From: a virus | Taxonomy: Duplodnaviria; Caudoviricetes | IMG/VR virus record: IMGVR_UViG_3300032007_000001 | Strand: one strand, 5' to 3' | DNA length: 64,000 nucleotides | In this document: positions 1 through 64,000 of the stretch, one piece after another | How the letters are laid out: each line of letters starts with the position of its first letter | Position numbering within the stretch: position 1 is the first letter of the stretch | The notes under the pieces: generated by a model | Database searches by the model: none | Seen by the model: the letters and a program-made list of their open reading frames with translations, nothing else | What the model was told of the DNA's origin: nothing | Program-made: the position numbers and the translations under genes

Positions 1-33
1 TACTACTATTATTATTCGTGTAGTTGCGGTTAA
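1..33 (+). CDS. 3' end of upstream ORF ending ...YYYYYSCSCG* (partial, Cys-rich tail)
   Basis: Frame 1 reads tac tac tat tat tat tcg tgt agt tgc ggt taa; followed by GGAGG RBS of next gene. Confidence 0.55.
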   Translation, partial: YYYYYSCSCG

Positions 34-50
34 TTGGAGGTTAATATATA

Positions 51-398
51 ATGAGTTCTACAACAATTCCCATTAATACACATGGTGGTACATTATCGGC
101 GACGTCCAACAATAATTCTGTTGCTACAGCTTATACAAGCGGAAATGATGTTGTTATATCTGGCGCTGGTTCCGGTATTTGCACTGTAACAATAACAAGT
201 GGTGAAACATCAAATTATAAATCGGCATCAGCTGGTATTACTGTTAATTCTACAGCAACAAATTGTCAGTGTGATAAATCACAATGTAATTCTTATAAAC
301 AGGACAAAAAAAAATCAGCACCGAGCAATTGCGCACAACAATGTTATAATTGTTATAGTTGCAGTTGTAGTTGTAGCTGCGGTGGCGGCGGTGATTGA
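51..398 (+). CDS. Small Ser/Thr-rich Ig-like beta protein with Cys-rich C-terminal tail
   Basis: GGAGG RBS; SNNNSVATA...G.G.CTVTIT resembles Ig-like (Big) repeats; ends CAQQCYNCYSCSCSCSCGGGGD. Confidence 0.7.
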   Translation: MSSTTIPINTHGGTLSATSNNNSVATAYTSGNDVVISGAGSGICTVTITSGETSNYKSASAGITVNSTATNCQCDKSQCNSYKQDKKKSAPSNCAQQCYNCYSCSCSCSCGGGGD

Positions 399-431
399 TA
401 TCATTATGAATGAAATGGAGTATAACAACAT

Positions 432-1463
432 ATGAATAATTTAATTGGATTTAAGAATATTTCTTTATATTCATTAAATGGACTTCGTTCTGGGAAATCT
501 TTAGTTAGACGAAGAACTTTTGAGATGCTAAAATGTAAAGAATTCTATTATGATAGATTTAAGAAATTTAACAATGTTTTTTTTAGTGACAAAATAAATT
601 GGAAATATAATTTAGATGGGAAATGTAAGAAAACGTTTGAAGAAATATGCATAGATAGAGTAAACGAATTTTATAATAAATACGATAAAATCATATTATG
701 CGTATCTGGAGGTATTTCTTCAGTTACAATTTTAAGTGCATTTGCATTAGCAAATTGTTTAGATAAATTAATAGTTATTTTTGACCAAGATATTATTGAA
801 AATAAATCAATTTTAATTGATTGGTTCAAAAAAAATAATATTGAAATGGTTAATTGTAAAGAAGAAGATTTTATAGATAAAATAAAAAATATCTTAAAAA
901 TCTATCCGAATAGCGTTATTACTAATGGAAAATGTGGAGACCAAATAAGTCATGGTATCAGTTCTATTGACTTAAAACGCTTTGGACAATTTGACCCAAA
1001 TGTTGATTATAATTATTATTTTGAATTTTCAAGGTTTGATTTATTGAAAGAATGGATTGAAAAATATCCTTTTAAGGAAGATATAAAAACATTACATCAT
1101 TTGACTTGGTTAGTAAATTTTTCTGTTTGTTGGATGTATCAAGAAACAATATTTATGTTTTTATATAAGCAACTTCCTCCATCCATACATAAAGCATTTT
1201 TTGCAACGCAAGAATTTACCGATTGGGCAATTAATAATTTAGACATTATTTTAAGTGGAAAACCTTGGGAAGGCGACATATACTATAAACCACATTTTAA
1301 GGAAGTAATAAGAAAAGTTTTTGGTAATCAGTTCGATAGATGTAGCAAATTAGAATCATTGAATGTATTATGGAATTTAGATATGGAAAAAATTGCACAA
1401 AACGATAATATTTTTGCTACAGATGGTCAAAAATTTTATACGTTAGATTTTATTGAAAAATGA
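432..1463 (+). CDS. Adenine-nucleotide alpha-hydrolase (PP-loop / Asn-synthase-C-like) protein, paralog 1
   Basis: ILCVSGGISS degenerate PP-loop, ITNGKCGDQI motif; clear paralog of 2453..3634. Confidence 0.6.
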   Translation: MNNLIGFKNISLYSLNGLRSGKSLVRRRTFEMLKCKEFYYDRFKKFNNVFFSDKINWKYNLDGKCKKTFEEICIDRVNEFYNKYDKIILCVSGGISSVTILSAFALANCLDKLIVIFDQDIIENKSILIDWFKKNNIEMVNCKEEDFIDKIKNILKIYPNSVITNGKCGDQISHGISSIDLKRFGQFDPNVDYNYYFEFSRFDLLKEWIEKYPFKEDIKTLHHLTWLVNFSVCWMYQETIFMFLYKQLPPSIHKAFFATQEFTDWAINNLDIILSGKPWEGDIYYKPHFKEVIRKVFGNQFDRCSKLESLNVLWNLDMEKIAQNDNIFATDGQKFYTLDFIEK

Positions 1464-1479
1464 TAAGGAAGATTATAAC

Positions 1480-2442
1480 ATGAGTTTATTTTCTGTTCCA
1501 TATAATGGATATGACGTAGATACATTTTTATGTGAATTAAATAAAAGAATAGACCATATTAATGATGTATATTGCGAACTTCCTAAAATCCAATCTTGTA
1601 AAACGATGAGTTTGCAATCGTTAGATTTCTTAGATTATGAACAATATTCAAAAAATTGCGAAGAATTTCTCATAAAAACAATGAATACGGACCTCCAAAG
1701 ATATGTTACATTAAATGCAATAAACTACTATAAAAAATATGATGATTATCAATTAATGTATATGATAGATGTTATATGCAAAAAAATAGAAAAATATAAA
1801 ATACAAGGTATTATCGTTGCAAACCAAACGATAGCATCTTGTGTAAAAGATGCATTTCCAAATATAAAAATTTCTATTTCAACAAATGCAAATTTATATA
1901 CATTAAATGAAACTAGAAAATGGAAACTTATTGGTTCTGATTTTTTAACACCACCAAGAGATATGAATAGAAATATCAATTACTTAAAAATGATAAAAAA
2001 AGCTGGATTTAAGATTAGATTAATGTTAAACGAAGCTTGTTCTATGTTTTGTAATAATTATTCAATGTGCGGGAAAGCCAGAGGAAAAAGAGGATGTTTG
2101 GACCCAAGTCATTGGTTGCAAAGAACATATATTATTCCTCGTTGGTTAGATATTTTAGATGAATATGTTGATGTATATAAATATGCTGGAAGATTTTCAA
2201 GAACAGAACATATTTTTAAGTCTTTAGATTGTTATATTAGTAGAAAAGATTGTACACTAAAAGATTTATTTGACCAAAAAGGTACAAAATTATTTGGCGA
2301 TTTTAATACATCTGAAATTCCTGATAAACTCATATATTGTAATTGTGAGGAATGCGATACTTGTAATGTATGTTCTTCAATTTACGAAAAATATCCATAC
2401 TTAAATGATAAATCGCGTTCGCTTATAACATTAAATGAATAG
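1480..2442 (+). CDS. U32-family (peptidase U32 / Fe-S hydroxylase-like) protein
   Basis: ISISTNA, PPRDMNRN, LMLNEACSMFC, DVYKYAGR motifs; Cys-rich C-terminus; ATG 1480 follows AAGGA. Confidence 0.7.
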   Translation: MSLFSVPYNGYDVDTFLCELNKRIDHINDVYCELPKIQSCKTMSLQSLDFLDYEQYSKNCEEFLIKTMNTDLQRYVTLNAINYYKKYDDYQLMYMIDVICKKIEKYKIQGIIVANQTIASCVKDAFPNIKISISTNANLYTLNETRKWKLIGSDFLTPPRDMNRNINYLKMIKKAGFKIRLMLNEACSMFCNNYSMCGKARGKRGCLDPSHWLQRTYIIPRWLDILDEYVDVYKYAGRFSRTEHIFKSLDCYISRKDCTLKDLFDQKGTKLFGDFNTSEIPDKLIYCNCEECDTCNVCSSIYEKYPYLNDKSRSLITLNE

Positions 2443-2452
2443 AGATGATTTT

Positions 2453-3634
2453 ATGAATAATCTTATTGGATTTAATAATATGTCATTATATCCAAATTTT
2501 GGATTTCTTTATAAAGATAGTCGTAGCACATTGTCAGATTATATGGGGTTAATATCAATTTTTAAGTGGTTTTTAATTCCAGACGGTTCATATGATAGAT
2601 TTCATAACATACCAACGTTGTTTGATGATAAAATCAATTGGCGATATAATTTGGATGGGAAATGCAAAAAGACATTTGAAGAAATATGCATTGACAGAGC
2701 AAAAGAAATATATGATTCGCATGACAAGATTTTTTTAGGATTTACAGGTGGAATTACGTCTTTAACATTATTAAGTACATTTGTATTAAATAATCAATTG
2801 GATAAATTGATTATTTTATATGATGAAAATATTGAAAATAAAGAAATATTATTTGATTTTTTCAAAAAAAATAATATTAAAAATTATCTTTTTGGATATA
2901 AGGATAATATGAAATCATATTCAGATACAATAAAAGAACATGTATCAGAAAATGAAAAATTTTGCATAATAAATGGGTTGTGTGCTGATTATTTTGAATT
3001 CGGAAAATGTACAGCCTTATATACAAGACAAAATGTTGATGATATTATTGATGAATATAATAATACAATATTTAGCCCATATGAAAATTTTTTCAAAGAA
3101 AAAAAATATTCGCAATTAAATATTGTCAATGAATGGGTCTCAAAATTTCCATTTGGTGATAAAATAAAAAGTATAAGAGATTTGGCCTGGTTGTTTTCAT
3201 TTTCTGTATTATGGACACATTTGGAAACAAAGCATATGTTTACATATGATAAATTTATGCCGTACGTACATAAGCCATTTTTCTGTACTCAAGAATTTAC
3301 AGATTGGGCAATTAATAATTTAGATGAAATTTTAGAAAACAATTATATATGGACGAGAGATGGCAAAAATTATAAATTAAAATTCAAAAAAATTATTTCA
3401 AAAGTATTTGATGATAAATTTGACAATCTTCAAAAAGAAAATAGTTCCTTATATATAAGGAGCAGAAGAAGAGACAGATATATAAAAGATAAAGTAGAAA
3501 GAGATTTTAATGCCCATGATGCAAAAAAATATAAAGATATTCAAACTTTTTTATATTATGGTGATGAATATATATATAAAAATTTTGCAACTGATGGAAA
3601 AAGGTTTTACGGTCTTGACTTTATAGAAAAATAA
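2453..3634 (+). CDS. PP-loop / Asn-synthase-C-like protein, paralog 2
   Basis: Shares MNNLIGF, NLDGKCKKTFEEICIDR, TQEFTDWAINNLD and ATDG..FY.LDFIEK with 432..1463. Confidence 0.6.
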   Translation: MNNLIGFNNMSLYPNFGFLYKDSRSTLSDYMGLISIFKWFLIPDGSYDRFHNIPTLFDDKINWRYNLDGKCKKTFEEICIDRAKEIYDSHDKIFLGFTGGITSLTLLSTFVLNNQLDKLIILYDENIENKEILFDFFKKNNIKNYLFGYKDNMKSYSDTIKEHVSENEKFCIINGLCADYFEFGKCTALYTRQNVDDIIDEYNNTIFSPYENFFKEKKYSQLNIVNEWVSKFPFGDKIKSIRDLAWLFSFSVLWTHLETKHMFTYDKFMPYVHKPFFCTQEFTDWAINNLDEILENNYIWTRDGKNYKLKFKKIISKVFDDKFDNLQKENSSLYIRSRRRDRYIKDKVERDFNAHDAKKYKDIQTFLYYGDEYIYKNFATDGKRFYGLDFIEK

Positions 3635-3682
3635 AAAATAAATGCATAGATTGTTATCTATGCATTTTAATTAAGGTGAAAA

Positions 3683-4675
3683 ATGTATTATTGTGATTCT
3701 TTGAATAATAGCGAATTTAATATAACTGGAAATATAAATAACATTTTCATTAAATTATGTGTTGCTGGTATAAAAAATCCGCCAGTTGTAAAATTAAATG
3801 TCAATCCACAAAAAACATTTGATGATTTTTTTAACTTAAAAAATAAATGTATAGAAAAATTTATTTTTCATAAAAATAATGACTTAAAAAATTTTTCTTG
3901 CATAGATTGCTATAGAAAAACAGAACGTGACAATCTTATAAATTTAGACAACAATATAAAACATATAAACATTAATATACATAGTTCTCCGTGCCAATGT
4001 AAATGTATATATTGTCAAAATGTCTATAATTTTAACGACAATGAAGAAACTAAAAAATGGTATAATGTTTTTTTTGAAACTATGTTATATGGAATTAAAA
4101 AACAATATATCTCGAAAGATTGTATGTGGAGACTAGATGCTGGAGAAATAACAATTCATCCATATAAAAAAGAATTTTTTAATTTATTAAAAGATTTTAA
4201 GACAAGATATTACACTAACGGATTTATATTTGATAATGATATTGCAAATGCATTGAAAAACATTAATAATGAATTAAGTATTTCCATTGATTGTGGTACA
4301 TCTCTTTCTTGGGAAAAAATAAAAGGATTTAATAATTTTGATAATGTAAAAAAACACATAAGCAAATATATACAACATTGCATAAATACACAACAAATAC
4401 ATATAAAATATATAGTACTGCCAGAATATAACAATAATTTGGATGATTATATTGGGATTATTAATTTCTTAAAAGAAAACAATATTAAAGAATTACAAAT
4501 AGCAAGAGATATACATTTAAGATATACTAAAGATATTAAATATAAAAATTCATTATTAACATCAGTTTCACAATTAAGTAAAATATGCAAATCTAGCAAT
4601 ATATACCCAGATATTATGAATAAATTCTTTTCGAAAGAAGAAAAAGATTATATAAAAATAAAAGAGCTTAATTAA
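3683..4675 (+). CDS. Radical SAM protein
   Basis: CQCKCIYC (CxxxCxxC), AGEITIHP, YTNG, ISIDCG motifs. Confidence 0.85.
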   Translation: MYYCDSLNNSEFNITGNINNIFIKLCVAGIKNPPVVKLNVNPQKTFDDFFNLKNKCIEKFIFHKNNDLKNFSCIDCYRKTERDNLINLDNNIKHININIHSSPCQCKCIYCQNVYNFNDNEETKKWYNVFFETMLYGIKKQYISKDCMWRLDAGEITIHPYKKEFFNLLKDFKTRYYTNGFIFDNDIANALKNINNELSISIDCGTSLSWEKIKGFNNFDNVKKHISKYIQHCINTQQIHIKYIVLPEYNNNLDDYIGIINFLKENNIKELQIARDIHLRYTKDIKYKNSLLTSVSQLSKICKSSNIYPDIMNKFFSKEEKDYIKIKELN

Positions 4676-4683
4676 GCTCTTTT

Positions 4684-4974
4684 TTATAGTCCTTTTCTTC
4701 TTTTTATTTGTTCTTTTTCATATATGTCATATAATTGTTTCAATAAATCTAATTTTTTTGCTTTTATTTTATTGTCTTCTGCTACTCTTTCTACATAACA
4801 CGGTGAACCATGATAAGATATATCTTCCTTGAAGCAAACTTTATCATCTTTTACATATAAAATATTTATATCGCTTCTTTCACCAAACTCATTGTGAAAG
4901 ATATGTTCTATCATTTCCAATTCTGACATTTGGATTTCTATATTTTTAATTATAGCATTTGTTGTTATATACAT
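4684..4974 (-). CDS. Small hypothetical protein, C-terminal GL family
   Basis: GGAGG RBS; ends KRRKGL*. Confidence 0.65.
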   Translation of the reverse strand: MYITTNAIIKNIEIQMSELEMIEHIFHNEFGERSDINILYVKDDKVCFKEDISYHGSPCYVERVAEDNKIKAKKLDLLKQLYDIYEKEQIKRRKGL

Positions 4975-5070
4975 AACATTTATCCTCCAGCCGTATCTCA
5001 GAATTCACAGTGTGTTCAAGAACAAAACAAATAAATAAAAGAGAGGTAATCCTCTCTATTTTTAATTTAT

Positions 5071-5145
5071 TGGCAGGAACTGCCCGAATCGAACAGGCGT
5101 CCACGAATTTGGAGTTCGTGATGCTAGCCACTACACCAAGTTCCT
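5071..5145 (-). tRNA. tRNA-Trp(CCA)
   Basis: Cloverleaf; anticodon arm ACGAA-CT CCA AA-TTCGT; encoded CCA end. Confidence 0.92.
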
Positions 5146-5151
5146 ATAAAA

Positions 5152-5227
5152 TGGAGCTGGCGATAGGACTCGGACCTACAACCTGCGGTTTACAAAACCG
5201 CTGCTCTGCCAATTGAGCTACGCCAGC
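5152..5227 (-). tRNA. tRNA-Thr(TGT)
   Basis: GCGGT-TT TGT AA-ACCGC; CCA end; T-loop TCCGAGT variant. Confidence 0.92.
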
Positions 5228-5232
5228 ATAAA

Positions 5233-5306
5233 TGGAGCGAATGATGGGAATCGAACCCACGTAATCAGCTTGGAAGGCTGAAATTCTACCATTGAATTAC
5301 ATCCGC
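5233..5306 (-). tRNA. tRNA-Gly(TCC)
   Basis: TCAGC-CT TCC AA-GCTGA; TCCA end. Confidence 0.93.
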
Positions 5307-5478
5307 ATTATTTTTTATGAAATCAAATTTTACAAATTAAATAAAACAATAATTGCAATAAATATGACTGGAATAAATGCACGAGAACGCATTCTTATTG
5401 TTTGCATTTTGTTCTTTAATTGCATTGTTTCTTTCTTAAATTCTGTGTTTTTATAAGTTTTCATTATTTATCTTCCTT

Positions 5479-5889
5479 TCAATTAAGAATTTTTAGTGCT
5501 TTTTCAATATCTTCTTTTTGCAATCCTTTGTTAGAATCAGTAAGTACAAGATTCGTTTCTGTCAATTCATCCATATCCTTATCGTCATCAATGATTACAA
5601 AAGATTCAATATCTTTATCTTTCATCCAGTCTTTTATTTCTGAACCGCGAGTTCCAGGAAGACTTCTTGTAGCACCTATAACTTCAGTATTAATTAATTT
5701 CATTTTGTTTTCTACTAATTTTCTTAATGAAGGAATTCCTCGCCAAGAAGAAGACAAAACAATTTTTGCATTTGTCTTTTTCACTAATTCTCCTAAAAGG
5801 TCCAAGTGACTTTGTGTTTCAAGAGTTTGTGAAAATTTATCATTTATAGAATTTAATACTCCGTCTATATCCAAAAATATGACTTTCAT
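5479..5889 (-). CDS. HAD-family phosphatase, RNA-repair (Swiss Army Knife HAD_SAK_2)-like
   Basis: FLDIDGVLN, IVLSSSWR, RGSEIKDW, FVIIDDD motifs; inserted within tRNA cluster. Confidence 0.85.
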   Translation of the reverse strand: MKVIFLDIDGVLNSINDKFSQTLETQSHLDLLGELVKKTNAKIVLSSSWRGIPSLRKLVENKMKLINTEVIGATRSLPGTRGSEIKDWMKDKDIESFVIIDDDKDMDELTETNLVLTDSNKGLQKEDIEKALKILN

Positions 5890-5907
5890 ATCTTTTCCTT
5901 TCTTAAA

Positions 5908-5996
5908 TGGCGGAGTGGGTGGGATTTGAACCCACGCAGGATTTCTCCTCTAACGATTTAGCAAACCGTCCTCTTCAACCACTTGAGTACCACTCC
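5908..5996 (-). tRNA. tRNA-Ser(GCT)
   Basis: ACGGT-TT GCT AA-ATCGT; long variable arm; GCCA end. Confidence 0.92.
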
Positions 5997-6002
5997 ATGT
6001 TA

Positions 6003-6078
6003 TGGTGGAGACAAGGGGAATCGAACCCCTGACCTCTTGCTTGCAAGGCAAGTGCTCTCCCAGTTGAGCTATGTCCCC
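6003..6078 (-). tRNA. tRNA-Ala(TGC)
   Basis: GGGGACA acceptor with G3:U70; CTTGC-CT TGC AA-GCAAG. Confidence 0.95.
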
Positions 6079-6082
6079 ATTA

Positions 6083-6173
6083 TGGCGGATGGGGAGGGAT
6101 TCGAACCCCCGCGCGCTTTGCGACGCCTATCGGTTTTCAGGACCGAACTCTTCAGCCACTTGAGTACCCATCC
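6083..6173 (-). tRNA. tRNA-Ser(TGA)
   Basis: TCGGT-CC TGA AA-ACCGA (C33 instead of U33); long variable arm; GCCA end. Confidence 0.88.
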
Positions 6174-6178
6174 ATATA

Positions 6179-6255
<77 letters not shown>

Positions 6256-6445
6256 ATATTTAATCTATCTTTTTTAGATGTTTCTATGATTTCTTTAAGT
6301 TTTTCTTCTGTCTTTTTTTTTGAAAAGATTCATCTATCTCTTTTTGCATTTGCAATTGTTCTTTTGTTCCTGTCCAATTTGGAACTGCAAATGACATGAT
6401 ATCACCTTTTTGTTATGTAATTACTATATATTGAAATTTTAAGAT

Positions 6446-6474
6446 ATTATAACATATTTTTGAGAAAATGTAAA
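6446..6474 (-). promoter_or_regulatory. sigmaA-type promoter upstream of tRNA cluster 1
   Basis: TTTACA-N17-TATAAT with TG extension. Confidence 0.75.
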
Positions 6475-6482
6475 CAACTTTT

Positions 6483-6746
6483 TTACAAACCAAATTCAAA
6501 AATAAATTTATTTTTCAAAGTAAGATTTTCATTAAAAATAAATTTATCTAAAATTTTCAAAATTGGAATTACTTTATCTTTTTTTCTTAAATAGGAAAAC
6601 ACTTCGTCCAAAAACGAAATATCCAACGTATGTTTTCTAACAATTCTAACGCAATCTTTTACAGAAACAATTTTTAGAAAATATAAAATTGTATCAGATA
6701 AAATTAATTCGTTATGCATATCAATCATCAAATAAAAGAATCGCAA
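6483..6746 (-). CDS. C-terminal GL family protein
   Basis: Ends NKFIFEFGL*; paralog of 6835..7119. Confidence 0.7.
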   Translation of the reverse strand: MRFFYLMIDMHNELILSDTILYFLKIVSVKDCVRIVRKHTLDISFLDEVFSYLRKKDKVIPILKILDKFIFNENLTLKNKFIFEFGL

Positions 6747-6834
6747 TAAGCAATACTAACCATGCATCAAACGAAATAACCTGAAATATCAACAATAATG
6801 TAATTGTAAATATTAACATATATATTTACTCCAT

Positions 6835-7119
6835 TCATAATCCAAATTCAAAAACGAAATGATTCTGAAGTTCGATATTTTTCTTATTAAATAAATTATA
6901 GAAAAAAGTAATAATTTTATGTTTTCTCTTTTCAATTATATATTGATAAATTTCATCCATCAATGACCATTTGGTAGTAAACTCCAAAATGGAAAAATTG
7001 TTAATATAAAAAATAATTGTATTTGATGGTTCTTCATTGTGACACAACAAATATTGCATCATATGATGATTATTTTCAGAAAATTGTCTCATTATATAAC
7101 CACTCATGCAAAACACCAA
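6835..7119 (-). CDS. C-terminal GL family protein
   Basis: Ends NHFVFEFGL*. Confidence 0.7.
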   Translation of the reverse strand: MVFCMSGYIMRQFSENNHHMMQYLLCHNEEPSNTIIFYINNFSILEFTTKWSLMDEIYQYIIEKRKHKIITFFYNLFNKKNIELQNHFVFEFGL

Positions 7120-7269
7120 TTTTCAAAATTATATTGCTATTTGATTTTAATATAAAGAAACATTTAAGTAAATAAAAAATTGTTTTTCAATACTTTGATT
7201 TACAAAAAAATATGTCCAATTCAAGCATCATGTTATATAATAAGGAAAATTTTTGAGGAGGCATATAAG

Positions 7270-7929
7270 ATGCGATATTCAAAAGGAGATTTAGTTTGGA
7301 TTAAGCAAGAAAAGAAGCTTGTAAATGAAATCAATGAAAACAAAATTGATGGTAATTATTTTGGAGACCATTTTATTGTAAAAGGCTATCCTTTTAAGTC
7401 ATGTTATTGCAATACAATGATGTGCATTGAACAAATTAACGTTAATATGAAGCATCAGTGTTTTATTACGTTGGTTGATCGTGATGATAGCGGAATCAAA
7501 ATTGAAGTTCCTGTAGAAGTACTTGAAGACCATACGCCATATAATACGATTACTCTGCTTTGCTATGCATTGGATGTAAAACGTTATGATGTGTTTGGTC
7601 TTAATAATGTGCCAGACAAATACGAGAAAACATTGTTTAGATTTACAGAAGATAGCGTCGAAATGATATTTGATGATGAAAATGAATGGAGACAATGTGA
7701 CCTTGGCATTAATTATTTCTTATATGGTGGAGATGTCGTAAAAGAAGAATTCCCAGAAGACCATACGATGTTTTATGTTCCGTCAGTTTCTGGTGACCCA
7801 GATACATTTATTTATGAAAGAAAGAAAAACCACGACAAATACGAAGAATTGAAAGCAATGGATTGCTTATTTGAAAATAAAGATGATGCTATAAAAAGAG
7901 CAAGTGAAATTAGAGAATTGCTTCTTTGA
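7270..7929 (+). CDS. Hypothetical phage protein
   Basis: GAGGAGG RBS before ATG 7270 (MRYSKGDLVWIK). Confidence 0.7.
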   Translation: MRYSKGDLVWIKQEKKLVNEINENKIDGNYFGDHFIVKGYPFKSCYCNTMMCIEQINVNMKHQCFITLVDRDDSGIKIEVPVEVLEDHTPYNTITLLCYALDVKRYDVFGLNNVPDKYEKTLFRFTEDSVEMIFDDENEWRQCDLGINYFLYGGDVVKEEFPEDHTMFYVPSVSGDPDTFIYERKKNHDKYEELKAMDCLFENKDDAIKRASEIRELLL

Positions 7930-7945
7930 TACTGGAGGATATTAT

Positions 7946-8263
7946 ATGCCAGCAACAAATGCTAATCTTTTGGATTCATTAAATCAAGATTATGGAAGAA
8001 TTCATTATCTTGCAGAAGATTACATTAAAAAAATAGACAACTTATACGAACGAGGAAAATACAAAATTTATGGAAATACTTTTGCGTTTACATGCAATGC
8101 TCTTCATGAAGACAGTTGCGAAAAGATAGCAGATGAGATAAAAAACATAAGGGGTTATGCAAATGTCGAAATAAAAATTGTATCTGATGGTGGATATGAA
8201 GAACTTGAATGCAAATGTGATTTTATAGCATCAATATTTATTGAACCAAAATTAATAAAATAA
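7946..8263 (+). CDS. Hypothetical protein
   Basis: GGAGG RBS, MPATNAN start. Confidence 0.65.
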   Translation: MPATNANLLDSLNQDYGRIHYLAEDYIKKIDNLYERGKYKIYGNTFAFTCNALHEDSCEKIADEIKNIRGYANVEIKIVSDGGYEELECKCDFIASIFIEPKLIK

Positions 8264-8297
8264 TATATATTTTTCTATAAATGAAAGGAGAATTATC

Positions 8298-8519
8298 ATG
8301 TTAGCTGAAGTTAGGAGAAAGAAGAACGGGAAGACTATTTTCGAGTATAAACACAAGGATTATGAAACCTTGAAGGCTATTCTGCATGAGTATCTTCAAA
8401 ATCATGGTTATATTGTAGATGAGTGCAATTATGACGTTTATAAAATCGATGGCGGAGAATTTTTTGCATATATCTACGATGATATAGAAACAGAAGATTC
8501 GGAAGCAAAGGAAGAATAA
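8298..8519 (+). CDS. Hypothetical protein
   Basis: AAAGGAG RBS. Confidence 0.65.
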   Translation: MLAEVRRKKNGKTIFEYKHKDYETLKAILHEYLQNHGYIVDECNYDVYKIDGGEFFAYIYDDIETEDSEAKEE

Positions 8520-8719
8520 ATATGAATAAACACGAAGGAATGAAATTGTATCATTTCGTTGCCAGACTTCTGTTTACGAAAAAGTTAATAGAAGAAGGTA
8601 AGGGTGACATAGAATCCTTAAAAATCAAGAAACAAAAAAATCTAGAATATTTGTATGATATGCTTGATGAAAGTGTTTACAAAAAATTAATTAAAGCAAA
8701 CGTATGAGGAGTTGAAAAT

Positions 8720-9091
8720 GTGAGAGAAAAATACACAGATGATGATTTGAAAATTAAAATGCGTTGCGTGGAGAACATAAATCATTTTTATAATGAAATC
8801 ACATATTTTGTATATTTTACAATTTCTCTCACAAATGATAAAAGCAAAAAAATAAGTGGGATTATAGATTTCCATAATCTTATTTATAATTGTTGCGGCC
8901 ATTATGGACCATATAAGCTATATATAGAAAGAAATATTGATAATAGTTTGAATTCATTTTTACTCGGTTCTGCTAAAGCTAAAGATTTTGATTTTGTTAC
9001 ATACTTAAAAAACAATTATAATGAAAAAATAAAAGATGTCATCTCTTGTTTCATTATAAATAAAGTTTCAAAAATAATGTTTGGATTTTGA
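8720..9091 (+). CDS. C-terminal GL family protein
   Basis: GAGGAG RBS; ends KIMFGF*. Confidence 0.7.
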   Translation: MREKYTDDDLKIKMRCVENINHFYNEITYFVYFTISLTNDKSKKISGIIDFHNLIYNCCGHYGPYKLYIERNIDNSLNSFLLGSAKAKDFDFVTYLKNNYNEKIKDVISCFIINKVSKIMFGF

Positions 9092-9118
9092 AAGTGCACA
9101 AAAGGTGCACTTTTTTTA

Positions 9119-9147
9119 TTTACATTTTTTCTTTTTTATGGTATAAT
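9119..9147 (+). promoter_or_regulatory. sigmaA-type promoter of GL-family array
   Basis: TTTACA-N17-TATAAT with TGG extension, immediately after a terminator hairpin. Confidence 0.8.
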
Positions 9148-9175
9148 TTACAATAAAAAAAGGAAAAAATAATGA

Positions 9176-9505
9176 ATGCAAATTCAATTTAATGGTATTA
9201 CTGGAGAATTGAATATAGAAAGAGAACCAAGTCCATTTGCAAGAAATCATCTCAAACTTTCTTATGAATTTAGAAATAAATCGGAACAAATAAAAAATTG
9301 GTTTTATTTGGACCGCATGAAAGAATACATTTTTGGAAAAGAAAATTTCATTAGTAATTTTATGATATCGTTATTTGTAATAAAGAATCTACATGAAGAT
9401 AAAAAATTATATCGTGATTTAACTCAAAATAAAAGATTTGAATTATGTCAAGAATTACATAGATATTTCAAAACATATTTAGCTTTGGTGTATGTGGGGC
9501 TTTAA
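9176..9505 (+). CDS. C-terminal GL family protein
   Basis: Ends YLALVYVGL*; tandem paralog of 9508. Confidence 0.72.
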   Translation: MQIQFNGITGELNIEREPSPFARNHLKLSYEFRNKSEQIKNWFYLDRMKEYIFGKENFISNFMISLFVIKNLHEDKKLYRDLTQNKRFELCQELHRYFKTYLALVYVGL

Positions 9506-9507
9506 TT

Positions 9508-9846
9508 ATGGATATAAGATTTGAAGATATTACGTTAAAATTGAATATAAAAAAAGAAACTAGTCGTTTTGCTAGAGGACAAAATAGATTGGATTGGGAA
9601 ATGAAAAACGACCGTGGTGAAGAATTGAAAAGTTATTTTTACTTAAAAGACATAAGAAAATATTTGTTTGGTTATAGCGAAAGTTTTAGAAGCGATTTTG
9701 AAAGGTCTTTTTATGGGATTATAAATGATTCAAATAGAAACATGCAATTATATAAAGACATAATTTGGAATAAAAGAGATAAGTTTTATGATGCTATAGG
9801 CAATTATTTTATCGAATATCTTGCATTAAGGTCGATTGGGTTTTGA
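9508..9846 (+). CDS. C-terminal GL family protein
   Basis: Ends YLALRSIGF*. Confidence 0.72.
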   Translation: MDIRFEDITLKLNIKKETSRFARGQNRLDWEMKNDRGEELKSYFYLKDIRKYLFGYSESFRSDFERSFYGIINDSNRNMQLYKDIIWNKRDKFYDAIGNYFIEYLALRSIGF

Positions 9847-9847
9847 T

Positions 9848-10165
9848 ATGCAATTTAGAAAAAATATAAAAAATTTCCTAAATATGTTGGTTATTTCATA
9901 CAAAATGTACGATGATAAAAATAATTTGAAATATGTTGGAAACGTAATTGAACGAAAAGACATGTGTTATGAAAATATTACTATTGGAATAATGCATGAA
10001 AATACATTTAACAACTGTGTTAGGGAATTTGAAATGATTAAAAAAGATATAGTTCCAACTGCAAAAAGTTTATCAAAAGGAACGAATATATCTTTAAGTC
10101 ATGCGATTGAGTTTATTCAATTTTTATTGAAAGATGATTTGTTTATAAAAACAAGAGGATTGTAA
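9848..10165 (+). CDS. C-terminal GL family protein
   Basis: Ends IKTRGL*. Confidence 0.68.
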   Translation: MQFRKNIKNFLNMLVISYKMYDDKNNLKYVGNVIERKDMCYENITIGIMHENTFNNCVREFEMIKKDIVPTAKSLSKGTNISLSHAIEFIQFLLKDDLFIKTRGL

Positions 10166-10166
10166 A

Positions 10167-10793
10167 ATGAATTATATAGAATTGGAAGATTTGGATAATA
10201 TCATTTTTAGAAACAAAACTTATTTTAAGCATCTTGGCTATATACATAGCAATAAATTTATTAATGAAATTTTCAATACGACAAGCAATAAATACAATAT
10301 TTTCTTTTTCAAAGAAAGTATAAAAAATGGCATAAATATTAAGCATTATATTACAAGAAGAAACAAAAAAATAATAGCATATTGGCTTCATAGAAAACAA
10401 TGCTCGAGGATTTTGCAATGTTTCGATGAATTTATGATACATCATAGTATTCTTACAGACTTCGATGAAAAAAATGTAGATAAAAAATACATAAAAGAAT
10501 TTTGGGAAAATCATTCCATCGAAGAAATAGAAAACATGGATGAACAATGGTTTTTTGACCGTATGTTTTTTTATTCAAGAGTAATAGATTATTGGCATGT
10601 TTCTGACCCATATTATGCAAAAAATATGAGAAAAAAAGATGTTGATATTATTTTGTCAAGGGATTTTAGTAAGGCAAAATACTTGAGAGTAACGCCTGGC
10701 CAATGGAGAACAGAATATTGGCTCGAACCATTTTTTGATAAAAAGAATTTTGGCAATTTATATGATAGAAGTATATTCGGTTGGTTTTTATAA
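10167..10793 (+). CDS. ~205-aa 'MNY' paralog family member 1
   Basis: Shares MNY(I/L)(E/D), W.F(D/E)R..F and F.KK..G...D with 16121 and 37372; ends IFGWFL*. Confidence 0.75.
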   Translation: MNYIELEDLDNIIFRNKTYFKHLGYIHSNKFINEIFNTTSNKYNIFFFKESIKNGINIKHYITRRNKKIIAYWLHRKQCSRILQCFDEFMIHHSILTDFDEKNVDKKYIKEFWENHSIEEIENMDEQWFFDRMFFYSRVIDYWHVSDPYYAKNMRKKDVDIILSRDFSKAKYLRVTPGQWRTEYWLEPFFDKKNFGNLYDRSIFGWFL

Positions 10794-10802
10794 GGAGAAA
10801 CA

Positions 10803-11105
10803 ATGAATTTTAAGAACAAAAAAATATATAAAATTGATAACAAATATATTGCTATCAAATATTATTTGTATGAAGGAGACAATAAAATATATATTATTAT
10901 GTCTAAGAATAAATGTTTTGCTGAACACATGCATGGAGAATATTCTTTTGAAACGCCAACAATCGATGATATGTATTTGCACAACCTAAAAATAGAAAAG
11001 GATTTTTACATAACTGGGAAAGATGTTGGATTAAGAGATTTATTAAGATTAAATGTTGTTGTTAACGATTTTGTAAAATCATTGAATATATATTTTGGTT
11101 TGTAG
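10803..11105 (+). CDS. C-terminal GL family protein
   Basis: AAGGAG RBS; ends NIYFGL*. Confidence 0.72.
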   Translation: MNFKNKKIYKIDNKYIAIKYYLYEGDNKIYIIMSKNKCFAEHMHGEYSFETPTIDDMYLHNLKIEKDFYITGKDVGLRDLLRLNVVVNDFVKSLNIYFGL

Positions 11106-11190
11106 CGTGCAGTTTTTTATGCATAGAAAAAAATATTGATTTTCTATATAAAAACGTACTAATGGTTCACATTTCGCGAGATAAAATTTA
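11104..11190 (+). repeat. Dispersed ~90-bp intergenic element, copy A
   Basis: AGCGTGCAGTTTT...ACTAATGGTTCACA...CGAGATAAAA; related copies at 38545-38629 (-) and 56358-56441 (-). Confidence 0.8.
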
Positions 11191-11232
11191 TAAAAAAATT
11201 TAAGATATTAAAAAAATAAAAGGAGAATTACA

Positions 11233-11445
11233 ATGAGATTAGATGCATATGATTTAATAAATCAAGTAAAAGGATTGTCTGGCGATGAAAAAACAAAACA
11301 GACAGTAATTAGTTTACTTTACGCATTAAATGACCACGGATATAATTTTACTGTTTGCGATAGATGTGGTACAATAACAGATGAAAAATATGTATGCAGA
11401 AATTGTGGATACGATGATTCCATGATTGAGGATGACAGAGATTAA
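11233..11445 (+). CDS. Small Zn-ribbon protein
   Basis: CDRCG...CRNCG; AAGGAG RBS. Confidence 0.65.
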   Translation: MRLDAYDLINQVKGLSGDEKTKQTVISLLYALNDHGYNFTVCDRCGTITDEKYVCRNCGYDDSMIEDDRD

Positions 11446-11500
11446 AGAATATGAGCATATTTATTTTCGATATGCTCTTTTAAGTTGAAAGGAGAAATAT

Positions 11501-11761
11501 ATGAAAAGATATTGGGGCGTTATGCCAGGTGATGAAATAGACAAAACATTATATTTTAAGGAAGAAAATGGTACCAATGTAATCATTGATGTTGGCAAGA
11601 ATGGATGGACCGTTACATTTTGCGACCGTTCTATGATATATAAAGATAAGACACAAGATGTTCTTGACAATCTTAGAGATGCTATAAAACAAGCAGAATT
11701 TAAGGTTGGAAAGTTAACATTGATTTACAATACAGATAAAGAACTGGAAGAATTTAGATGA
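11501..11761 (+). CDS. Hypothetical protein
   Basis: AAAGGAG RBS. Confidence 0.65.
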   Translation: MKRYWGVMPGDEIDKTLYFKEENGTNVIIDVGKNGWTVTFCDRSMIYKDKTQDVLDNLRDAIKQAEFKVGKLTLIYNTDKELEEFR

Positions 11762-11848
11762 TCTTAAAAATATTGCTTAATGGATATTTTGTTGGTCTTA
11801 TTACAGGAATAATTATAACAGCAGTTGTTGGGGTTATAATAACAAAAA

Positions 11849-12160
11849 ATGAAGAAGACGATTCAGATAAATAAAACGGCATTTATTGATTTTATTCTTA
11901 TAAAAAATAAAGTTGTGAATTCATATCTTGATTGTTATACAATAAAATATTTTATTTACTGTAATGAGGGTGTAATTACAAAAGGTGATATAAACGTTTT
12001 TTCATTAAGAGATATTATTTTTGGAAAAACTGATTTATGCATTAAATTTATACATTCTACATCATATAAGGAATTAGCAAAAATTGATTATAAAACATAC
12101 ATTTTCAGTGCGATTCAAGAATATAGAAAATATATGATTAAAAGGTTTATAGGATATTAA
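11849..12160 (+). CDS. C-terminal GL family protein
   Basis: Ends KRFIGY*. Confidence 0.7.
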   Translation: MKKTIQINKTAFIDFILIKNKVVNSYLDCYTIKYFIYCNEGVITKGDINVFSLRDIIFGKTDLCIKFIHSTSYKELAKIDYKTYIFSAIQEYRKYMIKRFIGY

Positions 12161-12161
12161 G

Positions 12162-12488
12162 ATGAAAGAAATGACAATTCCAATAAACGAAAAAACGAAT
12201 ATATATTTAAGCTTAAATAAATTTAGAACAAATCATATTAGAAATTATTTGTTTGAATATAAAATTTTTGATAAAAAAGAATCAATATCTGGTAGTATTG
12301 GTTCTTTTTCTATAAATGAATTTTCTTTTGAAAATATAAATTTGCATGGACATTTCTTAGAATCTATATATATGAAATCACCCAAAACTGAAAAAATTTA
12401 TGATACTATAATAAGTGAAAAACATAATATTTATAGAGCAATGCTTTTATATAGAAGATTTATAATTAAAATGAATATTGGGTTGTGA
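12162..12488 (+). CDS. C-terminal GL family protein
   Basis: Ends KMNIGL*. Confidence 0.7.
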   Translation: MKEMTIPINEKTNIYLSLNKFRTNHIRNYLFEYKIFDKKESISGSIGSFSINEFSFENINLHGHFLESIYMKSPKTEKIYDTIISEKHNIYRAMLLYRRFIIKMNIGL

Positions 12489-12499
12489 GGAGTAATAAA

Positions 12500-12712
12500 A
12501 TGAAAAACGATAATTTGAAATTTTTAAGAGAAATGTACCCAAAAGGAACAAAGGTACAATTGGATTTTATGGATGATATTCAAGCTCCTCATATTGGAAG
12601 TATTGGAATAGTAGAATGCGTTGATGATGCTTGTCAAATTCATGTTAAATGGGAAAACGGTTCTCGTCTGGCGTTAATATCAGAATGCGATAAATTTCAT
12701 ATTGTGGAGTGA
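12500..12712 (+). CDS. DUF4314-like small SH3-type protein
   Basis: YPKGTKVQLDFMDD..AP.IG..G.V..VDD..QIHVKWENGS.LALI pattern. Confidence 0.75.
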   Translation: MKNDNLKFLREMYPKGTKVQLDFMDDIQAPHIGSIGIVECVDDACQIHVKWENGSRLALISECDKFHIVE

Positions 12713-12989
12713 AAAAAATGATAAAAGAAAAAGACATTATAATGTTCAATACTTTAATGAAACAATTAAATGATTTACAAGAAAAAATAAAAGATTATAA
12801 TCAAAACGCTTCTATAAATTTGTTTTCGTGTTGTGATAAAAATGAGAATGATTATTGTGCTCTATTTATAACAGATGGAAATGTCAAAGAAATAAAAAAT
12901 ATATTTATCACTGGCAAAAAATTAGAAAACGCAGAATTCTATAGTAGAAGTGATATAAAAACATTGATAGAAAATATAAAGGAAAAATT

Positions 12990-13313
12990 ATGAATACAAC
13001 CATGCAAATTAATGATATTATAATAGAAATTGATATCATTAAAAATGGTGCAATAAGAATATATTACACTATTTATGATGGAAAAGACATTATAAAAAAT
13101 TGGTTTGTTTGTGAAGAATTACATAGATATATGTCCTGTTGGGAAAATATGTTCTATTGGGAAAGTATGGTTAATGCTTTTTTAAGAAATTTAAGTATTT
13201 ATTATGAACGACCAATATATAAAAAAATCAAATATAATAATGATTATTTGGTATTTTTAAGCGAATTGGAAAAATTTTTCGATAAATATGTAAGAATATG
13301 TTGTGGATTATAA
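12990..13313 (+). CDS. C-terminal GL family protein
   Basis: Ends VRICCGL*. Confidence 0.7.
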   Translation: MNTTMQINDIIIEIDIIKNGAIRIYYTIYDGKDIIKNWFVCEELHRYMSCWENMFYWESMVNAFLRNLSIYYERPIYKKIKYNNDYLVFLSELEKFFDKYVRICCGL

Positions 13314-13570
13314 GGAGAAATAAATGAATAAATCAAGAGCAAAAATTATTGGATTAAATGCATGTATCGATGCAATTGGAAGAGAGTATTATTTTGAACA
13401 TAAAAAAGACGCAATGTCATGTTATGGCATTGTTGGAAACGAAATGATGTGTGTCGCTGGTATTGGGAAAATAAAACGAAATTTTGGAGAAATAGATGAA
13501 TTTGAGAAACAGGTTATATGTTACGTTAATTTAACAACTGGTAAAGTTAGATTTTAAGAGGAGACATATA

Positions 13571-13909
13571 ATGGTAGCACATATAGGTGGGAAAAAATGC
13601 AAAGTAAACGCTTCTTTCAAAGACAACAATGATTGCTATTCTGATTTATTTAGATTATTAGTCGTAATTACTGGGAATAGATATAACAATGATAATGACG
13701 GTGAAAGATTTTCGTTTTCTTTTGTATTGCCAAGAAATGTAAATAAAATAAAACAATATATAGATGCATCAATTTATTTGAATGTTGGATTAATAAGAAC
13801 TTCATGTAGTCAACAACATATGAAAATGTTTTTATTGGAACATAAAAATGAAATTGCAAATTTGGCTATAAAATCTTATATATATGGAATTAAAAAACAT
13901 GGGATGTAA
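13571..13909 (+). CDS. C-terminal GL family protein (GM variant)
   Basis: GAGGAG RBS; ends IKKHGM*. Confidence 0.65.
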   Translation: MVAHIGGKKCKVNASFKDNNDCYSDLFRLLVVITGNRYNNDNDGERFSFSFVLPRNVNKIKQYIDASIYLNVGLIRTSCSQQHMKMFLLEHKNEIANLAIKSYIYGIKKHGM

Positions 13910-13958
13910 TAGTAATGGAAAAATTATTATAAAAAAATAAAATTTATTTACTTTTCTA

Positions 13959-13987
13959 TTTACATTTTTTTAATTTTGTTGTATAAT
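13959..13987 (+). promoter_or_regulatory. sigmaA-type promoter
   Basis: TTTACA-N17-TATAAT. Confidence 0.75.
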
Positions 13988-14020
13988 GATAATGTAAATA
14001 TTTTATTTTGAGGAGAAATT

Positions 14021-14971
14021 ATGAAAAACAATATCTTATATACTCATGATGATTTAGATGGAGTTGGTTGTGCTATTCTAGCAAAACTTGCTTTTGAAGA
14101 TGACGTTGATATTGTTTATTGCAAAGATAAGGATGAATGTACAAAATCTTTACTTTCTCTTATCCCAAACCATTTATTCAAGGCTTGTGAAAGGATTTTT
14201 GTAACAGATTTAAGTTTTGATAAAGAAAAATTTAGTGAAAACAAAAAAATTTTTTCCAAACTTAAAATATTTGACCATCATGAAACAGCTATCGTTGATT
14301 TTGAAAAAGAAAAATATGCATATGTAAAAAAAGACATTGACGGTGTCCAAACATGCGGAACAGAATTGTTTTATATTTATTTGAAAAGAAAAGGTTTTAT
14401 TGAAGATAGAAATTTTTTCGTTGAACAAATTAGATTATACGATACTTGGGAATGGAATAAATTCCCAAGCAAATTACCGTATTATCTTAATCTTTTAAGG
14501 TATACAATTGGAATTACTGGATTTGTCAATACATTTACAGAAAGATTAATGAAAAATGATGTTAATGAACTTAACATTTTTAATCAATATGAAAGAGATA
14601 TTATTGAACTTAAATTAAAAGAAAACGAAAGAGAAATAAAAAATTATTTATCAGATGTTAGAAGAGTAAAAACGAAGTATGGTACATTTGGATTTGTATT
14701 CGTTGGAAACAACTGTGATGTATCAAATCTTGGACATGCAATTTGTGATTTAGAAGATATTGATATTGCGGTTATGGCAAAACCAAATTCTGGTAAAATG
14801 TCATTTAGGACAAACAGAAACGATATTCACATTGGATTAATGTTAAAAGAATTATTTGGTGATTCTGCTGGTGGGCATTCTTCAAGTGCTGGTTGCAAAG
14901 TAAAAGATATGACTGTGCAAAGAGTAATTTGTCAAATGATGCAACCATTTGGGAATATTGAAATAGATTAA
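14021..14971 (+). CDS. DHH/DHHA1 phosphoesterase (NrnB-like oligoribonuclease)
   Basis: THDDLDGVGC, VTDLS, FDHH, YDTW, SFRT, GGH motifs. Confidence 0.88.
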   Translation: MKNNILYTHDDLDGVGCAILAKLAFEDDVDIVYCKDKDECTKSLLSLIPNHLFKACERIFVTDLSFDKEKFSENKKIFSKLKIFDHHETAIVDFEKEKYAYVKKDIDGVQTCGTELFYIYLKRKGFIEDRNFFVEQIRLYDTWEWNKFPSKLPYYLNLLRYTIGITGFVNTFTERLMKNDVNELNIFNQYERDIIELKLKENEREIKNYLSDVRRVKTKYGTFGFVFVGNNCDVSNLGHAICDLEDIDIAVMAKPNSGKMSFRTNRNDIHIGLMLKELFGDSAGGHSSSAGCKVKDMTVQRVICQMMQPFGNIEID

Positions 14972-14973
14972 AA

Positions 14974-15381
14974 ATGAAAACAAAAATTGTTCGAAAAAAT
15001 GAAAAAGATATTGAAATTAAGGTTTTGTTTAGTGGAGAAACTAATGCAAAAGTATTTATTAAGATTCAATATGATGAAATTTATATAAGAGAACCATCAA
15101 AGTACCACACTCTTTTATTTAATTTCTATTTTTTCAGAGATTTTTTACAAAAGATAGACGAACATGTATATAATGTAATACTTTATCATTTTTTGAAAAA
15201 GAAAGATAAAAAAGTAGATGATGAAACAATTTCCCAAAATTTTTTTTGGACAGAAAATGGAGAAGAGGAATGTAATGAACACAACAATCATTTACAAACA
15301 TTCATATTAGATAGAATAGACGTTATAACAAATTCATTAAAAGATGCTTATTTATTAACAATACGTAAGAATGGTTTTTAA
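14974..15381 (+). CDS. C-terminal GL family protein
   Basis: Ends IRKNGF*. Confidence 0.68.
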   Translation: MKTKIVRKNEKDIEIKVLFSGETNAKVFIKIQYDEIYIREPSKYHTLLFNFYFFRDFLQKIDEHVYNVILYHFLKKKDKKVDDETISQNFFWTENGEEECNEHNNHLQTFILDRIDVITNSLKDAYLLTIRKNGF

Positions 15382-15384
15382 GAG

Positions 15385-15774
15385 GTGATTATTATGACAG
15401 CGGCTAACAGCAAGGTTTATCAGAAAAATATTTTCGCAATGGGCAAGCTTATCAAAAAGAAAAGAGAAGAATATAACATATCTGCAAAATTTTTAGCTAC
15501 AGTGGCAAATGTAGATGTTTCTGTTATTCATAAATTGGAAAACGAACATGCACCAGCCAGTATAGAAGTCATTGAGAGGCTCATTGTGGCTCTTGAATTT
15601 ACACACAAATTGAATGCTATGGCAAATTTGTATGATGATTTGGATGAACATGAAAAAGCAGAATCGATGAGAAAAGCAAGACCGTTGTTTGAAAAACGGA
15701 AAATGCAGAAACTCTTAGATAAGCCTCTTGGTTCATTTAAGATTATTCACCCATTAGCAAAAAAAGAGGCGTAA
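15385..15774 (+). CDS. XRE-family helix-turn-helix protein
   Basis: IKKKREEYNISAKFLATVANVDVSVIHKLEN...SIEVIERL. Confidence 0.75.
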   Translation: MIIMTAANSKVYQKNIFAMGKLIKKKREEYNISAKFLATVANVDVSVIHKLENEHAPASIEVIERLIVALEFTHKLNAMANLYDDLDEHEKAESMRKARPLFEKRKMQKLLDKPLGSFKIIHPLAKKEA

Positions 15775-15800
15775 AGCCTCTTTTTTAATGGAGAAAAAAT

Positions 15801-16112
15801 ATGATTAACTTAAAAAATATAAGAATAAAAAATCACGAATATAAAATTTTTAATGATGAACAATATAATGCAACCATTTATTACGAAATTGATTATAAAG
15901 AAATGGAATTTAAGAATTTTGTTCTTGCTGATACAATAAAATTTTCTCATGATAAATTTAAGAAAAGAGTCCTTGGATCTTTGCATAAATTTTCAAATTA
16001 TGTTGAATTTTGGTTTTTTGTTCAAAAACATATAGATGCAATTGCATTCGAACTAGCTTTTGTAACTGGTAAAAAACTTAAACACTATGAAATAAGTAAT
16101 GATGGATTATAG
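15801..16112 (+). CDS. C-terminal GL family protein
   Basis: Ends SNDGL*. Confidence 0.65.
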   Translation: MINLKNIRIKNHEYKIFNDEQYNATIYYEIDYKEMEFKNFVLADTIKFSHDKFKKRVLGSLHKFSNYVEFWFFVQKHIDAIAFELAFVTGKKLKHYEISNDGL

Positions 16113-16120
16113 GAGGTTAT

Positions 16121-16777
16121 ATGAATTATTTGGATTTAGAAACATTGACAGAAAAAGAGAGAAATACAAGAAGATTATCTAGAAAATTTAAGAAACAAAA
16201 TTTATATACTCCTCAATATCTTTGGTATTATTTGAAACACTCTACAAAATATAAATTTAATACAATGCCGGTTTTGTTAGCCATAAAAAATTTTGATTAT
16301 AATATTAATCATATAATTACTAGAGAAAATAAAAAAAATAAAACATGGTGGCTCAACGCTCATCAAACATATAAATTTATCGTTCATTTTGATTTTTATT
16401 TATCAAATGAATTACCATTTGCTTATAGCGTTGAACAAACGAATGAAAAATTCTTAAATCCATATATAAAAAAATTTATAAAATCAAAAAATATAAAATA
16501 CATGGAAAATACAGATAATCAATGGTTATTTGACCGCGCATATTTTTTTTGGCAATGCGAAGAATATGAAATGAGCAAACATTATTGTAATGTACATGCT
16601 CCTAAAACATTAAAAGATGATGAAATAACATCATTGAATTTAAGAGAATATAGAATAATAAATAATTTTCCAATTGAAGAATCTAGAATGAAAGTTCAAT
16701 TAGAGCCAATCTTTTCAAAAAAAGAAATTGGTAAAATGTTTGATTATAGAACATTTGGATATTATTGTGGATTATGA
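16121..16777 (+). CDS. ~205-aa 'MNY' paralog family member 2
   Basis: AGGAGG RBS; paralog of 10167 and 37372; ends GYYCGL*. Confidence 0.75.
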   Translation: MNYLDLETLTEKERNTRRLSRKFKKQNLYTPQYLWYYLKHSTKYKFNTMPVLLAIKNFDYNINHIITRENKKNKTWWLNAHQTYKFIVHFDFYLSNELPFAYSVEQTNEKFLNPYIKKFIKSKNIKYMENTDNQWLFDRAYFFWQCEEYEMSKHYCNVHAPKTLKDDEITSLNLREYRIINNFPIEESRMKVQLEPIFSKKEIGKMFDYRTFGYYCGL

Positions 16778-16858
16778 AAATTGTATAAACAAAATTTTGC
16801 CGCTTATAAGCGGCATTTTATTTACATTTGTTCACACATAATATAATATAAATATTAG

Positions 16859-17185
16859 GTGATAATGATGAAAAATAAAAAAATGTTAGGAACATTAACA
16901 ATTGAAAACATCATTAATGACGCAATTTATAAAAATGGAAAAATTGGATTTTGCGATGCTGAAAACGTTATGATGATTTTCATTACATTGGAGAATATGC
17001 AATTTTTCGTTATTGGAATGTATGAATTACTTACACATGATAGATATGATAAAACGTCAAAAGATTCAATGTTTGAAGTATATACTAATGAAGAAAAACA
17101 TTTTTTAACTATAAATAAATACAAAATTTTAACGTCTATCAACAATTTCTTAAAAAGTTACTATAAATTAAAAGGCGGCATATAA
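16859..17185 (+). CDS. C-terminal GL family protein (GI variant)
   Basis: Ends KLKGGI*. Confidence 0.65.
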   Translation: MIMMKNKKMLGTLTIENIINDAIYKNGKIGFCDAENVMMIFITLENMQFFVIGMYELLTHDRYDKTSKDSMFEVYTNEEKHFLTINKYKILTSINNFLKSYYKLKGGI

Positions 17186-17186
17186 A

Positions 17187-17477
17187 ATGTTCTTAAAGAA
17201 TACTAATAAAAATCCTGATTTTATTGAGTATAGTGAACATTTTTATATAAAAAACATTTATATTAACGTTAATTATCAACCAAATAGACATACATATAAT
17301 CTTTATTATAAAATAGATTCGATTTATAATATTATGAGATATACATTAAAATTGTTTGACAAAAAAATGTTTGATAAATACGCAAAAGGATATATTCATT
17401 TATGCGATATAAAAGAAGAAATATATGAAAAAATCTTAGAACAAAAAAATTTCATTGTAAATAAATTTGGATATTAA
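17187..17477 (+). CDS. C-terminal GL family protein
   Basis: Ends VNKFGY*. Confidence 0.68.
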   Translation: MFLKNTNKNPDFIEYSEHFYIKNIYINVNYQPNRHTYNLYYKIDSIYNIMRYTLKLFDKKMFDKYAKGYIHLCDIKEEIYEKILEQKNFIVNKFGY

Positions 17478-17788
17478 AGGAGAGTTATTATGCAATCGGA
17501 AATAACATCATTACAAATTTCATTATCTTCAAATAATTATAAAAGCGATTATATCAATTTAGTACAAATCAATAATGTAGATATAGATGTAGACATTCTT
17601 ACATTTACTGGTCATATTTTTTTAGATTATTGGTTTGATTTTTCTATTGATATGACACATAAAATGTATGAAAAGACTTCGCGCCAAGAAGTTGTTGATG
17701 CTATTTATAATTCTTTTTATAAAGGAAAATTACACAATATATTGTGTGGCGTTGTTGAAATAGCAAATAAAAACACAATAGAAATAAA

Positions 17789-18082
17789 ATGAAATTCAAA
17801 GATAAAAGCAAAAACAAAATAATCATTACAAATATAGAAATTGCATATGATAATCCAAAATATTTAGAGATAAAAATAATTGACGAAAACAAAAAATCAT
17901 TTAAGTTTTATGCTCATATTTTTAATATTTTTGGAATCAACGTATGCACAGATGCTTTTGCAAGTTTGAAACAAAAATTAAAAGAACAATCGATTTATAT
18001 AGAAAATGATTTTAAGAGAATGATAAAAGTACACATAAAAGAATTTATGATGAAAAATAGTATTTATTTCATTGGATTATGA
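17789..18082 (+). CDS. C-terminal GL family protein
   Basis: Ends IYFIGL*. Confidence 0.7.
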   Translation: MKFKDKSKNKIIITNIEIAYDNPKYLEIKIIDENKKSFKFYAHIFNIFGINVCTDAFASLKQKLKEQSIYIENDFKRMIKVHIKEFMMKNSIYFIGL

Positions 18083-18238
18083 ATAAAGAAACAATCATAG
18101 AAATACTTGAAAATGAAATCAATTGCGTTAAAGCTGCAGAATATTGCACCAGAGAATGTAATAAATGTTTTCTCGTTAAAAAGCCTGAAGACATTATAAA
18201 TGCTTTAACTGTAGCTATAAAAACATTGGAGAAAAACT

Positions 18239-18595
18239 ATGGAATTGATTGATGTAAAAATATTGAAATCGCATTATCAATTTACTTTTTTACACAATAG
18301 TAAGAAAAGTAATAATGTATATAATATTTTTATTTTCATCAAAAAAAATGGATTAATTAAAATAGGTAAACGCACTACTTATCATTCTGATGATATTTTT
18401 TTAAGTGCAACATGTTATTCATTTAGATATGGGAGAAGCGAATCGTATAAATGTTATTTTGACTTATCAAAACAACAAATGGATGATATAGCAAATACGT
18501 TGAAATATGAACTTGGTTTATATAAAAGAAGCACAAAAAAGATGTTGAATATATTCTTAAATCACGAACTTACGAAAAAAGTTGTTGGACTTTGA
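18239..18595 (+). CDS. C-terminal GL family protein
   Basis: Ends KKVVGL*. Confidence 0.7.
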   Translation: MELIDVKILKSHYQFTFLHNSKKSNNVYNIFIFIKKNGLIKIGKRTTYHSDDIFLSATCYSFRYGRSESYKCYFDLSKQQMDDIANTLKYELGLYKRSTKKMLNIFLNHELTKKVVGL

Positions 18596-18647
18596 ATTTT
18601 TTACAATACATGGTTTACAAATGATTTTTTTATGATATAATAAATTA

Positions 18648-18825
18648 CGGTTGGAATGAATTAAGTGCTTTTTTGGCGGCTCCTTTCGGCAAATGCTTAA
18701 TTCGTGAAAACTCTTCGTCATTGGATTTGGATTTCGGATTGATAACACATATCCCTGAACCAATTCGGAATCCTCTCCTCAAAATTAAGACCAACACTTA
18801 ATTTGCTTAGTGTTGGTCATTTTTT
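18648..18825 (+). ncRNA. Putative two-hairpin sRNA with anti-SD loop (copy 1)
   Basis: Own promoter 18614-18641 and terminator 18789-18825, no sense ORF; stem GAATTAAGT/GCTTAATTC enclosing CTCCTTT; 19-nt linker shared with 29240-29390. Confidence 0.65.
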
Positions 18826-18885
18826 ATTTTTCAAAACAATAAATATATTTTTTTATTAGAATAAAAATAGAAAGGAGAATCAATT

Positions 18886-19182
18886 ATGCCCAATTTTTAT
18901 AGTCCAAAAGGTAATTATGAAGTTTGGGACAAAAAACCTAAAGGTTATTTTACATAAAAAGAATGGTTAAAAATACATCCTCCAGAAGTATATGTTCCAA
19001 CAAAAGAAGAACAACTTCAAAGTTTAGATATAACATATGAAAATCAAAAAAATGAATTGATTAAGCAATACAATGACGATATCATGCATCAAGATACTAA
19101 CGCTGCTAATAATGATATTACAGCCATGCAGGAATTAGATGCATGGTATGATGAAGAATATAATAAAATAAAAGGAGAATGA
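18886..19182 (+). pseudogene. Tail-fibre assembly/accessory-like gene with in-frame TAA at codon 24
   Basis: AAAGGAG RBS; MPNFYSPKGNYEVWDKKPKGYFT*KEWLKIHPPE... stays open to TGA 19182. Confidence 0.65.
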
Positions 19183-19186
19183 GATT

Positions 19187-19315
19187 ATGTCAGTAGTAAA
19201 AAAACGTTGCATTCGTTGCAGAAAACCTCTTAGAGAAGATGGGACTTGCCAAAATCCAGAATGTGTAAGATATACTCCACACAAAGAGGAAGAAGACAAA
19301 AAGGAAGACAAATAG
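19187..19315 (+). CDS. 42-aa Cys4 zinc-finger peptide
   Basis: MSVVKKRCIRCRKPLREDGTCQNPECVRY...; AAAGGAG RBS; followed by terminator. Confidence 0.65.
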   Translation: MSVVKKRCIRCRKPLREDGTCQNPECVRYTPHKEEEDKKEDK

Positions 19316-19371
19316 TCTTCCTTTTTTATTTTAAAATTTTAATATCAATCTATATTAGTATTGAAAAATAA

Positions 19372-20385
19372 TTGATTGGTGATTTAATGTCAAACTTAAA
19401 TGATATAATTAATTACGGAACTGCAAAATTCAAAGTTGTAAGAAACGTAACGTCTGAAAATATGGGCAATTTTTCTTATGTCCCGGTTCCACTCGGTTCA
19501 ATTATTCCATATTCTGTTAATTCTTTAACACCTCCAAAAGGTTTTTTGTTTTGTGATGGTTCTGAAATTTCTCGTACAACTTATAATGATTTATTTAATG
19601 TAATAGGAACAACATATGGTTATGGAGACGAAGAAACAACTTTTAATCTTCCAAACTTAACGTCCGGTGAATTTCTTGAAAGTGGTTTAACGGCTGGAAC
19701 AAAACATACAGCAGGACTTCCAAATATCATTGGAACTCATACTGGTATTGTTGGAGACTTTCAAACAGGAACAGGGGCAATCCAAGTAACTCACGTCAAA
19801 AATGGTTATGCCACTGGCGGAGGACAAATATTTGATCTATCATTTGATGCTTCTAAATCTAATTCAATATATGGAAATTCAACAACAGTTCAACCAAAAT
19901 CTTTAACTGTAAAATACATTATAAAAGCATTTAATCCATTGATTGATGATGATTTATTTGTAGATGCAAATGAATTAAATAATACATTAAACAAAAAATT
20001 TGATGTAACAAAAGATTTTACAATTATATATCCAAACAATGGTACAGCGTCAAATCCAGCTAATGTGAGTTGTAATAACAGATATGTTGAGTCAAATCCA
20101 TTTCCAGGATATTATGTGCGTTGTCAGGTCGAAGTATATCAAGGAAACGAATGGGGAGTATCTCATTATGAAGGTTACAGAGAGATGGCAACTACAGCTG
20201 TTTATTATGGTGTAGGAATATATTGTTATCAACATAATGATAATAGTATAGTACTTGTTACTGGTACTCATTTAATTGGACAATCAGAACATATACATGA
20301 TGTTCATCCAAATACATTTAATTTTCCAAGTCTTTCTCAAAGCGTACCATGCAGAGTAAAAGTTTGGAAAATAGGAAAAATATAA
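19372..20385 (+). CDS. Phage tail-collar domain protein (tail-fibre-like)
   Basis: VPLGSIIPY...PKGFLFCDGSEISRTTYNDLFNVIGTTYG.GD..TTFNLPNL and TVQPKSLTVKYIIKA. Confidence 0.88.
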   Translation: MIGDLMSNLNDIINYGTAKFKVVRNVTSENMGNFSYVPVPLGSIIPYSVNSLTPPKGFLFCDGSEISRTTYNDLFNVIGTTYGYGDEETTFNLPNLTSGEFLESGLTAGTKHTAGLPNIIGTHTGIVGDFQTGTGAIQVTHVKNGYATGGGQIFDLSFDASKSNSIYGNSTTVQPKSLTVKYIIKAFNPLIDDDLFVDANELNNTLNKKFDVTKDFTIIYPNNGTASNPANVSCNNRYVESNPFPGYYVRCQVEVYQGNEWGVSHYEGYREMATTAVYYGVGIYCYQHNDNSIVLVTGTHLIGQSEHIHDVHPNTFNFPSLSQSVPCRVKVWKIGKI

Positions 20386-20449
20386 AATTTTTTGTAATTT
20401 ATGGTTTACTTTTTAATTTCTTGTGATATAATAAACAAGTAAATGTAAT

Positions 20450-20525
20450 GCGACTGTAACTCAGTTGGTAGAGTAACTGACTTTTAATCAGTAAGTCGTG
20501 GGTTCAAGTCCCACCAGTCGCACCA
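20450..20525 (+). tRNA. tRNA-Lys(TTT)
   Basis: ACTGA-CT TTT AA-TCAGT; ACCA end; own TTTACT...TATAAT promoter. Confidence 0.94.
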
Positions 20526-20664
20526 CTTAAAAATTGAGAACCTTAAAAACAGAGCAATTTATGTTTTTAAGACATTAAAATAGATTGTTTTTAAGGTTCT
20601 TTTGTTGTATTTATAATTATATAAAGAATATTTCATGGACGAAAAATTAAAGGAGAGATGATTC

Positions 20665-22368
20665 ATGGACAGAAAAATTTCATTAAACAAATTGATTGTT
20701 GGGATTTTTAGTTTTGTATTGATTGTTGTTTGTAGTGTTTTAGCGTTTGTTTCTTACGAAGTTGCAAATGATGGTTTCGGGGTTTCACTTGGTATTAAAG
20801 CAGAATCTGATTTAAAAGCAGTTGAAGAAGTAATTGACTTAAAATATCCTGGAACTTGGGAAATTAAAAATAATGTTTTATATAAAGGAAACAAAAATTT
20901 TGAAGGATTAACAGAAGAATTAGAACCAATTAAATCTATGACTGGAGATAATATCACTATATTTAGAAATGATACACGTGTATCAACAACTTTTATTAAG
21001 GAAGATGGTTCTCGTCCAGTTGGGACAAAAGCTTCTAAAATGGTTATAAAAACAGTATTACAAGAAAACAAACCGTTTTCTGGCGAAGCTAATGTATTAG
21101 GAAAAAATTATTTTTCGGCTTATCACACAATTAAAGATAAAACAGGGAAAACAATTGGTATGTTGTTTGTTGGAATACCAACAGAAGAAATTGAACTACT
21201 TCAAAGTATTTTTATAAGAAAAATGGCAATGTTTTCAATAGCAATACTTTTAATTATTGGAATTATTTCATTTGTTAGTATTACAAAAGCTTTAACAGTT
21301 GTAGATGACTTAAAGAAAAATATTGAAATAATTGCTGAGGGCAAATTAGCAAAAGAAAGTACAATGCTCGGCCAAAGTAAAATTAAAGAAATGGACGATA
21401 TTATTAATAGCGTAAGAGCTATGAAAGTAGCATTTAGAAATACTGTAAGACAAATAATTGAAACATCTCAATCTGTTGCAGCTTCATCAGAACAACTTAC
21501 GGCTACATCTGCACAAACAGCGCAAAGTATAAATATTGTAGCAGAATCTACAGTTAAAATGGCAGAAAGCGCAGAACAACAATTGGATTTTGTTAAGAAA
21601 ACAAACGAAGAAGTAAATAACATGAAAATAAATCTTGAAAATCTAATTGCGTCTTCAGAAGAAATGCAAAATACTGTAAACACTGTTAACGAAAATACAA
21701 ATTCTGGTAAAGAAATAGTAGAAAAAGCAATCAATAATATTGATATTATGTCAGATAAAATTGACCAATCAGCTGACATCATAAAATCTCTTGGAGAACA
21801 TTCAAAAGATATTGGAAAAATAGTAGATACAATTTCTAATATTTCAGGTAAAACCAGTTTATTAGCATTAAATGCAGCTATTGAAGCAAGTCACGCTGGA
21901 GAAGCTGGAAAAGGATTTTCTGTTGTTGCTGAAGAGGTAAGAAAATTAGCAGAAGCCTCTCAGGAGTCATCAGACAATATTTCTGCAATCATAGACAAAG
22001 TCCAAAAGGAAATCAATAATGCAATTTCTTCGATGAACGAGTCAGTGTCTAAAGTGAAAGAATCAAAGGATATGATTTCAGAAACAGGAATAGCATTTAA
22101 TAAAATTGATAATTCTGTAGAAGAACTTTCTAAATCTGTGAAAGATTCGGTAGAAAATATCAATCAAGTACAAGAGGTTGGGAAATCAGTATCTGATGCA
22201 ATAACAAACATTGAAGAATTGTCTGGCGTTGCTGTTGGAGAAGCACAAAATGTATCTGCTTCAACAGAAGAACAAACAGCGTCAATGCAGGAAATCAGTG
22301 AAGCTTCAAATCAATTAGCAATAATGGCACAAGACTTACAAAACAATATAGCAAAATTTGATGTATAA
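20665..22368 (+). CDS. Methyl-accepting chemotaxis protein with Cache sensor domain
   Basis: TM1-Cache (TRVSTT...[12 protein letters not shown])-TM2-HAMP-like-signalling domain [32 protein letters not shown]. Confidence 0.93.
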
Positions 22369-22448
22369 AAACATAAATTATAGAAGTGCAATTCTATTTT
22401 TAGGATTGCACTTTATTTTTTTATAAATAAGATAAAGAGGTAAAAATC

Positions 22449-23129
22449 ATGTTTGTAAAAAGATATATAGAAGCTAGTAAAAAAGAAGCTAAAGGAATTA
22501 AAAATATTATCAAAAGAAGAATGTTTCTTGCTTATAGACTAAAAATAGCTGAGATTATAGAAGACTTAAAAACGTTTAATGACCTTAAAAAATATTTTGT
22601 TACAAAAAATGAAGCTGACAAAAAATTAAAAGAATTACAAAAACAACAAAAAGATAATGAAAATGTAAGAATAGATAGTGAAGACATAGATTGGTATGAA
22701 ATAAATGACGATAAGGAAGAATTTTATATTTATAGTACATTTGTATTGAGCGAAACAAATAAAATAGATGAAACATATGAAAAAAATACTCATAATATGC
22801 AAAAAAATCATTATATGATAGGAAAATGTTGTTTAGTAGAATTAAGAAGAAGAGGATATGATGATTTTGTAACGCTTGCTGGAATATATTCAACAAATAA
22901 TCCTAAAATGATAGGACGTAAAATATATAAAACAAAAAAAATAGGCGAAACCATAAAAGAAATACAAACAAATGGAATACTGTGTTATGGCGAACATTTT
23001 AAGATTGCAGACGATATATATATGGATTTTCAACAGATAAATGATTTTGCTGAACAAAAACTAAAGGAAGAAATACACTTAAAATTGCAACAACACAATG
23101 AAGAACAAAAACAACAACAAAGTGCATAA
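22449..23129 (+). CDS. Hypothetical protein
   Basis: GAGG RBS; 226-aa ORF. Confidence 0.65.
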   Translation: MFVKRYIEASKKEAKGIKNIIKRRMFLAYRLKIAEIIEDLKTFNDLKKYFVTKNEADKKLKELQKQQKDNENVRIDSEDIDWYEINDDKEEFYIYSTFVLSETNKIDETYEKNTHNMQKNHYMIGKCCLVELRRRGYDDFVTLAGIYSTNNPKMIGRKIYKTKKIGETIKEIQTNGILCYGEHFKIADDIYMDFQQINDFAEQKLKEEIHLKLQQHNEEQKQQQSA

Positions 23130-23177
23130 AACTATTTACAAATAGTCAATTTTATGTTATAATCTCAAAAAAAAGAG

Positions 23178-23669
23178 GTGAATAACATGAAAGGCTTAAA
23201 CAACAAAATGAAAGAAATAGCATTTTTTTTAGAAAAATTTGTACATAAAAGCAATGGATGCTATGTAGATATAAATTTTTCAAATGAAAATGATATTGGA
23301 AAAATTTGTAAAATTTTTACTATATGTATATCATATACAAATACAATTTTTTGTAGAAAAAACAAATATCCTTTTTATTCATATGATTATACAATCGACC
23401 TAATTTGTAAAAAGTCTGAAGAAAACGATATTATTTTTGATAATTCACAAATTCTATGGACAAAAAAAGCAACAATTACATTTATGATAAAAGATATAGA
23501 CGAAATGAAAAAAGTTGTTTCTGGAGAATTGAACGATATATTTAATAAATATGTCGTAAATACAGAACCAGCTAAAATAACAATGTGTGTTCCACCAGAA
23601 ATTAATGACCCCAATTATAGAGAACACATGAATGAATACATTAAAAATAAATTGGAAGGTAAAATCTAA
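23178..23669 (+). CDS. Hypothetical protein
   Basis: Follows TTTACA-N17-TATAAT promoter at ~23135. Confidence 0.6.
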   Translation: MNNMKGLNNKMKEIAFFLEKFVHKSNGCYVDINFSNENDIGKICKIFTICISYTNTIFCRKNKYPFYSYDYTIDLICKKSEENDIIFDNSQILWTKKATITFMIKDIDEMKKVVSGELNDIFNKYVVNTEPAKITMCVPPEINDPNYREHMNEYIKNKLEGKI

Positions 23670-23680
23670 AATAAAAATGG

Positions 23681-23789
23681 AGGGTGTTCTGATATATCTT
23701 TTTGAAATTGCATTAACGTACGAATGCAATGGATAATGATGAATATAATGACGGTCGCGACTGACTCCGATAAATGTCACACCCTGCCA
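23681..23789 (+). ncRNA. tRNA-like element (acceptor stem plus GCCA, non-canonical body)
   Basis: AGGGTGT/ACACCCT 7-bp stem then G-CCA; internal ATTGCATT/AATGCAAT hairpin; terminator 23800-23820. Confidence 0.4.
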
Positions 23790-23903
23790 GAAAAAATTCA
23801 AGCCAACAATGTTGGCTTTTTATTTTTATAAAAATAGTAAATGATTTTTTAAATAAAATAAAAAAGCAATTGTTGCTAAAAATTTTTAATTGGAGGTAAG
23901 ATT

Positions 23904-24521
23904 ATGTTAGGAGCATGGGAAGTAAAAGTTAGTACTAGCGGTATGCCGCAGAAAGTAGCAACTGCATTTGACCAGCTTAATGAAATGGTTGGTGCTGAAT
24001 ATACTTTTGTAGCATATCTTGGTAGTCAGGTTGTGAATGGCACTAATCATGCTGTTCTCGCAGAACAGACTATCGTCGCTGGCAAAGACACAAAGAATGC
24101 CGTAGTTGTTATTTTCCGCGAAACCAAGGAAGGCGTAGCACTTTCTGGTATTGAACGCGTTCTTGAAACCGGCGGAGAACTTGGTGGAATTAAAGTAGAC
24201 GTTACTACTAATATTCCAGCAGAAGCAAAAGATGCTTTCACTACGACTATGGAAGGATTTGTTGGATGCAAGATTGAATTGATTGCTCTCCTTGGAACAC
24301 AGATGACAAAGGGCAATAACTATATCTTCGCTGCAACTTCAACAAGTGTTACACCAGAACCTGAAACAAAAGTTTGCATGATTACAGTCAATCCAATGAC
24401 TAAGGACATTGCATTTGCAGATTTGCTCGCAGCAAAACATGATGTTATGTCACTTGGTTATGCATTTACTTGGTTGAAACGCGGTACATCCTTTGGTGCA
24501 CCTCTTGGCGAATGGCCATGA
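23904..24521 (+). CDS. Internally duplicated protein ending PLGEWP*
   Basis: Two repeats of P....AF......VG......A.LG.Q...G.N; GGAGG RBS. Confidence 0.75.
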   Translation: MLGAWEVKVSTSGMPQKVATAFDQLNEMVGAEYTFVAYLGSQVVNGTNHAVLAEQTIVAGKDTKNAVVVIFRETKEGVALSGIERVLETGGELGGIKVDVTTNIPAEAKDAFTTTMEGFVGCKIELIALLGTQMTKGNNYIFAATSTSVTPEPETKVCMITVNPMTKDIAFADLLAAKHDVMSLGYAFTWLKRGTSFGAPLGEWP

Positions 24522-24534
24522 TAGGAGAAACATT

Positions 24535-24708
24535 ATGTCTGATATTCAAGAATATAACCAAATTGACATTGAAAACGATTCATTGACTGTTGTAAGAGCA
24601 AAGATTGAAGCAATTGCAAAATCTCTTCGTAATCGCGCAGCAAACAACAGTAATGAATCAGAAGAAATCAATAATATGCTTAGTAAACCGCTTGGTGAAT
24701 GGCCTTAA
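24535..24708 (+). CDS. 57-aa protein ending KPLGEWP*
   Basis: AGGAG RBS; paralog of 24725. Confidence 0.7.
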   Translation: MSDIQEYNQIDIENDSLTVVRAKIEAIAKSLRNRAANNSNESEEINNMLSKPLGEWP

Positions 24709-24724
24709 TTAAAGGAGAATAATT

Positions 24725-25006
24725 ATGGCAAATATTCCAGAGTATAATCAAATTGATATTGATAACGATTCACTAGTAGTAATTACGGCTAAAATAGAAG
24801 CACTTGCCAAAGCACTTCGTCAACGCGCTGAAAAGACTACTAATGAAAAAGAAAAATCATATCTAAAAACAATTCTTTCAAAACCATTGATTCAATTAAG
24901 TCCTGAAGCTAAAGGCGAAGTAATTGAGCCAGTAGAACCAATTCAAAAAGAAGAAATTCTTGGAAATCCTGGGTCAGTACTTGGAAAACCACTTGCAGAA
25001 TGGTAA
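24725..25006 (+). CDS. 93-aa protein ending KPLAEW*
   Basis: AAAGGAG RBS; EYNQIDI.NDSL.V..AKIEA shared with 24535. Confidence 0.72.
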   Translation: MANIPEYNQIDIDNDSLVVITAKIEALAKALRQRAEKTTNEKEKSYLKTILSKPLIQLSPEAKGEVIEPVEPIQKEEILGNPGSVLGKPLAEW

Positions 25007-25083
25007 TTTTAAGAAAGCCGGTATAAACTATGCCGGCTTTTTTATTTTTCTAATAGAAAATTAATTGAATGGGAGAAAAGACT

Positions 25084-25605
25084 ATGAATATCATAAAAAA
25101 CAGATTACAAAAATTAGCAGAAAATAAATTTTCGTATAAATTTGCTTCTAATTGGGTATATTGGGTAGAAGGATTTGATAAGATGGAAGAAGAACTACCA
25201 GAATATTGGTCAGAATTTTATAGAGAAGCAAAAGAATTTGTAGAAAATGACTTTAATTCTTTTAAGAATGAATTTGTAGAAATAGCACAAAGAGATATAC
25301 CAAGCATTATTGATTTAGCCTTTACATTAAAGCAAGACGATGCTATTATGACTGTAACGTATAACGAAGAACCAACCGATGATATATTGGAAAAAACAAA
25401 AAATTGGATAGAAGGACAATATAGTGACGGTTGGGGAGAAGGATTAGAACAAAATGCTTTTTCCACTTATGAAGATGAAGATGAAATGGATTATGAAGAT
25501 GAAGAAACTGGTGAAACATATACAGAATATGAACCAGTACAACGAAATATTTCTGTAAAATTACATCCTTTTGAACAAAAATTTTCGATAAATGTCTTAA
25601 AATAA
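25084..25605 (+). CDS. Acidic protein with basic N-terminal leader (MNIIKNRLQKLAE)
   Basis: GGGAG RBS; WIEGQYSDGWGEGLEQ motif. Confidence 0.7.
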   Translation: MNIIKNRLQKLAENKFSYKFASNWVYWVEGFDKMEEELPEYWSEFYREAKEFVENDFNSFKNEFVEIAQRDIPSIIDLAFTLKQDDAIMTVTYNEEPTDDILEKTKNWIEGQYSDGWGEGLEQNAFSTYEDEDEMDYEDEETGETYTEYEPVQRNISVKLHPFEQKFSINVLK

Positions 25606-25640
25606 TAAAAGAGAAGTCATAATGACTTCTCTTAATTTTT

Positions 25641-25717
25641 TGGCAGAGGCGGTAGGAGTCGGACCTACGAATATTCGGGTCAAAGCCGAACGTGTTCAAC
25701 CACTTCACCACGCCCCT
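25641..25717 (-). tRNA. tRNA-Gln(TTG)
   Basis: TTCGG-CT TTG AC-CCGAA; GCCA end; T-loop TCCGACT variant. Confidence 0.9.
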
Positions 25718-25757
25718 ATTTTAAGTATGCAATTTGTATAAATGTTTTGTTTTTAAT

Positions 25758-25834
25758 TGGAGCGTACAGTTGGATTTGAACCAACGAATAACGGTTTTGC
25801 AGACCGTGCCCTTAGACCACTTGGGTATGTACGC
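25758..25834 (-). tRNA. tRNA-Cys(GCA)
   Basis: ACGGT-CT GCA AA-ACCGT; TCCA end. Confidence 0.93.
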
Positions 25835-25836
25835 AT

Positions 25837-25914
25837 TGGCTCCCGAGGTAGGACTCGAACCTACGACCTACGGTTTAACAGACCGTTGCTAACCACCAGC
25901 TGAGCTACTCGGGA
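25837..25914 (-). tRNA. tRNA-Asn(GTT)
   Basis: ACGGT-CT GTT AA-ACCGT; GCCA end. Confidence 0.93.
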
Positions 25915-25919
25915 ATATT

Positions 25920-26005
25920 TGGTTGGTCGGGTAGGATTTGAACCTACGAAGGATTACTCCGCGTGATTTACAGTCACGATGCTTTAACCACTTGCATACC
26001 GGCCA
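25920..26005 (-). tRNA. tRNA-Tyr(GTA)
   Basis: CGTGA-CT GTA AA-TCACG; long variable arm; ACCA end. Confidence 0.9.
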
Positions 26006-26038
26006 TTATATTTTTTAATACTTTATCAAACAATAGAT

Positions 26039-26067
26039 ATTATATCATGTTTCAATAAATTTGTAAA
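26039..26067 (-). promoter_or_regulatory. sigmaA-type promoter of tRNA cluster 2
   Basis: TTTACA-N17-TATAAT with TG. Confidence 0.78.
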
Positions 26068-26083
26068 TATTTTTTTATGAAAA

Positions 26084-26356
26084 TCAAAGACCAAATGTTG
26101 TTATAATTATTTTTTTGCTATTAAAAATTTTTTTTATGATTTCATCTTCAAAAGAATATGTCCAATGTTTATTATTTTTTCTAAAGTGTCTCTTCAATTC
26201 TTTTTTATCAAACATTTTGCACGGTTCGAATAAAAAATTAGTTGTATTATCCATAAAAAATGCTATTTGATAATTCATTACAACAAGATAGCAATCTAAA
26301 TAAAATTTTATACCATGTATTTCAAATGTATGATAATACTTCATTTTTATTCTCAT
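26084..26356 (-). CDS. C-terminal GL family protein
   Basis: Ends ITTFGL*. Confidence 0.7.
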   Translation of the reverse strand: MRIKMKYYHTFEIHGIKFYLDCYLVVMNYQIAFFMDNTTNFLFEPCKMFDKKELKRHFRKNNKHWTYSFEDEIIKKIFNSKKIIITTFGL

Positions 26357-26601
26357 AATCCAATCTTTTCCAATAAAACACCCTTAAATATTGAAATGGC
26401 GAAGTCACTATTATCTGGATTTAGTTCTTCTATATATCCATCTTGACTTGTTGAAAATGAAAAATTATCATAATTAAAAATTATTTCTACTTTTTTGTTA
26501 TTTACATAAACCATACCGCCTATAATGCGTTTTTGCCTCGTATAAAATTCATAAAAATTAAAATTCATTATGTCATATGGCATATCAATATCCCACTTCA
26601 A
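26353..26601 (-). CDS. C-terminal GL family protein
   Basis: Ends LEKIGL*. Confidence 0.7.
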   Translation of the reverse strand: MKWDIDMPYDIMNFNFYEFYTRQKRIIGGMVYVNNKKVEIIFNYDNFSFSTSQDGYIEELNPDNSDFAISIFKGVLLEKIGL

Positions 26602-26821
26602 TCATAAAATATTTTTTTCTATCTTCTACAACAAGAGCGCATGGACCAACAAATCTATAACTACTAAAATAATCAAAAATCTCGTCAAAGATTGTATCTT
26701 TTTCTAATGCACGACATAAATCTTTTGATGATTTTGGATAAACGTTAAGAGCTAATCTATTTAATTGTTTATTTTGAGTTAAAATAAAATCAATATATGA
26801 TTGGTAGCTTATAATCTTCAT
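26585..26821 (-). CDS. C-terminal GL family protein
   Basis: ATGA overlap with upstream stop; ends MIEVGY*. Confidence 0.68.
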   Translation of the reverse strand: MKIISYQSYIDFILTQNKQLNRLALNVYPKSSKDLCRALEKDTIFDEIFDYFSSYRFVGPCALVVEDRKKYFMIEVGY

Positions 26822-27174
26822 GTAATTTTCCATTCTCCGTCTGGACGCATTTTCGCTAAAGCTAAAAGTTGATTTAATGCTCGTTTCGCATTGCCTTCTG
26901 TAGCATTCCAATAATTGGAATCCACATTATCTTTAAGTTTATTGATAGCACTTTGAAGAATTGGAATTGAATCAACAGCCGACATACCTTCAATTTTATG
27001 AATTCCGTCTTTACCCATCACTTTTTGGAAAATACTGCTATAATTATATGTAATATTTAACCACATTTCTTTCGTACCACCAACAACATATGTCCCACCG
27101 GTCATGAGATGCTCTGTAGTGGTCTCTAACACTTCTTTTGTTACTGGGTCAATAAGATACATGTCGTAACTCAT
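26818..27174 (-). CDS. Conserved hypothetical phage protein
   Basis: AAAGGAG RBS; MSYD.YL, LNITYNYS, YW.ATEGNAKRAL.QL, PDG.W motifs. Confidence 0.75.
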   Translation of the reverse strand: MSYDMYLIDPVTKEVLETTTEHLMTGGTYVVGGTKEMWLNITYNYSSIFQKVMGKDGIHKIEGMSAVDSIPILQSAINKLKDNVDSNYWNATEGNAKRALNQLLALAKMRPDGEWKIT

Positions 27175-27192
27175 AATGCATTCTCCTTTCCC

Positions 27193-27549
27193 TTATAGCC
27201 CTATTCTTTGGATTAAATTTAATCTTTTATAAAAATTCTTAACAACTTCTATAATTGCATTTTTTTCTTCATTAGTAAAGTAATCTTTTATAGTTTTTAA
27301 GATATATTTTTTTGTAAAAATATCATATTCATCTAATGTTTCGCAATATTCTTTCCCATTACATTTTACAATCAAATCACTTGTATAAATTTTCCTAAGT
27401 GCTATACCAAATGTATTGATACGCATTGTTCTCAATATACCTAAGTTAATTATTACAAGTATATTTCTATTTTCGCGAATAACGTAACTTCCAGTAAATT
27501 GTCCATGATTACTGGAGAATGATTTTTCTTGTACTTTATAGTCCATCAT
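27193..27549 (-). CDS. C-terminal GL family protein
   Basis: Ends IQRIGL*. Confidence 0.7.
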   Translation of the reverse strand: MMDYKVQEKSFSSNHGQFTGSYVIRENRNILVIINLGILRTMRINTFGIALRKIYTSDLIVKCNGKEYCETLDEYDIFTKKYILKTIKDYFTNEEKNAIIEVVKNFYKRLNLIQRIGL

Positions 27550-27820
27550 GCAAAACCTTTTTATAAAATGATTGACGAATGATTTTATCTATCCATTTAT
27601 AATATCTAGCAAAGACTATCTTTCTTTTTAGATTCATTCTTTGAGATATTCTTTTCATATCATTAAAGTAGTCGTTATTGTATCTTATGACAATAGTTTC
27701 TCTAAAAGAATCGTTTAAGATAAAAACTGCATAAATTTTATTAAATTCATATTTTTCGCTGAGCAATAGATTTATTTTCAATTGTATGTCATTGTTTTTC
27801 AAAGAAAAAATTTCTTTCAT
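27536..27820 (-). CDS. C-terminal GL family protein
   Basis: Ends VLHDGL*. Confidence 0.68.
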   Translation of the reverse strand: MKEIFSLKNNDIQLKINLLLSEKYEFNKIYAVFILNDSFRETIVIRYNNDYFNDMKRISQRMNLKRKIVFARYYKWIDKIIRQSFYKKVLHDGL

Positions 27821-28140
27821 AATCCGTTAACTCCAATAAAATTATTGTAGTATTTATGCAAAATATCTATAATTTCTTTATTCGAATTTATGAGGTATCT
27901 TTGTGCTATTGGGTCTAAATTTGAATTTTTGATTTCAATGAATAGATATTGTGATAAGAAATTTATGAAATTTGGAAACAAAATAAATGTAAAGATAGCA
28001 TTGTATTGATAAGAATGACCATCATGATATGGCACATAAGTTGTTACTTGCATATATATTTTATCTATTGATGGGTCGAAACTGTTTTTAAGTCTTAGAA
28101 AAATAGTTTTATTGATATTTTCGCTGACTTCAAATTCCAT
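27817..28140 (-). CDS. C-terminal GL family protein
   Basis: First gene after promoter 28157-28185; ends IGVNGL*. Confidence 0.68.
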   Translation of the reverse strand: MEFEVSENINKTIFLRLKNSFDPSIDKIYMQVTTYVPYHDGHSYQYNAIFTFILFPNFINFLSQYLFIEIKNSNLDPIAQRYLINSNKEIIDILHKYYNNFIGVNGL

Positions 28141-28218
28141 AAAAATCACCAAATACATTGTACCATAAATTCAAAATAATGTAAATAAAAAAGAGGTTAA
28201 AAACCTCTTTTTAAATTA

Positions 28219-28712
28219 TTAAAGTCTATCAAAAATATTATTTACAATATCGTCTACAAGATACTTTTTCAAACTTGATAAATCATAATTTGTATTTATA
28301 TATTTTAATATTTTTTCTTTTACAATATTTTCGTTTCTGTTTGTTTTATATATTTTTTTACAATCTTTTAAAATTTTGTCTTCATTATAATTAATTTCAT
28401 GAAGAGAATTTGCTGTATCTATATCCATATAACAATCACAATTTTCTACATCATTAAACGGAACATACATCATTGTTACTATTTCTCTATCATCTTTATT
28501 ATATTTATCATCTTCTTTTTCATCATTGTCTGGCCATTCAAGGATATCATCATCATAACTATAGTCACTGTCATCATAATCGTTTTCTATGTCGCATATT
28601 TCTCCGTAATCATTTATATAACATTCTCTTTCTTCCATAGAAGAAGTATCAAATCCAGTATAATATCAACTCTTGCTATTTTCTTTCTAAGTCTTTTTGT
28701 TATTGCATTCAT
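28219..28712 (-). pseudogene. Acidic protein with MNAITKRLRKKIA leader, frameshifted (1 nt missing)
   Basis: GAGGT RBS before ATG 28712; one added T near GAT.ATT joins the leader to ORF 28219..28638. Confidence 0.55.
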
Positions 28713-28815
28713 TTGTTTTTACCTCACTTAATTAATCAATTTTAATATATATAAACATTCCATATAAAAAAATTACAAAAATAAAAAGCGAAGCGTTTGC
28801 TTCGCTGTAATTTTC

Positions 28816-29179
28816 TGGTGGAGATGAGGAGAATCGAACTCCTGTCCGAAACAAGACTTCAAATGGGTCATTACCGCTGCTAGCTGGCTTATCGCACCAG
28901 TATACGTATAAAAGAAAGGGGGATTTGATGAAAATGGTTTTCTTAATTCTTAAGAAAAGTCCAAAGAAATAGTGGGAATTATCTGAAACCCAGTAGCGGC
29001 TTCTCCACAGTCTTACTGGGGGCTGGTAAAGCGTGGCAGACTTACGCCGGCATTACCTTACGCAGCGATGGCAACATAATCGTTGTCAGTTATTTTTTTG
29101 AAACGTTTTTTAGGATTCAGTTTCTTCATCCCGCGGAACCTCAAATGATTTCTCATCCCGTCGAAACCATTGCATCCCC
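28816..29179 (-). ncRNA. ssrA: tmRNA
   Basis: 5' GGGGATGCAATGGTTTCGACGGG; 3' GGAGTTCGATTCTCCTCATCTCCACCA; tag (A)DNDYVAIAA* after ATAACT. Confidence 0.95.
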
Positions 29180-29239
29180 AATATTCAATTTTATGTATTT
29201 ACAACATAATATATGTTTGTGTTGAAGTAATAACCATTT

Positions 29240-29390
29240 TTAAGTAAAGAGGAAGAGACATTGGTTTTGATGATTTTCACAGGAAGAATGAACTTGAACC
29301 AATGTCTCTACTCCAATAACGAAGGCTTTTAGCGAGGTTGTAAATATACAAAGGAGGCTGCAAAATACAGAGAGGCCTCGCTTCAAGCTT
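29240..29390 (-). ncRNA. Putative two-hairpin sRNA with anti-SD loop (copy 2), upstream of tmRNA
   Basis: Promoter 29397-29425; GCGAGG/CCTCGC stem enclosing CCTCCTTT; AAAAGCCTTCGTTATTGGA linker; AGACATTGGTT/AACCAATGTCT stem. Confidence 0.62.
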
Positions 29391-29434
29391 GAAGATATTA
29401 TACCATAGAATTTCTAAAAAGTAAATAACTTTAG

Positions 29435-30385
29435 TTATACAATTTTTGAAGCACAAAGACCATCACACGTTTCTGTAAAATTAGAACATTTATAACACGG
29501 TGTTTTTTGAAAATTATTTTGCATATATTGATTATATCTTTCTTTTAATACTTTTATAAGAATTTTTGGATTTCTAAAATCGAAAACATTATCTACTTTA
29601 ATAAATTTTGAAGATGAACACCAAACAACAGAATTATCAACTAAAATATCGAGAGGCGGTACTTTCTTATAACAGCATATGGTACTAAACTTAATTTTAT
29701 TTTTATATTTTGTGGTAAATAATTTAATGGTTTCTTGTTTTACTTCGCATTCATTGATTGAACAATCAAACCCAAATGTTGTTTCTGGATAAACATCTAA
29801 TATTTTTTCCATAAAATATACAACATCATTGCCGCTATCGTGCTTAAAATCATATTTAATCTTAAAATTTGGAGTCATCGGAGCAACCCTTACATTAATA
29901 TATTCTCTATTTAAGATTCTTATTGTATTTAATATTCTATCTATAGATTTATCTATATCATCCTTATTTGGAAGCAATGTTGTTCCTATACTCATATAAA
30001 AATTATTTGGAATGCGACTCACATTTTCTTCAAATTGTTTTTTTTGTGAATCGTTATAATCACAATTAATTAACATTCCGCTAATGATGCTTAAATTTTT
30101 TAAGAAAATATCTATTTTATCTGATGAAACATTAAAATTTGTAAGAAACCCAATTGATTTATTATTTTCATTAAATACATCAAATAATCCTTGTAAATCA
30201 GAATACAAAAGCGGTTCTCCACCAAAAACTTTTATATTTTTCATTTTTGGAGCCCATTTAAGTATTTTGTCTATATTTTCTAGAGTCATTTCTCGTTTAG
30301 GTATCTTATCATTTGACAAATACCATTCTTTTTGAAAACAGAATTCACATCTTCTATTGCATTCATTTGTAATTGATATATTCAT
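29435..30385 (-). CDS. Radical SAM protein with C-terminal Cys cluster (SPASM-like)
   Basis: CNRRCEFC, FGGEPLLY; C-terminal CYKC....CDGLC. Confidence 0.88.
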   Translation of the reverse strand: MNISITNECNRRCEFCFQKEWYLSNDKIPKREMTLENIDKILKWAPKMKNIKVFGGEPLLYSDLQGLFDVFNENNKSIGFLTNFNVSSDKIDIFLKNLSIISGMLINCDYNDSQKKQFEENVSRIPNNFYMSIGTTLLPNKDDIDKSIDRILNTIRILNREYINVRVAPMTPNFKIKYDFKHDSGNDVVYFMEKILDVYPETTFGFDCSINECEVKQETIKLFTTKYKNKIKFSTICCYKKVPPLDILVDNSVVWCSSSKFIKVDNVFDFRNPKILIKVLKERYNQYMQNNFQKTPCYKCSNFTETCDGLCASKIV

Positions 30386-30595
30386 TATTTCACTTCTTTC
30401 TTTTTTCAATTTATCTTATTCAAAGTGTACTTTTATTTTAATTTATGATAGAATAATCATGCTAAAAGAATTTTTCCAAGATTAATTGGATGGGATTAAT
30501 TTCTCATCCAATTTTTCTTTTTATAAAGGAAAAGAGATGAGTAGTGTGGGTTACTCATCTCTTTTCTATATATAGAGGAGGTATAGTGATGTCAA

Positions 30596-31068
30596 TGGTA
30601 CACATGAATGGAGTTGAACCATTGTCACTGGTTTATCGTACCACACATGGTTATGATTTCCCATGCCGTTTATTATGCCCATCCTTGGACGAAACGTTGT
30701 GGTCTGGAACATGTCTTCACCATATTTTTCAATTGCAATAATAAGCAAGCCTATCATTACACAAAAAACTTAGGTGGCTGGTATATGTTCTCTACACATT
30801 TACCAAAATCTTACTAAAATTGCAGATGTTATATATGCCATTAAAATACGTTGTAGTATCTTTTTGCATATCATCTATGGTGCAAATTAGTATTTGGATT
30901 TAGCACGGCATACCCTAACTCTCTGCCGATTTAGCCAGCATTCACTTAAACCGTTTCCAATCTAAGTGCTCCCGTTCTCACGGATAAGACATCGTAACCA
31001 TAGTAGGATTACTAGACTTATATTAGGAAATTTTAAGACCAGCGCACTCACCGTTGTGCTACATGTGC
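30596..31068 (-). tRNA. tRNA-Ile(TAT) interrupted by group I intron (exons 31068-31035 and 30636-30596)
   Basis: Joined exons fold: GCACATG/CATGTGT acceptor, GCAC/GTGC D-stem, CTGGT-CT TAT AA-ACCAG, AATGG-TTCAACT-CCATT, ACCA. Confidence 0.85.
30637..31034 (-). mobile_element. Group I self-splicing intron, 398 nt, no homing endonuclease
   Basis: Follows U, ends in G; P/Q GCTGGCTAAATCGGC...TGCCGTGCTAA; R TGTAGAGAACATATACCAGC; S GAAGACATGTTCCA; P7 GAACA/TGTTC; P3 GCTGG/CCAGC. Confidence 0.85.
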
Positions 31069-31450
31069 GTTACAAATTATAATAAACAGAAAAATGGTTT
31101 TTGTTTTTAATTTCTTGGATAAATACAAATACTTAAATAATTTTTAGTTTCTTCGACAGTCCATGTATTTGGAAATTTATTTTTTAAGATTTCGCTGTCA
31201 CTTTTGAAAACAATTGATTTAACATCATCATTGAATTTTAGCTTAAATCCTTGTATCTTAAAAAATTGGTCAAGGAATGTTTTAACTGGCATTATCGTTA
31301 TCATTAATGTTTTACCGTCCAATCCAAAAGATACGTTGCTACAAAATATGACATTACACAACACATAAAAACAGCCAATAAAAAGTAACAAAACATAAGT
31401 TTGCAATAACTTATAAATTCCTTATAAGAAAAATCATCAAAAAAATTCAT

Positions 31451-31714
31451 CTACCTCACCACTTCAAAATATTGTTTCTGAAAGTCTTCTTTTATATTGA
31501 AAGAAGCGGCATTCAATGCCTTGACAAGGCTTTTATCGGTTTTTATATTTAAGTCAATATGTTTATTACCTTCTTTTATTTCAGCATTCTTGCCGTCTGC
31601 CAGAAGGCCAGAATACTTTCCAATCAATTGCTGAAGAGTACCTGTAACATATTTTCTAACATCGTTTTCTCTTACTTCTATAGTGAAAATTCTTTTATTA
31701 TTCAAATCAATCAC
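31451..31714 (-). CDS. Hypothetical protein
   Basis: 87-aa ORF with AAGGGTG start context. Confidence 0.55.
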   Translation of the reverse strand: MIDLNNKRIFTIEVRENDVRKYVTGTLQQLIGKYSGLLADGKNAEIKEGNKHIDLNIKTDKSLVKALNAASFNIKEDFQKQYFEVVR

Positions 31715-31757
31715 CCTTTATCTATTTTATCAAAAAAATTAGTCAAAGTACAATTGA

Positions 31758-32033
31758 TTATTTTACCCAATAATTAATTTTGATGGTTTCTCCTACATAC
31801 AAGATAAATCCTTCTTTTTCTCTTTTTGCTAAAAAAGGATTGATTTCAACAATACCATATTCGAATTCTTTTAATTCTCTTTTTGAATACGTATTTTTTT
31901 CCATGAATTCCTGTGCAATCGTACTTAATGTATCTCCATCTTGCACATCATACATTTCTGTAATCAATTGATATGCGTGACATATGTTACTAACAGCTAA
32001 GCAAATAAACAATACAAATACTTTTTTCCACAT
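31758..32033 (-). CDS. Exported LysM-domain protein
   Basis: Signal peptide MWKKVFVLFICLAVSNICHA; YDVQDGDTLSTIA...INP...LYVGETIKI. Confidence 0.8.
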   Translation of the reverse strand: MWKKVFVLFICLAVSNICHAYQLITEMYDVQDGDTLSTIAQEFMEKNTYSKRELKEFEYGIVEINPFLAKREKEGFILYVGETIKINYWVK

Positions 32034-32155
32034 TTGAAATTCCCCCTTATAGACATAGTAACATGTATTTAGAAGAATGTAAATAATGTATTGCAAAATA
32101 ATTATTTGTAATGTTTTTTATAAAATAAAAAAAAATACAAAAAGAAGGTAAAAAT

Positions 32156-33016
32156 GTGTTAATTAAACATATGAAAGAAAGAAATAAATTAACGCTCGAA
32201 CAGTATCTTAAAAAAATTAATAATATTGTTAATGTACAAACATCTCTCATGAAAATTTCATTAAATATATCAGATGATTGCAATATGAAATGTAAAATAT
32301 GTCCAAGAGGAAATGGATATATACACAAAAATAATTTACCAATGTTTATGTCATTAGATACTGTAAAATTATTTGCTTCACAACTTGGTAAAGACTGCAA
32401 AACAATATTAATTTTAGCTGGAATGGGTGAACCGACATTACATCCGCAATTAAAAGAAATAATCAATATATTACATACATATTGTCCAAAATGTAAAATA
32501 AATATGACAACAAATGGATTAAATTTGACAGATGATATTATAAATATAAATGCATTAAATGTTATAGTAATCAGTGCATATAGTCAAAAATTATTAAATG
32601 AATATATACAAAAATACGAACATATTGAAAAAATCATATTACAACCAATGTTTGAAGGAAATTATTTTAAGGAAATTAATAATAGAGCTAATAATAGTTA
32701 CTATGTATCTGAAGAAAAAATTCCAAATAATTCGCCATGCAATTTACCTTTTTGTAATTTAACATTAGACTTAAATGGAGACATATTACCGTGTTGTTTA
32801 GATTTTCAAAGAATAAGTGTTATGGGAAATATTTATAAACAAAACATTTATAATATTTGGGAAAACAATTTTAAGAATTTGAGGTTTGCTCATATTCACA
32901 AAAATAGAAAAGAAAATAAACTGTGTTGTCAATGTGACGTAATCGGAATGAAAGAATCAAATATAAATAGATTTTTTAACTTTTGGAAAAATTATTATGA
33001 AAAAAAAGAGGCCTAA
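32156..33016 (+). CDS. Radical SAM protein with SPASM/twitch domain
   Basis: CNMKCKIC, GMGEPTLHP, TTNG; C..PF......NGDILPCC.D...MGNI...C..C. Confidence 0.9.
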   Translation: MLIKHMKERNKLTLEQYLKKINNIVNVQTSLMKISLNISDDCNMKCKICPRGNGYIHKNNLPMFMSLDTVKLFASQLGKDCKTILILAGMGEPTLHPQLKEIINILHTYCPKCKINMTTNGLNLTDDIININALNVIVISAYSQKLLNEYIQKYEHIEKIILQPMFEGNYFKEINNRANNSYYVSEEKIPNNSPCNLPFCNLTLDLNGDILPCCLDFQRISVMGNIYKQNIYNIWENNFKNLRFAHIHKNRKENKLCCQCDVIGMKESNINRFFNFWKNYYEKKEA

Positions 33017-33025
33017 TGGCCTCTT

Positions 33026-33337
33026 TTATGCATTTGAATCAAATGTTGATTGTCTTATTGCTTCTAACGTAGCATTTTTTGTATATGATATTTTGTTTAC
33101 AAAACTTTCTACTGTTTTTTCTACATCTCTCATTTTTTCTGCAGTAGCCTGTTGACCAAGTTGATCTGCTTTTTCATTGCTTTGCTGGAATACAGAAGAA
33201 CCAGCTTTCGTTTCATTACCAAAATTGCTTACACTTAAATCTTCTTTTACTTCATTAGATACTTTTTTCGTTACTTGAAATCCTTGTAAATCAGTATCAT
33301 GAGCAATTGAATTAAGTCCTACATTTCCAACTAACAT
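33026..33337 (-). CDS. Hypothetical protein
   Basis: GGAGG RBS; flanked by terminator. Confidence 0.6.
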   Translation of the reverse strand: MLVGNVGLNSIAHDTDLQGFQVTKKVSNEVKEDLSVSNFGNETKAGSSVFQQSNEKADQLGQQATAEKMRDVEKTVESFVNKISYTKNATLEAIRQSTFDSNA

Positions 33338-33418
33338 ATTAATCGCCTCCATGCTTATTTGTAACTAAATATATTGTATGTAAAAAATAAAAACATGTAA
33401 GCAATTTTAGTTTACAGA

Positions 33419-33739
33419 TTAAAAACCATAATTTTTCAATATAAATGGTGCTAACTCTCTATTTATTATATCTTTTATTTTTTCCCAATTATGCAATATG
33501 CATTGATGTTTATTTTCTGCCAATATTTGTTTTTTTATAGTAAAAAATAAATCATCAAAATTAAAAGTACTTAAAACATTATAAAACATTATATTTGTTT
33601 CTAATACATATTTTGAGAATTCTAAAAAAAGAAATTTTACGCACAACTGATTGCTCAATTCCATATAAACAATTTGTATATATTTTAAATTTAATCCTTT
33701 ATATTCATAATCATTTTTTATTTCAATCGTTTTGAACAT
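33419..33739 (-). CDS. C-terminal GL family protein
   Basis: Ends LKNYGF*. Confidence 0.7.
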   Translation of the reverse strand: MFKTIEIKNDYEYKGLNLKYIQIVYMELSNQLCVKFLFLEFSKYVLETNIMFYNVLSTFNFDDLFFTIKKQILAENKHQCILHNWEKIKDIINRELAPFILKNYGF

Positions 33740-33748
33740 TTTATATCC

Positions 33749-34126
33749 TCAATATCCAAATTCTTTTGCTAATAATTTTCTAAAAATATCTATTCCTATC
33801 ATTAAATCTGTAATTGGAACATTTGATTGTTGTTGATAAAATTCCATTTTTAAGTCTTTAATATTAAAAGTATAAGCATGTCTAAAAGATTTTTCCAATA
33901 CATCATTAACATTTATTAACTGAAACATACCAATCATATCATTAGTAACAATATGTTTTACATAACAATAAATTGAAATGTAACGTTTTAGTATATGAGA
34001 AACGACTGGTTCTTCTATATAAACAATCAAAAATTGAAATTCATAAATATGATTTACAAAAACATACTTTTTTTCTTTTTTGTTTTTTAATATTTTTAAC
34101 ATGAAATCAAACACGTCATACACCAA
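33749..34126 (-). CDS. C-terminal GL family protein
   Basis: Ends AKEFGY*. Confidence 0.68.
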   Translation of the reverse strand: MVYDVFDFMLKILKNKKEKKYVFVNHIYEFQFLIVYIEEPVVSHILKRYISIYCYVKHIVTNDMIGMFQLINVNDVLEKSFRHAYTFNIKDLKMEFYQQQSNVPITDLMIGIDIFRKLLAKEFGY

Positions 34127-34448
34127 TTTTCAATAAAAGTATATTTTTTAATTCTTTCAAAACATCTAAAAATTTTTCAAAATCTATTTCTGCTAATTCT
34201 TGTTTATCATGGTCTGGAGATTGATACATATATAAAATATCGTTTTGTTTTAATGAATCTTCAAGCAAATGTTTATAAAGCTTAAATACAGAAATATTTT
34301 CTTGCATATAGTCGTTCACACATATATATTCTGCATAAACCAATTCGTCTTTATCTACGTTGTATTCTAATGAAAAAGTCGATTTTAAGTACTTAAAATC
34401 GACTTTAATTTCAAATGCTGGAGTAAAACCAGAAATTGATATTATCAT
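34116..34448 (-). CDS. C-terminal GL family protein
   Basis: Ends LLKIGV*. Confidence 0.68.
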   Translation of the reverse strand: MIISISGFTPAFEIKVDFKYLKSTFSLEYNVDKDELVYAEYICVNDYMQENISVFKLYKHLLEDSLKQNDILYMYQSPDHDKQELAEIDFEKFLDVLKELKNILLLKIGV

Positions 34449-34450
34449 TT

Positions 34451-35650
34451 TTATCCTTTCAATTCGACCAATGCATAGATAGTAACCTGTGCAGGGTCAT
34501 ATACTATATATTCATTATTAATAAGGTCAGCACCTTTATGTGCAAATACGCTATCATAATGTCCCATATCTTCCAATTTCTTCTTGTTCAAATTATAACA
34601 CGAAGAATCGTGTTTGTAAATATTCTTATATTTTCCAACCCTTACAGAAAATACAGCCATAAAAGCATTATTAGAATTTCCTCTTGCCCAATAGCTCCCA
34701 TTTGCAGAAGTATATCCATAACTTTTTTTAGCTCTATCAGCGAAATAAACACCTGTTCCAAACATAGCACCACATGTTGTTACTCCAGAAGGCCTGATAA
34801 GCATTCCATTCTTAAGAATCGAAAGCCAATTTTCGTTTCTGCTGCCGTGCCAAAACTTCATTTCAGTACGATGCAAATCATTAATTTGTTTTTTACTATC
34901 TTTTGCATAACGGTCTTGTGTAGATTTATTTTCAACGTACCAGCAATTTACATACTTATCTTTAATATCTCCAAGCATTGAAATAACTTCGTCTTTCAAT
35001 GCTTTATCACATTCTTTCATTGTAATGCCAAGAGAGTCGAGAATTGAATCGTTGTTAGAAATAGGAGTAGAAGTATTCATATAAACCTTGGTTGACATAA
35101 CATCAAGAAGGTCTGATTCGCGTTTCAAAATCTTTGCAAAATCATTTGTGCTTTCAGCAAGATAATACTGTACCTTTTTCATTTTACGAGGAATAATGGA
35201 AAACAAATCGATAAGTGCAGTATTAAAAGTATTTACATTGTATTTTTTCAAATCAGCCATTTCGTCCAATATCGTTCTCGCTTCATCTACCATGGCCTGA
35301 GTGACTTGATTATCCTTTACCTTATAGTTATCAACCAATGTCTTGTTTGCATATCCTTGAAGGCGGAAAATAACATCTGCAATGGACTTAGATTTGATAT
35401 CAGCAAATGTATTGCTAACCGAAACGTTGTCTACCAAATCTTCAATGAGATGAGATTTGTCAACGTATCCTTTTTTGATTTTGGAACGATAAATCTTGTC
35501 CCATTCATTGATAGGCTTAGAAAGAGTTGTACAAGTTGCACCAATACGACCATATTTAATTGTAAATGTATTTCCATTCGGAATCATATCATAAAATTTG
35601 TTATGATTATCAGCAGATACAAACACCAAATGTACAGGTTTCATTATCAT
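34451..35650 (-). CDS. PARP-like ADP-ribosyltransferase (WGR + helical regulatory + catalytic domains)
   Basis: HNKFY.M...YGRIG...KIKKGY (WGR); LFSIIP helical region; H-Y-E triad FWHGS, GVYFA, NEYIVY. Confidence 0.9.
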   Translation of the reverse strand: MIMKPVHLVFVSADNHNKFYDMIPNGNTFTIKYGRIGATCTTLSKPINEWDKIYRSKIKKGYVDKSHLIEDLVDNVSVSNTFADIKSKSIADVIFRLQGYANKTLVDNYKVKDNQVTQAMVDEARTILDEMADLKKYNVNTFNTALIDLFSIIPRKMKKVQYYLAESTNDFAKILKRESDLLDVMSTKVYMNTSTPISNNDSILDSLGITMKECDKALKDEVISMLGDIKDKYVNCWYVENKSTQDRYAKDSKKQINDLHRTEMKFWHGSRNENWLSILKNGMLIRPSGVTTCGAMFGTGVYFADRAKKSYGYTSANGSYWARGNSNNAFMAVFSVRVGKYKNIYKHDSSCYNLNKKKLEDMGHYDSVFAHKGADLINNEYIVYDPAQVTIYALVELKG

Positions 35651-35672
35651 ACAACTCCTTTCGTTTGATATA

Positions 35673-35701
35673 ATTATACCATAAAACTCAAAAAATGTAA
35701 A
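35673..35701 (-). promoter_or_regulatory. sigmaA-type promoter of PARP operon
   Basis: TTTACA-N17-TATAAT with TGG. Confidence 0.8.
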
Positions 35702-35750
35702 TAGTTTTTATACAAAAAAGAAGCCATAATTGGCTTCTTTTTATAACATT

Positions 35751-36056
35751 TTATTCTCCAATCATTACTTTACATTCTTTTGTTCTTAAAAGTTTATATA
35801 AACAATTGTATACTTTCGTTGATGCAAATTCTATCATTAAATCATTTATCCCTTCTTTTGTAAAATCAAAATTTTTATGAAAATGGAAAATAAAATCTCT
35901 TTCATTTAAGTATAAGTACTCAATTTGCAAATGCACATTACAATCCATATTTTTACGATGTAAAGCTATCATAACATGATATTTTCCATCTTCAAAATTT
36001 TCAGAAATTTTCAATAATTTTGTTTTTCTTGAAATATTAAACGTTGTTATTTTCAT
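35751..36056 (-). CDS. C-terminal GL family protein (GE variant)
   Basis: Ends KVMIGE*. Confidence 0.65.
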   Translation of the reverse strand: MKITTFNISRKTKLLKISENFEDGKYHVMIALHRKNMDCNVHLQIEYLYLNERDFIFHFHKNFDFTKEGINDLMIEFASTKVYNCLYKLLRTKECKVMIGE

Positions 36057-36373
36057 AATCCAATTCTCTTTAGTGCTTTTTCACAAAGAAAGTTCTTCAC
36101 ATTTTTTACAACGTTACTAAATTTGTTATTTATTAGATACATTTCAAATCCATATCTACTATAATCACAATATATTAATGCTCTTTTTACTTCCATTTTT
36201 ATTCTTTTATCGTTATCTATATCATATACGTTCAAAGATATTTTTCCAGAAGTTTTATTGCTTTTATTCATATTCGAAAAAGCTTCATATGCAAAAAAAT
36301 CATCATATACATATTTGTTTTCATAATATTTACATTTCATTGTAAAATCTTTTTCTACAAATTTCGTGCTCAT
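36053..36373 (-). CDS. C-terminal GL family protein
   Basis: Ends LKRIGL*. Confidence 0.7.
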   Translation of the reverse strand: MSTKFVEKDFTMKCKYYENKYVYDDFFAYEAFSNMNKSNKTSGKISLNVYDIDNDKRIKMEVKRALIYCDYSRYGFEMYLINNKFSNVVKNVKNFLCEKALKRIGL

Positions 36374-36648
36374 ATTTTTTCCTCATCAATATAAAATTTT
36401 TCATTTTTTTGAAATACTTTCCTATCTTTAAGTTGTTGCGGCTTTTCAATAATCAAATCATAATCCGTTCCAAAATCGTGATTTTCACAATAAATAGCCA
36501 TGCAATCCAATGGACCATCATTTGATTTTTTATATGAACTGTGTGTTTCTTTGCCAGATTTTCCAATTTGATGAATAACGCTATACTGCATTAATCTATC
36601 AGTATAAAGTTTTCCACCGCATACAGGACATTTATTAAGAAGAATCAT
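36370..36648 (-). CDS. Zn-ribbon hypothetical protein
   Basis: CPVCGG...C..H; AAGGAG RBS after promoter. Confidence 0.65.
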   Translation of the reverse strand: MILLNKCPVCGGKLYTDRLMQYSVIHQIGKSGKETHSSYKKSNDGPLDCMAIYCENHDFGTDYDLIIEKPQQLKDRKVFQKNEKFYIDEEKI

Positions 36649-36742
36649 AATATTCGTCTCCTTATATTTTTTGTAATTATACCATAAAAACAAATATGTG
36701 TAAATAATTTTATACAAAAATAGAGAGGATTTAATCCTCTCT

Positions 36743-37033
36743 TTATAGTCCAGTTATAACTATATACTTTTCCAATGGATATAGACATTTCATATTTTTT
36801 ACAATATCTTTCATTATCTTTTCTTTTTCAAAACCAATAAATTTTTCGTTATAACATTTTATAAATTTATTTTCATCAAATGTTTTGTTCCAATAATCTA
36901 TTAATGAACAATCCAAAGCAAAACCTTCACCAGACGAAATATTCAAATGCAAATCAAAAATCCAAGAAAAATCTCTTAAAGTAAAAAACGTATCTCTTCC
37001 ATTGATTTTACATTCTTTGAAAAGTATAAGCAT
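36743..37033 (-). CDS. C-terminal GL family protein (YPL subfamily)
   Basis: Ends LYPLEKYIVITGL*. Confidence 0.7.
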   Translation of the reverse strand: MLILFKECKINGRDTFFTLRDFSWIFDLHLNISSGEGFALDCSLIDYWNKTFDENKFIKCYNEKFIGFEKEKIMKDIVKNMKCLYPLEKYIVITGL

Positions 37034-37371
37034 TATAATCCACAAACCTTTAATGCGACGTTATTTACCAAAAAATCAGTTATGATTTTCGAAACATCAA
37101 AAACGCAATTTCCTCTAATTTCATTTAATAAATCTCTATTGTGTTTTTTAAGTGAAAATGTATCAAACAATAAAAAACTTTTTGTGATTCTATTATTCAA
37201 TTCGTTTTTTTTCCAATTCATTACATGTGAAATGTGTATAACATGATTTATTTTTCTTTTATCTTTTAATGATTTTATAGTATAAAACAAACTTTCATTA
37301 TATATTGTTTCGTTTGTAAATATCATTTTTATTTTCATATTTTTAAGCGTATCAGTTTTTTTGAATTTCAT
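37033..37371 (-). CDS. C-terminal GL family protein
   Basis: Ends LKVCGL*. Confidence 0.7.
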   Translation of the reverse strand: MKFKKTDTLKNMKIKMIFTNETIYNESLFYTIKSLKDKRKINHVIHISHVMNWKKNELNNRITKSFLLFDTFSLKKHNRDLLNEIRGNCVFDVSKIITDFLVNNVALKVCGL

Positions 37372-37980
37372 TTACAAACATCCTCTTATTATATGTCTAT
37401 CAAACAAATTTCCAAATTGTTTTTTGTTAAACAAATTTTTTGACATTGTATATAGTGTCTTTTCATTTACACACAAAGGAATATAACGATAATCTTTATT
37501 AATCAATGCTTTGATATATTCGTCTTTTATATTGAATCGATTTCTATTATACATATAAAAATGAACTTCAGATGTCTGTATAAAAAAATACATACGTTCG
37601 AAATACCAAAAATTGTCTCTATTTAATATATCTTCCAATGTATGTGTTTTCCAAAACAAATCTATTATTTTTTCATTGCAAAATCCAATATTTATTTTAT
37701 TATTATCTACCCATTCATCATAATACATACATAATCTTATAGCTTGACGTGGATTATACCACCATGAACGCACTTTCCCATTTTTCTTTACAATCATATA
37801 ATCTATATCAATTCCATGAAGTATTGACAATCGAACTATAGACGTATTGTTTACATATTTTGTAAGTCTCCATACTTTTAAGTCTATATATTTCCCAGAT
37901 TTATAGCCAAGATTATTTAAGTATTTTTTTACTTGTTCTGAAGTATATAATTGTTTTTCATTAACATCTATATAATTCAT
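37372..37980 (-). CDS. ~205-aa 'MNY' paralog family member 3
   Basis: Paralog of 10167 and 16121; ends IIRGCL*. Confidence 0.75.
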   Translation of the reverse strand: MNYIDVNEKQLYTSEQVKKYLNNLGYKSGKYIDLKVWRLTKYVNNTSIVRLSILHGIDIDYMIVKKNGKVRSWWYNPRQAIRLCMYYDEWVDNNKINIGFCNEKIIDLFWKTHTLEDILNRDNFWYFERMYFFIQTSEVHFYMYNRNRFNIKDEYIKALINKDYRYIPLCVNEKTLYTMSKNLFNKKQFGNLFDRHIIRGCL

Positions 37981-37989
37981 TCAATTTCC

Positions 37990-38208
37990 TCACAATCCAT
38001 ATTTTAATGTAAACTTTTTGAATCTCTTAGAATGTCTTAAATATCTTATTGCATAAAATGTTTTGCAAGAAGTAAAACTTTTTTCAATGATTTGGTACTG
38101 ATATTTTGTAGCTAAACTATCTATATACCAATAATCATATTTTGTCCAATGTTCTTTTCTATTCAATGTTTCAATGGCTTCACTTAAAATCATTTTATCA
38201 CAACCCAT
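37990..38208 (-). CDS. C-terminal GL family protein
   Basis: Ends TLKYGL*. Confidence 0.65.
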   Translation of the reverse strand: MGCDKMILSEAIETLNRKEHWTKYDYWYIDSLATKYQYQIIEKSFTSCKTFYAIRYLRHSKRFKKFTLKYGL

Positions 38209-38544
38209 TATTCAATAAAAATTTACAAATTCTTTTTTTTCTTTTCAGTGTTTTCATATTGCTTTTTGTATTTCTAAATTTTCTACACATTGAAAAAGCA
38301 TTTTCAAATTCAAATACCTTCATATTCATAATGAACTTTAACGTTTTCATATTTTATCCTCTAAATGAATAACACATTGGAAACAATACAAAAATGAACA
38401 AAAACAAATAGAACATCGATATGCAAACAATCTCAGCTATTTTGTCATTCATTTTATGTTCTCCATACATTTTTATTTGATTATACCATAATTCGAAATT
38501 CATGTAAAAAAATTTTTATAAATCAAATATCGAAAAAACTTCAA

Positions 38545-38629
38545 ATTTTTATCTCGTGATGTGAGGGTCATTAGTACATTTTTCTGGATAAAATCAATGT
38601 TTTTTTCGTGCGTCACAAAACTGCACGCT
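38545..38629 (-). repeat. Dispersed ~90-bp intergenic element, copy B
   Basis: AGCGTGCAGTTTT...ACTAATGACCCTCACATCACGAGATAAAA on minus strand. Confidence 0.8.
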
Positions 38630-38711
38630 GAAAGTAGAAAAGCCATGACATCCTTGTCATGGCTTTTCTGACGCTATCACAAACCCCTTGCAGAAAGGTG
38701 CGTGACCAAAA

Positions 38712-40616
38712 TTATTTAATAAAATCCAAGAAAATATCTTTAGTTACTTGTTTTGGGTCAAGTACTATATCCCATTCTTCGTCATCTTCTTTTTCAAATT
38801 TAGCTCCGGCCATCTTAAGAACATCATTTAACTTAAGACAACTATTTACCATAGTACGCATAGCCGAATTTGCATATTTTGCTTTTTCTCCATACGATGC
38901 AGCAATTGATTTACTAATAGAAGAAGATGAGAAATAGAATACTTTCTTTTCTGGGGCAGATACATCTAAGAATCCAAGACTCATACCATTCTTTTCTATA
39001 TAATTATCAATGCAGAACTTCATTGTATGAGAATCAATAAGATAGTTTTTGTCTACTCTATCTTTTTCACATTCATCAACGATAAACTTAAAGTCTACGT
39101 GATGTGGTCCGCTATAAATATTAAGAGTGAATGAAATAAGTTCATCATCAACGACGTTATCATTAAGATAATAAGCTTCAGTAGCACCATTAGGAGCTGG
39201 TGCGTCAGTCATATCTCCAGTAAATAATACTTCTCTATTATTACGTTCGTTTTTATAATTGGACCCATAATTATACCATGATACATCATATTTTTCAGAC
39301 TTCATATGCAAATCTAAGTCTGTACGATATCCATTAGTATTTAGCCAATGAACACCAAGTACAACAGTAGGAGGCAATATTATAGAAGAATTGAAAGGAA
39401 TATTATTCCAAAACATCTTTTCAGATGTAGGCATAGCATAAACAAAATTATTCGGAATAAAAATCTTCTTTCCTTCTACATTCTTACGAACAGTATCAAC
39501 GATATTCTTCATAATGACATGAAGCACATCATCACTCACGTTAAAGTCATTTTTATATTCTTCTACATAAGCCAACCCATTCCTTATAAGATAAATGATA
39601 TGTTCTGGGTCATTCCTACGGAAAAGAATACTGTTTGCAAGAGAAATGCGTTTGAAAATTGTAACGTTTTCAAGTTCTTTCTCAAGTTCGTTAATATCAA
39701 CATCCTTATGCGTTACGATATCAAGAATTTTTTCTTTCTTCGGCTTATGGTATTTGTCTGCAATACGATTAATCTGATTAATAAAAGTGCAGAATTGACG
39801 ATTCCCATTAGCACTATGCTTAAAAGCAAGGAAAATCTTTTTATAGCGATGGAAAATAGAAGCGAGTTTTGTAATCTTTATCTTATAGAAATCATCAAAA
39901 TTAACGTTTGCACTATAAGAAATAGCTCTAAAAGTAGCATCGTTTTGAATAAGCATGGTGCTTTTAGTAGCCTTATAAACCTCATACTTCAAAAATTCCT
40001 CTGCATTTTGAGGAACAGTATTATAGTAGTCATACATCTTGAGACGCATTTCTTTATTTTTAACATTGTCAACGTCTCTACTAAAATCAATTTTATTATA
40101 GTTGATAATTGTAAATAACTCTTCGACTGTTTTGCTATTCAATGCCATACCAGAATAAAGCATTTTACGAACACGTTCTTCTATATTCTCGTTTGAGATA
40201 TAATTAATGATAGTTACTTGAAAAGGAGAATCGTCTTCTGGCAATTGAAGCACTTCATTTGGGATATAAACACTATCTTTATCATAAATACCAAGACTTT
40301 CAAACCCATAGGTTGTAAAATAATGAAGAATCTGGTCGCGAATCCATTCTTCTACTGATTTATCGGCTACAGAATGAAAAGATTTGTAGAAACCATTATT
40401 AAGCGCTTCCAAATCATAGCCATACATATCAATCACAGATGATTTAATATCATCTTTTGAATTAATATCAAAATGACTATATGCTTCGTCAGTAATGAAT
40501 ACACCATTTGAAATTTCATCATGTTTTATGTTGGAAATATCCATTTTGCCAAGGTGTGGGATTGCTTTAAAAAGATGGAGTACTGCTTTGAAATATTCTT
40601 GAGTTTTGGTATTCAT
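38712..40616 (-). CDS. Large protein with C-terminal TerD-like domain
   Basis: AAAGGAG RBS; QILHYFTTYG N-terminal motif; GVHW...RTDLDLH...FTGDMTDAP.PNGATEAYY TerD-like signature. Confidence 0.7.
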   Translation of the reverse strand: MNTKTQEYFKAVLHLFKAIPHLGKMDISNIKHDEISNGVFITDEAYSHFDINSKDDIKSSVIDMYGYDLEALNNGFYKSFHSVADKSVEEWIRDQILHYFTTYGFESLGIYDKDSVYIPNEVLQLPEDDSPFQVTIINYISNENIEERVRKMLYSGMALNSKTVEELFTIINYNKIDFSRDVDNVKNKEMRLKMYDYYNTVPQNAEEFLKYEVYKATKSTMLIQNDATFRAISYSANVNFDDFYKIKITKLASIFHRYKKIFLAFKHSANGNRQFCTFINQINRIADKYHKPKKEKILDIVTHKDVDINELEKELENVTIFKRISLANSILFRRNDPEHIIYLIRNGLAYVEEYKNDFNVSDDVLHVIMKNIVDTVRKNVEGKKIFIPNNFVYAMPTSEKMFWNNIPFNSSIILPPTVVLGVHWLNTNGYRTDLDLHMKSEKYDVSWYNYGSNYKNERNNREVLFTGDMTDAPAPNGATEAYYLNDNVVDDELISFTLNIYSGPHHVDFKFIVDECEKDRVDKNYLIDSHTMKFCIDNYIEKNGMSLGFLDVSAPEKKVFYFSSSSISKSIAASYGEKAKYANSAMRTMVNSCLKLNDVLKMAGAKFEKEDDEEWDIVLDPKQVTKDIFLDFIK

Positions 40617-40645
40617 AATTGACATTCTCCTTTCAAAAACGAGAA

Positions 40646-40680
40646 AACAAAAAGCTATCATTTCTTGAAAACGATAGCCC
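40646..40680 (-). terminator. Terminator-like hairpin between RNA repeat array and TerD-like gene
   Basis: GCTATCGTTT-TCAAG-AAATGATAGC followed by TTTTT. Confidence 0.6.
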
Positions 40681-40693
40681 AACATTCATTTAA

Positions 40694-41077
40694 GTATTTG
40701 CGAAAAGTAAATAACCCTATTGAAAAGGAACTCTCTATGCAAATACATTAATAACAATTAGGCGAGAAGTAAAAACATAATCTTTATTAAGCTTATAATG
40801 TACAGGAACCCCTTATGCCTAAAATGCCTTTAAGATGCGAGAAGTAAATCACTGTTTTCAAATAACTTGCGAAAAGGAACTTCTTATGCATCTGTAAATA
40901 TACTATTTGAAAAAAACATTTTTGTTTTTAACATTTCATATAAATTATAATATGATTTCATAGAAAGTAAATACTTTTTTATAATACAAACAAAAACAAA
41001 GCGAGAAGTAAAATCATCTGTTGTATGCGCCATTGCTGGCGCATGTAGTAATAAAAAGGAACTTCTTATGCTTTGTT
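40694..41077 (-). ncRNA. Array of four conserved structured RNA hairpins
   Basis: Copies 40694-40746, 40758-40822, 40833-40893, 40995-41077; GC-ATA-RRRRGT-TCCT...TTAC-YYYY-C-GC with covarying outer stems. Confidence 0.75.
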
Positions 41078-41089
41078 AATTAAAAAATA

Positions 41090-41845
41090 TTATTTCAAAT
41101 CATAAAAATCTATATTATTTCTTAAATATGAAAGTATTTCTAATCGTAAGAAATTATCTGGGTTTTCGAATGAAAAATATTCTCTGCCTTGTAATTTATA
41201 ATGATGTACGTAATTATCAAAATAAATTAAGTCTAATGGGTAAATTTTTGATGAATCTTTAAGTAATTTTTTACAATCTTTATAATTCTTAAAATCAAAC
41301 CAATGTAATGGACATAATGTTCTATCTTTATAATTACAGCTGCTATTTACAAGCAATACATAATTATATTTTTTAGGTAATTCTTTCAATAATGAAATTT
41401 GTCTATTATATCTATAATCCAATACTATATAATCATAACAGCTTAAATCCAAATTAAAAATATCTTCATGATGCAATAATCTTGTTATAGAAAGTGTTAA
41501 AATAATATCATCATATTTTGTTTTTAATTGTTTTGCTAATGTATCATCATTTATTGTAAATCTTTTGAATTCTAAACTATAATATTTTTGTATAATTTCC
41601 TTGCTACAATTTTTTTGAATTAATATTTCTATTGGAAAATGTTTTTTTACTTCATTTAATAAATATAAATATTCATCAAAATCGTGTGAAAAATTGCCAT
41701 CTTCAACTCTAGTATTTATTCCATCTCGTATATAAGATGGCGTATATATGCATTCTATATTTTCTTTTCTTTTTGAGAAGAAATCAATAAACTTTTTGTT
41801 TGTTTCTTCATTAATTGGCATATATGGTATTTCAAATTTTTTCAT
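41090..41845 (-). CDS. U32-family-like protein, second copy
   Basis: FEIPY, LTLSITR, VLDYRYNR, LLVNSSC, HYKLQGR motifs paralleling 1480..2442. Confidence 0.65.
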   Translation of the reverse strand: MKKFEIPYMPINEETNKKFIDFFSKRKENIECIYTPSYIRDGINTRVEDGNFSHDFDEYLYLLNEVKKHFPIEILIQKNCSKEIIQKYYSLEFKRFTINDDTLAKQLKTKYDDIILTLSITRLLHHEDIFNLDLSCYDYIVLDYRYNRQISLLKELPKKYNYVLLVNSSCNYKDRTLCPLHWFDFKNYKDCKKLLKDSSKIYPLDLIYFDNYVHHYKLQGREYFSFENPDNFLRLEILSYLRNNIDFYDLK

Positions 41846-42275
41846 ATATTTATCACCATATATATATTATTTTGTACAAAAAAAATTTTTTTTGATATAA
41901 TTAATTGAAGGTGGTGACAAAATATGCAAGAAATTGATTCGAGTTATTTTAAGGATTTGCATTCAAATGCTTTTTTGCGTTTACAAGGGAAAGAACAAGA
42001 AGAAAAAATAAAAGATATACAAAGACAATTCAAAAATTATTTGAAGAAAAAATGTAATCTGAATGACAAACAATTTGAGATTCTTTATAAATATAGCAAG
42101 GCATCAAGCTATAAAACATTCGAAAATAATTTTATAAAGTATATGCAAATTTATAAAGAAGTAAAAGAAAATGAAAAAGTTGATTGATAAATTTCAATCA
42201 ACTTTTTTAATTATGCTAAACAAAAAAAATTGGTTCTTCACTTTTAATTAGAATAACTAAAGTGAGGTATCAACA

Positions 42276-43187
42276 ATGAATAAAGAAACTATTGAACGAA
42301 TTAGGACAAACCAAGAAGAACAAAAAAAGAGAATTATTTATTGGAAGAAACATTGTTTTGAAACAATCGAAACACTTACAAATCTATTAAAAGAAAATTA
42401 CAATGTTTTCAAAAATATGTTAGACTCTCAAAGTCTACGTACAAATAAAAAACAATTTAATAAACTCAGTAGCGTCATGCCATTAGAAACGTTTGACGAT
42501 TTTACTGAGTTTTTATATTTGAAATGTGAAAAAGCCGGCAAAATGAAAAAACATAAATATGGGGGATATTCCTATATTTTGTATAATGATGATTTGTATT
42601 TTCTTAATATTATGAACGGAGATATTAGAATAACACAATTTGGTCTTGTATCGTCAATACCGGAAGAAGACAATGATTTTGTTCCATTCAATATAAAAGA
42701 ATATGGATTGGATTCATTGGAAGATTTAATATTCAAAGGCGAATTAAATAAAGCGTTAGACAATATTTGTTATAAATATGATATTAAAGTAACAATCAAT
42801 AAAGAACTGGACCCAGAAGAATATTACGTAACAGAACATGCTGTAACGCACAATATGACAGATAAAAACGATGCACATGGACTAAAAAGAATATGTCTTT
42901 TATATTTAAGCCATGGATTTGCAATAACACAAAAACCAATATTCTGCAATCTTTCTCATAGATTAAAAGCTTGGGAACGAGCCATACAAAATATGACATA
43001 TGATGGTTTTCATTATTCAAATAAATCAAGAGATAGAATTTTCCTAAAAGATTCAATAGTAAAGGTATTTATAAATCAAGATATAATGACTTTCATAAGA
43101 AGAGAAAATGGATTGTTTGAAACACCAAAGAAAAATATAAAAATAGAAAAAGGACACGGTGCAGTCCATGTAGAAACAATCGAATAA
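42276..43187 (+). CDS. Hypothetical protein
   Basis: GAGG RBS; 303-aa ORF flanked by terminators. Confidence 0.7.
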   Translation: MNKETIERIRTNQEEQKKRIIYWKKHCFETIETLTNLLKENYNVFKNMLDSQSLRTNKKQFNKLSSVMPLETFDDFTEFLYLKCEKAGKMKKHKYGGYSYILYNDDLYFLNIMNGDIRITQFGLVSSIPEEDNDFVPFNIKEYGLDSLEDLIFKGELNKALDNICYKYDIKVTINKELDPEEYYVTEHAVTHNMTDKNDAHGLKRICLLYLSHGFAITQKPIFCNLSHRLKAWERAIQNMTYDGFHYSNKSRDRIFLKDSIVKVFINQDIMTFIRRENGLFETPKKNIKIEKGHGAVHVETIE

Positions 43188-43218
43188 CAAAAGGAGAGGC
43201 TAAAAAGCCTCTTTTTTA

Positions 43219-43247
43219 TTTACACGATTTTCAAAATGTATTATAAT
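43219..43247 (+). promoter_or_regulatory. sigmaA-type promoter of GL-family array
   Basis: TTTACA-N17-TATAAT. Confidence 0.78.
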
Positions 43248-43271
43248 TGAAAAAAACATTTGGAGAAAACT

Positions 43272-43604
43272 ATGACAATATCTCATGATAAAATTGATTT
43301 TTATGATATTTATAGAAACGATTACATGTTGTTTGGATTATTGCATTGTGTACAAATTACATTTGTAAAAAAAGATAATCAAACAAAATCTTTTATTTCT
43401 ATTGTAGTATATGGGAATGATGAAATAGCTGAAATTAGAAATAAAAATAAAGACTGGTGTTTCGAATTGCTTAAAGAAGATGAAATTTTAGTAGATATAA
43501 AAAGCGAAAACAAGGAAACACCAATATACGATGTTGAAACATTAATACATGACATGACTAATTTTTCATTAAAAGATAATATCAAATATATAGCAGGATT
43601 TTAG
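43272..43604 (+). CDS. C-terminal GL family protein
   Basis: GGAG RBS; ends KYIAGF*. Confidence 0.7.
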   Translation: MTISHDKIDFYDIYRNDYMLFGLLHCVQITFVKKDNQTKSFISIVVYGNDEIAEIRNKNKDWCFELLKEDEILVDIKSENKETPIYDVETLIHDMTNFSLKDNIKYIAGF

Positions 43605-43606
43605 TC

Positions 43607-43897
43607 ATGAAAAAGTTAGAAGAATTCTATACTTTTGAATTTATCAATTCTCATTTCAAAATTATAGTAAACATGACATTGCGAAATGATGAGCTTGTGT
43701 TTTTATATAATTGCGATTTGGTGTTTCCATATGATAGATACTCTACAATTGATGATATTCTTCAAGAAATTCATATGACTGCGTGTGAAGGAAGAATGAA
43801 AGAAGATACTAGACAATTCTTAAATAGATATGCACCAAGACTTCTTAAATATATAAATATTTATATGAAACAACAAAAAAAGATATATGGGGTATGA
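43607..43897 (+). CDS. C-terminal GL family protein
   Basis: Ends KKIYGV*. Confidence 0.7.
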   Translation: MKKLEEFYTFEFINSHFKIIVNMTLRNDELVFLYNCDLVFPYDRYSTIDDILQEIHMTACEGRMKEDTRQFLNRYAPRLLKYINIYMKQQKKIYGV

Positions 43898-43898
43898 C

Positions 43899-44168
43899 AT
43901 GTCAAACCAAACGCTTTTTATTAATGTAGAACATCATTTATTTATATTACAATTTATGTTAAGAGCTAATCAATGCCAAAATATATACCAAAATGTATAT
44001 ATGTATTTTCTTCCAGACGTTTTTATTACAGAAAAATTTTTGAGAGAATCATTAAGAGATTTTAGAGAATATAAAGAAACATTTAACGTGTTATGTAATT
44101 TTGAAAATTATTTATTAAATAAAATCAATTGTGAAATAAAAAAATCAATGAAGTGGTATGGATTATGA
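43899..44168 (+). CDS. C-terminal GL family protein
   Basis: Ends MKWYGL*. Confidence 0.7.
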   Translation: MSNQTLFINVEHHLFILQFMLRANQCQNIYQNVYMYFLPDVFITEKFLRESLRDFREYKETFNVLCNFENYLLNKINCEIKKSMKWYGL

Positions 44169-44461
44169 GAGTAGTGAGATATACTTTTCCAGGGTCTAAA
44201 TATGAAAGTTTTACCACCAGAGTCGGAGAACTGGAAATAGATGGTTACGTTAAAAACAACAAAATAAAACTATTTGTATCTGATTGGATAGATTGTAAAA
44301 AATATGTATTAACTTCTCCAACTCACATGAATGAAAATTTCATGGAACATAAAAAACTTTTTGATTATGAACGCTTGCAACTCCCAAACAAAAAAATAAA
44401 AGAATATGAAAAGTGTGTTAATGAATTTATAAATGGAATGGCTATTTATTATGGGTTATGA
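44165..44461 (+). CDS. C-terminal GL family protein
   Basis: ATGA overlap; ends AIYYGL*. Confidence 0.7.
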   Translation: MRVVRYTFPGSKYESFTTRVGELEIDGYVKNNKIKLFVSDWIDCKKYVLTSPTHMNENFMEHKKLFDYERLQLPNKKIKEYEKCVNEFINGMAIYYGL

Positions 44462-44766
44462 AAATGATTAGAAAAACAAATAATAGTTACGTAGAAAAAA
44501 TTTCATATGAAGACAATAAAATTACAATTTTCATTTCTACAATTATGAAAAATTCATTTTCTATAGAATTAACTAACATAAAAGGAAATGCAAAACAAAA
44601 GAAATTATATCTAATGGATGCTCCTTTTATGGAAATGATAAATTTGGATAAACACAACAAAACACTTTCAATTATTCCAATAAATTTAAGCAACAAAACA
44701 TTAAAAACATATAACGATTTAATTAACAACGCAATCAAAAAATTATCTATATATTACGGATTATGA
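44458..44766 (+). CDS. C-terminal GL family protein
   Basis: ATGA overlap; ends SIYYGL*. Confidence 0.7.
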   Translation: MKMIRKTNNSYVEKISYEDNKITIFISTIMKNSFSIELTNIKGNAKQKKLYLMDAPFMEMINLDKHNKTLSIIPINLSNKTLKTYNDLINNAIKKLSIYYGL

Positions 44767-45068
44767 GGAGATGTATGCATGCTAGAATCAATTCAAAAAA
44801 TTAAAAACTATCAATTGTATTCGTTTATGGAGCAAATTAATGAAAAATTTTTTAGCGTATCTTTTGCAGTATTTGATTCCGGTTCTATACGCGTTAACAT
44901 TTCACAATATAAATCTCTATATAAAAAGCATCTATTAAAATCAATCAATTTCACATCAGAAAATTTCACTAACTTAATTTCTATAAAAGATTCAATGTTT
45001 GAAGGTAATGAATTCGATATTAAAATTGCTTTTGAAAACGCATTGGAAGAATTTTTGGAGTTAAAAAA

Positions 45069-45362
45069 ATGATTTTAAGAAAAATTATAGACGGGAACAA
45101 TTACACAATAGCATTATATGATTTTTATTATGAAAATGCTTTATGTTTCTATATAGAAAGAAAAAATGCTCATTTTGTAATGGTACAAACATCTCCACAA
45201 AAACACGATACTTTAATTGATAAAACAAATTTATCTAACTTTATATATAAACAGTTATTAAATCAAGAATTGGGAGTATTCACTGGATTTGAAAAGGATT
45301 TAGCCAATGACTTGGCTTCTTTTTATCCATTAACAAAATATATAATAAAAATAGGACTTTAA
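45069..45362 (+). CDS. C-terminal GL family protein (FYPL subfamily)
   Basis: Ends FYPLTKYIIKIGL*. Confidence 0.72.
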   Translation: MILRKIIDGNNYTIALYDFYYENALCFYIERKNAHFVMVQTSPQKHDTLIDKTNLSNFIYKQLLNQELGVFTGFEKDLANDLASFYPLTKYIIKIGL

Positions 45363-45913
45363 GAAAATAAAAAAAGGCCACACATAAAAATGTGTGGCCT
45401 TTTTTTGTGTTATTCTGGATAAATAAAACCAAACCGTTTTTCTGCTTCTACCTTTGCTTTGTCAAAAGACATATAAGCCTCACCATACGTTTCCTCTACT
45501 ATCGGAGAATCAGGATTCAGCATATCTGTGATAATATATCCTGCCCATCCGGCCTCAATTTTTATTTTTTGGTTGTTATGACAAAATATCCCAGTTTTCT
45601 CGATTTGGTCTTTTACTTTTTGGTAATTACCAGGAATCACAAATATACCTCCTCTTCAATCGTTTATTGGATTTCTACAAGTTCATATTCTGGTTTGATA
45701 TACGTGCGACCGGAAAACATCTGAATCTCATAACCATTCCCATCCGCAGGATTAGGCATGAGTTCTGCCGGAATAACACTATTGATTTTACCGAGAATAT
45801 GTGTTGTAATAATACGAACTACTTGACCAGGCAAAAACATACATTTCACCTCCTTTCATGGTTATATTATACCATAAATCGAGGAAAATGTAAATAGTTT
45901 TGTGCAATTTTAT

Positions 45914-46234
45914 TCAAAGGCCAACCGTATTTTTACAAAAATTTTCAGAAAAAAAAATTAGTTGGTTTTCTATAAAATCATAATCTTTACAACTTGAACG
46001 CGAAATATTTTTATTGTTAAGAGAAGACATGACATTAACGATAATATGTTTTTTATTATTTGTATTTTGATATTTATTAAAAAAATCAAACGTTGCATTC
46101 CCAGAAATCATTTTATCATTAAAAATAATTGTATAGTACAATACAAAAATATTATTGTAACGCGCTTGATTGCGAATTCTTCCAGAAAGAATAATCTCAA
46201 GATTTTTTGATTTTATTGTTTTTCCAACATACAT
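45914..46234 (-). CDS. C-terminal GL family protein
   Basis: Ends KNTVGL*. Confidence 0.68.
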   Translation of the reverse strand: MYVGKTIKSKNLEIILSGRIRNQARYNNIFVLYYTIIFNDKMISGNATFDFFNKYQNTNNKKHIIVNVMSSLNNKNISRSSCKDYDFIENQLIFFSENFCKNTVGL

Positions 46235-46253
46235 AATTATTTCCCCTTATCTA

Positions 46254-46547
46254 TCATAATCCACTTTCTTTTACAAGCGCTTTTACAAAAGTCAACAACA
46301 CCCCTTTTGTAATTGGATGTTGTTGTGATATGGCATTAATTGAAAAATCCTTTTCATGTATCCTGTCTAAAACCATATCAGAAATATCAAAACGGTCACA
46401 AACTCTAGAAAAATCAATTGATTTATGATTTTTAGGAATTCTAAAAACAGAAATAACGATGCTTCTATTGAATGTATCGAAAAAAAATGTATAAATATAT
46501 TTTTTTGATTTTACGCCGTAAACCTTTCCATTGTGTTTGATATACAT
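46254..46547 (-). CDS. C-terminal GL family protein
   Basis: AAAGGAG RBS; ends VKESGL*; MYI.. subfamily with 46847, 47132, 47469. Confidence 0.7.
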   Translation of the reverse strand: MYIKHNGKVYGVKSKKYIYTFFFDTFNRSIVISVFRIPKNHKSIDFSRVCDRFDISDMVLDRIHEKDFSINAISQQHPITKGVLLTFVKALVKESGL

Positions 46548-46557
46548 ATTTTCTCCT

Positions 46558-46845
46558 TTACAGCCCATAACATTTTTTACAAACAATCTTATAAAAATCA
46601 TATAAGGAATTTATAAGAAACGTTCTATCATATTTATGGTTTTTCGCTTCATGTGCAATAATGCTAAAAACTGTATTTTTTATTTGCTGAAAATTGCAAA
46701 CGATAAAATTTACATAAAAAGAATCCGCAATCCTTTCATCCTCATATACAAACGTATAAAAAAACGTTTCATCTATATAAGACAAATACAAAGATGAAAT
46801 GTTATCTCTATAAACATAAGAAAGATTGCATCCACCGGTTCTCAT
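46558..46845 (-). CDS. C-terminal GL family protein
   Basis: Ends KKCYGL*. Confidence 0.68.
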   Translation of the reverse strand: MRTGGCNLSYVYRDNISSLYLSYIDETFFYTFVYEDERIADSFYVNFIVCNFQQIKNTVFSIIAHEAKNHKYDRTFLINSLYDFYKIVCKKCYGL

Positions 46846-46846
46846 G

Positions 46847-47128
46847 TTATTCTCCATTATATAATGTCAATTTATTTCTAAATTTTACAAAAATATCTTT
46901 TTTGATTGGATGACTTTTAGCTATATAAGAAAATGAATAATTTTGCATATTTATGCAATCCAATATTTTCGTTGAAATTATAAACGTATCAATCAACAAT
47001 TTACATCTTTTTGTAATATCATAAATATTTATATCAAAACAATCCAAATTTGGCAAATATGAAAACACGTACATACGTTGTTTGTTCTTGATGTATATTA
47101 TTTTTTTTGCAAAATCTTTTATGTACAT
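46847..47128 (-). CDS. C-terminal GL family protein (GE variant)
   Basis: Ends TLYNGE*. Confidence 0.65.
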   Translation of the reverse strand: MYIKDFAKKIIYIKNKQRMYVFSYLPNLDCFDINIYDITKRCKLLIDTFIISTKILDCINMQNYSFSYIAKSHPIKKDIFVKFRNKLTLYNGE

Positions 47129-47131
47129 GAT

Positions 47132-47467
47132 TCACAACCCGCTTTCGATACGAAGCATGTTTTGAAATTTCATAAAGATATTTTTCTTAACCGATAAGAC
47201 ATTTTCCATTTCTTTTATATTAAGTTTTTTTATATGACCAAGAAAAAAAACTGGCACTTTTGCATTTTCTTTATTTATATAATTGAAATACCAAATTGGT
47301 ATTTCAAAATGAGAAACATGCTCAAGAAAAAAATAATTGGACAAATTGCTTTTGCATAATTTGCTAATATTAACAACAACACTATTTGTTGCTATACTGA
47401 AACCGAACGAATAAGAATAATTATTTTCTTTTATTGAATATCTCTTTCCCCATTTTGTAATATACAT
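47132..47467 (-). CDS. C-terminal GL family protein
   Basis: Ends RIESGL*. Confidence 0.7.
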   Translation of the reverse strand: MYITKWGKRYSIKENNYSYSFGFSIATNSVVVNISKLCKSNLSNYFFLEHVSHFEIPIWYFNYINKENAKVPVFFLGHIKKLNIKEMENVLSVKKNIFMKFQNMLRIESGL

Positions 47468-47468
47468 T

Positions 47469-47777
47469 TCAAAAACCACTTTCAAATTTAATATTATTTA
47501 TAAGTTTCTTAAAAATATTTTTTTCAGTACGACAAATAGTTTCGATTTTTTTCATTTCAAATTTATTTTTTGAATGAATTACAATATGGACATCATTATT
47601 TGATATAATATATGTATGTTTATGCGTGCGATTTATTACGACATCATTATCCTTATCAATATCATAAATAACTATAATAATAGCATTTGCGTTATAAAAG
47701 CCAAAATGATATTCTTTATTTCTTTGCTGAACTATATGTAGTTTTTCTCTGCCTAATATATATTCGTACATAATCAA
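47469..47777 (-). CDS. C-terminal GL family protein
   Basis: Ends KFESGF*. Confidence 0.7.
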   Translation of the reverse strand: MIMYEYILGREKLHIVQQRNKEYHFGFYNANAIIIVIYDIDKDNDVVINRTHKHTYIISNNDVHIVIHSKNKFEMKKIETICRTEKNIFKKLINNIKFESGF

Positions 47778-48034
47778 ATCAACGGGAAAGAACCCGCTCT
47801 CTCCTTATCAAGTGCCGCAATCATGATACGAGATGCACGAACGGCGCATTCATTTCTATCATCTGTATATTCTTTATTTGCCATTTCGCGAAGAAATGCA
47901 ACGCAAAGCCTTACAAGAGATTGCTGCGTAGTTGGGTGGTCGTTGGCAAGATACTTTGCGAATACTTTATCTTTGCATCCGAAACTATCTGCATACAATG
48001 ACATTGCTTTTGTAATTTCTTTTTCGCTATACAT
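47774..48034 (-). CDS. Hypothetical phage protein
   Basis: AAAGGAG RBS; HPTTQQS...DDRNE motif. Confidence 0.7.
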   Translation of the reverse strand: MYSEKEITKAMSLYADSFGCKDKVFAKYLANDHPTTQQSLVRLCVAFLREMANKEYTDDRNECAVRASRIMIAALDKERAGSFPLI

Positions 48035-48981
48035 AGTTATTCTCCTTTCACTTAACGACCAAACCTTTTACGACTTTCCATTTCCATTCTAATTTTCTTT
48101 CTTCTATTAAGTCGTTCTATTTTTTCCAATAATTCTCTATCTTTTTCTGAATAGTGGTTTCTTTGTTTTGGATAATAAAAAACATCAAAAATACTGTAAC
48201 TATAAAGATGTATTTTTCCTTGTTCTTTTCTTACAACGACTGGTTTTATATCGTTATACCAATCAGTAAATCCAACGACAAAAAATTCGTCATCTTTCAT
48301 TGAATTAAGTTGTTTACGACGTTTCTTGAAAAAATCTTCTATTCTTTTTTCATTGATGCTATGGATAAAATGCATTTCTGTATTTTCCCATTGCTTTTTG
48401 AGCCAATTTTCTTCTGCTATCTCTTCAAGAAATTCATTTCCATCTACAAATTCAAAATTTTCCATAATCATACACCTTAACCTTTTTACGATTATAGATT
48501 TTTTTACTTTGCTTAACGCGGGTTACGGGGGAGAATCCCCAAACAACTCTTTTTGAGACGTCTGCCTCGCGTTTTGCTTTTTTTGATTTTTTACTATACG
48601 AAACAAACATCTCTTTTTCCTCCTTAATAAGTTCTTGCACAAATGGGATTGCTCGTCAGCACCGCCATTTTACGAATTGCAACAACGTCCTTGAGCATTC
48701 TTCTTCCTTTAGCATAATCAACACCATCAATCGACATAACGAATCCATACGTATACATCGACGGGAAAAACTCGAAAAAGCGATGAAATGCTTCGTAATC
48801 GCTGACATTGCTATCGTCCCAAGAATACACCTTCACTCTCGGCATTTCGTCGCCAATCCTAACATTTGCTGCCATAACATTTGCCTTGTCAAAAAATCCA
48901 CTCCAATGATTCTTATTCATGCATTCGTATTCATCTTCGTTCCTGATTACAAGCTTAGCCACAAACATTTTCCGTTCCTCC

Positions 48982-49518
48982 TCAATTATTTTTGTAGTAA
49001 ATGCTTTCGCAAAGGTAATTCAAAACATAAAGGAGATTCCTTGTTACGAAAGTATTGTACAAATATTTCTTCATTCCATACGGCATCTTCACAGTGATTC
49101 GCTTGTCACCTTCATGAAGCGTTTTATTATATTCTTTTTTATCTTCATTTTCAATACCATGATTGTAAATGATGTTGTGCATATTGATATTGTCAAATTT
49201 GATTTCAAAAGGTTTGTTTTTATATTCACCAATTACTGTGAAAACAAATCCAGAAGTATATTCTCCAGTCGTTTCAGCCGAAATTGTCTGAATCTTTACA
49301 TCATCATTTTTATAGAATATATTACTCAACGTAATGAACGTACCAGCTTTTTCGATGCCTTTGCCATCACTATGCAAAATACAAACATCGCAAGAGATAT
49401 CTTTGCCTTCATCACTAGTTACGTACTCTCTGAACTTTCCAATGATTCCACAGCGAGGAAGTTCACCAACATATTCGTTGTACAACTTCTTACTATACTT
49501 GAACGCTTTGCTAATCAT
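48982..49518 (-). CDS. Hypothetical protein, first gene of an early-type operon
   Basis: AGGAGG RBS; promoter 49548-49576. Confidence 0.7.
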   Translation of the reverse strand: MISKAFKYSKKLYNEYVGELPRCGIIGKFREYVTSDEGKDISCDVCILHSDGKGIEKAGTFITLSNIFYKNDDVKIQTISAETTGEYTSGFVFTVIGEYKNKPFEIKFDNINMHNIIYNHGIENEDKKEYNKTLHEGDKRITVKMPYGMKKYLYNTFVTRNLLYVLNYLCESIYYKNN

Positions 49519-49647
49519 ATATTCTAGCCTCCTTTTATCTTAATGCTATTATACCACAAATCATTAAAAATGTAAATAACTTTTAACATAAAATTTTTAA
49601 GAAAAATAAAGATATATCTTATATAGAAAAAAGATAGGAGATGCACT

Positions 49648-50772
49648 ATGAACGTTATAACAAAAAATTTAATAGCATCTTTGCACAAAACAGCTATGAA
49701 TGACGAAACATATTTCGATTCATTGAAAACAACAAACAAAGAAAATGAATTATCTATAGGAGAACTGGTAGACGAAGTCATAGAAAACTCCTATAACGAC
49801 TGTGGATTTAATTTAACAGAAAAGTTTTTCAATAAATATGACAATACAAATAACGATAAAATTGATTACGAACAATTCATAGCAAATACAAAAGCTTACT
49901 TCAAAAAATCAAAAAAGAACATAATAGAAAAATTCGTAAAAATATATATAGATATGTATGACGAAAAAGACAAAAACGTTATAAAATCTATGAAAAACTA
50001 TCTAAACAGAAATTTCGAAGTAATAACGGAAAGAGTCGTTAATTATCAAGTTCCAGACTTATATGCATTAAAGAATCTAATCAACGACAATACAGACAAA
50101 GATTACGAAAAAATCAAAGACAAAGTCAAAAAAGCATATGATGATGTAAAAAAGATTTTAGAAAAAGAAATGCCAGACTTGCAGCTTGCGAAATTAAAAG
50201 ATAGCGATATCACCATATTAGAAGACGATAGTTATGGAGAATCGAATAGCTACATAGAAGATGGAGAAACTCACTGTACTATTGCCATTGGCCGTTCGCT
50301 TTTGTCTCGTGGCGAAAGCGTACTTATGAATACCATATACCATGAATTATGCCATTGTATTGTAGGACAAGGCGAAGAAGCTGACAAAGCTTGGGAAGAC
50401 GGAAAATTCAAAAATAAAGAAGACGATTATCAAGACATGGCCCATAGCGATAAGATATGGAAAGACGTATCAAAACTGATTTCTGATAAAACCGGCTATG
50501 ACATACAACAAAATGCCGCCGAATATGAAAATAAAACAAAGAAATTAAATCATAATCATGAAGCTTCCATAGTATGCTATAACTGTGGTTGGTTTGATAT
50601 ATATGAAACGTTTGATGATGACTGCGAAAAAGCAGAAAACAATAACTTCTCTTGTCCTGAATGTCATTCATCCGATACAAAAATCATATATCCAAATGAA
50701 AATGAATTAGCTATTATTGATGATGCTATAGCACATGCAAACTTAAAAAAATCGGGGAAATTGGAGATGTAA
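49648..50772 (+). CDS. SprT-like zinc metalloprotease with C-terminal Zn ribbon
   Basis: NTIYHELCH (HExxH), downstream H...W; CYNCG...CPECH. Confidence 0.72.
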   Translation: MNVITKNLIASLHKTAMNDETYFDSLKTTNKENELSIGELVDEVIENSYNDCGFNLTEKFFNKYDNTNNDKIDYEQFIANTKAYFKKSKKNIIEKFVKIYIDMYDEKDKNVIKSMKNYLNRNFEVITERVVNYQVPDLYALKNLINDNTDKDYEKIKDKVKKAYDDVKKILEKEMPDLQLAKLKDSDITILEDDSYGESNSYIEDGETHCTIAIGRSLLSRGESVLMNTIYHELCHCIVGQGEEADKAWEDGKFKNKEDDYQDMAHSDKIWKDVSKLISDKTGYDIQQNAAEYENKTKKLNHNHEASIVCYNCGWFDIYETFDDDCEKAENNNFSCPECHSSDTKIIYPNENELAIIDDAIAHANLKKSGKLEM

Positions 50773-50776
50773 TTAT

Positions 50777-50980
50777 ATGAAAAGATTAATCAAAGCTGAA
50801 AAAACATTTGAATTACTTGATTTACTAAAGAACGCCAATTCTCAAATCAAAGAAGTCCAAAACGAATTAAGAAAGAACAGCAATTACGATTTTAGCCAAG
50901 AACTGAAAGACTTGAATCGCGTAAGAGACAATCTATATATAATTTTTGTCAATATCAAAGAAAAAATAGAAGAGGCATAA
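50777..50980 (+). CDS. MKRLIKA-leader family protein
   Basis: Begins MKRLIKAEK; GGAG RBS. Confidence 0.7.
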   Translation: MKRLIKAEKTFELLDLLKNANSQIKEVQNELRKNSNYDFSQELKDLNRVRDNLYIIFVNIKEKIEEA

Positions 50981-50981
50981 T

Positions 50982-51371
50982 ATGAAACGTCTTATCAAAG
51001 CAGAACGATTAAACGACAATCTTGAGGTCTTGCATTTCAATTTGTGGTTTACTGTCATAGAAGAAGATTCCAGCAAATACAATCATAATGATATGAATAA
51101 TGCTGTTTCAAATACTTGGCTTACAAAACATGACATCGAACGTTTCCTAAAACATTTTGAGAAAAATGATGTGCCAGTAAAAAATATTGAAATAACTTCT
51201 ATCAATAATGATGAAATAACATTTGATGTTATATGTGAAATTGGAAAGGTCGAAACAGATTTTTTGGTTAATAAATTCAATTATTATTACGATGGCACAC
51301 AAACACAAAATTTTGGCACTACAGATGAATGTGTAGCAGTATTTGATGAAGTTATATGTTCTTCAAAATAA
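50982..51371 (+). CDS. MKRLIKA-leader family protein
   Basis: Begins MKRLIKAER; GAGG RBS. Confidence 0.7.
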   Translation: MKRLIKAERLNDNLEVLHFNLWFTVIEEDSSKYNHNDMNNAVSNTWLTKHDIERFLKHFEKNDVPVKNIEITSINNDEITFDVICEIGKVETDFLVNKFNYYYDGTQTQNFGTTDECVAVFDEVICSSK

Positions 51372-51395
51372 AGAAAGCACCCAATGGGGTGCTTT

Positions 51396-52109
51396 TTATT
51401 CGTATATATTTTTTGATTTTTTGCTGTCAACATATTGAAATACTGGTCTAAAATTATATGTAAAATTATAATACAATATAACTTTATTCCATGTGTTCCA
51501 ATGTCCTTCACTTATATATGATTCTATTGAATTACTACTTTGTTGTTTTATTTTTTCATCTTCAAATGATGAGTTAATATTTTTTGTGTTTATTGCCGAA
51601 TAAGCCGCACCACCGCCATACATTCCAACAGCTGATTGCGTCTTAAATGTCAGGTCATTAAAAAATCTATGAGACGAATTTGAAGATTTGTTATTTTGTA
51701 TATGCTCTCCTTGTGCTGTAAATGTATAAGTCCACGTGCCACTCTTATCTGTTGGTGTAATAAATATTGTAATAAACGAATCTTGCTGAAAAGATGTAAA
51801 ACCATATCCTTTATTCATTACGCCTATACCAACAGAATTATCATAATGCCATACATTAATATTTGCCGCTGTAATGGACCCACCCAATGTTCCAGTTTTT
51901 ATATTTTTTTCGTATTCATCATTTGACATTATTCTAACAGATATTAAAGACATTAAATTTTTATTATTTTCATCATTTTCAATTGATATATTTTCAAGAA
52001 GAAATGCTTTCAATGTTTCCAAATCTTCTAGCGTACTTGCGTTTTGTATGTCATCATATTCTTTTTCTGTAAGATTCTTTGAAGATAGTTTATATGACAA
52101 AATATTCAC
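51396..52109 (-). CDS. FRP-motif paralog family member 1 (possible C-type-lectin-like fold)
   Basis: VRIMSNDEY...TLGGSI and C-terminal FRPVFQYVDSKKSKNIY shared with 53400 and 57650. Confidence 0.7.
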   Translation of the reverse strand: MNILSYKLSSKNLTEKEYDDIQNASTLEDLETLKAFLLENISIENDENNKNLMSLISVRIMSNDEYEKNIKTGTLGGSITAANINVWHYDNSVGIGVMNKGYGFTSFQQDSFITIFITPTDKSGTWTYTFTAQGEHIQNNKSSNSSHRFFNDLTFKTQSAVGMYGGGAAYSAINTKNINSSFEDEKIKQQSSNSIESYISEGHWNTWNKVILYYNFTYNFRPVFQYVDSKKSKNIYE

Positions 52110-52184
52110 CTCTAAAAACCATAGCTATTATTAAAATAAATCTAAAAAATCAAAAAATAAAAGAGAGGATTGATTCCTCTCTTT

Positions 52185-52493
52185 TTAATATCCGTAATAT
52201 TTCTTATATATAAAATGATAAAAGTCACTCAGGTACACTTCAACGTCACTCAAACACTTGTTTTTTATCTCTTCTTTTATGTCATCTATACTTTCGTTTA
52301 TGTTATTCAATATCCTTCGTTTCAATTTCAAGAAATTATAATCATGAAATAAATCAACTTCAATGTTGCTACCGGCGTGTTTGGATAACTGATAATTCAA
52401 GAAAAATGTATAGGAAAAAATCCTAATATTACCATAATATGAAGTAATAAAAAAATATACTGTCATATTATTATTTTTATATATCTTTTCCAT
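52185..52493 (-). CDS. C-terminal GL family protein
   Basis: Ends KKYYGY*. Confidence 0.68.
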   Translation of the reverse strand: MEKIYKNNNMTVYFFITSYYGNIRIFSYTFFLNYQLSKHAGSNIEVDLFHDYNFLKLKRRILNNINESIDDIKEEIKNKCLSDVEVYLSDFYHFIYKKYYGY

Positions 52494-52496
52494 GAA

Positions 52497-52661
52497 TCAA
52501 TACCCAAAATCTTTCAAAAACATTTTCCTTAGCCTTACATATATTCCGCTATCGTTCTTCTTACACGTTTCTTCGAATACTTTGTCTATCGTTATGTTCG
52601 TATAAGCAAAAAACCCAAACCAACAGACAAAGTACTCTACTGACTTTTCTCTATTCGTCAT
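52497..52661 (-). CDS. 54-aa C-terminal GL family protein (below ORF-track cutoff)
   Basis: MTNREKSVEYF...RKMFLKDFGY*; overlaps phosphatase stop. Confidence 0.55.
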   Translation of the reverse strand: MTNREKSVEYFVCWFGFFAYTNITIDKVFEETCKKNDSGIYVRLRKMFLKDFGY

Positions 52662-53310
52662 AATCTTCCTCTATATCATCTTGTATATACTTCTTCGTTT
52701 CTATATTGAAGCATGTAATTTTCCCCTTGTACCGATAACTACCAGTGTCCAGCATATATATATTATTCTTCAATATCAATGGCTTATTATAATCCTCTTC
52801 CAAGCATTGCGTAGACGTATGCCCAACTACGATTATGTCCTCTCCTTCGTAATTAGCAAAGAAGCTTTCTCTTATCCATAGCAAATCTTCTTTTATCTGT
52901 TTGTCCAATCCATAAAAAGGATTTATCCCAGCATGGACAAATATATACTTCCCAATCCTATACCATAACGGCAAATTCTCTACCCATTCTATTAGTTCAT
53001 CAAACTCTCCTCGCGGCAATTTATCTAATTGTTTTTTAGTCGTATCAAATCCATTGTAAGTCCAAGTATTGTCAAGGCCTTTATAAAAATTTATCATCAT
53101 ATCTTCATGATTGCCCATCAATGCTATTACATTACTGTATTTCTCTGTCAATTCCTTGACATACTTCAAACATTCAATAGATTTTTCTCCACGGTCTATA
53201 TAATCACCCAAAAATATCAAATAATCTTTTTCAAAATCTATCTTGACTTTTCCCATTAAAGACATCAGTTTATCATACATTCCATGTATATCGCCAATAG
53301 CATATATCAT
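52651..53310 (-). CDS. PPP-family Ser/Thr metallophosphatase (lambda NinI-like)
   Basis: GDIHG, GDYIDRG, GNHE, FVHAG, VGHT, LDTG motifs. Confidence 0.92.
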   Translation of the reverse strand: MIYAIGDIHGMYDKLMSLMGKVKIDFEKDYLIFLGDYIDRGEKSIECLKYVKELTEKYSNVIALMGNHEDMMINFYKGLDNTWTYNGFDTTKKQLDKLPRGEFDELIEWVENLPLWYRIGKYIFVHAGINPFYGLDKQIKEDLLWIRESFFANYEGEDIIVVGHTSTQCLEEDYNKPLILKNNIYMLDTGSYRYKGKITCFNIETKKYIQDDIEEDYDE

Positions 53311-53399
53311 TTCTACCACCTCTAAATTCAATTATATATTCAAATAAAAACTTTGTAAATACTTTTATTTTGTTTATATAAACTACCACAGCGAGGTAT

Positions 53400-54080
53400 A
53401 TGCCTATGTCTATCGATACAGTGAAGGAATCACTAAGCAACTTGGTATCTTCTGGAGAAATCAATAACAAAACGCAAGAAGAACTGAGTGATATCTTATA
53501 CAATTTTTATTTATCATTAAAATATAGTAATGAACATCAAAACAATAATTCTGTTATTGTTAGGACTTTATCAAACGATGAATACAGTAAATATTTAATG
53601 AACAGCACATTCGGTGGGTCAATTGTCATGAAAGATGAGAACGTATTCCACTTCTGTGACAAAGACGGCGCATCCACTCTTTTGTATTATCTAAACAAAG
53701 ATTATACTGCGCATGATAATAAATTATATAATAACCCAAATATTTATAAAAGATATACATATGGTACTGGCGGTAATTGGTTTTTTGGTCATTTTGTATT
53801 TATATACGAATTAAAGTTAAATAACAAAAACAACAACTGCACATTAAGAAAAACAAAAAAATCTGTTTTGGATATTTTTGACGCACCTTCAACTTATAAT
53901 AAACTTGACATTGAAAGTTCACGCGAAGTTAATAAAAATTTTACTGGATATTTTAATCAAAGAACACCAAAATTCAGCAATTTGTCAGTTGACCCACGTT
54001 ATACATGCGATATATTGTCTGGGTTTAGGCCAATTTTTCAATATCTTGACAACAAAAAATCAACCAATATTTTTAGTTAA
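53400..54080 (+). CDS. FRP-motif paralog family member 2
   Basis: VRTLSNDEY...TFGGSI; GFRPIFQYLDNKKSTNIF. Confidence 0.7.
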   Translation: MPMSIDTVKESLSNLVSSGEINNKTQEELSDILYNFYLSLKYSNEHQNNNSVIVRTLSNDEYSKYLMNSTFGGSIVMKDENVFHFCDKDGASTLLYYLNKDYTAHDNKLYNNPNIYKRYTYGTGGNWFFGHFVFIYELKLNNKNNNCTLRKTKKSVLDIFDAPSTYNKLDIESSREVNKNFTGYFNQRTPKFSNLSVDPRYTCDILSGFRPIFQYLDNKKSTNIFS

Positions 54081-54140
54081 GATTATTTCAACAATCAATT
54101 TTATTCTTAAAATAGTAAAACAGAAACGGAGATATACATC

Positions 54141-54422
54141 ATGAAACATCTAATCAAAAAAGCAAATAAAAATTTACTCTATACTTTTTCCACCAATGAC
54201 GGAAAATTCAAAGATAAAAACGATGCAATCAATTATATCGAAAAATTAGACAAACCATGCGTTTATACATATGGATTGGAATATAAACATCCAACTACTC
54301 ATAGAGTTCCAGTTACAAAAGAAGAAGCAATAGAAAAAATAAAAAACAACAGCTTGGTGGATATAACTGAAGAAACTGATGTCATTCATATCAATGCTTA
54401 TAGCAGCAATGATATGTACTAA
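54141..54422 (+). CDS. MKHLIKKA-leader family protein
   Basis: Begins MKHLIKKANK; GGAG RBS. Confidence 0.7.
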   Translation: MKHLIKKANKNLLYTFSTNDGKFKDKNDAINYIEKLDKPCVYTYGLEYKHPTTHRVPVTKEEAIEKIKNNSLVDITEETDVIHINAYSSNDMY

Positions 54423-54447
54423 AAAAGAGAGGATTATATCCTCTCTT

Positions 54448-54684
54448 TTAATATGTTATCTTTTTTTTATTCATAGCGTGTTTCATGCATACTTTTACTA
54501 TATCATATACCATTTCTATATCGCTATTCCCAATAGGAATAACGTTCTCTTCATCTGGAAAATAAATCTCTATATTTTTTTTCTCATCATCACAATTAAT
54601 ATAAATAATATCACTACATTCTTTTGTATTCTCCATAACGCTTTCCATTAAATCGCAAATATACTTTTTTTTATCTCCAGACAT
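54448..54684 (-). CDS. Small protein, paralog of 55622..55855
   Basis: Shared ICDL.E.V..NT.ECSDIIYI and MVYDIVKVCM.HA. Confidence 0.7.
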   Translation of the reverse strand: MSGDKKKYICDLMESVMENTKECSDIIYINCDDEKKNIEIYFPDEENVIPIGNSDIEMVYDIVKVCMKHAMNKKKITY

Positions 54685-54706
54685 TTTAATACCAACTTCC
54701 ATATAT

Positions 54707-54983
54707 TTATAATCCAATTACAACCTTCTGAACTTGTTTTGAAAACAATACTAAACAATCATATATATATTCTTTGTTTTTAATAATTTCAACGTTACAA
54801 TCACTACAAGCAATCTTTCTTAAATTATCAATATACGAAGCATTATATTTTCCAAACTGCAAAAATATATCTATCCAAAAATTATCATTTTTTATAATAA
54901 AAAAATTTTTCTCTATAGTATATCATATCGTCAATATATACGCATTTTATCGATATATTGTTTTTCTTATATATCTTTCTCAT
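54707..54983 (-). pseudogene. Frameshifted GL-family gene (one extra nt in A5T7 run)
   Basis: AGGAG RBS; MRKIYKKNN...EKFF then shifted frame IIKNDNFW...KVVIGL*. Confidence 0.65.
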
Positions 54984-55021
54984 TATCTATGTCTCCTAAT
55001 TTGTTCTTCCTTTTTTCAATT

Positions 55022-55351
55022 TCATGCTCCACTTATCAATATATTCTTATCAAACATTGCATTAATTGCTTTTACTATCCGTCCTACAAGCATTTTCTCA
55101 TTCTCATAAAAAAATGGAACGCTATACAAATAATCATATATGAAATTATTATTCCTATTCAATTTTATCATCCAATACTTATCATCAAAAATAAAAGCAA
55201 CTTTCTTATCTTCTCTCTCTTTTACAAAAGTAATAATAACATTAATATATGTCAAATCTTTGTTTGATTGAATCGTAAAACCACTAGCATTCCAAATTTT
55301 TGAATCTTCTTCGATTTCTAATTTGTAATGACATATTTTGTCATATTCCAT
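55022..55351 (-). CDS. C-terminal GL family protein (GA variant)
   Basis: GGAG RBS; ends ILISGA*. Confidence 0.62.
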   Translation of the reverse strand: MEYDKICHYKLEIEEDSKIWNASGFTIQSNKDLTYINVIITFVKEREDKKVAFIFDDKYWMIKLNRNNNFIYDYLYSVPFFYENEKMLVGRIVKAINAMFDKNILISGA

Positions 55352-55367
55352 AATTTATCTCCAAAAA

Positions 55368-55625
55368 TCATAATCCTATTTTCACTATATACTTATCTAA
55401 CGGATAAAAAGATTTTACTACATCCAATATATCTATTCTTTCTAAAATACAATCTACATGCCCAATCAAATGATTCTTAAAATATTCTTTGTCAAAATTT
55501 TTTAAGTCTTCAGTAATAAAATAAGAATAGTTTTCATCATAATAAATAGCAAACATCAATGGATATTTATAAAAATTATGCAAAGATACACAATATTCTT
55601 TCGTTTTTACGCGTCCAAGAATCAT
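55368..55625 (-). CDS. C-terminal GL family protein (FYPL subfamily)
   Basis: Ends FYPLDKYIVKIGL*. Confidence 0.72.
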   Translation of the reverse strand: MILGRVKTKEYCVSLHNFYKYPLMFAIYYDENYSYFITEDLKNFDKEYFKNHLIGHVDCILERIDILDVVKSFYPLDKYIVKIGL

Positions 55626-55855
55626 AAGCTCGTCTTCCCTTTTACAACAGCATGATTCATGCATACTTTCACAATATCATATACCATGTCAATCTCACTT
55701 TTTCCAGCGGCTACTGTTATTTGGTATTCTCCAGAAAACATAACTTCAGCACAGTCATTTTTTTCATCATAACATATATAAATAATATCACTACATTCAT
55801 TTGTATTTGCTATAACAGTTTCTAATAAATCACAAATATTATTTTTACTACTCAT
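55622..55855 (-). CDS. Small protein, paralog of 54448..54684
   Basis: AGGAG RBS; shared motifs. Confidence 0.7.
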   Translation of the reverse strand: MSSKNNICDLLETVIANTNECSDIIYICYDEKNDCAEVMFSGEYQITVAAGKSEIDMVYDIVKVCMNHAVVKGKTSL

Positions 55856-56152
55856 ATTTTTTATTTCTCCTATACAATAAAAGAGAGACTAACATCTCTC
55901 TTCAATCAAATACTCGTACTCCGTCATAAAAAATCTTCCAACTTTGCTACAATCTTTCAATAATGTGCCAGTATCATCAGTTTCATTATCCCAATCTATA
56001 TCCTCTCCAAAAGCATCTTCAATAGCTTCGTTCATTTTCTCTTCTGCTTTTTCTCTATTTTTGCAAACACTGATATTTGTATCATAATCATCACAATAGG
56101 TCTTGTAAATCAATAAAAACATCCTTTATACTCCCTTTCTTTATTTTTCTCT

Positions 56153-56441
56153 AAATTTTTTCAGTTTTCTATATATGCTCTAGAAAAAACCTTATTTTTT
56201 TATCTCGAAATTTTTTCGGTTTTACTATTTCTATCTGGAAAAACCCTAATTTTTTCTCGTGAAATTTTTTCAGTTTTACTCTATTCTTCTAGAAAAACCC
56301 TATTTTTTTCTCGTGAAATTTTTACCATTTTACTCTATTCTTCTAGAAAAACCCTAATTTTTTCTCGTGTTGTGTGAGCCATTAGTTCGCCCTCGAGGGC
56401 CATTTTTAGGCTTTTTTTGAACAGCTGAAAAACTGCACGCT
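56153..56441 (-). repeat. About four ~54-bp tandem repeats joined to dispersed element copy C
   Basis: Unit ~AAATTTTTTCAGTTTTACTCTATTCTTCTAGAAAAACCCTAATTTTTTCTCGTG (+ strand); AGCGTGCAG...ACTAATGGCTCACA on minus at 56441-56373. Confidence 0.8.
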
Positions 56442-56869
56442 GAAGCTATACAAATAGTCATTTCAACATGCAATTTTATCGTACTTAATCATCTGTTGGC
56501 ATATGTTCCCAGAACCAGTCTTCAAATTCTTCATCTGTCATATCAATTAATTCTTTTTCTTCATCCATAATAACACCTCCTATTAAACATCAATATAATT
56601 AGTCATCTCGTGAGGGCCATCTTTGAAATTGAAGACCATAGGATTGATAGTGATGATATTGTTAATCATCTTAATGAAAAAACATACTTCATTATTGTTC
56701 TTATCAATAAAATCCGCAGTACAAGTATCACCATTTACCCAATCTTCAAATTCCTCATGGTATTTTTCAGCCCAAATAGAGATATAGTCTCTGGAAACGG
56801 TATTGGTTTTGTCATCGACCTTCATAGTCCAATTACTTGAGCCAATTTGATAGAACATTTTTATCTCCT

Positions 56870-57190
56870 TTATTGCTTATGTTCGATAATCTTGACAGTA
56901 CCTTCAATGATGCCAAAGCTGCTGTCTTCTTTGTATTCATATTCTTCTGCGTCTTCGTTGTTTTTCATTTTGCGAGTCAGAATCCAAAGAGAATTGTCGG
57001 TTTTCCAACTAATATTGACCAGTTTGCGATTTGGTTCGAGATTGACAGTAATAGTACCGCCAACTTCACGAGCGATAGGATTGAATGTAGATGTATGATT
57101 TCCAGCGACATTGAAAGCAAATGTGGCAATTCCAAAAGCGATTGCAATGATAATGAAAATACTGGCAACCTTAAAGATATTTTTATTCAT
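56870..57190 (-). CDS. Membrane-anchored small phage protein
   Basis: AAAGGAG RBS; N-terminal TM; AR..GGT.TV.L.P..KLVNI.WK...LW.LTR.M motif. Confidence 0.72.
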   Translation of the reverse strand: MNKNIFKVASIFIIIAIAFGIATFAFNVAGNHTSTFNPIAREVGGTITVNLEPNRKLVNISWKTDNSLWILTRKMKNNEDAEEYEYKEDSSFGIIEGTVKIIEHKQ

Positions 57191-57203
57191 TTTTTTCTCT
57201 CCT

Positions 57204-57524
57204 TTACAGTCTGATTTTTCTTCCGGAAATGACATCAACGATAGTAGTGTTAGTACCGAATGCAGCTCGCATTTCAAAAAGCTCTTCTTCAGAAGGAGGC
57301 TGCCAATTCTCGCGGTACTCTTCCAGAGATTTGTCTACATACTCTTCGCGAGCCTTGCGATGTTTTTTCATATCTATCTTATAACCTAATTCAATAGCTT
57401 CTTCAGCAGTATCATTAGGAGCAATATTGCCGGATTTCTTCCAGTACAGAACACCATTGCGAATATCGCCATCTTCGCGAAGTGCATTTTTCAACCACTC
57501 TTTTTCAAATTTCGTCATTGCCAT
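57204..57524 (-). CDS. Hypothetical phage protein
   Basis: GAGGAGG RBS after promoter 57549-57577; EMRAAFG...VDVISG motif. Confidence 0.72.
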   Translation of the reverse strand: MAMTKFEKEWLKNALREDGDIRNGVLYWKKSGNIAPNDTAEEAIELGYKIDMKKHRKAREEYVDKSLEEYRENWQPPSEEELFEMRAAFGTNTTIVDVISGRKIRL

Positions 57525-57649
57525 TTTCCTTACCTCCTCTATGGTTAGATTATACCATAAATTAAGGAAAATGTAAATAGTTTTATGCAATATTTTAAGA
57601 AAAAATTTTTGTATTTTTGATATAGAAGATAAAAACGAGGTAATAGATT

Positions 57650-58348
57650 ATGATATTATCACAAAATGAATTGGAGCAAATTAGAAACGCATCTTCTTTG
57701 GAAGAAGTACGGAACTTTATTTTTTCTTCAGTAGAAAACAACGAAAATGATATTACTGGTGACATTGTTAATATTGGGATATTGAGCAGGAAAGAGTATA
57801 TCAAATATATATGCAATGATACGTTAGACGGGTCTATAACGAAAAAAAACGCTAGCGTATGGAATTACTATAATGGTAAATATGGAAGTGCCTATTATGA
57901 AGAAATGCAGTATCATTATAATCCCTTAAAAAAAGGAGTACAAGTAAATTCCCTAATGGGGAAAATCACACCGTATCATAGTTTGGAAGAATTAACTTCC
58001 GATGGATATATAAGCGCAAGAGATTCAAGGACAGACATTTATACGTATACATTTGAAGCATTTAATGATAATATAAATAATAAAACATTTTCAAATACTG
58101 AAAACGAAAACGTAGTGTTTGAATTTTGGGGTGGATATGGCGGAGATATAACCTGGTATGATTATAAAAAAGTAGAAATAGAATATCAAATCGATAAAAC
58201 GTTTACAACGTCAACGCAAAACGTTACTATTAAGAAGCGATATGGTGGGGAGAATGGTTGTTATTATGGAAAAGTTATTTTTTGTTGTTCTTTTAGACCA
58301 ATCTTTCGTTATGTAGATAATAGAAAAAGTAAAGATATTTTTAAGTAA
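57650..58348 (+). CDS. FRP-motif paralog family member 3
   Basis: IGILSRKEY...TLDGSI; FRPIFRYVDNRKSKDIF. Confidence 0.7.
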   Translation: MILSQNELEQIRNASSLEEVRNFIFSSVENNENDITGDIVNIGILSRKEYIKYICNDTLDGSITKKNASVWNYYNGKYGSAYYEEMQYHYNPLKKGVQVNSLMGKITPYHSLEELTSDGYISARDSRTDIYTYTFEAFNDNINNKTFSNTENENVVFEFWGGYGGDITWYDYKKVEIEYQIDKTFTTSTQNVTIKKRYGGENGCYYGKVIFCCSFRPIFRYVDNRKSKDIFK

Positions 58349-58413
58349 AAAAGAGACCTTATGGTCTCTTTTTCAAAGTGATAAAAATGTCTCAATTGTT
58401 TGGTAATATTTGC

Positions 58414-58638
58414 TTATTTAAAAGATTGTAGTTCTTCCATGACATGCCAAAGTGTATATCCGTAATTGATTAATCCTTCCCAATTGCAATATCTGTCAAA
58501 TACATCCTCTGGCGAAAGAGACATAATATAGTCGTCTCTACTGGTGTCATCTTCTTCTAATCCAAGATTCTGACGTACATTTTTCATGATTCTATCAGAA
58601 TACGTTTCTTGAGCCGTTTTTTGCATTAGATGTTTCAT
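58414..58638 (-). CDS. MKHL-leader family protein
   Basis: Begins MKHLMQKTAQ; GGGAG RBS. Confidence 0.68.
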   Translation of the reverse strand: MKHLMQKTAQETYSDRIMKNVRQNLGLEEDDTSRDDYIMSLSPEDVFDRYCNWEGLINYGYTLWHVMEELQSFK

Positions 58639-58651
58639 ACTTATTCTCCCA

Positions 58652-59071
58652 TTAAAAATTATAGTAATTGAACCATGTAACATCAGGGTCCAAGATTTTA
58701 TTGACTTTTTCTATAATGTTTTCGTATTTTTCATATTCATCGACAGCTTTTATTCTTTCTTCGCCTTTTAGCGATGCCCAGTTTCCGCCAGGAAGCTTTT
58801 TACATAAATCCTTAAATAACTCCCTTGTAGATACGAATCGCTTTTTCAATTCTTCCCAGTCTTGGTCGTAAAAGCCATCGTCAGTATCGAACTTATTCTG
58901 TAGCTCGTCAACTTCTTCCATTCTTTTGTAAATCTTCTTTGTCTTTTTTAAGATATCCGATTTTGTAAATTCCTCTACAGAGTTTGGCTTATCGTTCATA
59001 GCGGAATCAAATTCGTCTATACATTTTTGTGTTTTGTCACTGACTGATGCTAGTTTACGCAAACGTTTCAT
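58652..59071 (-). CDS. MKRL-leader family protein
   Basis: Begins MKRLRKLAS; AAGGAG RBS. Confidence 0.7.
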   Translation of the reverse strand: MKRLRKLASVSDKTQKCIDEFDSAMNDKPNSVEEFTKSDILKKTKKIYKRMEEVDELQNKFDTDDGFYDQDWEELKKRFVSTRELFKDLCKKLPGGNWASLKGEERIKAVDEYEKYENIIEKVNKILDPDVTWFNYYNF

Positions 59072-59162
59072 ATCCTATCTCCTTATTTATTTATTATATT
59101 TATACATTTACTCATTTTTTATATAACGAAAGAGCATCTTACGATGCTCTTGTTTTTTAATT

Positions 59163-59239
59163 TGGTGGACCCTCACGGACTCGAACCGCGGACTACCTGT
59201 TTATGAGACAGGTGTTCTAACCAACTGAACTAAGGGTCC
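59163..59239 (-). tRNA. tRNA with CAT anticodon, probably Ile2 (lysidine) rather than Met
   Basis: CCTGT-CT CAT AA-ACAGG; GGACCCT acceptor resembles Firmicute tRNA-Ile2. Confidence 0.85.
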
Positions 59240-59283
59240 ATATTTATATATTATTTTTTATTAACAACAACTGCATATAAATT

Positions 59284-59400
59284 ATGCGGACAGGGATTTA
59301 CACCCTGTATGGTTGCTCTCTAACTGGGACCACAGTAACGAGTACGTCCGTACTTGTGACAACCGCCGGCACGCTGCGTCTACTTATTCCGCCACCGCAT
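59284..59400 (-). ncRNA. tRNA-Leu-like element with expanded anticodon region and no CCA
   Basis: ATGCGG/CCGCAT acceptor, GGCGGAATAAGTAGACGC D-arm, ACAGGG-TGTAAAT-CCCTGT T-arm, GGTTG/CAACC insert stem. Confidence 0.6.
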
Positions 59401-59411
59401 GAATTTTTTTA

Positions 59412-59487
59412 TGGAGTGAACGACGAAACTTGAATTAGTGACTCCTAACTTTGAAGGATAGTATTCTACCAACTGAGCTAAAGGCCC
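59412..59487 (-). pseudogene. Degenerate tRNA pseudogene
   Basis: TAGCTCAGTTGGTAGA D-region and TCCA end, but acceptor and T stems do not pair. Confidence 0.6.
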
Positions 59488-60222
59488 TTTATAAAGTTAT
59501 TATATAACAAAATCAATGCTTTGTAAATTAGTCAAAAATCAATTCCTTTTTCTTTCCATTCATTCCTCGTAATTGATTCTTTATCCACGGCAATGCCTTT
59601 TCTTTGAAAAATTTTTTATATATCCTTTTCACCTGCAGACCATTGTAAGTAAACGTGTCAATCAAGCCATCTTCCAATAGCTTGATTTCATCCAACGCAC
59701 GTGAAGATATATATTGAACTTTATCGGGATTCATGACTACTATGATATCAACGATATTCCTATCGTCAATATGTATGTATATGTCATTGCCATCTATGTT
59801 TGTATTTCTATACAGCATCTATCATCACCCAGGTATTATTATACCACAAAATCAAAAATGTGTAAATAGAAATTTTACAAAACACGAAAAACCTCATTTA
59901 AGAGGCCTGATTTCATAACATTTTCAAATAAGCCGTTTATATCAAATATATACTTCCTTTACATTCATCTCCCTGCTTGGCTTTACATCAGCTTCAGCTA
60001 TAAGCCTACTTGTGCTAGAATACCAACGTATCAGTGAATGTATTTTTCATATATTTTTTCCATAAACCTACTACTTTTTGAATCTATAGAATCTCGTTTG
60101 CTTCACCAAATGGAAATATGGCAAAAGGAAAAAATATCTTCAAAAAATAATAGTCGCTTTGTAATTAAAATATCATATTTCATATATATAATAATAGAAA
60201 TAATAAATGAGAGGTAAAAAAT

Positions 60223-60435
60223 ATGAAGCATTTAATTAAACAAGCAACTTTATTGGACGAATTTATGACTTATCATGAAGATTATGACAATTATTCAAAA
60301 CATATAAATAACTTCAAAAAGATGTACAAAGTATTAGATAAATATATGAAATCTCCAGATGAAAATGTAAGTGACGCTTTTGAAAGAGCTCCAGAAGATG
60401 AACAAAAATATATGGTAGATTTAATTAGACCATAA
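60223..60435 (+). CDS. MKHLIK-leader family protein
   Basis: Begins MKHLIKQAT; GAGG RBS. Confidence 0.68.
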   Translation: MKHLIKQATLLDEFMTYHEDYDNYSKHINNFKKMYKVLDKYMKSPDENVSDAFERAPEDEQKYMVDLIRP

Positions 60436-60499
60436 AAAGAGGAACTTAATTGTTCCTCTTTTATTTTCATTATTCGAAGTTTTCTGGGGCCAATTTTTA

Positions 60500-60840
60500 T
60501 TCACATAGCTTTACCTCACAAATACTATCGCGAGCTCCTCGCGCAAATCACTTAAATATTCATATTTTATATACAATTATGATAGTGTCAATTTGTGAAG
60601 CTCGCGCAGTAAGCGCGAGGTGAGGGACACCTAATTGTACGCTATTTTTATAGTAGTTTTTTCTATTTAGTACACTGTTTATAGTAGTTGTTTTTATAGT
60701 AGTTTTTTCTATTTAGTACACTGTTTATAGTAGTTGTTTTTATAGTAGTTTTTTCTATTTAGTACACTGTTTATAGTAGTTGTTTTTATAGTAGTTTTTT
60801 TATAGTAGTTTTTATATATTAAATTTATTTAATTTTACAT
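60500..60840. other. Putative replication origin: GC-rich inverted repeats, iteron-like tandem repeat and AT-rich tract
   Basis: CTCGCGC/GCGCGAG hairpin; 46-bp tandem repeat; local switch in + strand C/G bias seen by eye. Confidence 0.6.
60646..60812 (+). repeat. 46-bp tandem repeat x3 plus partial, with ~8 TTTATAGTAGTT units
   Basis: GTACACTG recurs at 60670, 60716 and 60762. Confidence 0.9.
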
Positions 60841-61123
60841 TTGTTAAAGATTTGATATTTGAAGATATTGCAAACAAAGGAAAGTACGTAAAAACCTTAT
60901 GATATATAATAATTTTAAAAAGTTGTTGCTGGTGTTTAGATTTTTAAGTTGACAAAAATATTGATATATATGTAAATTTTAGCCATTGCGAGAGTAACTA
61001 TAAGAGATATAGAGGAAATAAAAATATATAACATATTTTATACCATAAGAAAAATAAAGAAGATTATAATAGAAATGTAGAAAGGTATAATATAAATAGA
61101 TTAAATGATTGAGGAGATAAGAT

Positions 61124-61462
61124 ATGAAATATTTAATTAAGAAAGCAGAATCGAAATTCCAATATACAATTGATAGATTGGAAGAGATTGCAGAAAAGTA
61201 TGGGTATAAAAAAGTAGAAGATGTTGATACGATAGCGTTTGAGTTGGAAGGCATAGACATAGACATTACTGTCGATGATGAGACCAAGACGTACAGCAGC
61301 GTTGTATTGGGCTTTGGTGGAGATTTAGACGAAAATCAAGATGTTATGTATCTCGAAGCTGGAGTGGAAGTAGACGGAATATATTATTACTTTGAGCCGC
61401 AGAGCATTAAAGAGATAGAGGATTTTGTAAAGAATCCTGCATCTGTGAATTTTGAAGGGTGA
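61124..61462 (+). CDS. MKYLIKKA-leader family acidic protein
   Basis: Begins MKYLIKKAES; GAGGAG RBS. Confidence 0.72.
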   Translation: MKYLIKKAESKFQYTIDRLEEIAEKYGYKKVEDVDTIAFELEGIDIDITVDDETKTYSSVVLGFGGDLDENQDVMYLEAGVEVDGIYYYFEPQSIKEIEDFVKNPASVNFEG

Positions 61463-61466
61463 AAGT

Positions 61467-61850
61467 ATGAGACATTTAATTAAGAAAGCTGAGAAGCTGA
61501 GCACGGAAGAGATAAGGAATATGACAGACGATGAAGTCATAAAGTTATATAAGGAATTAAGTAAGAAAGGTATGACGATAGACTTCATTTGTGATGTATC
61601 TGATGGATATACAATACCGGTAGACGAGATATTCTTTGAAAATCTTGGAGACTGGAGAACGGATATAGATTCGGAGTATAGCCCGTTGAATTATGGTTTT
61701 GATCCAGATGAAGCCGAAGGATGGGAGTACTATACATTTGATGATGATTTTAGTCCTGGGCATTATCCGAAACCTGCCACAAAAGAGCAGTGCGGAGAAT
61801 TTTTGAGAAGCTGCGCTGAAGAAATGGAAGAATATATGGAGGAACTGTAA
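61467..61850 (+). CDS. MRHLIKKA-leader family acidic protein
   Basis: Begins MRHLIKKAEK. Confidence 0.72.
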   Translation: MRHLIKKAEKLSTEEIRNMTDDEVIKLYKELSKKGMTIDFICDVSDGYTIPVDEIFFENLGDWRTDIDSEYSPLNYGFDPDEAEGWEYYTFDDDFSPGHYPKPATKEQCGEFLRSCAEEMEEYMEEL

Positions 61851-61865
61851 AAGTTCCTCTTTTTA

Positions 61866-61894
61866 TTTACAAAAAAATTAATGTATGGTATAAT
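61866..61894 (+). promoter_or_regulatory. sigmaA-type promoter of GL-family array
   Basis: TTTACA-N17-TATAAT with TGG. Confidence 0.8.
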
Positions 61895-61910
61895 TTCATT
61901 GGTGATAGCA

Positions 61911-62165
61911 ATGTTAATGATGTATGCTAAAGAACATATAGAAGTAAGATATAAATATTTTTCAATAGAATATGTGATAGAAACAAATAATGTACCGATA
62001 CATATGTTTTTCAAAATAGGAGAATTGAGTAGCATTGAAAATTTTTTACATAGGATTTCGCATTTTACTTCAATGAAGGAAGATATGTTAAAACCGTATG
62101 CTAAGTTTTTTGTAAATTACTTTAATGAAGTAATGAAGAAAAGTTATGTGAGGTATGGGTTATGA
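61911..62165 (+). CDS. C-terminal GL family protein
   Basis: Ends NEVMKKSYVRYGL*. Confidence 0.7.
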   Translation: MLMMYAKEHIEVRYKYFSIEYVIETNNVPIHMFFKIGELSSIENFLHRISHFTSMKEDMLKPYAKFFVNYFNEVMKKSYVRYGL

Positions 62166-62413
62166 ATAAAGAAGACATAGAAGTGAGGTACGGAAAATTT
62201 TATATAGAATTTATATTGAATACCGGTTATGTACCGACGCTTATACCTTTTAATGTGGGGAAATTGATAAATAACAAGGACTTTGAAAAAAAGATATTCT
62301 TGCTTTTTTCATTTGAGATTAAGAAAAGAGAGCAATTTCTTAAGAATAAAAAAATTTTAATTGAATATATGAATGAAGTAATGAAGAAAAGCTATGTCAG
62401 GTACGGGTTATGA
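62162..62413 (+). CDS. C-terminal GL family protein
   Basis: Identical last 13 aa to preceding gene. Confidence 0.72.
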   Translation: MNKEDIEVRYGKFYIEFILNTGYVPTLIPFNVGKLINNKDFEKKIFLLFSFEIKKREQFLKNKKILIEYMNEVMKKSYVRYGL

Positions 62414-62691
62414 AGAATTATTATATTTGCAAAAAAAATTTTGAAGTGATGTTTTGCTATGGGTCGTTAACAAAGTGGTTCAAGGTGTACATCAAAGATT
62501 TTTCCAATGACAATTTTGCAGTAGTGGAATTGAGTGACGAGAAGTACATGTTCGAAGACGCTGAGAATCATTATTTTGTATCGAGCATAGATAAGAATAC
62601 ATTGACGATGAGGAAGTTCATTGAAGAAAATATGGAAAAAATGTTTGACGAATACCAATGCAAACGATTGAAGTATATATATGGCTTGTAG
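62410..62691 (+). CDS. C-terminal GL family protein
   Basis: Ends KYIYGL*. Confidence 0.7.
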   Translation: MKNYYICKKNFEVMFCYGSLTKWFKVYIKDFSNDNFAVVELSDEKYMFEDAENHYFVSSIDKNTLTMRKFIEENMEKMFDEYQCKRLKYIYGL

Positions 62692-62700
62692 GAGAATGTA

Positions 62701-62976
62701 ATGAATTTGAGAAAATATATTAAAACGAAATATAGCATACGCTTAAAGGACTTTTATAATCGTCATAGTCTTGTATTTGAGATTCATTACTCGAATACTT
62801 GGTGGTATTTTGAGCCTAAGAATATGGAAATGTTTGACAAAGATGATTTTGATACGAATACATTTGTAAGTGGATATATTAAGTTGCTTGAAGATTGTGA
62901 CATATATGAAGATATAGTGAAAAGTATAAAAACATTTTATCCATTGTGGAGATATGTAAAGAGGATAGGGTTATGA
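62701..62976 (+). CDS. C-terminal GL family protein (FYPL subfamily)
   Basis: Ends FYPLWRYVKRIGL*. Confidence 0.72.
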   Translation: MNLRKYIKTKYSIRLKDFYNRHSLVFEIHYSNTWWYFEPKNMEMFDKDDFDTNTFVSGYIKLLEDCDIYEDIVKSIKTFYPLWRYVKRIGL

Positions 62977-63251
62977 CAATCAAAGAATACAAGTGTAAAG
63001 CATTTACACTGAAGCTATGTGATTTTGATAGGGATAGAGAGATATACTTTAGATTGTCAGTGGAATGTGGTGGAAAGTGGAAAACCGACTATATATTCGA
63101 TACGCATAATTTCGGGATAGATAGGCTAGACAAGAAAAGATTTTTGAAGGCGATAGAGAAGCATAATATCAATCTGAACATAAAGGAATTGACAGAAGCT
63201 ATATATGATTTCTATCCATTCAGCCAGTATATAAGGATAATCGGGCTATGA
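62973..63251 (+). CDS. C-terminal GL family protein (FYP subfamily)
   Basis: Ends FYPFSQYIRIIGL*. Confidence 0.72.
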   Translation: MTIKEYKCKAFTLKLCDFDRDREIYFRLSVECGGKWKTDYIFDTHNFGIDRLDKKRFLKAIEKHNINLNIKELTEAIYDFYPFSQYIRIIGL

Positions 63252-63529
63252 TTATGAAGAAGTACATCGATGAAGAATTTGTCTTGGAGCTATGCGATTT
63301 CAGTAATGCTTATCGCATGGATAAGTTGGATACGTTTTTTCACGTATTTGACAAAGAATGTAATGGTAACTATATATTCGAAGCTCGTAAATTTGGGGTC
63401 AAAGAATTTGATGAAAAAAAATTCTTGGAAGTCATGAGAAAAAAAGATATGAAAATGGATATACATAAATTGATAGAAGTGATGAAGACTTTTTATCCAT
63501 TGAATTATGTCAGGAGCATGGGATTATGA
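63248..63529 (+). CDS. C-terminal GL family protein (FYPL subfamily)
   Basis: Ends FYPLNYVRSMGL*. Confidence 0.72.
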   Translation: MIMKKYIDEEFVLELCDFSNAYRMDKLDTFFHVFDKECNGNYIFEARKFGVKEFDEKKFLEVMRKKDMKMDIHKLIEVMKTFYPLNYVRSMGL

Positions 63530-63807
63530 TAATTAAAGATTATTACGGAGAAAAATATTCTTTATGGTTATGCGATTTTGATATAAATAAAGAGATGTTT
63601 TTTCGTTTGTCTGTATATCCTAATGAAAATGGATGGGCAAAGCATTATATATTTGAGACTCGAAATTTAGGAATTAATAAATTAGATAGGGGAAAATTTA
63701 AGAAAACTATTGAAAAATATAATATTAAATTGGATGCAATTGAATTGATGAATATAATTGAAAAATTTTATCCATTCAATCAATATATAAATGTGGTTGG
63801 GTTATGA
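63526..63807 (+). CDS. C-terminal GL family protein (FYP subfamily)
   Basis: Ends FYPFNQYINVVGL*. Confidence 0.72.
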   Translation: MIIKDYYGEKYSLWLCDFDINKEMFFRLSVYPNENGWAKHYIFETRNLGINKLDRGKFKKTIEKYNIKLDAIELMNIIEKFYPFNQYINVVGL

Positions 63808-64000
63808 ACTTAAAAGCATATATTTCGGAGAATAGAAAAACATATGAATATTTTTGGTTTGCTGGTGAAAAAAATGGATATGATATATATGTAACGATAA
63901 CAATATCGAAAGATTTGAATACCAATATAAACGTTGATATATATAAGAATATTGAAGATTTTTGTTGTAAATTGAGAAGCATTAAAGAAGATTTGTTTAT

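Follow-up and report, generated by a model that had tools for sequence, protein, structure and literature searches.

A recurrent glycine-hydrophobic carboxyl end in small proteins of a cattle-gut megaphage and its possible origin in one expanded family

Why should so many small proteins encoded by one stretch of phage DNA stop exactly one residue after a glycine? The question is raised by a window of 64 kb, the whole stretch analysed here, out of the 504-kb genome of a cattle-gut megaphage, in which an earlier note had counted about 57 ORFs ending in Gly-X and had taken the ending for a docking tag on otherwise unrelated proteins. As a whole, that interpretation is partly supported by our results.

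Frequency of the ending and level of the constraint

The ORF set was chosen greedily without overlaps, with a minimum of 45 aa, and comprises 142 ORFs in the window. Glycine is the penultimate residue in 55 of them, and 51, more than one third, end in G-[LFYVIM] (36 L, 6 F, 5 Y, 2 V, 1 M, 1 I). The internal frequency of these dipeptides (1.3%) predicts 1.9 such endings (binomial p 5.9e-58), so that the enrichment over background which the earlier note had proposed to check is present, and the Gly-hydrophobic ending across the small ORFs of the window is confirmed as a real observation. In the 70-140 aa class 49 of 92 ORFs carry it. Among the ORFs discarded because of overlap, penultimate glycine occurs in just 8 of 157, and four of these eight, all of them minus-strand ORFs, look like true family members (26585-26911, 37990-38208, 38198-38350 and 54707-54862). 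With these four and two variants ending in G-E (35751-36056 and 46847-47128) the total again reaches about 57. Position -3 is hydrophobic in 38 of the 51 tails, as we call these endings; the strict tripeptide [LIV]-G-[FL] is found in only 14.

The claim that the constraint acts on the protein end and not on the DNA was borne out by codon usage in the 51 tails. All four glycine codons are used at -2 (GGA 26, GGG 15, GGT 7, GGC 3), terminal leucine is encoded by five codons, and all three stops follow (TGA 29, TAA 18, TAG 4). We considered whether the GGN codon simply provides ribosome binding for the gene that follows, or whether the ORFs are not genes at all. In favour of such an artefact, 25/51 tails run into the following gene or end no more than 3 nt from it, ATGA overlaps arise from TTA-TGA endings, and TGA is over-represented among the stops (29/51 vs 27/91). 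However, 20/51 tails are uncoupled, being followed by a convergent gene, by no gene or by a gap of more than 15 nt, and several have a terminator, or a Shine-Dalgarno sequence of their own beyond the stop. Neither overlapping genes nor ribosome-binding sites thus account for the motif. Distinct GGAG sites follow many of the stops, the next start may overlap the tail or lie over 40 nt away, positions -1, -3, -6 and -7 are restricted by residue class rather than by codon, one member gave a confident fold, and homologues from other samples retain the ending. On these grounds we rejected the artefact, to which we assign a negligible probability.

Arrangement of the tail genes

As the earlier note had described, the genes lie in tight arrays behind promoters of the sigma-70/sigma-A type, and the array coordinates held on recheck. 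The largest array (8720..18595, plus strand) comprises 16 tail genes, located at 8720-9091, 9176-9505, 9508-9846, 9836-10165, 10803-11105, 11849-12160, 12162-12488, 12990-13313, 13571-13909, 14974-15381, 15801-16112, 16121-16777, 16859-17185, 17187-17477, 17789-18082 and 18239-18595; the gene at 16121-16777 encodes 218 aa and belongs to a separate family. Amid this array we found a DHH phosphoesterase (14021-14971) and an HTH_3 regulator (15385-15774). Four arrays contain six genes each. The first (26084..28158, minus strand) consists of 26084-26356, 26353-26601, 26585-26911, 27193-27549, 27536-27820 and 27817-28158. The second (35751..38350, minus strand) consists of 35751-36056, the variant ending in IGE, 36053-36373, 36743-37045, which belongs to the YPL subfamily, 37033-37371, 37990-38208 and 38198-38350. 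The third (43260..45362, plus strand) sits behind a promoter at 43219-43247 and is made up of 43260-43604, 43607-43897, 43887-44168, 44153-44461, 44458-44766 (YYGL subfamily, modelled below) and 45069-45362 (YPL subfamily). The fourth (45914..47777, minus strand) holds 45914-46234, 46254-46601, 46558-46857, 46847-47128, 47132-47485 and 47469-47777, with four detectable paralogs and the variant ending in NGE at 46847-47128. An array of seven (61881..63807, plus strand) lies behind a promoter at 61866-61894 and contains 61881-62165, 62162-62413, 62410-62691, 62701-62976, 62946-63251, 63248-63529 and 63526-63807, of which the last four are tandem members of the YPL subfamily; on strain contig L001 it runs on past the window edge.

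The smaller groups are all on the minus strand. A single family gene of 96 aa (4684..4974) ends in RRKGL and is followed by a terminator-like hairpin, while two adjoining paralogs at 6483-6746 and 6835-7119 (span 6483..7119), joined by their BLAST cluster and tails, both end in FEFGL. Three tail genes (33419..34448: 33419-33739, 33749-34126 and 34116-34448) lie immediately downstream of a PARP/WGR gene (34451-35650) and form one promoter-driven operon with it. At 52185..52661 two genes end in YYGY (52185-52493) and DFGY (52497-52661, 54 aa), and at 54707..55664 an uncertain gene of 51 aa ending in VIGL (54707-54862) is accompanied by a member of the YPL subfamily (55368-55664).

The promoter consensus TTTACA-N16-18-TATAAT occurs in 19 exact copies in the window compared to 0.4 expected, mostly with the extended -10 TGnTATAAT. 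An example with N17 and extended -10 lies at 9119..9147 on the plus strand; further copies are located at 13959, 35673 (minus), 36676 (minus), 38480 (minus), 43219, 45866 (minus) and 61866. About 55 tail genes are real and probably expressed early, the timing being judged from the promoters only. Together with the PARP-like enzyme, phosphoesterases and HTH regulator as neighbours, the host-type promoters suggest a role in host take-over or counter-defence.

The conserved end and the bodies

In the conserved end, some 13 residues long, an amphipathic segment of basic and aromatic character leads up to hydrophobic-Gly-hydrophobic. The pattern can be followed to about -13, with hydrophobic residues at -3, -6/-7 and -11 to -13 and basic or polar ones at -4/-5 and -8 to -10; acidic residues are almost absent, notably at -5 to -8. 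The helical hydrophobic moment is 1.02 in the tail vs 0.77 in internal 14-mers, and the tail charge is +1.4 vs -0.8 in other small ORFs. With an HMM of the tail, no internal match reached 5 bits, and the 270 ORFs examined from phage G gave none. Paralog pairs at 50-75% identity agree at 0.87 in the last three residues, at 0.65 from -4 to -13 and at 0.47 farther upstream, in line with the claim of a constant end on fast-changing bodies. The short peptide that had been proposed is not supported; the conserved stretch resembles the last helix of a domain with a glycine cap, and comes close to the motif being integral to one shared fold, which the earlier note had named as incompatible with its reading.

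The end fits a glycine helix cap. Aurora, Srinivasan and Rose reportedly described in 1994 helix termination by a glycine at C', where C'' and C3 make a hydrophobic contact, and the tails share with this Schellman C-cap the glycine at C' (-2), the hydrophobic C'' (-1), a mostly hydrophobic C3 (-6) and the preceding amphipathic helix. A cap, however, is a structural detail rather than a family, is seldom a family's most conserved feature, and alone leaves the lack of extension past it unexplained. No member carries a C-terminal extension, which suggests that something recognises the free carboxyl end itself. The high hydrophobic moment, positive charge and aromatic residues would also suit a terminal helix that brings the proteins to the inner membrane face, like the MinD or FtsA sequence. 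Transmembrane-like segments are absent (0/49 tail-bearing members), so any such contact would be peripheral; targeting helices, however, tolerate register shifts and need no invariant glycine one residue before the stop, and in the models the small sheet needs the hydrophobic face as its cover. We regard membrane targeting as very improbable.

That the bodies are otherwise unrelated held for sequence searches only. None of the tail-bearing proteins in the window contains a known domain or belongs to a Pfam or PHROG family, hhalign detected no similarity between the profiles of the two best-defined subfamilies (probability 0.1), and jackhmmer with tail-trimmed bodies left 45 of 81 members unlinked, so the case for common descent is built on architecture, size and array structure. 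In architecture the claim did not hold, and the idea of a portable tag is not supported, as the tail proteins have a common size, beta-then-alpha periodicity and predicted element order. Beta periodicity leads in the first 35% and alpha periodicity in the last 50%, a pattern absent from other small ORFs. Without the last 13 residues the bodies score slightly over reversed controls (p 0.007) and give more collinear alignments (p 0.0009). Six of seven BLAST clusters contain adjacent genes; as detectable paralogs are mostly neighbours, this points to tandem duplication and fast divergence.

AlphaFold predicted four strands, helices and a tail for the YPL subfamily (62701-62976; pLDDT 87.5, pTM 0.78). 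The last seven residues are non-helical, and pLDDT, still 76 over residues 81-90, is down to 42 at the final residue, so that in this subfamily the end resembles a free tail more than it does a cap. The model of the YYGL subfamily (44458-44766) has the same element order, with a helix at 75-95 reaching -4, at low confidence (pLDDT 56); the shared-fold check proposed earlier thus yielded the same order of elements from two models, one of them poor. The layout of the YPL model is like that of polo boxes, Pur-alpha and PC4, in which four strands and a helix bind peptides or nucleic acids. Its best structural matches were polo boxes (Z 5.2) and Pur-alpha, p22/Mam33 and MRP1/2 (Z 3.5-4.3), values within a range that, according to the tool, unrelated chains commonly reach; Foldseek gave no matches in solved or viral structures and no fold match was convincing.

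We put at about even the chance that the roughly 55 tail genes form one clade-restricted family of ~100-residue proteins, in which the end is the unvarying last element of a small domain common to all members. Tandem duplication would have enlarged the family, whose members would then have diverged until their kinship was no longer visible in sequence. Its common plan would start with an N-terminal beta meander of four strands and continue with helices, of which the last is basic, aromatic and amphipathic, and hydrophobic(-3)-Gly(-2)-hydrophobic(-1)-COOH, together with position -6, which is mostly hydrophobic, would form a Schellman-type cap at which the protein stops. With a plan ending in a capped last helix, the supposed tag would belong to the domain and not be an added peptide. 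The proteins may be soluble cytoplasmic binders expressed from host-type promoters, with variable sheet faces for diverse targets and a constant helix end lending stability and possibly one common contact.

Possible readers of the constant end

A common partner for the end is possible. The helix-Gly-hydrophobic terminus could be a docking handle read by one hub, such as the phage's own ClpX-type unfoldase, a protease, a sliding clamp or another host hub, which would make the proteins a set of adaptors or effectors that all bear the same plug. This we consider a tentative option; it overlaps with the shared-domain explanation, as the end can be structural and a handle at once. The invariant glycine with all homologues stopping exactly one residue on, the dropping confidence along the end of the YPL model and the conservation of the end above the body in diverged paralogs are consistent with it. 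Short hydrophobic C-termini with a free carboxylate plug hubs elsewhere, as for HslU on HslV, HbYX/GQYL on 20S proteasomes, the SspB tail on the ClpX N-domain and the Pol IV tail QLVLGL, which also ends in LGL, on the beta clamp. The phage tails match none of these consensus motifs, however, lacking Tyr at -2 and Gln at -6, and ClpX, ClpP, PDZ, TPR and clamp genes are absent from the window. Phage G encodes ClpP-like and ClpX-like genes and yet shows no enrichment of the ending in its first 200 kb (1/270 ORFs); ClpXP by itself thus does not predict the tail.

In the specific model of the earlier note the end, by imitating the IGF/IGL loop that Clp ATPases carry, would occupy the hydrophobic clefts of host ClpP and so block or redirect proteolysis. 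IGF loops of ClpX and ClpA do dock into ClpP clefts (PMC7112952), and the tails share the hydrophobic-Gly-hydrophobic tripeptide with them. In a hexameric AAA+ ring, however, the known tripeptide is part of an internal loop; here a tripeptide of this kind is found at the free C-terminus of monomer-sized proteins without AAA+ domain, and in the strict [LIV]-G-[FL] form in only 14/51 tails; -3 is Tyr, Phe, Cys, Asn or Ser in most tails and the conserved unit spans 13 residues rather than 3. We found no literature on terminal IGF mimics in phages, and hold this model to be highly doubtful.

A basic stretch with a non-polar carboxyl end could also act as a shared degron for a ClpXP-like protease, resembling the MuA-type RRKKAI class among the classes of ClpX recognition signals reportedly set out by Flynn et al. 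in 2003, so that all early tail proteins would be cleared together at a set time. Besides tail charge, scarcity of acidic residues and early-type promoters, this agrees with the tmRNA carried by the phage itself (tag DNDYVAIAA), a sign that the phage invests in tagging proteins at the C-terminus. Glycine at -2 is no requirement of the known ClpX signals, however, and the strict amphipathic pattern is left unexplained; we judge a degron unlikely.

Profile searches of 1.84 and 5.8 billion proteins returned relatives limited to the same phage clade, from bovine and sheep gut samples, and every full-length homologue ends in G plus a hydrophobic residue and stops there. With one subfamily as query, tblastn against GenBank phages did not detect the family. 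Large paralog families in big viruses in which a constant module at the C-terminus likewise accompanies a variable body that binds targets are the ankyrin/PRANC (F-box-like) proteins of poxviruses and the F-box/BTB proteins of giant viruses; their module is a known domain with the known partner Skp1/Cullin, whereas the constant part is here ~13 residues long. Unlike the zinc ribbons of Bacillus phage G, the tail family has diverged past profile detection, has an invariant Gly-hydrophobic end and lacks a metal-binding motif. The likeness lies in the arrays of dozens of small paralogs in one giant phage, the zinc ribbons being a lineage-specific expansion of about 35 copies with roles thought to lie in regulation or host conflict (PMC7824862).

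Abundance and encoding of the C-terminal ending

The screen covered 142 ORFs of 45 aa or more, picked greedily so that none overlap; a penultimate glycine was found in 55 of them. The complete ending, Gly followed by a terminal L, F, Y, V, M or I, is present in 51 of the 142 ORFs, where 1.9 would be expected from the internal dipeptide frequency (p = 5.9e-58), and in 49 of the 92 ORFs sized 70–140 aa. Four more likely members, which had first been dropped for overlap with a neighboring gene, and two Gly-Glu variants raise the total to about 57. This matches the number of proteins ending in Gly-X-stop reported in the earlier note, whose observation is confirmed. About one gene in three of the window belongs to this tail family.

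All four glycine codons, five leucine codons and all three stop codons are used at the tails, which bears out the proposal that the constraint acts on the protein. As to gene coupling, 25 tails run into the next gene or end no more than 3 nt from it, while for 20 the downstream gene is convergent, absent or more than 15 nt away. A mere ribosome-binding site of the next gene as explanation for the GGN codon was rejected because of these 20 uncoupled tails, because many tail-gene stops are followed by a GGAG site or terminator of their own, and because the distance between the Gly codon and the following start ranges from 4 nt to over 40 nt. That TGA stops are in excess is explained by ATGA overlaps alone. 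Reassignment of TAG as in Lak megaphages was likewise discarded, since four tail genes stop at TAG and have a ribosome-binding site and ATG behind it. The TTTACA/TATAAT promoters described in the earlier note were recovered as TTTACA-N16-18-TATAAT in 19 copies versus 0.4 expected, usually in the form TGnTATAAT, and judging from these consensus promoters the tail genes would be expressed early.

Residue pattern, predicted fold and descent of the tail proteins

Conservation anchored at the C-terminus reaches about 13 residues back. Counted from the last residue (−1), the pattern reads L, less often F or Y, at −1; G at −2; I, Y, F or V at −3; often K or R at −4 and −5; hydrophobic residues at −6 and −7; K, N or R at −8 to −10; and F, Y or L at −11 to −13. 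In the proteins chosen for G at −2, position −1 is L, F, Y, V, M or I in 51 of 55; at −6, 61% have a hydrophobic residue and 25% a Lys, and acidic residues are nearly absent from −5 to −8. The tails carry a net charge of +1.4, compared to −0.8 in other small ORFs, and their helical hydrophobic moment is 1.02, compared to 0.77 in internal segments. An HMM built from the last 16 residues found no internal copy at ≥5 bits and no match among 270 ORFs of the Bacillus jumbo phage G.

In the Schellman glycine helix cap, a helix ends with Gly at position C', the next residue (C'') is hydrophobic, and so is C3, four positions before the Gly. The tails resemble this arrangement, with hydrophobic −6, Gly −2 and hydrophobic −1 following an amphipathic helix. 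The Gly and C'' positions agree in 51 of 55 proteins; at the C3 position and the helix end the picture is mixed, with the 61% at −6 and with two AlphaFold models that differ. For the YYGL subfamily (modelled on 44458-44766 (+)) four strands and a short helix are predicted, followed by a helix 75–95 running to −4, in a poor model (pLDDT 56). The YPL subfamily (modelled on 62701-62976 (+), with tandem neighbors) gave a confident model (pLDDT 87.5, pTM 0.78) with strands 2–7, 11–19, 22–30 and 33–37, helix 47–53, strand 54–57 and helix 69–77. Its last seven residues are non-helical, and the confidence falls from 76 (residues 81–90) to 42 at the last residue. This speaks against a cap as the sole role of the end, and the drop would be expected if the end were free at least in part. 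A prediction of the YPL homodimer scored 0.01 and is uninformative either way.

With sequence methods the family falls apart. BLAST and phmmer gave clusters of 2–9 members only, 45 of 81 members stayed unlinked in jackhmmer searches with the tail-less bodies, and hhalign of the two best subfamilies against each other returned a probability of 0.1. Neither Pfam (n = 54, no AAA+ domain) nor PHROGs matched any tail member. The tail proteins nevertheless share an architecture: as a group their first third has beta periodicity and their second half alpha periodicity, which peaks just before the end, a pattern that other small ORFs of the window lack, and the order of elements agrees between the two models, the second of which is poor. 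The view of the earlier note that the bodies are unrelated outside small subfamilies thus holds for what sequence comparison detects, but not for the common periodicity and the order of predicted elements. After removal of the last 13 residues, the mutual scores of the bodies were slightly above those of reversed copies (p = 0.007) and their best local alignments were more collinear (p = 0.0009). Six of seven clusters include adjacent genes, which is why we regard tandem duplication as the generator. Together with the shared periodicity, the two concordant models and the weak residual body similarity, it points to one probable origin, against which the hhalign result has to be set.

No tail-bearing protein of the window contains a known domain, and the sole 218-aa tail protein belongs to another family, whose two other members end differently; therefore, in this window, there is no case of the tail joined to an unrelated protein. 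This family of 202–218 aa (10167-10793 (+), 16121-16777 (+), 37372-37980 (-)) lies inside the tail-gene arrays, starts with MNYI[DE]L and ends with FG..L, the Gly being two to four residues from the end. It has a weak jackhmmer link to the YPL group. We rejected it as part of the tail family, as it is a separate family in which only one member happens to have the GL end.

Fold comparison gave no convincing match. Foldseek found none for the confident YPL model among solved and viral structures. The best structural alignment was to polo boxes at Z 5.2, in a range that the tool calls common for unrelated chains, followed by Pur-alpha, PC4 and p22-type sheet-plus-helix domains at Z 3.5–4.3, likewise common among unrelated chains. 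The ESM Atlas, whose own model of the protein is poor, yielded weak shape matches only; an Atlas cluster of DUF4160 reached TM 0.6 to the YPL model, a value common for unrelated chains.

Our best reading, to which we give about even weight, is that of one greatly expanded, fast-diverging early-gene family, in which a small domain is common to the members and its last helix, capped, forms the constant end. Such a family would have arisen from one small early gene through tandem duplication, with extreme divergence everywhere but at the fixed C-terminal end, and would illustrate how a megaphage genome is filled. The tail family has no Pfam or PHROGs entry, and no such phage protein family is described in the searchable literature. 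A jumbo-phage survey notes that some phages have ClpX and ClpP and that phage G carries an expanded zinc-ribbon family of 35 copies (PMC7824862), and contains nothing resembling the tail family. Among the paralog expansions known from phages, the tail family would be one of the largest. If the end were a helix cap only, the family would still be a clean natural example of residues surviving in an otherwise freely changing fold.

Candidate roles of the constant end

The earlier note had suggested ClpP as a possible docking partner of the tail. The tripeptide [LIV]-G-[FL] is found exactly in 14 of 51 tails, and hydrophobic-Gly-hydrophobic in 38 of 51. In Clp ATPases the ClpP-docking tripeptide is part of an internal surface loop of the AAA+ hexamer (PMC7112952), whereas the motif is located here at the extreme C-terminus of proteins that lack an AAA+ domain. 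Genes for ClpX, ClpP, PDZ or TPR proteins or a clamp were not found in the 64-kb window. Docking to ClpP is unsupported, and we consider it very improbable. Phage G encodes ClpP-like and ClpX-like genes, and has one such ending in 270 ORFs of the first 200 kb of its 498 kb. A search with its ClpX-like gp258 yielded so many bacterial ClpX proteins that no megaphage ClpX came to light.

There are two further candidate readings. C-terminal signals for ClpX include ssrA-like ones (LAA) and MuA-like ones, the latter with basic residues and a non-polar end, and involve the free carboxylate. The tails have a hydrophobic last residue (51 of 55) and a positive charge, and may be a candidate signal for ClpX-dependent degradation or remodelling; they lack the Ala-Ala end, and Gly at −2 is not known as part of ClpX signals. 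As a C-terminal amphipathic basic helix, the tail likewise resembles the membrane-targeting sequences of MinD and FtsA, and peripheral membrane binding of this type is a second candidate; a membrane-spanning segment was found in no tail-bearing member.

That the constant end serves in addition as a common docking handle is possible, and we hold it as a minority view. In its most specific form, which we regard as similarly tentative, the helix-Gly-hydrophobic end would be a universal plug for one hub, such as a megaphage ClpX-type unfoldase, a host protease or a clamp, and a library of over 80 fast-evolving proteins, acting as adaptors or as self-timed effectors, would share the one handle. The family would then correspond, in a bacterial virus, to the F-box families of large eukaryotic viruses, and the handle would make both its partner and the targets of these dozens of host-takeover proteins directly accessible to experiment. 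A role in host takeover or counter-defence we infer from the host-type promoters and from the array neighbors of the tail genes, which are a PARP/WGR enzyme, DHH and calcineurin-type phosphoesterases and an HTH regulator. The protein with WGR and PARP catalytic domains (34451-35650 (-)) has its own consensus promoter (35673-35701), and three tail genes are predicted to be co-transcribed with it; the calcineurin-like metallophosphoesterase (52651-53331 (-), E 9e-23) adjoins tail genes.

Distribution and genomic setting

The YPL profile matched 12 proteins among 1.84 billion representatives and 10 in a 5.8-billion collection, and the YYGL profile matched 11. All matches are located on a bovine-gut contig of 504,291 bp, which carries the proteins of the window, or on short contigs of related strains, and in every full-length homologue the last two residues are Gly and a hydrophobic one. 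The related strain contig L001 extends the last array (61881-63807) past the window edge, with the tail in 20 of its 29 ORFs. As in paralog expansions of jumbo phages, the genes form tandem arrays within one clade. The degenerate pattern FYPL..Y[IV]..[IV]GL-stop had no match in IMG/VR and two chance matches in JGI metagenome contigs, neither at an ORF end, and tblastn with one YPL member gave no match in GenBank phages. No near relative of the window and no DNA match was found in GenBank phages, nor in IMG/VR a relative of a 657-aa neighbor protein. The DNA is present in sequencing runs from gut metagenomes of cattle and sheep, and 11% of the sampled words were found in one metatranscriptome run.

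The window is AT-rich (G+C about 27%) and carries 13 tRNA genes in three clusters as well as a tmRNA (28816-29179 (-)) with the tag peptide DNDYVAIAA. Besides the PARP/WGR enzyme and a DHH phosphoesterase, its products include radical SAM enzymes, a chemoreceptor-like protein and a tail-collar protein. At 5479-5889 (-) lies a HAD domain (E 1.5e-27) of the 'Swiss Army Knife' RNA-repair type. Unusual for a phage is the methyl-accepting chemotaxis-type protein (20665-22368 (+)), in which an sCache_3_3 sensor is combined with an MCP signalling domain (E 8e-36).

Shared C-terminal ends were also noted outside the tail family. A second paralog family of 190–252 aa ends with Y[VIM]DN.KS.N[IL][FY]x and has three copies in the window (51396-52109 (-), 53400-54080 (+), 57650-58348 (+)) and five more in L001 (3737-7585); the product of 51396-52109 has no Pfam or PHROG match. 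Three consecutive ORFs of 205, 71 and 93 aa (23904-25006 (+)) have the common ending [AK]PLGEWP or KPLAEW. Two paralogs ending with G[QK][KR]FY[TG]LDFIEK (432-1463 (+), 2435-3634 (+)) enclose a peptidase-U32-like gene (1453-2442), and downstream of this pair lies a group of radical SAM paralogs (3683-4675, 29435-30409, 32156-33016).

Follow-up and report, generated by a model that had tools for sequence, protein, structure and literature searches.

Two paralogous genes for a structured small RNA with exposed anti-Shine-Dalgarno motifs in a megaphage, one of them preceding the phage tmRNA gene

Two small RNA genes in a megaphage

Our examination covered a 64-kb window of a megaphage, by which we mean the whole stretch of 64,000 nucleotides that was analyzed. 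Two genes for structured small RNAs lie within it, copy 1 on the plus strand and copy 2 on the minus strand (Table 1). The window has a G+C content of ~27%, contains 13 tRNA genes and one tmRNA gene, and encodes as accessory proteins a Cache-MCP chemoreceptor, a PARP-like enzyme, radical SAM enzymes and a tail-collar protein. tRNAs, tmRNAs and translation proteins are known cargo of giant phages, and to our knowledge the regulatory RNAs of these phages are almost unmapped. Genes in the window feature strong AAAGGAG or GGAG ribosome-binding sites and promoters that resemble TTTACA-N16/17-TGnTATAAT, which suggests that the phage infects a Bacillota-type host. The AAAGGAG motif occurs 25 times in the window versus ~6 times expected, mostly at gene starts, and the two such sites that run antisense to the small RNAs have no start codon behind them.

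Table 1. Positions of the small RNA genes, their elements and associated transcription signals in the window.
Feature	Coordinates	Strand	Details
Copy 1 promoter	18614-18641	+	TTTACA, 16 nt, TGaTATAAT; 11/12 matches plus upstream TG
Copy 1 RNA core	18648-18788	+	P1, hairpin 1, linker, hairpin 2, C/U tail; start ~18648
Copy 1 loop-1 motif CTCCTTT	18680-18686	+	hexaloop CUCCUU of long hairpin 1
Copy 1 linker	18707-18725	+	
Copy 1 hairpin 2	arms 18729-18741/18761-18773, loop 18742-18760	+	
Copy 1 C/U tail TCTCCTC	18774-18780	+	
Copy 1 intrinsic terminator	18789-18825	+	10-bp stem 18789-18798/18809-18818, T run to 18825; stem in minimum-free-energy fold
tRNA-Lys promoter	20405-20432		same class as small RNA promoters
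tRNA array promoter	26067-26039		same class as small RNA promoters
Copy 2 promoter	29425-29397	-	TTTACT, 17 nt, TGgTATAAT; 10/12 matches plus TG
Copy 2 RNA core	29390-29240	-	P1, hairpin 1, linker, hairpin 2, tail; length ~150 nt
Copy 2 loop-1 motif CCTCCTTT	29357-29350	-	
Same copy 2 motif within hairpin 1, CCUCCUUU	29357-29350	-	between two small apical hairpins
Copy 2 linker	29330-29312	-	
Copy 2 hairpin 2	29309-29297/29266-29254	-	perfect 13 bp
Copy 2 C/U-rich tail CUCUUCCUCUUU	to 29240	-	
Spacer from copy 2 to tmRNA	29180-29239	-	A/U-rich; no terminator, no promoter
Phage tmRNA gene	28816-29179	-	RF00023, 104.7 bits, E 7e-40, full-length (model positions 1-374)
Terminator closing copy 2 and tmRNA unit	28806-28787	-	8-bp stem, 5 G-C pairs, then T run

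Both copies are preceded by strong TTTAC(A/T)-N16/17-TGnTATAAT promoters of the class that serves tRNA genes. A preliminary description of this DNA had given copy 1 its own promoter and terminator and had placed copy 2 behind a similar promoter, and these features, together with all others that it listed for the two copies, were located where it had positioned them. Copy 1 is ~175 nt long with its terminator, and ~140 bases comprise the folded RNA. The gene just upstream of copy 1 has no match to a Pfam domain, a tRNA-Lys gene lies 1.6 kb from copy 1, and copy 2 has as its upstream neighbor the gene of a radical SAM enzyme, a protein that is also encoded on a recorded contig of 504,291 bases.

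We considered whether the loci encode a small protein or consist of a promoter followed by chance hairpins. The preliminary description had reported no sense ORF in copy 1; strictly, a sense frame of 42 amino acids with a TTG start is present at 18673-18801, and copy 2 contains sense frames of 48 and 59 amino acids. However, none of these frames has a ribosome-binding site, the motifs shared by copies 1 and 2 are read in different frames such that no common reading frame exists, and in a third member of the family, L033 (described below), a 1-nt deletion shifts the frame of copy 1. For these reasons the copies are predicted to be non-coding, as the preliminary description had implied. Folding z-scores of -4.4 for copy 1 and -5.4 for copy 2 relative to shuffled versions, along with the covariation reported below, favor a structured RNA, and a coding or chance origin is barely credible.

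Copy 2 is predicted to share a transcription unit with the tmRNA gene

Copy 1 and L033 each form an independent transcription unit with a consensus promoter and an intrinsic terminator, whereas copy 2 has the promoter and a 3' end that has to be deduced. We found no terminator for copy 2 between position 29425 and the terminator that follows the tmRNA gene, and within 29450-29150 the only promoter-like site is the copy 2 promoter and the number of terminator-like sites is zero. The tmRNA gene, which specifies the tag peptide DNDYVAIAA (ARAGORN), begins 60 nt downstream of copy 2 and has no promoter of its own. That copy 2 lacks a terminator and runs toward this gene had been overlooked in the preliminary description. 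Because only one promoter is present and no terminator separates them, copy 2 and the tmRNA gene constitute one predicted transcription unit, and the tmRNA appears to be transcribed from the copy 2 promoter. We infer that the 3' end of copy 2 is made by processing at the 5' end of the tmRNA, which would release the small RNA.

This arrangement raises the alternative that copy 2 serves the tmRNA precursor only as a 5' leader or as a processing element, with copy 1 as a duplicated remnant, a reading that agrees with the presence of one promoter and the lack of a terminator from 29425 to the tmRNA terminator. However, copy 1 and L033 have their own promoters and terminators without a tmRNA and keep their structure by compensatory change, and the linker shows no significant complementarity to the tmRNA, all of which makes a leader role very improbable.

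A third member supports homology of the two copies

A motif scan of metagenomes returned one true homologue and two chance matches. The homologue, L033, occupies positions 1220-1363 on the minus strand of a 1,457-base metagenome contig and is the third member of the family. Its promoter hexamers are the same as those of copy 1, and a terminator that differs from that of copy 1 is found at the same place. The L033 RNA is a stand-alone gene: it stops at a terminator of its own, no gene follows it, and it faces a convergent tRNA array; that array, Tyr-Asn-Cys-Gln, is the same array as the one at 25641-26005 in the window. We built a covariance model, R2, from copy 1 and L033 with copy 2 excluded. 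In a search of the window with R2, copy 2 was the best non-self match at 39.6 bits (E ~5e-7, by a rough calibration), and the runner-up scored 18 bits. Because a model built without copy 2 recovers copy 2 at this score, the comparison identifies copies 1 and 2 as homologous and not as chance look-alikes. The two copies are paralogous genes of a new, unannotated phage small RNA family.

The family as found has three members, two of them in one genome, and therefore the conservation of its motifs rests mainly on one paralogue comparison. All three members are situated amid stable-RNA genes, with the tmRNA gene at copy 2, the tRNA array at L033 and tRNA-Lys at copy 1, and the neighboring genes are different at each of the three. 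A cis-regulatory leader or riboswitch was rejected, as L033 faces the tRNA array, copy 2 precedes the tmRNA gene and copy 1 precedes an interrupted small frame.

Searches of Rfam 15 at the gathering threshold and at E up to 10 assigned neither copy to a family and returned only chance matches of the snoRNA type at 12-21 bits against thresholds of 41-80. Since no Rfam match was obtained at any threshold used, the copies are not members of RsaE/RoxS or another curated family. With the score of copy 2 against R2 and the covariation described below, this outcome bears out the earlier proposal of an unannotated structured non-coding RNA family. The preliminary description had also proposed a covariance check and a search of phage genomes, and although the former established homology and covariation and L033 was found, neither GenBank phages nor IMG/VR yielded a member. 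Specifically, BLAST against GenBank phages returned nothing for the copy 1 region and, for the region of copy 2 and the tmRNA, matches limited to segments of 36-47 nt in the 3' end of the tmRNA, and tblastn with the radical SAM neighbor returned nothing from the same phages. Motif scans of IMG/VR with three patterns gave only chance matches in coding regions, as checked by eye and with the model, and a search of IMG/VR for the 5' end of the tmRNA yielded no match. A strict motif scan of GTDB was likewise empty, and a loose linker pattern gave no homologous sequence among the at least 120 matches listed, as judged with nhmmer and by eye. The radical SAM neighbor has 16 homologues in the protein database; in two distant IMG/VR relatives identified through this protein (32% identity), the RNA was absent across the whole 170-kb and 201-kb records. 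No match to the RNA occurred on an IMG/VR contig that contains an exact 31-nt stretch of the tRNA-Cys of the window, and the RNA was not found in five bacterial MAGs of mixed taxa or in 151 genomes sampled from the class to which one of these, a Lachnospiraceae MAG, belongs.

A conserved architecture supported by covariation

The RNAs are closed by P1, a 4-bp helix that covaries between GGUU:AACU in copy 1 and L033 and GCUU:AAGC in copy 2. Inside P1, the apex of a long hairpin 1 displays CUCCUU, which forms a hexaloop in copy 1 and L033 with a closing pair that changes from C-G to U-A. In copy 2, the apical motif CCUCCU is single-stranded and flanked by two small apical hairpins. Hairpin 1 is followed by the linker, which is identical at 16 of 19 positions between copies 1 and 2, as the preliminary description had reported. 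Its conserved sequence is CUUCGUYAUUGGA, of which only the 10 bases CUUCGUYAUU are truly unpaired; the first four bases of the 19-nt segment belong to P1, and the final GGA can pair with the tail through a short outer helix of GGA(G) with UCC/CUCU. Thus, what had been described as a 19-nt linker combines 10 unpaired bases with strands of the two flanking helices, the 3' strand of P1 before them and the 5' strand of the outer helix after them. Hairpin 2 comprises 13 bp, the top of which, UUG:CAA within the motif AACCAAU, is conserved; its loop reads CAU..YCCUG, and a C/U-rich tail follows the hairpin. The loop-1 motif is predicted to be unpaired with a probability of at least 0.9 in all three members, and the linker and 3' tail are predicted to be unpaired as well, such that CUCCUU and CUUCGUYAUU are both conserved and available as potential seeds. 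The preliminary description had held that conservation between the copies resides in the structure and the single-stranded motifs, which agrees with these predictions. It had also held that the stems differ completely, which is accurate except for the conserved top of hairpin 2.

Across the three sequences, 11 of the 38 predicted pairs are changed on both sides and yet remain paired, a count that none of 500 shuffles reached and that compares with 0-3 pairs in controls with slid partners. Hairpin 2 of copy 1 differs from that of L033 by 12 substitutions in 26 stem positions, all of which preserve pairing (four pairs with two-sided and three with one-sided change). The many G-U pairs in the structure fix which strand is transcribed. 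The loops and linker of copy 1 and L033 show only three single-base differences, namely an inserted U, a G-to-U bulge and a deleted A. Because the two phages share ~90% identity in the spacer that separates tRNA-Cys from tRNA-Gln, which corresponds to a neutral divergence of only ~10%, the identity of these loops says little about selection. The real evidence for selection on the unpaired motifs is the paralogue pair, the stems of which have completely diverged apart from the top of hairpin 2. Comparison of copy 1 with L033 shows the hairpin-2 stem to have evolved faster than neutral sequence, a pattern that points to mosaic exchange or to selection for change.

Covarying stems combined with invariant junction and loop nucleotides are also a property of riboswitch aptamers and ribozymes, and we therefore weighed the idea that the unpaired blocks form a tertiary core that is ligand-binding, catalytic or ribosome-associated and tied to translation or to tRNA and tmRNA biology instead of mRNA pairing. 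The location of all three members beside stable-RNA genes fits this idea, and the linker GGAU/GGAG could pair with AUCC/UUCC in loop 2, as read from the three sequences. However, the candidate tertiary pairings are all short and, because every block is C/U-rich, ambiguous. The lack of an Rfam family even at E up to 10 and of a common regulated gene downstream further argues against a structured core, which we regard as quite unlikely.

The design resembles that of C-rich-region small RNAs

The C-rich-region small RNAs of Bacillota keep several pyrimidine-rich motifs unpaired in their loops and linkers, through which they can base-pair with G-rich Shine-Dalgarno regions (PMC5419742). Like RoxS/RsaE (RF01820), FsrA and CsfG, the phage RNA is of similar size and can stand alone with its own promoter and terminator. 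It also resembles RoxS/RsaE in presenting several unpaired pyrimidine-rich motifs able to pair with Shine-Dalgarno regions and in the Bacillota-type host that the promoters and ribosome-binding sites of the phage suggest. Its motifs, in contrast, are CUCCUU and CCUCU rather than CCCC, and there is no match by sequence or covariance model. Unlike RoxS/RsaE, it is encoded by a phage in two paralogues, one of which is fused to a tmRNA gene, and it has an additional invariant linker that is not C-rich.

Short pyrimidine motifs within hairpin loops or single strands also bind ribosome-binding sites in LhrC1-5 of Listeria and in RNAIII and SprD of Staphylococcus, and some of these UCCC-loop small RNAs occur in multi-copy families. 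The phage RNA similarly exposes such a motif both in the loop of a hairpin and in single strands, but its sequence is unrelated to theirs, it has no Rfam match and its hairpins are much longer (13-20 bp). In Alphaproteobacteria, the Cuckoo/alpha-r14 RNAs (CcsR, NfeR1) contain repeated hairpins with the anti-Shine-Dalgarno sequence CCUCC in their loops. The display of an anti-Shine-Dalgarno sequence in loops is common to these RNAs and the phage RNA, whereas sequences, architecture and host group differ. The design is closest to that of the C-rich-region small RNAs of Bacillota, which places the phage RNA as a new family of a known kind. Among other candidates, a retron RNA, an IS110 bridge RNA, an omega RNA, a T-box and a phi29 pRNA were rejected on anatomy: neither copy has an adjacent reverse transcriptase, recombinase or TnpB gene, and a regulated gene downstream is lacking.

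Pairing of the exposed motifs with start regions

The AAAGGAG ribosome-binding sites of the phage are complementary to the loop-1 motif CUCCUU(U) and to the 3' tail, and the preliminary description had proposed such sites as targets of the RNAs. We calculated duplexes of the loop-1 and tail segments of both copies with 89 start regions of the window that were picked for having a Shine-Dalgarno sequence. The mean energies were -9.3, -9.6 and -8.9 kcal/mol for three segments and -8.3 kcal/mol for the copy 2 tail, compared with -6.9, -6.0, -5.0 and -5.4 kcal/mol for the same four segments in mid-gene controls, a preference for start regions that is partly circular because the regions were selected for Shine-Dalgarno sequences. 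Three of the four segments also outperformed their own shuffles, but the copy 2 tail did not (-8.3 vs -8.1 ± 0.7). The complementarity to AAAGGAG sites is of a generic kind. The best duplex among the 89 start regions was between the loop-1 region of copy 1 and the start of the PARP-like gene at 35650 (-21.5 kcal/mol), in which the sequence ACGAAAGGAGUUGU (35620-35650, minus strand) could form 13 consecutive pairs, including three G-U pairs. The loop-1 segment of this duplex is partly within a stem, and one pair would be missing in L033; the PARP-like gene is a possible specific target and is offered as a lead only.

The linker behaved differently from what had been proposed. The preliminary description had pointed to an AUG-containing target of the linker, UCCAAUGACGAAG, but this complement is present at no start site in the 64-kb window and has only chance matches inside coding regions, at 17005 and 24392. 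The sole linker complement with one mismatch (24392-24404) is within a coding region and has no ribosome-binding site. Neither the linker nor loop 2 showed a preference for the start regions of the window, and the complementarity of the linker to the phage tmRNA and tRNAs was within the shuffled range. The arms of the hairpins, considered as guides, have no matches elsewhere in the window.

These results bear on the possibility that the RNA is a decoy, sponge or scaffold that acts by titrating or delivering a protein, for which CsrA of the host, a ribosomal protein and a phage factor are candidates. The blocks predicted to be unpaired would then be binding sites, most notably the linker CUUCGUYAUUGGA with its GGA and, in front of it, an A-rich stretch, which is compatible with the maintenance of four unpaired blocks between paralogues with diverged stems and with a linker that has neither a start-site preference nor a complement in the phage tmRNA and tRNAs. 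However, copy 2 contains a single GGA, which is far below the number in CsrA sponges, and a CsrA sponge was rejected on this basis. Furthermore, a scan of ten small neighboring proteins revealed no Pfam family, the gene upstream of copy 1 offers no match either and that upstream of copy 2 encodes the radical SAM enzyme, and the difference in neighbors among the three members likewise speaks against this reading. We consider a protein-binding role unlikely.

A candidate role in the control of translation

We estimate at even odds (probability roughly 0.5) that the two genes encode paralogous trans-acting regulatory small RNAs of the RoxS/RsaE/LhrC kind, which use anti-Shine-Dalgarno motifs to repress translation. 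Because the exposed pyrimidine motifs match ribosome-binding sites, the RNAs probably block translation of some messages. We infer that both RNAs are transcribed, that copy 2 is processed out of the precursor it shares with the tmRNA, and that the RNAs pair in trans and act as repressors. Host RNA polymerase would transcribe both genes from sigma-70/sigma-A-type consensus promoters, as for the phage tRNA genes, and copy 2 would be freed from its joint precursor with the tmRNA. Two long hairpin domains would keep unpaired the CUCCUU(U) at the tip of domain 1, the YCCUG in loop 2 and the CCUCU of the 3' tail. The loop-1 and tail motifs mimic the anti-Shine-Dalgarno end of 16S rRNA and would most likely pair with AAAGGAG-type sites on host or phage mRNAs, such that initiation would be blocked in the manner of the C-rich regions of RoxS/RsaE, LhrC and RNAIII. 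The invariant linker CUUCGUYAUU(GGA) could serve as a second, target-specific seed or as a protein-binding site.

Several considerations weigh against repression. Complementarity to almost all ribosome-binding sites confers no specificity on its own. The linker, which is the most conserved element, is not an anti-Shine-Dalgarno sequence and has no start-site complement in the window. Finally, a simple seed would require less than the ~45 nt of conserved unpaired sequence that the four blocks contain. A bolder variant, which we put forward as improbable, is that the RNA, instead of being an ordinary regulator of specific targets, is part of a phage takeover of translation, in which an abundant mimic of the 16S rRNA 3' tail is made together with the phage tmRNA and the linker is the handle for a dedicated partner. 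Such a mimic might mask Shine-Dalgarno sites in general or sequester a factor that ordinarily recognizes the anti-Shine-Dalgarno region.

This RNA gene family with covariation support displays the sequence with which the ribosome docks mRNA, and one of its copies is predicted to lie in a transcript with the phage tmRNA. If the RNAs repress translation, control of ribosome-binding sites at the RNA level would join the means by which megaphages redirect host translation, and an operon of small RNA and tmRNA, if real, would tie the RNA to ribosome rescue. The covariance model can be used for annotating related rumen phages.

Observations on neighboring sequences

Among the extended -10 promoter-like sites in the region from 17.5 to 30.5 kb, four of the seven best (at 18614, 20405, 26067 and 29425) drive RNA genes, which are the two small RNAs, tRNA-Lys and the tRNA array. 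Immediately after copy 1, a frame with a strong ribosome-binding site at 18886-19182 on the plus strand contains an in-frame TAA at codon 24 and 74 further open codons past it; the interruption could reflect a pseudogene, read-through or an assembly error.

The tRNA array at 25560-26100 on the minus strand and its counterpart at 640-1180 of the L033 contig are related as a mosaic, in which tRNA-Cys, tRNA-Gln and the spacer are 90-100% identical and tRNA-Tyr and tRNA-Asn are largely replaced. On the L033 contig, an HNH endonuclease gene is directly upstream of the array. The terminator stem at 25609-25633 differs from that at 1100-1124 of the L033 contig by paired compensating substitutions, at a rate well above the ~10% of the spacer, and the stems of this terminator and of hairpin 2 (18729-18773) suggest fast turnover or exchange.

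Follow-up and report, generated by a model that had tools for sequence, protein, structure and literature searches.

A tRNA-Ile(UAU) gene of an AT-rich phage of about 504 kb appears to be interrupted within the anticodon, between U34 and A35. The interruption is an IC3-type group I intron of 398 nt that has no ORF and is predicted, with moderate confidence, to splice itself out. That the gene is a split tRNA and that its insert is a group I intron by nature can be considered secure. The junction that would yield the anticodon UAU is very likely the right one, judging from the rule of a U before the intron and a G at its end (U-1/omega G) and from the alignment of the intron family. Table 1 lists the features of the locus. 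Coordinates refer to the window, which is the whole 64-kb stretch of DNA that was analysed, and intron positions are counted from the 5' end of the intron.

Table 1. Features of the split tRNA gene, its intron and its flanks, with window coordinates and the basis of each assignment.
Feature	Position	Strand	Basis
tRNA-Ile(UAU) 5' exon, 34 nt	31035..31068	-	ARAGORN intron mode, direct reading
tRNA-Ile(UAU) 3' exon, 41 nt, CCA encoded	30596..30636	-	ARAGORN intron mode, direct reading
Group I intron of IC3 type, 398 nt, last base G398, no Pfam match in any ORF	30637..31034	-	covariance model matches, pair-by-pair helix check
Expanded L1 (intron 1-63): 12 single-stranded nt, hairpin I (13-51), hairpin II (52-63, GAGA loop)	30972..31034	-	RNAfold, pair check
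Internal duplicate of the ligated exon junction, GUCUUAU (intron 45-51)	30984..30990	-	RNAfold, pair check
Internal guide GAG (intron 64-66), pairs with C32 U33 U34 as P1	30969..30971	-	alignment, R2 start, Leu.3Ug seeds CUU/GAG of Williams 2020
P2, 11 bp, GAAA tetraloop	30943..30968	-	R2 match, pair check
P3 5' strand (30939-30935), J3/4 CUAAAU, P4 (30928-30924 / 30910-30906)	30906..30939	-	R1 match, alignment, motif search, pair check
P6: G131.U239, C132-G238; CCAAA/UUUGG; extension of about 85 nt	30796..30904	-	folding, pair check
R element: P7 5' strand G243 (A244 bulge) G245-A249, AUA, P3 3' strand CCAGC	30777..30792	-	R1, R2, pair check
P8 with both halves of an 11-nt GAAA-tetraloop receptor (CCUAAG / UAUGG) and an inserted hairpin	30718..30776	-	folding, pair check
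S element: J8/7 AAGAC(A) and P7 3' strand UGUUCC	30706..30717	-	R1, R2, pair check
P9 domain: ACCACA/UGUGGU stem, inner hairpins including AUGG-GAAA-UCAU, ACG to omega G	30637..30703	-	folding, pair check; layout as in Williams 2020 seeds
TATAAT box 7 nt ahead of the tRNA 5' end; no good -35 found	31076..31081	-	direct reading
14-bp hairpin, 31 nt past the encoded CCA	30530..30565	-	direct reading

ARAGORN, run in its intron mode, reports tRNA-Ile(tat) at 31068..30596 (-), interrupted between positions 34 and 35 by an intron of 398 nt. The 5' exon holds the acceptor 5' strand, the D arm and the anticodon-stem strand CUGGU, followed by C32, U33 and U34. The 3' exon resumes with A35, U36, A37 and A38 and continues through the ACCAG stem strand, a short variable loop, the T arm, the acceptor 3' strand, A73 and CCA. 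Joined, the two form a 75-nt cloverleaf in which ARAGORN keeps all pairs, with a 7-bp acceptor stem, a TTCAA T-loop, A73 and CCA, and a 7-nt anticodon loop, CUUAUAA, with U33 and a purine at 37. An earlier note on this DNA had described two tRNA halves 398 nt apart, and both the intron-mode call and the clean cloverleaf bear this out. It had also expected standard tRNA scans to miss the gene; neither default ARAGORN nor the Rfam tRNA model calls it, although a weak Rfam tRNA match lies over the 3' exon at 30599-30650. Intron mode itself also gave two spurious chimeric calls in the window, spanning neighbouring tRNA genes, and is therefore not trustworthy alone. These calls, labelled tRNA-SeC with intron (5233-6255 and 59163-59487), fuse parts of adjacent tRNA genes, and they are a warning for automated split-tRNA searches.

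All eight placements of the junction in the 7-nt loop were enumerated. CUU^A...G^AUAA (with ^ marking the splice sites) is the only one of the eight with a U before the intron and a G at the intron end, and the omega G, G398 at window position 30637, follows the P9 strand UGUGGU as the last base of ACG. The family alignment agrees with this placement, so the insertion after U34 and the split anticodon U^AU that the earlier note proposed are upheld. Shifting the insert by one base gives an identical mature tRNA sequence. Junctions that would produce UAA were rejected as a misfit with a tRNA having a short variable arm. Across the junction the spliced sequence resembles tRNA-Ile(gat) genes annotated in Streptomyces phages, a weak match of 77% identity over positions 5-61 (E 4e-3). 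It also carries A73 and C4-G69, which we take to be isoleucine identity elements as in E. coli. The database matches, though weak, support the predicted Ile(UAU) identity together with the junction rule.

The general Rfam group I model, RF00028, gave no match to the locus at its gathering score or at E <= 10 (1.1 kb searched), its threshold being a detection criterion and not a biological one. The core strings are visible by eye even so, and independent relatives were therefore sought from which to build models. R1 covers P3 to P7' and was made from six introns, five of them detected by Rfam itself (38-66 bits). R2 is full-length, has 42 base pairs and was made from seven tRNA introns of viral contigs, with the studied sequence left out. 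Each was searched over 128 kb (the 64-kb window); the E-values are rough ones from the tool. R1 has one match in the whole window, at 30946..30702 (-), over the full model length (38.9 bits, E 1.5e-6). The sole significant match of R2 is at 30971..30657 (-) and starts at the guide GAG (82.6 bits, E 2.4e-20), and the margin is large, the second-best match in the window being at 6.8 bits (E 2.3). The earlier note had called for a search with group I models, and the outcome is divided: RF00028 finds nothing, and R1 and R2 each find one significant match, in the insert.

Every pair in P2, P3, P4, P6, P7, P8 and P9 is Watson-Crick or G.U, and the same helices covary among the relatives. The core, made of P3, P4, P6, P7 and P8 with J3/4, J6/7 (R) and J8/7 (S), stands in the canonical order, and both tertiary partners are kept, the GAAA loop of P2 and its CCUAAG/UAUGG receptor in P8. 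With these helices checked and with the two model matches, the group I core that the earlier note saw between the tRNA halves is established. P7 reads GAACA/UGUUC, G243(A244)G245-A249 against U324-C329, with the bulged A and the G-C pair of the guanosine site in their standard places. The pairs of that site are G243-C329, G245-C328 and A246-U327, with A244 bulged, presumably the Tetrahymena layout. Sister introns have GAGCA/UGCUC, GGCCA/UGGUC and GACUA/UAGUC at the same columns, so GAACA/UGUUC is ordinary covariation; the compensated P7 of the earlier note is real. A Pfam search of the ORFs within and beside the intron gave no match, and no homing endonuclease domain was found there.

GAGCAC is invariant in eight of eight aligned introns, and GAG directly precedes P2 in all seven relatives. 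Here this guide pairs as U34.G64, U33-A65 and C32-G66, with the wobble at the splice site. The earlier note doubted activity on the ground that the obvious P1 pairing puts no U.G pair there. This is true of the adjacent stretch (intron 13-21), which puts A16 opposite U-1, but the U.G pair is not missing: the family guide GAG pairs with the exon CUU and gives U34.G64, so a canonical wobble pair exists. A guide at G56 (GAGAACGG) was rejected, since equally good sites occur in 66% of shuffles. L1 is 63 nt long here, compared to 6-19 nt in the relatives, and P1 must close over those 63 nt.

The first 49 nt of the intron seem to be an insertion that ends in a duplicate of the exon end. The copy, GUCUUAU, repeats the ligated junction exactly. 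It sits upstream of the guide GAG at 14 nt, a distance typical of L1 in the family. Perhaps it is a decoy or a relic 5' splice site, and unless masked it could compete with the true one. In the minimum-energy fold, hairpin I pairs it with intron 14-20. Intron 13-23 can also pair with the ligated junction at 10 of 11 positions, and 59 of 2000 shuffles were as good near the 5' end (p ~0.03). AUGUCUU (intron 43-49, window 30992-30986) perfectly complements AAGACAU (intron 319-325, window 30716-30710), which covers J8/7 and the start of P7'. These two segments are paired in the minimum-energy fold of the whole intron, an arrangement that would amount to a misfold in competition with the active core.

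The intron departs most from its family in P5. Where relatives have J4/5, P5 and J5/4, it has a 13-nt loop, GAGAGUUAGGGUA, between the P4 strands, in which no P5 helix is possible and the A-rich J4/5 is replaced by GAGA. R1 and R2 both skip the P5 region by a local end. A motif search for P4 covered 58 introns from viral contigs, over all of which the inter-strand segment has a median of 18 nt. Six entries of 15 nt are mis-hits in P2, leaving 52 comparison introns, in which the segment is at least 16 nt and reads AAA, a small P5 and CAA; the P5 of the family is only 2-5 bp. J4/5 is the docking site of the splice-site U.G pair in the Tetrahymena and Azoarcus structures, so the missing P5 and J4/5 bear directly on activity. 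The absent P5 lowers confidence in activity, not in descent. A kissing helix between UCCUAA in L1 and UUAGGG in the P4 loop was considered as a substitute P5 and is unsupported, because 32% of shuffles contain complementarity of that length.

A scan of IMG/VR for the canonical IC3 core found at least 116 loci (L031-L146), and 98 of the 117 core matches listed lie inside split tRNA calls. Among the matches listed, 72 of the split-tRNA labels are Leu(UAA) and the rest are Met(CAU), Arg(UCU), Thr, Glu, Ser, a UCA anticodon and others, some of the ARAGORN isotype labels being wrong because ARAGORN sets the intron position off by a few bases (1-3 nt). The 'Lys' and 'Phe' calls that were inspected (L036, L077, L108) read GGACUU^...^AAAAUCC, which is Leu(UAA). 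In one further case, L044 (7297-7577), the exons of a split tRNA-Leu(UAA) are 91-96% identical to the contiguous, intron-less tRNA-Leu genes of cultured cyanomyoviruses (S-TIM5, S-CAM4 and others), so an intron can be present or absent within one tRNA lineage. The statement in the earlier note that phage group I introns are typically in protein genes is outdated in view of these counts.

Seven close relatives were found among the matches listed (L092, L036, L051, L077, L128, L108 and L100, the first four being the nearest). They are introns of tRNA-Leu(UAA) and tRNA-Arg(UCU) genes on viral contigs, and they share with the studied intron the site after C32-U33-U34, the GAG directly before a GAAA-looped P2, the P9 layout and the blocks GUGAAU-P3-CUAAxUCGG, GUAGAGA and CCUAA. 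In the alignment of the eight introns from the guide onward GAGCAC, GAAA, GUGAAU, UCGG, GUAGAGA and CCUAA are invariant, and the nearest four relatives also share AAGACAU and GAAGACAU...UCCAGAC.ACAAC with the studied intron. In alignment A7 (columns 84/182) the first P6 pair is G.U in five introns and A.C in two, an isosteric exchange of the kind expected if wobble geometry, and not sequence, is conserved. Besides L1 and P5, the studied intron differs from the seven in its host tRNA, in P7, which is GACUA/UAGUC in theirs, and in length, with long insertions in P6, P8 and P9 that fold as hairpins (398 nt in total, compared to 192-274 nt).

The P7 variant itself was followed further. The pattern AGAGAACAT-N(40-70)-AAGACATGTTC finds three real introns in IMG/VR (L001, L002 and L004, Rfam 38-54 bits) and a fourth, chance match in a coding region. 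These three are the sole other sequences found with the exact P7 GAACAU/AUGUUC, and they share the identical strings GUGUAGAGAACAUA and GAAGACAUGUUCC with the studied intron; they lie outside tRNA genes, differ in P1, P2 and P9 and have a normal small P5. Their contigs also carry sister introns with other P7 pairs, and it is from this set that the six introns of R1 were taken. In L001 (2054-3235, three within 1.2 kb) and L002 (7906-8855) the group I introns are clustered, with a LAGLIDADG-like ORF upstream, and L004 also carries a CyVA-1 RNA (Rfam 54.6 bits). A search for the host gene of the L001 introns found none, and blastn of the L002 and L092 introns against GenBank phages gave no match.

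No orthologue of the split-tRNA locus was found in IMG/VR, GenBank phages or GTDB genomes, nor by way of the neighbouring gene. The locus has no blastn match in GenBank phages, the exact R and S strings are absent from IMG/VR, and the 19 matches of the P7-variant pattern in GTDB genomes are all chance, as the size of the database predicts. The neighbouring radical-SAM protein has relatives at 34-76% identity, all in ENA or Logan, with none in IMG/VR and none by tblastn in GenBank phages; the scan of a single metagenome gave two relatives of its gene (L007, L009) with no tRNA or intron beside them. With no orthologue to compare for conservation or covariation, the structure of the parts peculiar to this intron is the one predicted by folding.

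Bacterial tRNA genes are known to carry IC3 introns in about 21 tRNA settings (Williams 2020, bioRxiv 10.1101/2020.01.27.920355), which replaces the four that the earlier note gave as background. Among the 22 tRNA seed labels of that study, isoleucine is represented by Ile2 (CAU), and neither Ile(UAU) nor Ile(GAU) appears. In its seeds P1 is formed by the exon end and a short guide 0-4 nt before a GAAA-looped P2, the core reads GUAGAGACUA...AAGxxAUAGUCCAG, and P9 is ACCAC/GUGGU followed by 1-4 nt ending in G. The studied intron shares with bacterial introns of this type (cyanobacterial and plastid Leu.3Ug, Azoarcus tRNA-Ile(CAU) Ile2.5Ug) the location in the anticodon loop, the U-1 and omega G, the GUAGAGA...AAG..A...UCCAG core and the tetraloop receptor in P8. 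Its P1 is the CUU/GAG of the Leu.3Ug seeds, and its 3' layout, UCCAG-ACCACA...UGUGGU-ACG, is that of the bacterial seeds. Unlike here, all of those seeds have a P5, and they are found in cellular genomes.

Two giant phages have a tRNA split after CUU by an IC3 intron, as in this case. The cultured Agrobacterium phage Atu_ph07 (MF403008.1, 490 kb) has a tRNA-Leu(UAA) with a 278-nt intron at about 112890-113251 (-) (L147 583-944; R2 114 bits). In LR756501.1, an uncultured phage of 735 kb, the intron of the split tRNA is 205 nt long (L148 694-984; R2 143 bits). Unlike the studied gene, both are Leu(UAA) and have a normal P5. The split tRNA of Atu_ph07 is unannotated, its record having just a small 'hypothetical protein' (AUZ94936.1) over the 3' end, and the record of LR756501.1 is unannotated as well; LR756503.1 and LR756511.1 also match. 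A review by Hausner et al. (2014, PMC3984707) places all phage group I introns seen up to that time in protein-coding genes. Devoto et al. (2019, PMC6784885) described 'enigmatic' tRNA introns in Lak megaphages, introns in phage tRNAs being unreported before to those authors' knowledge; they tested the intron sequences against Rfam and named no class. Lak megaphages have half-megabase genomes of about 26% GC with many tRNAs, some of them interrupted, and the present phage resembles them in these traits, with no claim of kinship. Among the papers searched, none describes phage tRNA genes with group I introns.

The window has 27% G+C and holds 13 further tRNA genes and a tmRNA, along with genes for tail-fibre-like and other phage-family proteins. 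One of the neighbouring proteins is recorded from a 504,291-bp contig. The tmRNA (28816-29179 (-), Rfam 104.7 bits, tag peptide DNDYVAIAA) lies about 1.4 kb from the split tRNA. An alternative genetic code is unneeded, as the standard code 11 suffices. AUA makes up 40% of Ile codons and 38 per 1000 codons in the long ORFs of the window, so a tRNA with the anticodon UAU would be useful. A CAU tRNA at 59163-59239 (-) would add a second reader of AUA if it were an Ile2 of the lysidine type and not Met, two readings that blastn does not separate. The hairpin downstream of the split gene is a possible terminator of the tRNA transcript; a consensus scan calls neither the TATAAT box nor, on the minus strand, this hairpin.

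Could the group I and tRNA motifs have come together by chance in AT-rich intergenic DNA? ARAGORN's intron mode does give false calls in this window, yet a full-length covariance model match that is unique in the window, sequence blocks held invariant with seven independent introns (GAGCAC, GUGAAU, GUAGAGA and CCUAA among them) and a perfect cloverleaf make such a coincidence barely credible, and we count it as refuted already by the R1 and R2 matches. It is also very improbable that the exons are joined elsewhere, giving another anticodon such as GAU, or that proteins and not the ribozyme join the halves. The tRNA body is closest to tRNA-Ile(GAU) genes and a GAU loop, CUGAUAA, can be written, but the intron would then end in C397, against the terminal-G rule. 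The P9 3' strand followed by ACG is exactly the layout of the family, and the guide GAG complements CUU, not CU. As for proteins, their route is unnecessary because the ribozyme core is complete.

The question that carries more weight is whether the intron works. It may be real by descent and have lost splicing or splice very poorly, which would make the tRNA-Ile(UAU) effectively a pseudogene hitch-hiking in the phage. We consider this unlikely, though it has to be taken seriously: the P5 5' strand and the A-rich J4/5 are absent compared to all close relatives, the 49-nt 5' insertion ends in a duplicate of the exon end, the general Rfam model fails, and the insertions in P6, P8 and P9 are unusually large. 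Set against these points, both exons are intact with every cloverleaf pair present, as are P2, P3, P4, P6-P9, J8/7, the omega G and the guide GAG, the tetraloop and its receptor are kept, P5 is small in the family anyway, and the tRNA would serve a heavily used codon. A further reading, which seems quite improbable, is that splicing is gated. Intron 13-21 would pair either with the internal copy (45-51) or with the true junction, exposing the true or the decoy CUU, and the yield of AUA-reading tRNA would be switched by folding or by a factor. The ribozyme would then work without its P5/J4/5 receptor, and the 5' insertion with its masked splice-site copy would be a folding switch. The match of intron 13-23 to the junction and its pairing with the 7-nt copy in the minimum-energy fold are what suggest this, but both partners are perhaps a relic of duplication, there are no homologues to show conservation, the p value is modest, and the reading is purely inferential. 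Between these alternatives, self-splicing to give tRNA-Ile(UAU) is still the explanation we favour. The 49 extra 5' nucleotides, the lack of P5 and the large insertions in P6, P8 and P9 make it likely and not certain. The earlier note's verdict that activity is uncertain is kept, and its ground moves from P1 to the divergent P5/J4/5 and the 5' insertion.

Under the favoured self-splicing explanation, the precursor would be transcribed from just upstream of the tRNA. P1 would form between C32-U33-U34 and the guide G64-A65-G66, placing U34.G64 at the splice site, and free guanosine bound at the G245-C328 pair of P7 would attack after U34. G398 would then occupy the same P7 site, and ligation of the exons, held together by the CUGGU/ACCAG anticodon stem, would produce the loop CUUAUAA. 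The product would be a tRNA that reads AUA. As for the intron's origin, the most likely one is transfer out of a tRNA-Leu(UAA) gene or a similar gene offering the same CUU^A site.

Altogether, IC3 introns are common but unannotated in phage tRNA genes, and the tRNA-Ile(UAU) case is a real and moderately new one, extending the list of invaded tRNAs to Ile(UAU). Tying the group I introns of phage tRNAs together corrects the published picture (PMC3984707, PMC6784885). The usual tRNA finders are blind to intron-split genes, so the tRNA sets of large phages and the codon-usage arguments built on them are incomplete. Atu_ph07 is cultured, and splicing of that relative is directly testable. If the studied intron is active, it could inform work on ribozyme structure and function, as a natural variant whose P5/J4/5 is divergent and whose splice-site sequence is duplicated. 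If the improbable folding switch were true, splicing of the intron would control translation of an AUA-rich megaphage genome.

What the first reader, a model, noticed from the sequence alone, without database searches (positions are those of the whole stretch)
38712..41077. Four covarying RNA hairpins and a terminator upstream of a 634-aa TerD-like gene: candidate RNA-protein system
Seen on the minus strand: four units share outer stem-GC-AUA-RRRRGU-UCCU-(variable loop)-UUAC-YYYY-C-GC-outer stem. Outer stems differ but always pair (AACAAAGC/GCUUUGUU, AGAUGC/GCAUCU, UUAGGC/GCCUAA, GUAUUUGC/GCAAAUAC). Inner-stem variants AGGGGU and GAGAGU pair through G.U only on the minus strand, implying a functional RNA sense to the gene. 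The AUA/C internal loop and UUCCU are invariant. A promoter lies at 40944-40971 and a terminator-like hairpin at 40646-40680 precedes the RBS. Established: promoter-RNA repeats-terminator-gene is the type III toxin-antitoxin layout, and a bulged helix with a variable loop is how Ro60 binds Y RNAs. Inference: the protein binds these RNAs, with the variable loops acting as guides, decoys or scaffolds. I cannot assign it to a named family.
Basis: partly seen in the sequence, partly recalled or inferred. Interest (0 to 1): 0.85.

Follow-up and report, generated by a model that had tools for sequence, protein, structure and literature searches.

The report
Handle-and-cargo RNAs beside TerD-fold protein
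Four small folded RNAs that share one conserved "handle" helix sit in front of an uncharacterised 634-residue phage gene; the same RNA-protein pair recurs in nearly every related phage and bacterial locus examined, and in relatives it often carries whole or rearranged tRNAs, so it looks like an undescribed counterpart of the Ro60/Y-RNA particle tied to tRNA biology.

Summary
Four hairpin units lie at 41077-40694 on the minus strand. Each has an outer stem, an ANA/C internal loop, a 6-bp inner stem, invariant UCCU, a variable loop and UAC. A terminator-like hairpin, an RBS and a 634-aa gene follow. The protein has an N-terminal helical domain with no fold match found, then a TerD-fold domain.

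A covariance model built on the handle finds it next to homologues of this gene in 144 of 152 loci that have upstream DNA. All 320 hits are on the gene's strand, and 12-13 of 14 pairs covary. Six further loci hold variant or inverted forms. Three bacterial isolate genomes each have one hit, beside the gene. No Rfam, Pfam, PHROG or PADLOC family fits, and no paper was found.

In relatives the variable loop often holds a circularly permuted tRNA, which hits Rfam YrlA below threshold. Alternatively the handle is inserted into a normal tRNA gene. The gene often sits inside phage tRNA clusters and is occasionally beside RtcB.

Best reading (0.55): a dedicated RNA-protein particle that works like Ro60/Y RNA but is not related to it. 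Rivals are tRNA maturation, a cis-regulatory leader, and a type III toxin-antitoxin pair.

This scan has flagged the same family before on other DNA.

The parts
40995..41077 (-). Handle RNA unit 1. It has an 8-bp outer stem, an AUA/C internal loop, inner stem AGAAGU/ACUUCU, UCCU, and a 45-nt loop containing a GC-rich hairpin. It starts 13 nt after the stop codon of the upstream ORF and is followed by a U-rich tract.
   Evidence: sequence; covariance-model hit of 42.3 bits, E 1.8e-10 (not in the training set); MFE -28.3, z -6.3.
40944..40971 (-). Promoter-like site, TTTACT-16-TATAAT, lying between unit 1 and unit 2.
   Evidence: 10 of 12 matches. Such sites are not enriched in the region, so this is weak evidence.
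40831..40895 (-). Handle RNA unit 2, with outer stem AGAUGC/GCAUCU.
   Evidence: (51.3 bits).
40756..40824 (-). Handle RNA unit 3, with outer stem UUAGGC/GCCUAA and inner stem AGGGGU/ACUUCU containing two G.U pairs.
   Evidence: (45.9 bits).
40694..40746 (-). Handle RNA unit 4, with outer stem GUAUUUGC/GCAAAUAC, inner stem GAGAGU/ACUUUU and a 21-nt loop.
   Evidence: 41.6 bits; z -3.9.
40642..40680 (-). Intrinsic-terminator-like hairpin with a U tract, between the RNA array and the gene.
   Evidence: (MFE -12.9, z -4.0). The same layout is seen in 37 of 125 related loci.
40626..40630 (-). Shine-Dalgarno sequence GGAGA, 9 nt before the ATG.
38712..40616 (-). Gene for the 634-aa partner protein.
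   Evidence: more than 710 homologues; 1146 clusters at 50% identity with E<=1e-30; AF2 model, pLDDT 85.7.
39462..40616 (-). N-terminal, mostly helical domain (residues 1-385). No fold match was found.
   Evidence: best Z 6.0, a generic helical match, and no Foldseek hit at E<=1e-3; no PDB sequence hit.
38859..39380 (-). TerD-fold beta-sandwich domain (residues about 413-586).
   Evidence: 2qz7 Z 11.1 and 2kxt Z 9.1. Foldseek probability 1.0 to TerD structures.
38636..38670 (-). Hairpin just after the stop codon, a probable transcript end.
   Evidence: sequence; one search gives only weak terminator-type Rfam hits here.

Best explanation
The four units are genes for small non-coding RNAs of a large, uncatalogued family. 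Each RNA has a conserved 'handle' and a free-to-vary distal module, the 'cargo'. The handle consists of a GC-closed outer stem, an ANA/C internal loop, a 6-bp inner stem ending in G-C and U-A, then unpaired UCCU on the 5' side and U(U) on the 3' side.

The adjacent 634-aa protein (an N domain with no fold match found, plus a TerD-fold domain) is their dedicated partner and most likely binds the handle. Together they would form a ribonucleoprotein in the way Ro60 binds the conserved stem of Y RNAs. The cargo would then act as an adaptor or bait. In this window the cargos are short hairpins or loops. In many relatives they are tRNA bodies, which points to a role in tRNA surveillance, repair or protection during infection.

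In this window units 2-4 are probably made from their own promoter and mostly end at the terminator. Read-through would give the mRNA, so RNA is made in excess over protein.

Shown: the RNA structure, the strand, the covariation, the near-obligate co-location, the single copy per bacterial genome, the tRNA cargos, and the lack of any other conserved protein partner.

Inferred: physical binding, the adaptor role, and the tRNA-related function.
For: Structure and strand:
- 12 of 14 pairs (68 units) and 13 of 14 pairs (106 model hits) show changes on both sides.
- 0 of 500 shuffles reach the observed covariation, and slid controls collapse.

Linkage to the gene:
- The model hits 78 of 80 viral loci and 66 of 80 genome loci.
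- All 320 hits are on the gene's strand. Nearly all lie within 600 nt upstream or directly downstream.
- The loci without hits mostly lack upstream DNA or carry inverted or variant handles.
- Three bacterial isolate genomes each give one hit, which lies next to the gene. Their neighbours are housekeeping genes.
- No other protein family is conserved in the flanks.

Independent RNA rather than only a leader:
- Arrays lie downstream of the gene in L040, L061, L054, L013, L058 and S-CRM01.
- A unit lies 2.5 kb away inside the tRNA cluster of S-CBWM1.
- A terminator sits between the RNA and the gene here and in 37 loci.

Y-RNA likeness:
- Permuted-tRNA cargos hit Rfam YrlA at 48.5, 37.5 and 37.1 bits (gathering score 69).
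- The gene lies inside phage tRNA clusters: 42 of 160 loci carry tRNA genes in the flanks, nearly all on the gene's strand, and both cultured cyanophages do so too.
- RtcB lies within 4 kb in 4 loci.
Against:
- The protein shows no recognisable RNA-binding or TROVE domain. Ro60 (1yvp) scores only Z 4.0.
- The TerD fold has no known RNA role.
- The upstream, same-strand position with a terminator is also what a cis-regulatory leader looks like.
- Many tRNA cargos keep canonical anticodon loops and an encoded CCA. A mere adaptor would not obviously need these.
Confidence: 0.55

Rival explanations
1. tRNA maturation system. In this reading the handle is a processing signal, analogous to the bulge-helix-bulge motif of archaeal and algal introns and of permuted tRNA genes. 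The protein recognises the handle and directs its excision. The ends are then joined, for example by RtcB, so that interrupted or circularly permuted phage tRNA genes yield working tRNAs. Plain hairpin units, such as the four here, would be regulators or decoys of that enzyme.
For: - About 22 loci have natural-order tRNA genes, many ending in an encoded CCA, with a capped handle of about 35 nt inserted at positions 29/30 to 31/32. Three stand in a row before the gene in Marinicella.
- About 30 units hold permuted tRNAs whose two halves rebuild a 5-bp anticodon stem and a canonical 7-nt loop.
- The same motif marks both topologies.
- Phage G004 has no canonical tRNA-Asn, but it has an embedded Asn(GUU).
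- RtcB lies next to the module in 4 loci.
Against: - Most units, including all four here and the single units in bacterial chromosomes, carry no tRNA.
- The bacterial genomes examined show no further handles in their tRNA genes.
- Embedded tRNAs duplicate canonical ones in G007 and L019.
- Linker lengths between handle and tRNA vary, so no fixed cleavage ruler exists.
- Several anticodon loops are non-canonical.
- The protein has no detectable nuclease or ligase domain.
Confidence: 0.15
2. Cis-acting leader. In this reading the handle is the protein's own operator in the 5' untranslated region. The protein binds it to shut off its own synthesis by attenuation or translational repression, and the RNAs have no function of their own.
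For: - The usual position is directly upstream on the same strand, with the array ending less than 40 nt before the gene in 63 of 125 loci.
- A terminator follows the RNA in the window and in the Selenomonadaceae loci.
- Bacterial loci have one RNA per gene.
Against: - Some arrays lie downstream of the gene or kilobases away.
- Arrays reach 7 units.
- The cargos are elaborate, include tRNAs and are conserved.
- Unit 1 here lies upstream of the candidate promoter.
- Autoregulation could coexist with the particle model rather than replace it.
Confidence: 0.15
3. Type III toxin-antitoxin-like pair. In this reading the protein is toxic and the RNAs neutralise it by binding.
For: The window has the promoter, RNA units, terminator and gene layout, and the RNA and protein are strictly co-inherited.
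Against: - No match to ToxN/AbiQ-type toxins and no PADLOC hit. The fold is helical plus TerD.
- The units are divergent rather than near-identical tandem copies.
- Bacterial loci have one or two units and sit among housekeeping genes.
- Half of the loci have no terminator.
Confidence: 0.05
4. The repeats act as DNA, for example as protein-binding sites or recombination sites, not as RNA.
For: None specific; the inverted repeats would also exist in DNA.
Against: G.U-only pairs are confined to one strand. All 320 hits have a strict single-strand orientation. Compensatory changes keep the pairing but not the sequence.
Confidence: 0.02

Closest known systems
Ro60 (Rsr; TROVE + vWA) with bacterial and phage Y RNAs YrlA/YrlB (Rfam RF02553; Chen et al. 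2014, PMC4201824; for example the Salmonella rsr-yrlBA-rtcBA operon)
   Same: - One to several different small RNAs are encoded beside one protein gene.
- Each RNA has a conserved protein-side stem plus a variable module.
- The module is often a tRNA body in permuted order (T arm, closed acceptor stem, D arm). Relatives hit the YrlA model at E 4e-10 but below its gathering score.
- The pair occurs sporadically in bacteria and in phages, with occasional RtcB adjacency.
   Different: - The protein has no TROVE or vWA match and its fold is helical plus TerD.
- The handle sequence and geometry differ from the Y-RNA motif GNCGAAN0-1G, and the Ro-side stem of the YrlA model aligns poorly.
- The window's own units hit no Rfam family.
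- Many cargos keep a full anticodon loop.
- The handle also occurs as an insertion in ordinary tRNA genes.
- The Ro-like ORF42 of FelixO1 is unrelated, and that phage lacks this handle.
Type III toxin-antitoxin systems (ToxIN, AbiQ/antiQ, CptIN)
   Same: The window has the promoter, RNA units, terminator and protein gene order, with the RNA and protein co-inherited.
   Different: - The toxin family and fold are not matched.
- The units are not identical tandem repeats.
- Covarying stems and unique loops suggest several distinct RNAs rather than one processed antitoxin.
Permuted and intron-containing tRNA genes processed through a bulge-helix-bulge motif (Cyanidioschyzon merolae and archaea; from my own knowledge)
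   Same: One RNA motif marks both interrupted tRNA genes and circularly permuted ones, in which the 3' half precedes the 5' half.
   Different: - The motif is a 3-nt/1-nt internal loop plus a 6-bp helix, not a bulge-helix-bulge.
- The insertion site is 29/30 to 31/32, not 37/38.
- The hosts are bacteria and phages.
- Most copies carry no tRNA at all.
TerD family proteins (PF02342) and the MXAN_6230/SCO0854 RING-domain family (NCBIfam NF041916)
   Same: - The C-terminal domain has the TerD fold (Z 11.1).
- The whole protein superposes on the SCO0854-family model in the ESM Atlas (TM 0.75 over 607 residues).
- There is a local NF041916 hit with E 3e-8.
   Different: - No Pfam TerD hit at E<=1.
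- No ter operon neighbours.
- No RING domain, and the NF041916 score is 32 bits against a cut-off of 600.
- Neither family has a known RNA partner.

Membership tests
Ro60/Rsr - Y RNA particle | The protein carries a TROVE domain detectable by sequence. | tested here: not met
   No TROVE hit in Pfam at E<=1. No PDB chain matched by the family profile at E<=10. No relation to the FelixO1 Ro-like ORF42.
Ro60/Rsr - Y RNA particle | Ring-shaped HEAT-repeat fold of Ro60. | tested here: inconclusive
   1yvp aligns at Z 4.0, rmsd 5.3, 190 residues, rank 45. It is not among the top 50 for the N domain alone.
Ro60/Rsr - Y RNA particle | The RNA matches Rfam YrlA (RF02553) at the gathering score, or carries the Ro-binding motif. 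| tested here: not met
   The window's units give no YrlA hit at E<=10. tRNA-bearing relatives reach 48.5 bits against a gathering score of 69, through the tRNA-like core only.
Ro60/Rsr - Y RNA particle | RNA genes are encoded next to the protein gene, and at least one has a tRNA-like module. | tested here: met
   Adjacency holds in 144 of 152 loci. tRNA modules are present in many relatives but not in the window's own four units.
Type III toxin-antitoxin | ToxN/AbiQ/CptN-type endoribonuclease toxin. | tested here: not met
   No Pfam, PADLOC or PHROG match. The fold is helical plus TerD.
Type III toxin-antitoxin | Antitoxin made of near-identical tandem repeats. | tested here: not met
   TRF finds no repeat that matches the units. 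The stems and loops differ between units.
Type III toxin-antitoxin | Promoter, repeats, terminator and gene in that order. | tested here: met
   for the window. This holds in only 37 of 125 related loci.
TerD family (PF02342) | TerD beta-sandwich fold. | tested here: met
   2qz7 Z 11.1 and 2kxt Z 9.1. Foldseek probability 1.0.
TerD family (PF02342) | Match to the Pfam TerD model. | tested here: not met
   No hit at E<=1.
MXAN_6230/SCO0854 RING family (NF041916) | Score over the curated cut-off, and a RING domain. | tested here: not met
   32.2 bits against a cut-off of 600, covering residues 418-486 only. No longer fused relatives were found.
Bulge-helix-bulge tRNA introns / permuted tRNA genes | Two 3-nt bulges separated by a 4-bp helix at the exon-intron junctions. 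| tested here: not met
   The handle geometry, read from the alignments, is a 3-nt/1-nt internal loop followed by a 6-bp helix, and the linkers to the tRNA vary in length.
Bulge-helix-bulge tRNA introns / permuted tRNA genes | Excision and ligation of the halves. | not testable with these tools

The most novel reading that the evidence does not exclude
The handle would be the recognition element of a protein-dependent tRNA processing pathway in bacteria and phages, a kind not described before. The TerD-fold protein, with a ligase such as RtcB, would remove the handle from interrupted and circularly permuted tRNA genes. Phage tRNAs would then be kept caged and released on demand, for instance to replace tRNAs cut by host anticodon nucleases.
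Probability: 0.13. Interest if true: 0.95.

Novelty: new variant of a known kind. Interest (0 to 1): 0.8.

Why it matters
If the pair is a particle, it is a second, unrelated solution to the Ro60/Y-RNA design. It is widespread: 1146 protein clusters at 50% identity, found in phages, in Selenomonadaceae chromosomes, in cyanobacteria, Desulfobacterota and Gammaproteobacteria, and in contigs binned with Asgard archaea.

It would give a function to a large family of 'hypothetical' phage proteins that sit in tRNA clusters. It would also explain intergenic stretches that are now left blank or mis-annotated, for example g173c of cyanophage S-CRM01.

The tRNA bodies mounted on the handle, in both permuted and inserted topologies, link it to the contest over tRNAs between phages and host anticodon nucleases, and possibly to a new route of tRNA maturation.

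Cultured systems exist for testing it: S-CRM01, S-CBWM1, Selenomonas ruminantium, Anaerovibrio sp. JC8 and Marinicella meishanensis.

Tried and rejected
- Rfam at E<=10 over 38000-42000 gave only three weak, unrelated hits.
- Pfam, PHROGs, NCBIfam and PADLOC on the protein gave nothing beyond a local NF041916 hit.
- The PDB profile search gave no hit.
- Fold searches of the N domain gave only generic helical matches: VIA wide best Z 6.0, Foldseek none at E<=1e-3, and the Atlas returned only its own family.
- The search for longer fused relatives found none.
- blastn and megablast of the region against cultured phages found no match.
- ARAGORN on in-silico circularised loops, meant to locate a fixed splice junction, accepted almost any junction and so was uninformative.
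- The idea of a fixed 12/6-nt cleavage ruler was dropped after more examples showed variable linkers.
- The idea that short loops generally mimic anticodon loops was dropped. Only 11 of 226 are canonical, against about 2 in shuffles, and most hairpin caps are GNRA or UUCG tetraloops.
- The idea that the invariant UCCU pairs with a GGA in the cargo was dropped, because AGGA and GGA are not enriched.
- Complementary distribution of embedded and canonical tRNAs is equivocal. It holds for G004 and G003 but not for G007 or L019.
- No conserved protein neighbour exists. The top cluster was antisense ORFs inside the gene itself.
- FelixO1 was tested because of an earlier scan note. It has no R1 handle, and its Ro-like protein is unrelated.
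- The own-genome search could not be run because no genome is held.
Full report
**1. What is in the window.**
Read on the minus strand, the stretch 41077-40694 holds four units with one plan:
- an outer stem closed by G-C pairs;
- a 3-nt AUA bulge opposite a single C;
- a 6-bp inner stem whose last two pairs are always G-C and U-A;
- unpaired UCCU;
- a variable loop of 21-45 nt;
- U(U), then AC and the 3' strand of the inner stem.

The inner stems of units 3 and 4 need G.U pairs that exist only on this strand.

The pattern GCATARRRRGTTCCT occurs four times in 64 kb, all here, and none of 100 shuffles reached four. Each unit's minimum-free-energy fold is the proposed one. TRF sees no tandem repeat, because the units share structure more than sequence.

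Unit 1 begins 13 nt after the stop codon of the upstream ORF. It lies upstream of the promoter-like site at 40971-40944. That site scores 10 of 12, but such sites are no more frequent here than in shuffles. Units 2-4 are packed 6-9 nt apart.

They are followed by a terminator-like hairpin with a U tract at 40680-40642, then a GGAGA RBS, then the ATG at 40616. The longer ORF starting at 40685 begins inside the terminator, and homologues do not support it.

**2. The protein.**
The 634-aa product has no Pfam, PHROG, PADLOC or PDB-sequence match. The AlphaFold model is confident (pLDDT 85.7).
- Residues about 413-586 have the TerD fold: 2qz7 Z 11.1, 2kxt Z 9.1, Foldseek probability 1.0.
- Residues 1-385 are mostly helical. 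Folded alone, they match nothing above generic helical scores.
- Ro60 (1yvp) reaches only Z 4.0.
- In the ESM Atlas the whole fold resembles the MXAN_6230/SCO0854 RING-domain family (TM 0.75). There is a local NCBIfam hit far below the cut-off.

The family is large and uniform in length: 1146 clusters at 50% identity with E<=1e-30.

**3. The RNA family and its link to the gene.**
I fetched 160 loci that encode homologues with 29-50% protein identity. Eighty came from viral contigs and 80 from genomes.

A strict structural finder located 269 units within 1.2 kb upstream in 125 loci. It found only 41 in all the other flanking sequence on both strands.

An alignment of 68 units shows changes on both sides in 12 of 14 pairs. 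No shuffle reached the observed covariation, and slid controls collapse.

The covariance model R1 gave these results:
- It finds the four window units and nothing else in 64 kb.
- It finds 214 hits in 78 of 80 viral loci. The two loci without a hit have no upstream DNA.
- It finds 106 hits in 66 of 80 genome loci.
- All 320 hits are on the gene's strand.
- The independent hit alignment shows covariation in 13 of 14 pairs.

Of the 14 genome loci without a hit:
- six have under 250 nt of upstream DNA;
- four carry the handle in inverted form inside tRNA genes;
- two carry variants, CCAGGU in L110 and GAUUCCU in L147;
- two show nothing.

Three isolate genomes (Anaerovibrio sp. JC8, Selenomonas ruminantium and Ktedonobacter racemifer) each give one hit, the one beside the gene. 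The 5'-half pattern is not enriched elsewhere in the two Selenomonadaceae genomes searched with it. There the neighbours are housekeeping genes such as tig-clpP-clpX, ldh, trpAB-recA and ileS. No other protein family is conserved in the flanks. The unit of inheritance is therefore one protein gene plus its handle RNA(s).

**4. What the variable part holds.**
- Most loops are 20-45 nt. When folded, their hairpins are mainly capped by GNRA or UUCG tetraloops. They are also enriched for UUGG and GGC.
- About 30 units have loops of 85-138 nt that contain a circularly permuted tRNA. The order is anticodon loop and 3' strand, variable loop, T arm, acceptor 3' strand, a short linker (sometimes after an encoded CCA), acceptor 5' strand, D arm, then the 5' strand of the anticodon stem.
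- In about 22 loci the topology is the reverse. An ordinary tRNA gene, often ending in CCA, carries a capped handle of about 35 nt inserted at positions 29/30 to 31/32. Three such genes stand in a row before the gene in Marinicella meishanensis.
- Rfam reads the inserted forms as tRNA with a long insertion. It reads the permuted forms as sub-threshold YrlA (48.5, 37.5 and 37.1 bits against a gathering score of 69). The match rests on the tRNA-like core, not on the Ro-binding stem.
- One unit (L053) encloses a whole tRNA with an 8-nt anticodon loop.

**5. Context.**
In 42 of 160 loci, canonical tRNA genes lie in the flanks, nearly all on the gene's strand. In several phages the gene sits in the middle of a 15-20-gene tRNA cluster.

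The two cultured cyanophages that have a homologue show the same arrangement. S-CRM01 has four units before g174 and one after it. S-CBWM1 has one unit before gp22 and one 2.5 kb away among the tRNAs.

RtcB lies within 4 kb in 4 loci.

Two layouts exist:
- The array abuts the RBS in 63 of 125 loci.
- A terminator stands between the RNA and the gene in 37 of 125 loci. This group includes all the Selenomonadaceae loci and the megaphage clade to which this window belongs.

The window itself carries 14 tRNAs and a tmRNA, and the protein's own contig is 504 kb. It is therefore very likely a megaphage, probably of rumen Selenomonadaceae.

**6. Interpretation.**
Several facts point to RNAs that work with the protein rather than merely in front of it:
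- near-obligate, strand-specific co-location across hosts and very divergent proteins;
- a single copy per bacterial genome;
- no other conserved partner;
- arrays on either side of the gene;
- terminators that separate the RNA from the mRNA.

The design copies Ro60 with its Y RNAs: a constant protein-side stem, exchangeable modules, tRNA-shaped modules in permuted order, phage and sporadic bacterial distribution, and occasional RtcB. But neither the protein nor the handle belongs to that family. I therefore favour an analogous particle (0.55).

The main rival (0.15) takes the tRNA cargos at face value. It notes canonical anticodon loops, encoded CCA, one motif for both interrupted and permuted genes, and a phage (G004) that lacks a canonical tRNA-Asn but embeds one. 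It proposes excision and ligation. Against it:
- most units, and all bacterial ones, have no tRNA;
- embedded tRNAs are redundant in G007 and L019;
- linker lengths vary;
- no catalytic domain is visible.

A pure cis-regulatory leader (0.15) fits the terminator layout. It does not fit the downstream or distant units or the elaborate cargos. It may well coexist with the particle model.

Type III toxin-antitoxin membership fails on the toxin family and on repeat identity (0.05).

**7. Novelty.**
I found no Rfam family, no Pfam family and no paper describing this pair. The jumbo-phage survey of Iyer et al. (PMC7824862) mentions TROVE proteins and TerD separately, not this pair.

Earlier follow-up reports of this same scan reached the same reading on other genomes. 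I tested that reading independently here.

One older note, on a Felix O1-type phage, concerns a different handle and an unrelated Ro-like protein.

Noticed in passing
window 5071-6255, 20450-20525, 25641-26005, 28816-29179, 59163-59239: There are fourteen tRNA genes and a tmRNA (tag DNDYVAIAA) in 64 kb, and the protein's own contig is 504 kb. The window is very likely part of a megaphage.
   Followed up: partly
window 34451-35650 (-): A 399-aa ORF matches PHROG 23333 (E 5e-61). In the related megaphage (L161/L162) a Pfam PARP protein lies directly downstream of the homologue, and a NAPRTase lies 5 kb further on.
   Followed up: no
L191 3291-3437 (NC_015569 132391-132537, minus strand): The annotated hypothetical gene g173c of cyanophage S-CRM01 lies antisense over three handle RNA units and is probably not a real gene.
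   Followed up: partly
L053 3663-3738: A complete tRNA with an 8-nt anticodon loop (ARAGORN anticodon 'ctat') and an encoded CCA is enclosed in the loop of a handle unit. It may be a quadruplet-reading or frameshift-suppressor tRNA.
   Followed up: no
L145 254-330: ARAGORN calls a tRNA with anticodon CUA (listed as Pyl, that is, an amber suppressor) in a tRNA cluster on a contig binned with Methanobrevibacter. This hints at stop-codon recoding in that phage.
   Followed up: no
L010 3572-3715 and L023 3825-3967: Two permuted tRNAs from different samples share a conserved GC-rich hairpin of about 33 nt in the linker that closes the acceptor stem.
   Followed up: no
L036, L039, L043, L129 at about 3855-3970: One permuted tRNA-like cargo is conserved among close phages except on its anticodon side, which reads AGAGUAC, AGAGGGA or AGAGGAC.
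   Followed up: no
L116, L117: The module also occurs on contigs binned with Asgard archaea (Promethearchaeota and Borrarchaeum). These may be viral or mis-binned contigs.
   Followed up: no
L019 634-1057: A full tmRNA gene (88 bits) lies inside a phage tRNA cluster 3 kb upstream of the module.
   Followed up: no
window 41090-41845 (-): The upstream 251-aa ORF has no family match except a weak HTH_72 hit (E 0.016). Unit 1 with its U-rich tail follows the ORF's stop codon by 13 nt and could also serve as its terminator.
   Followed up: no
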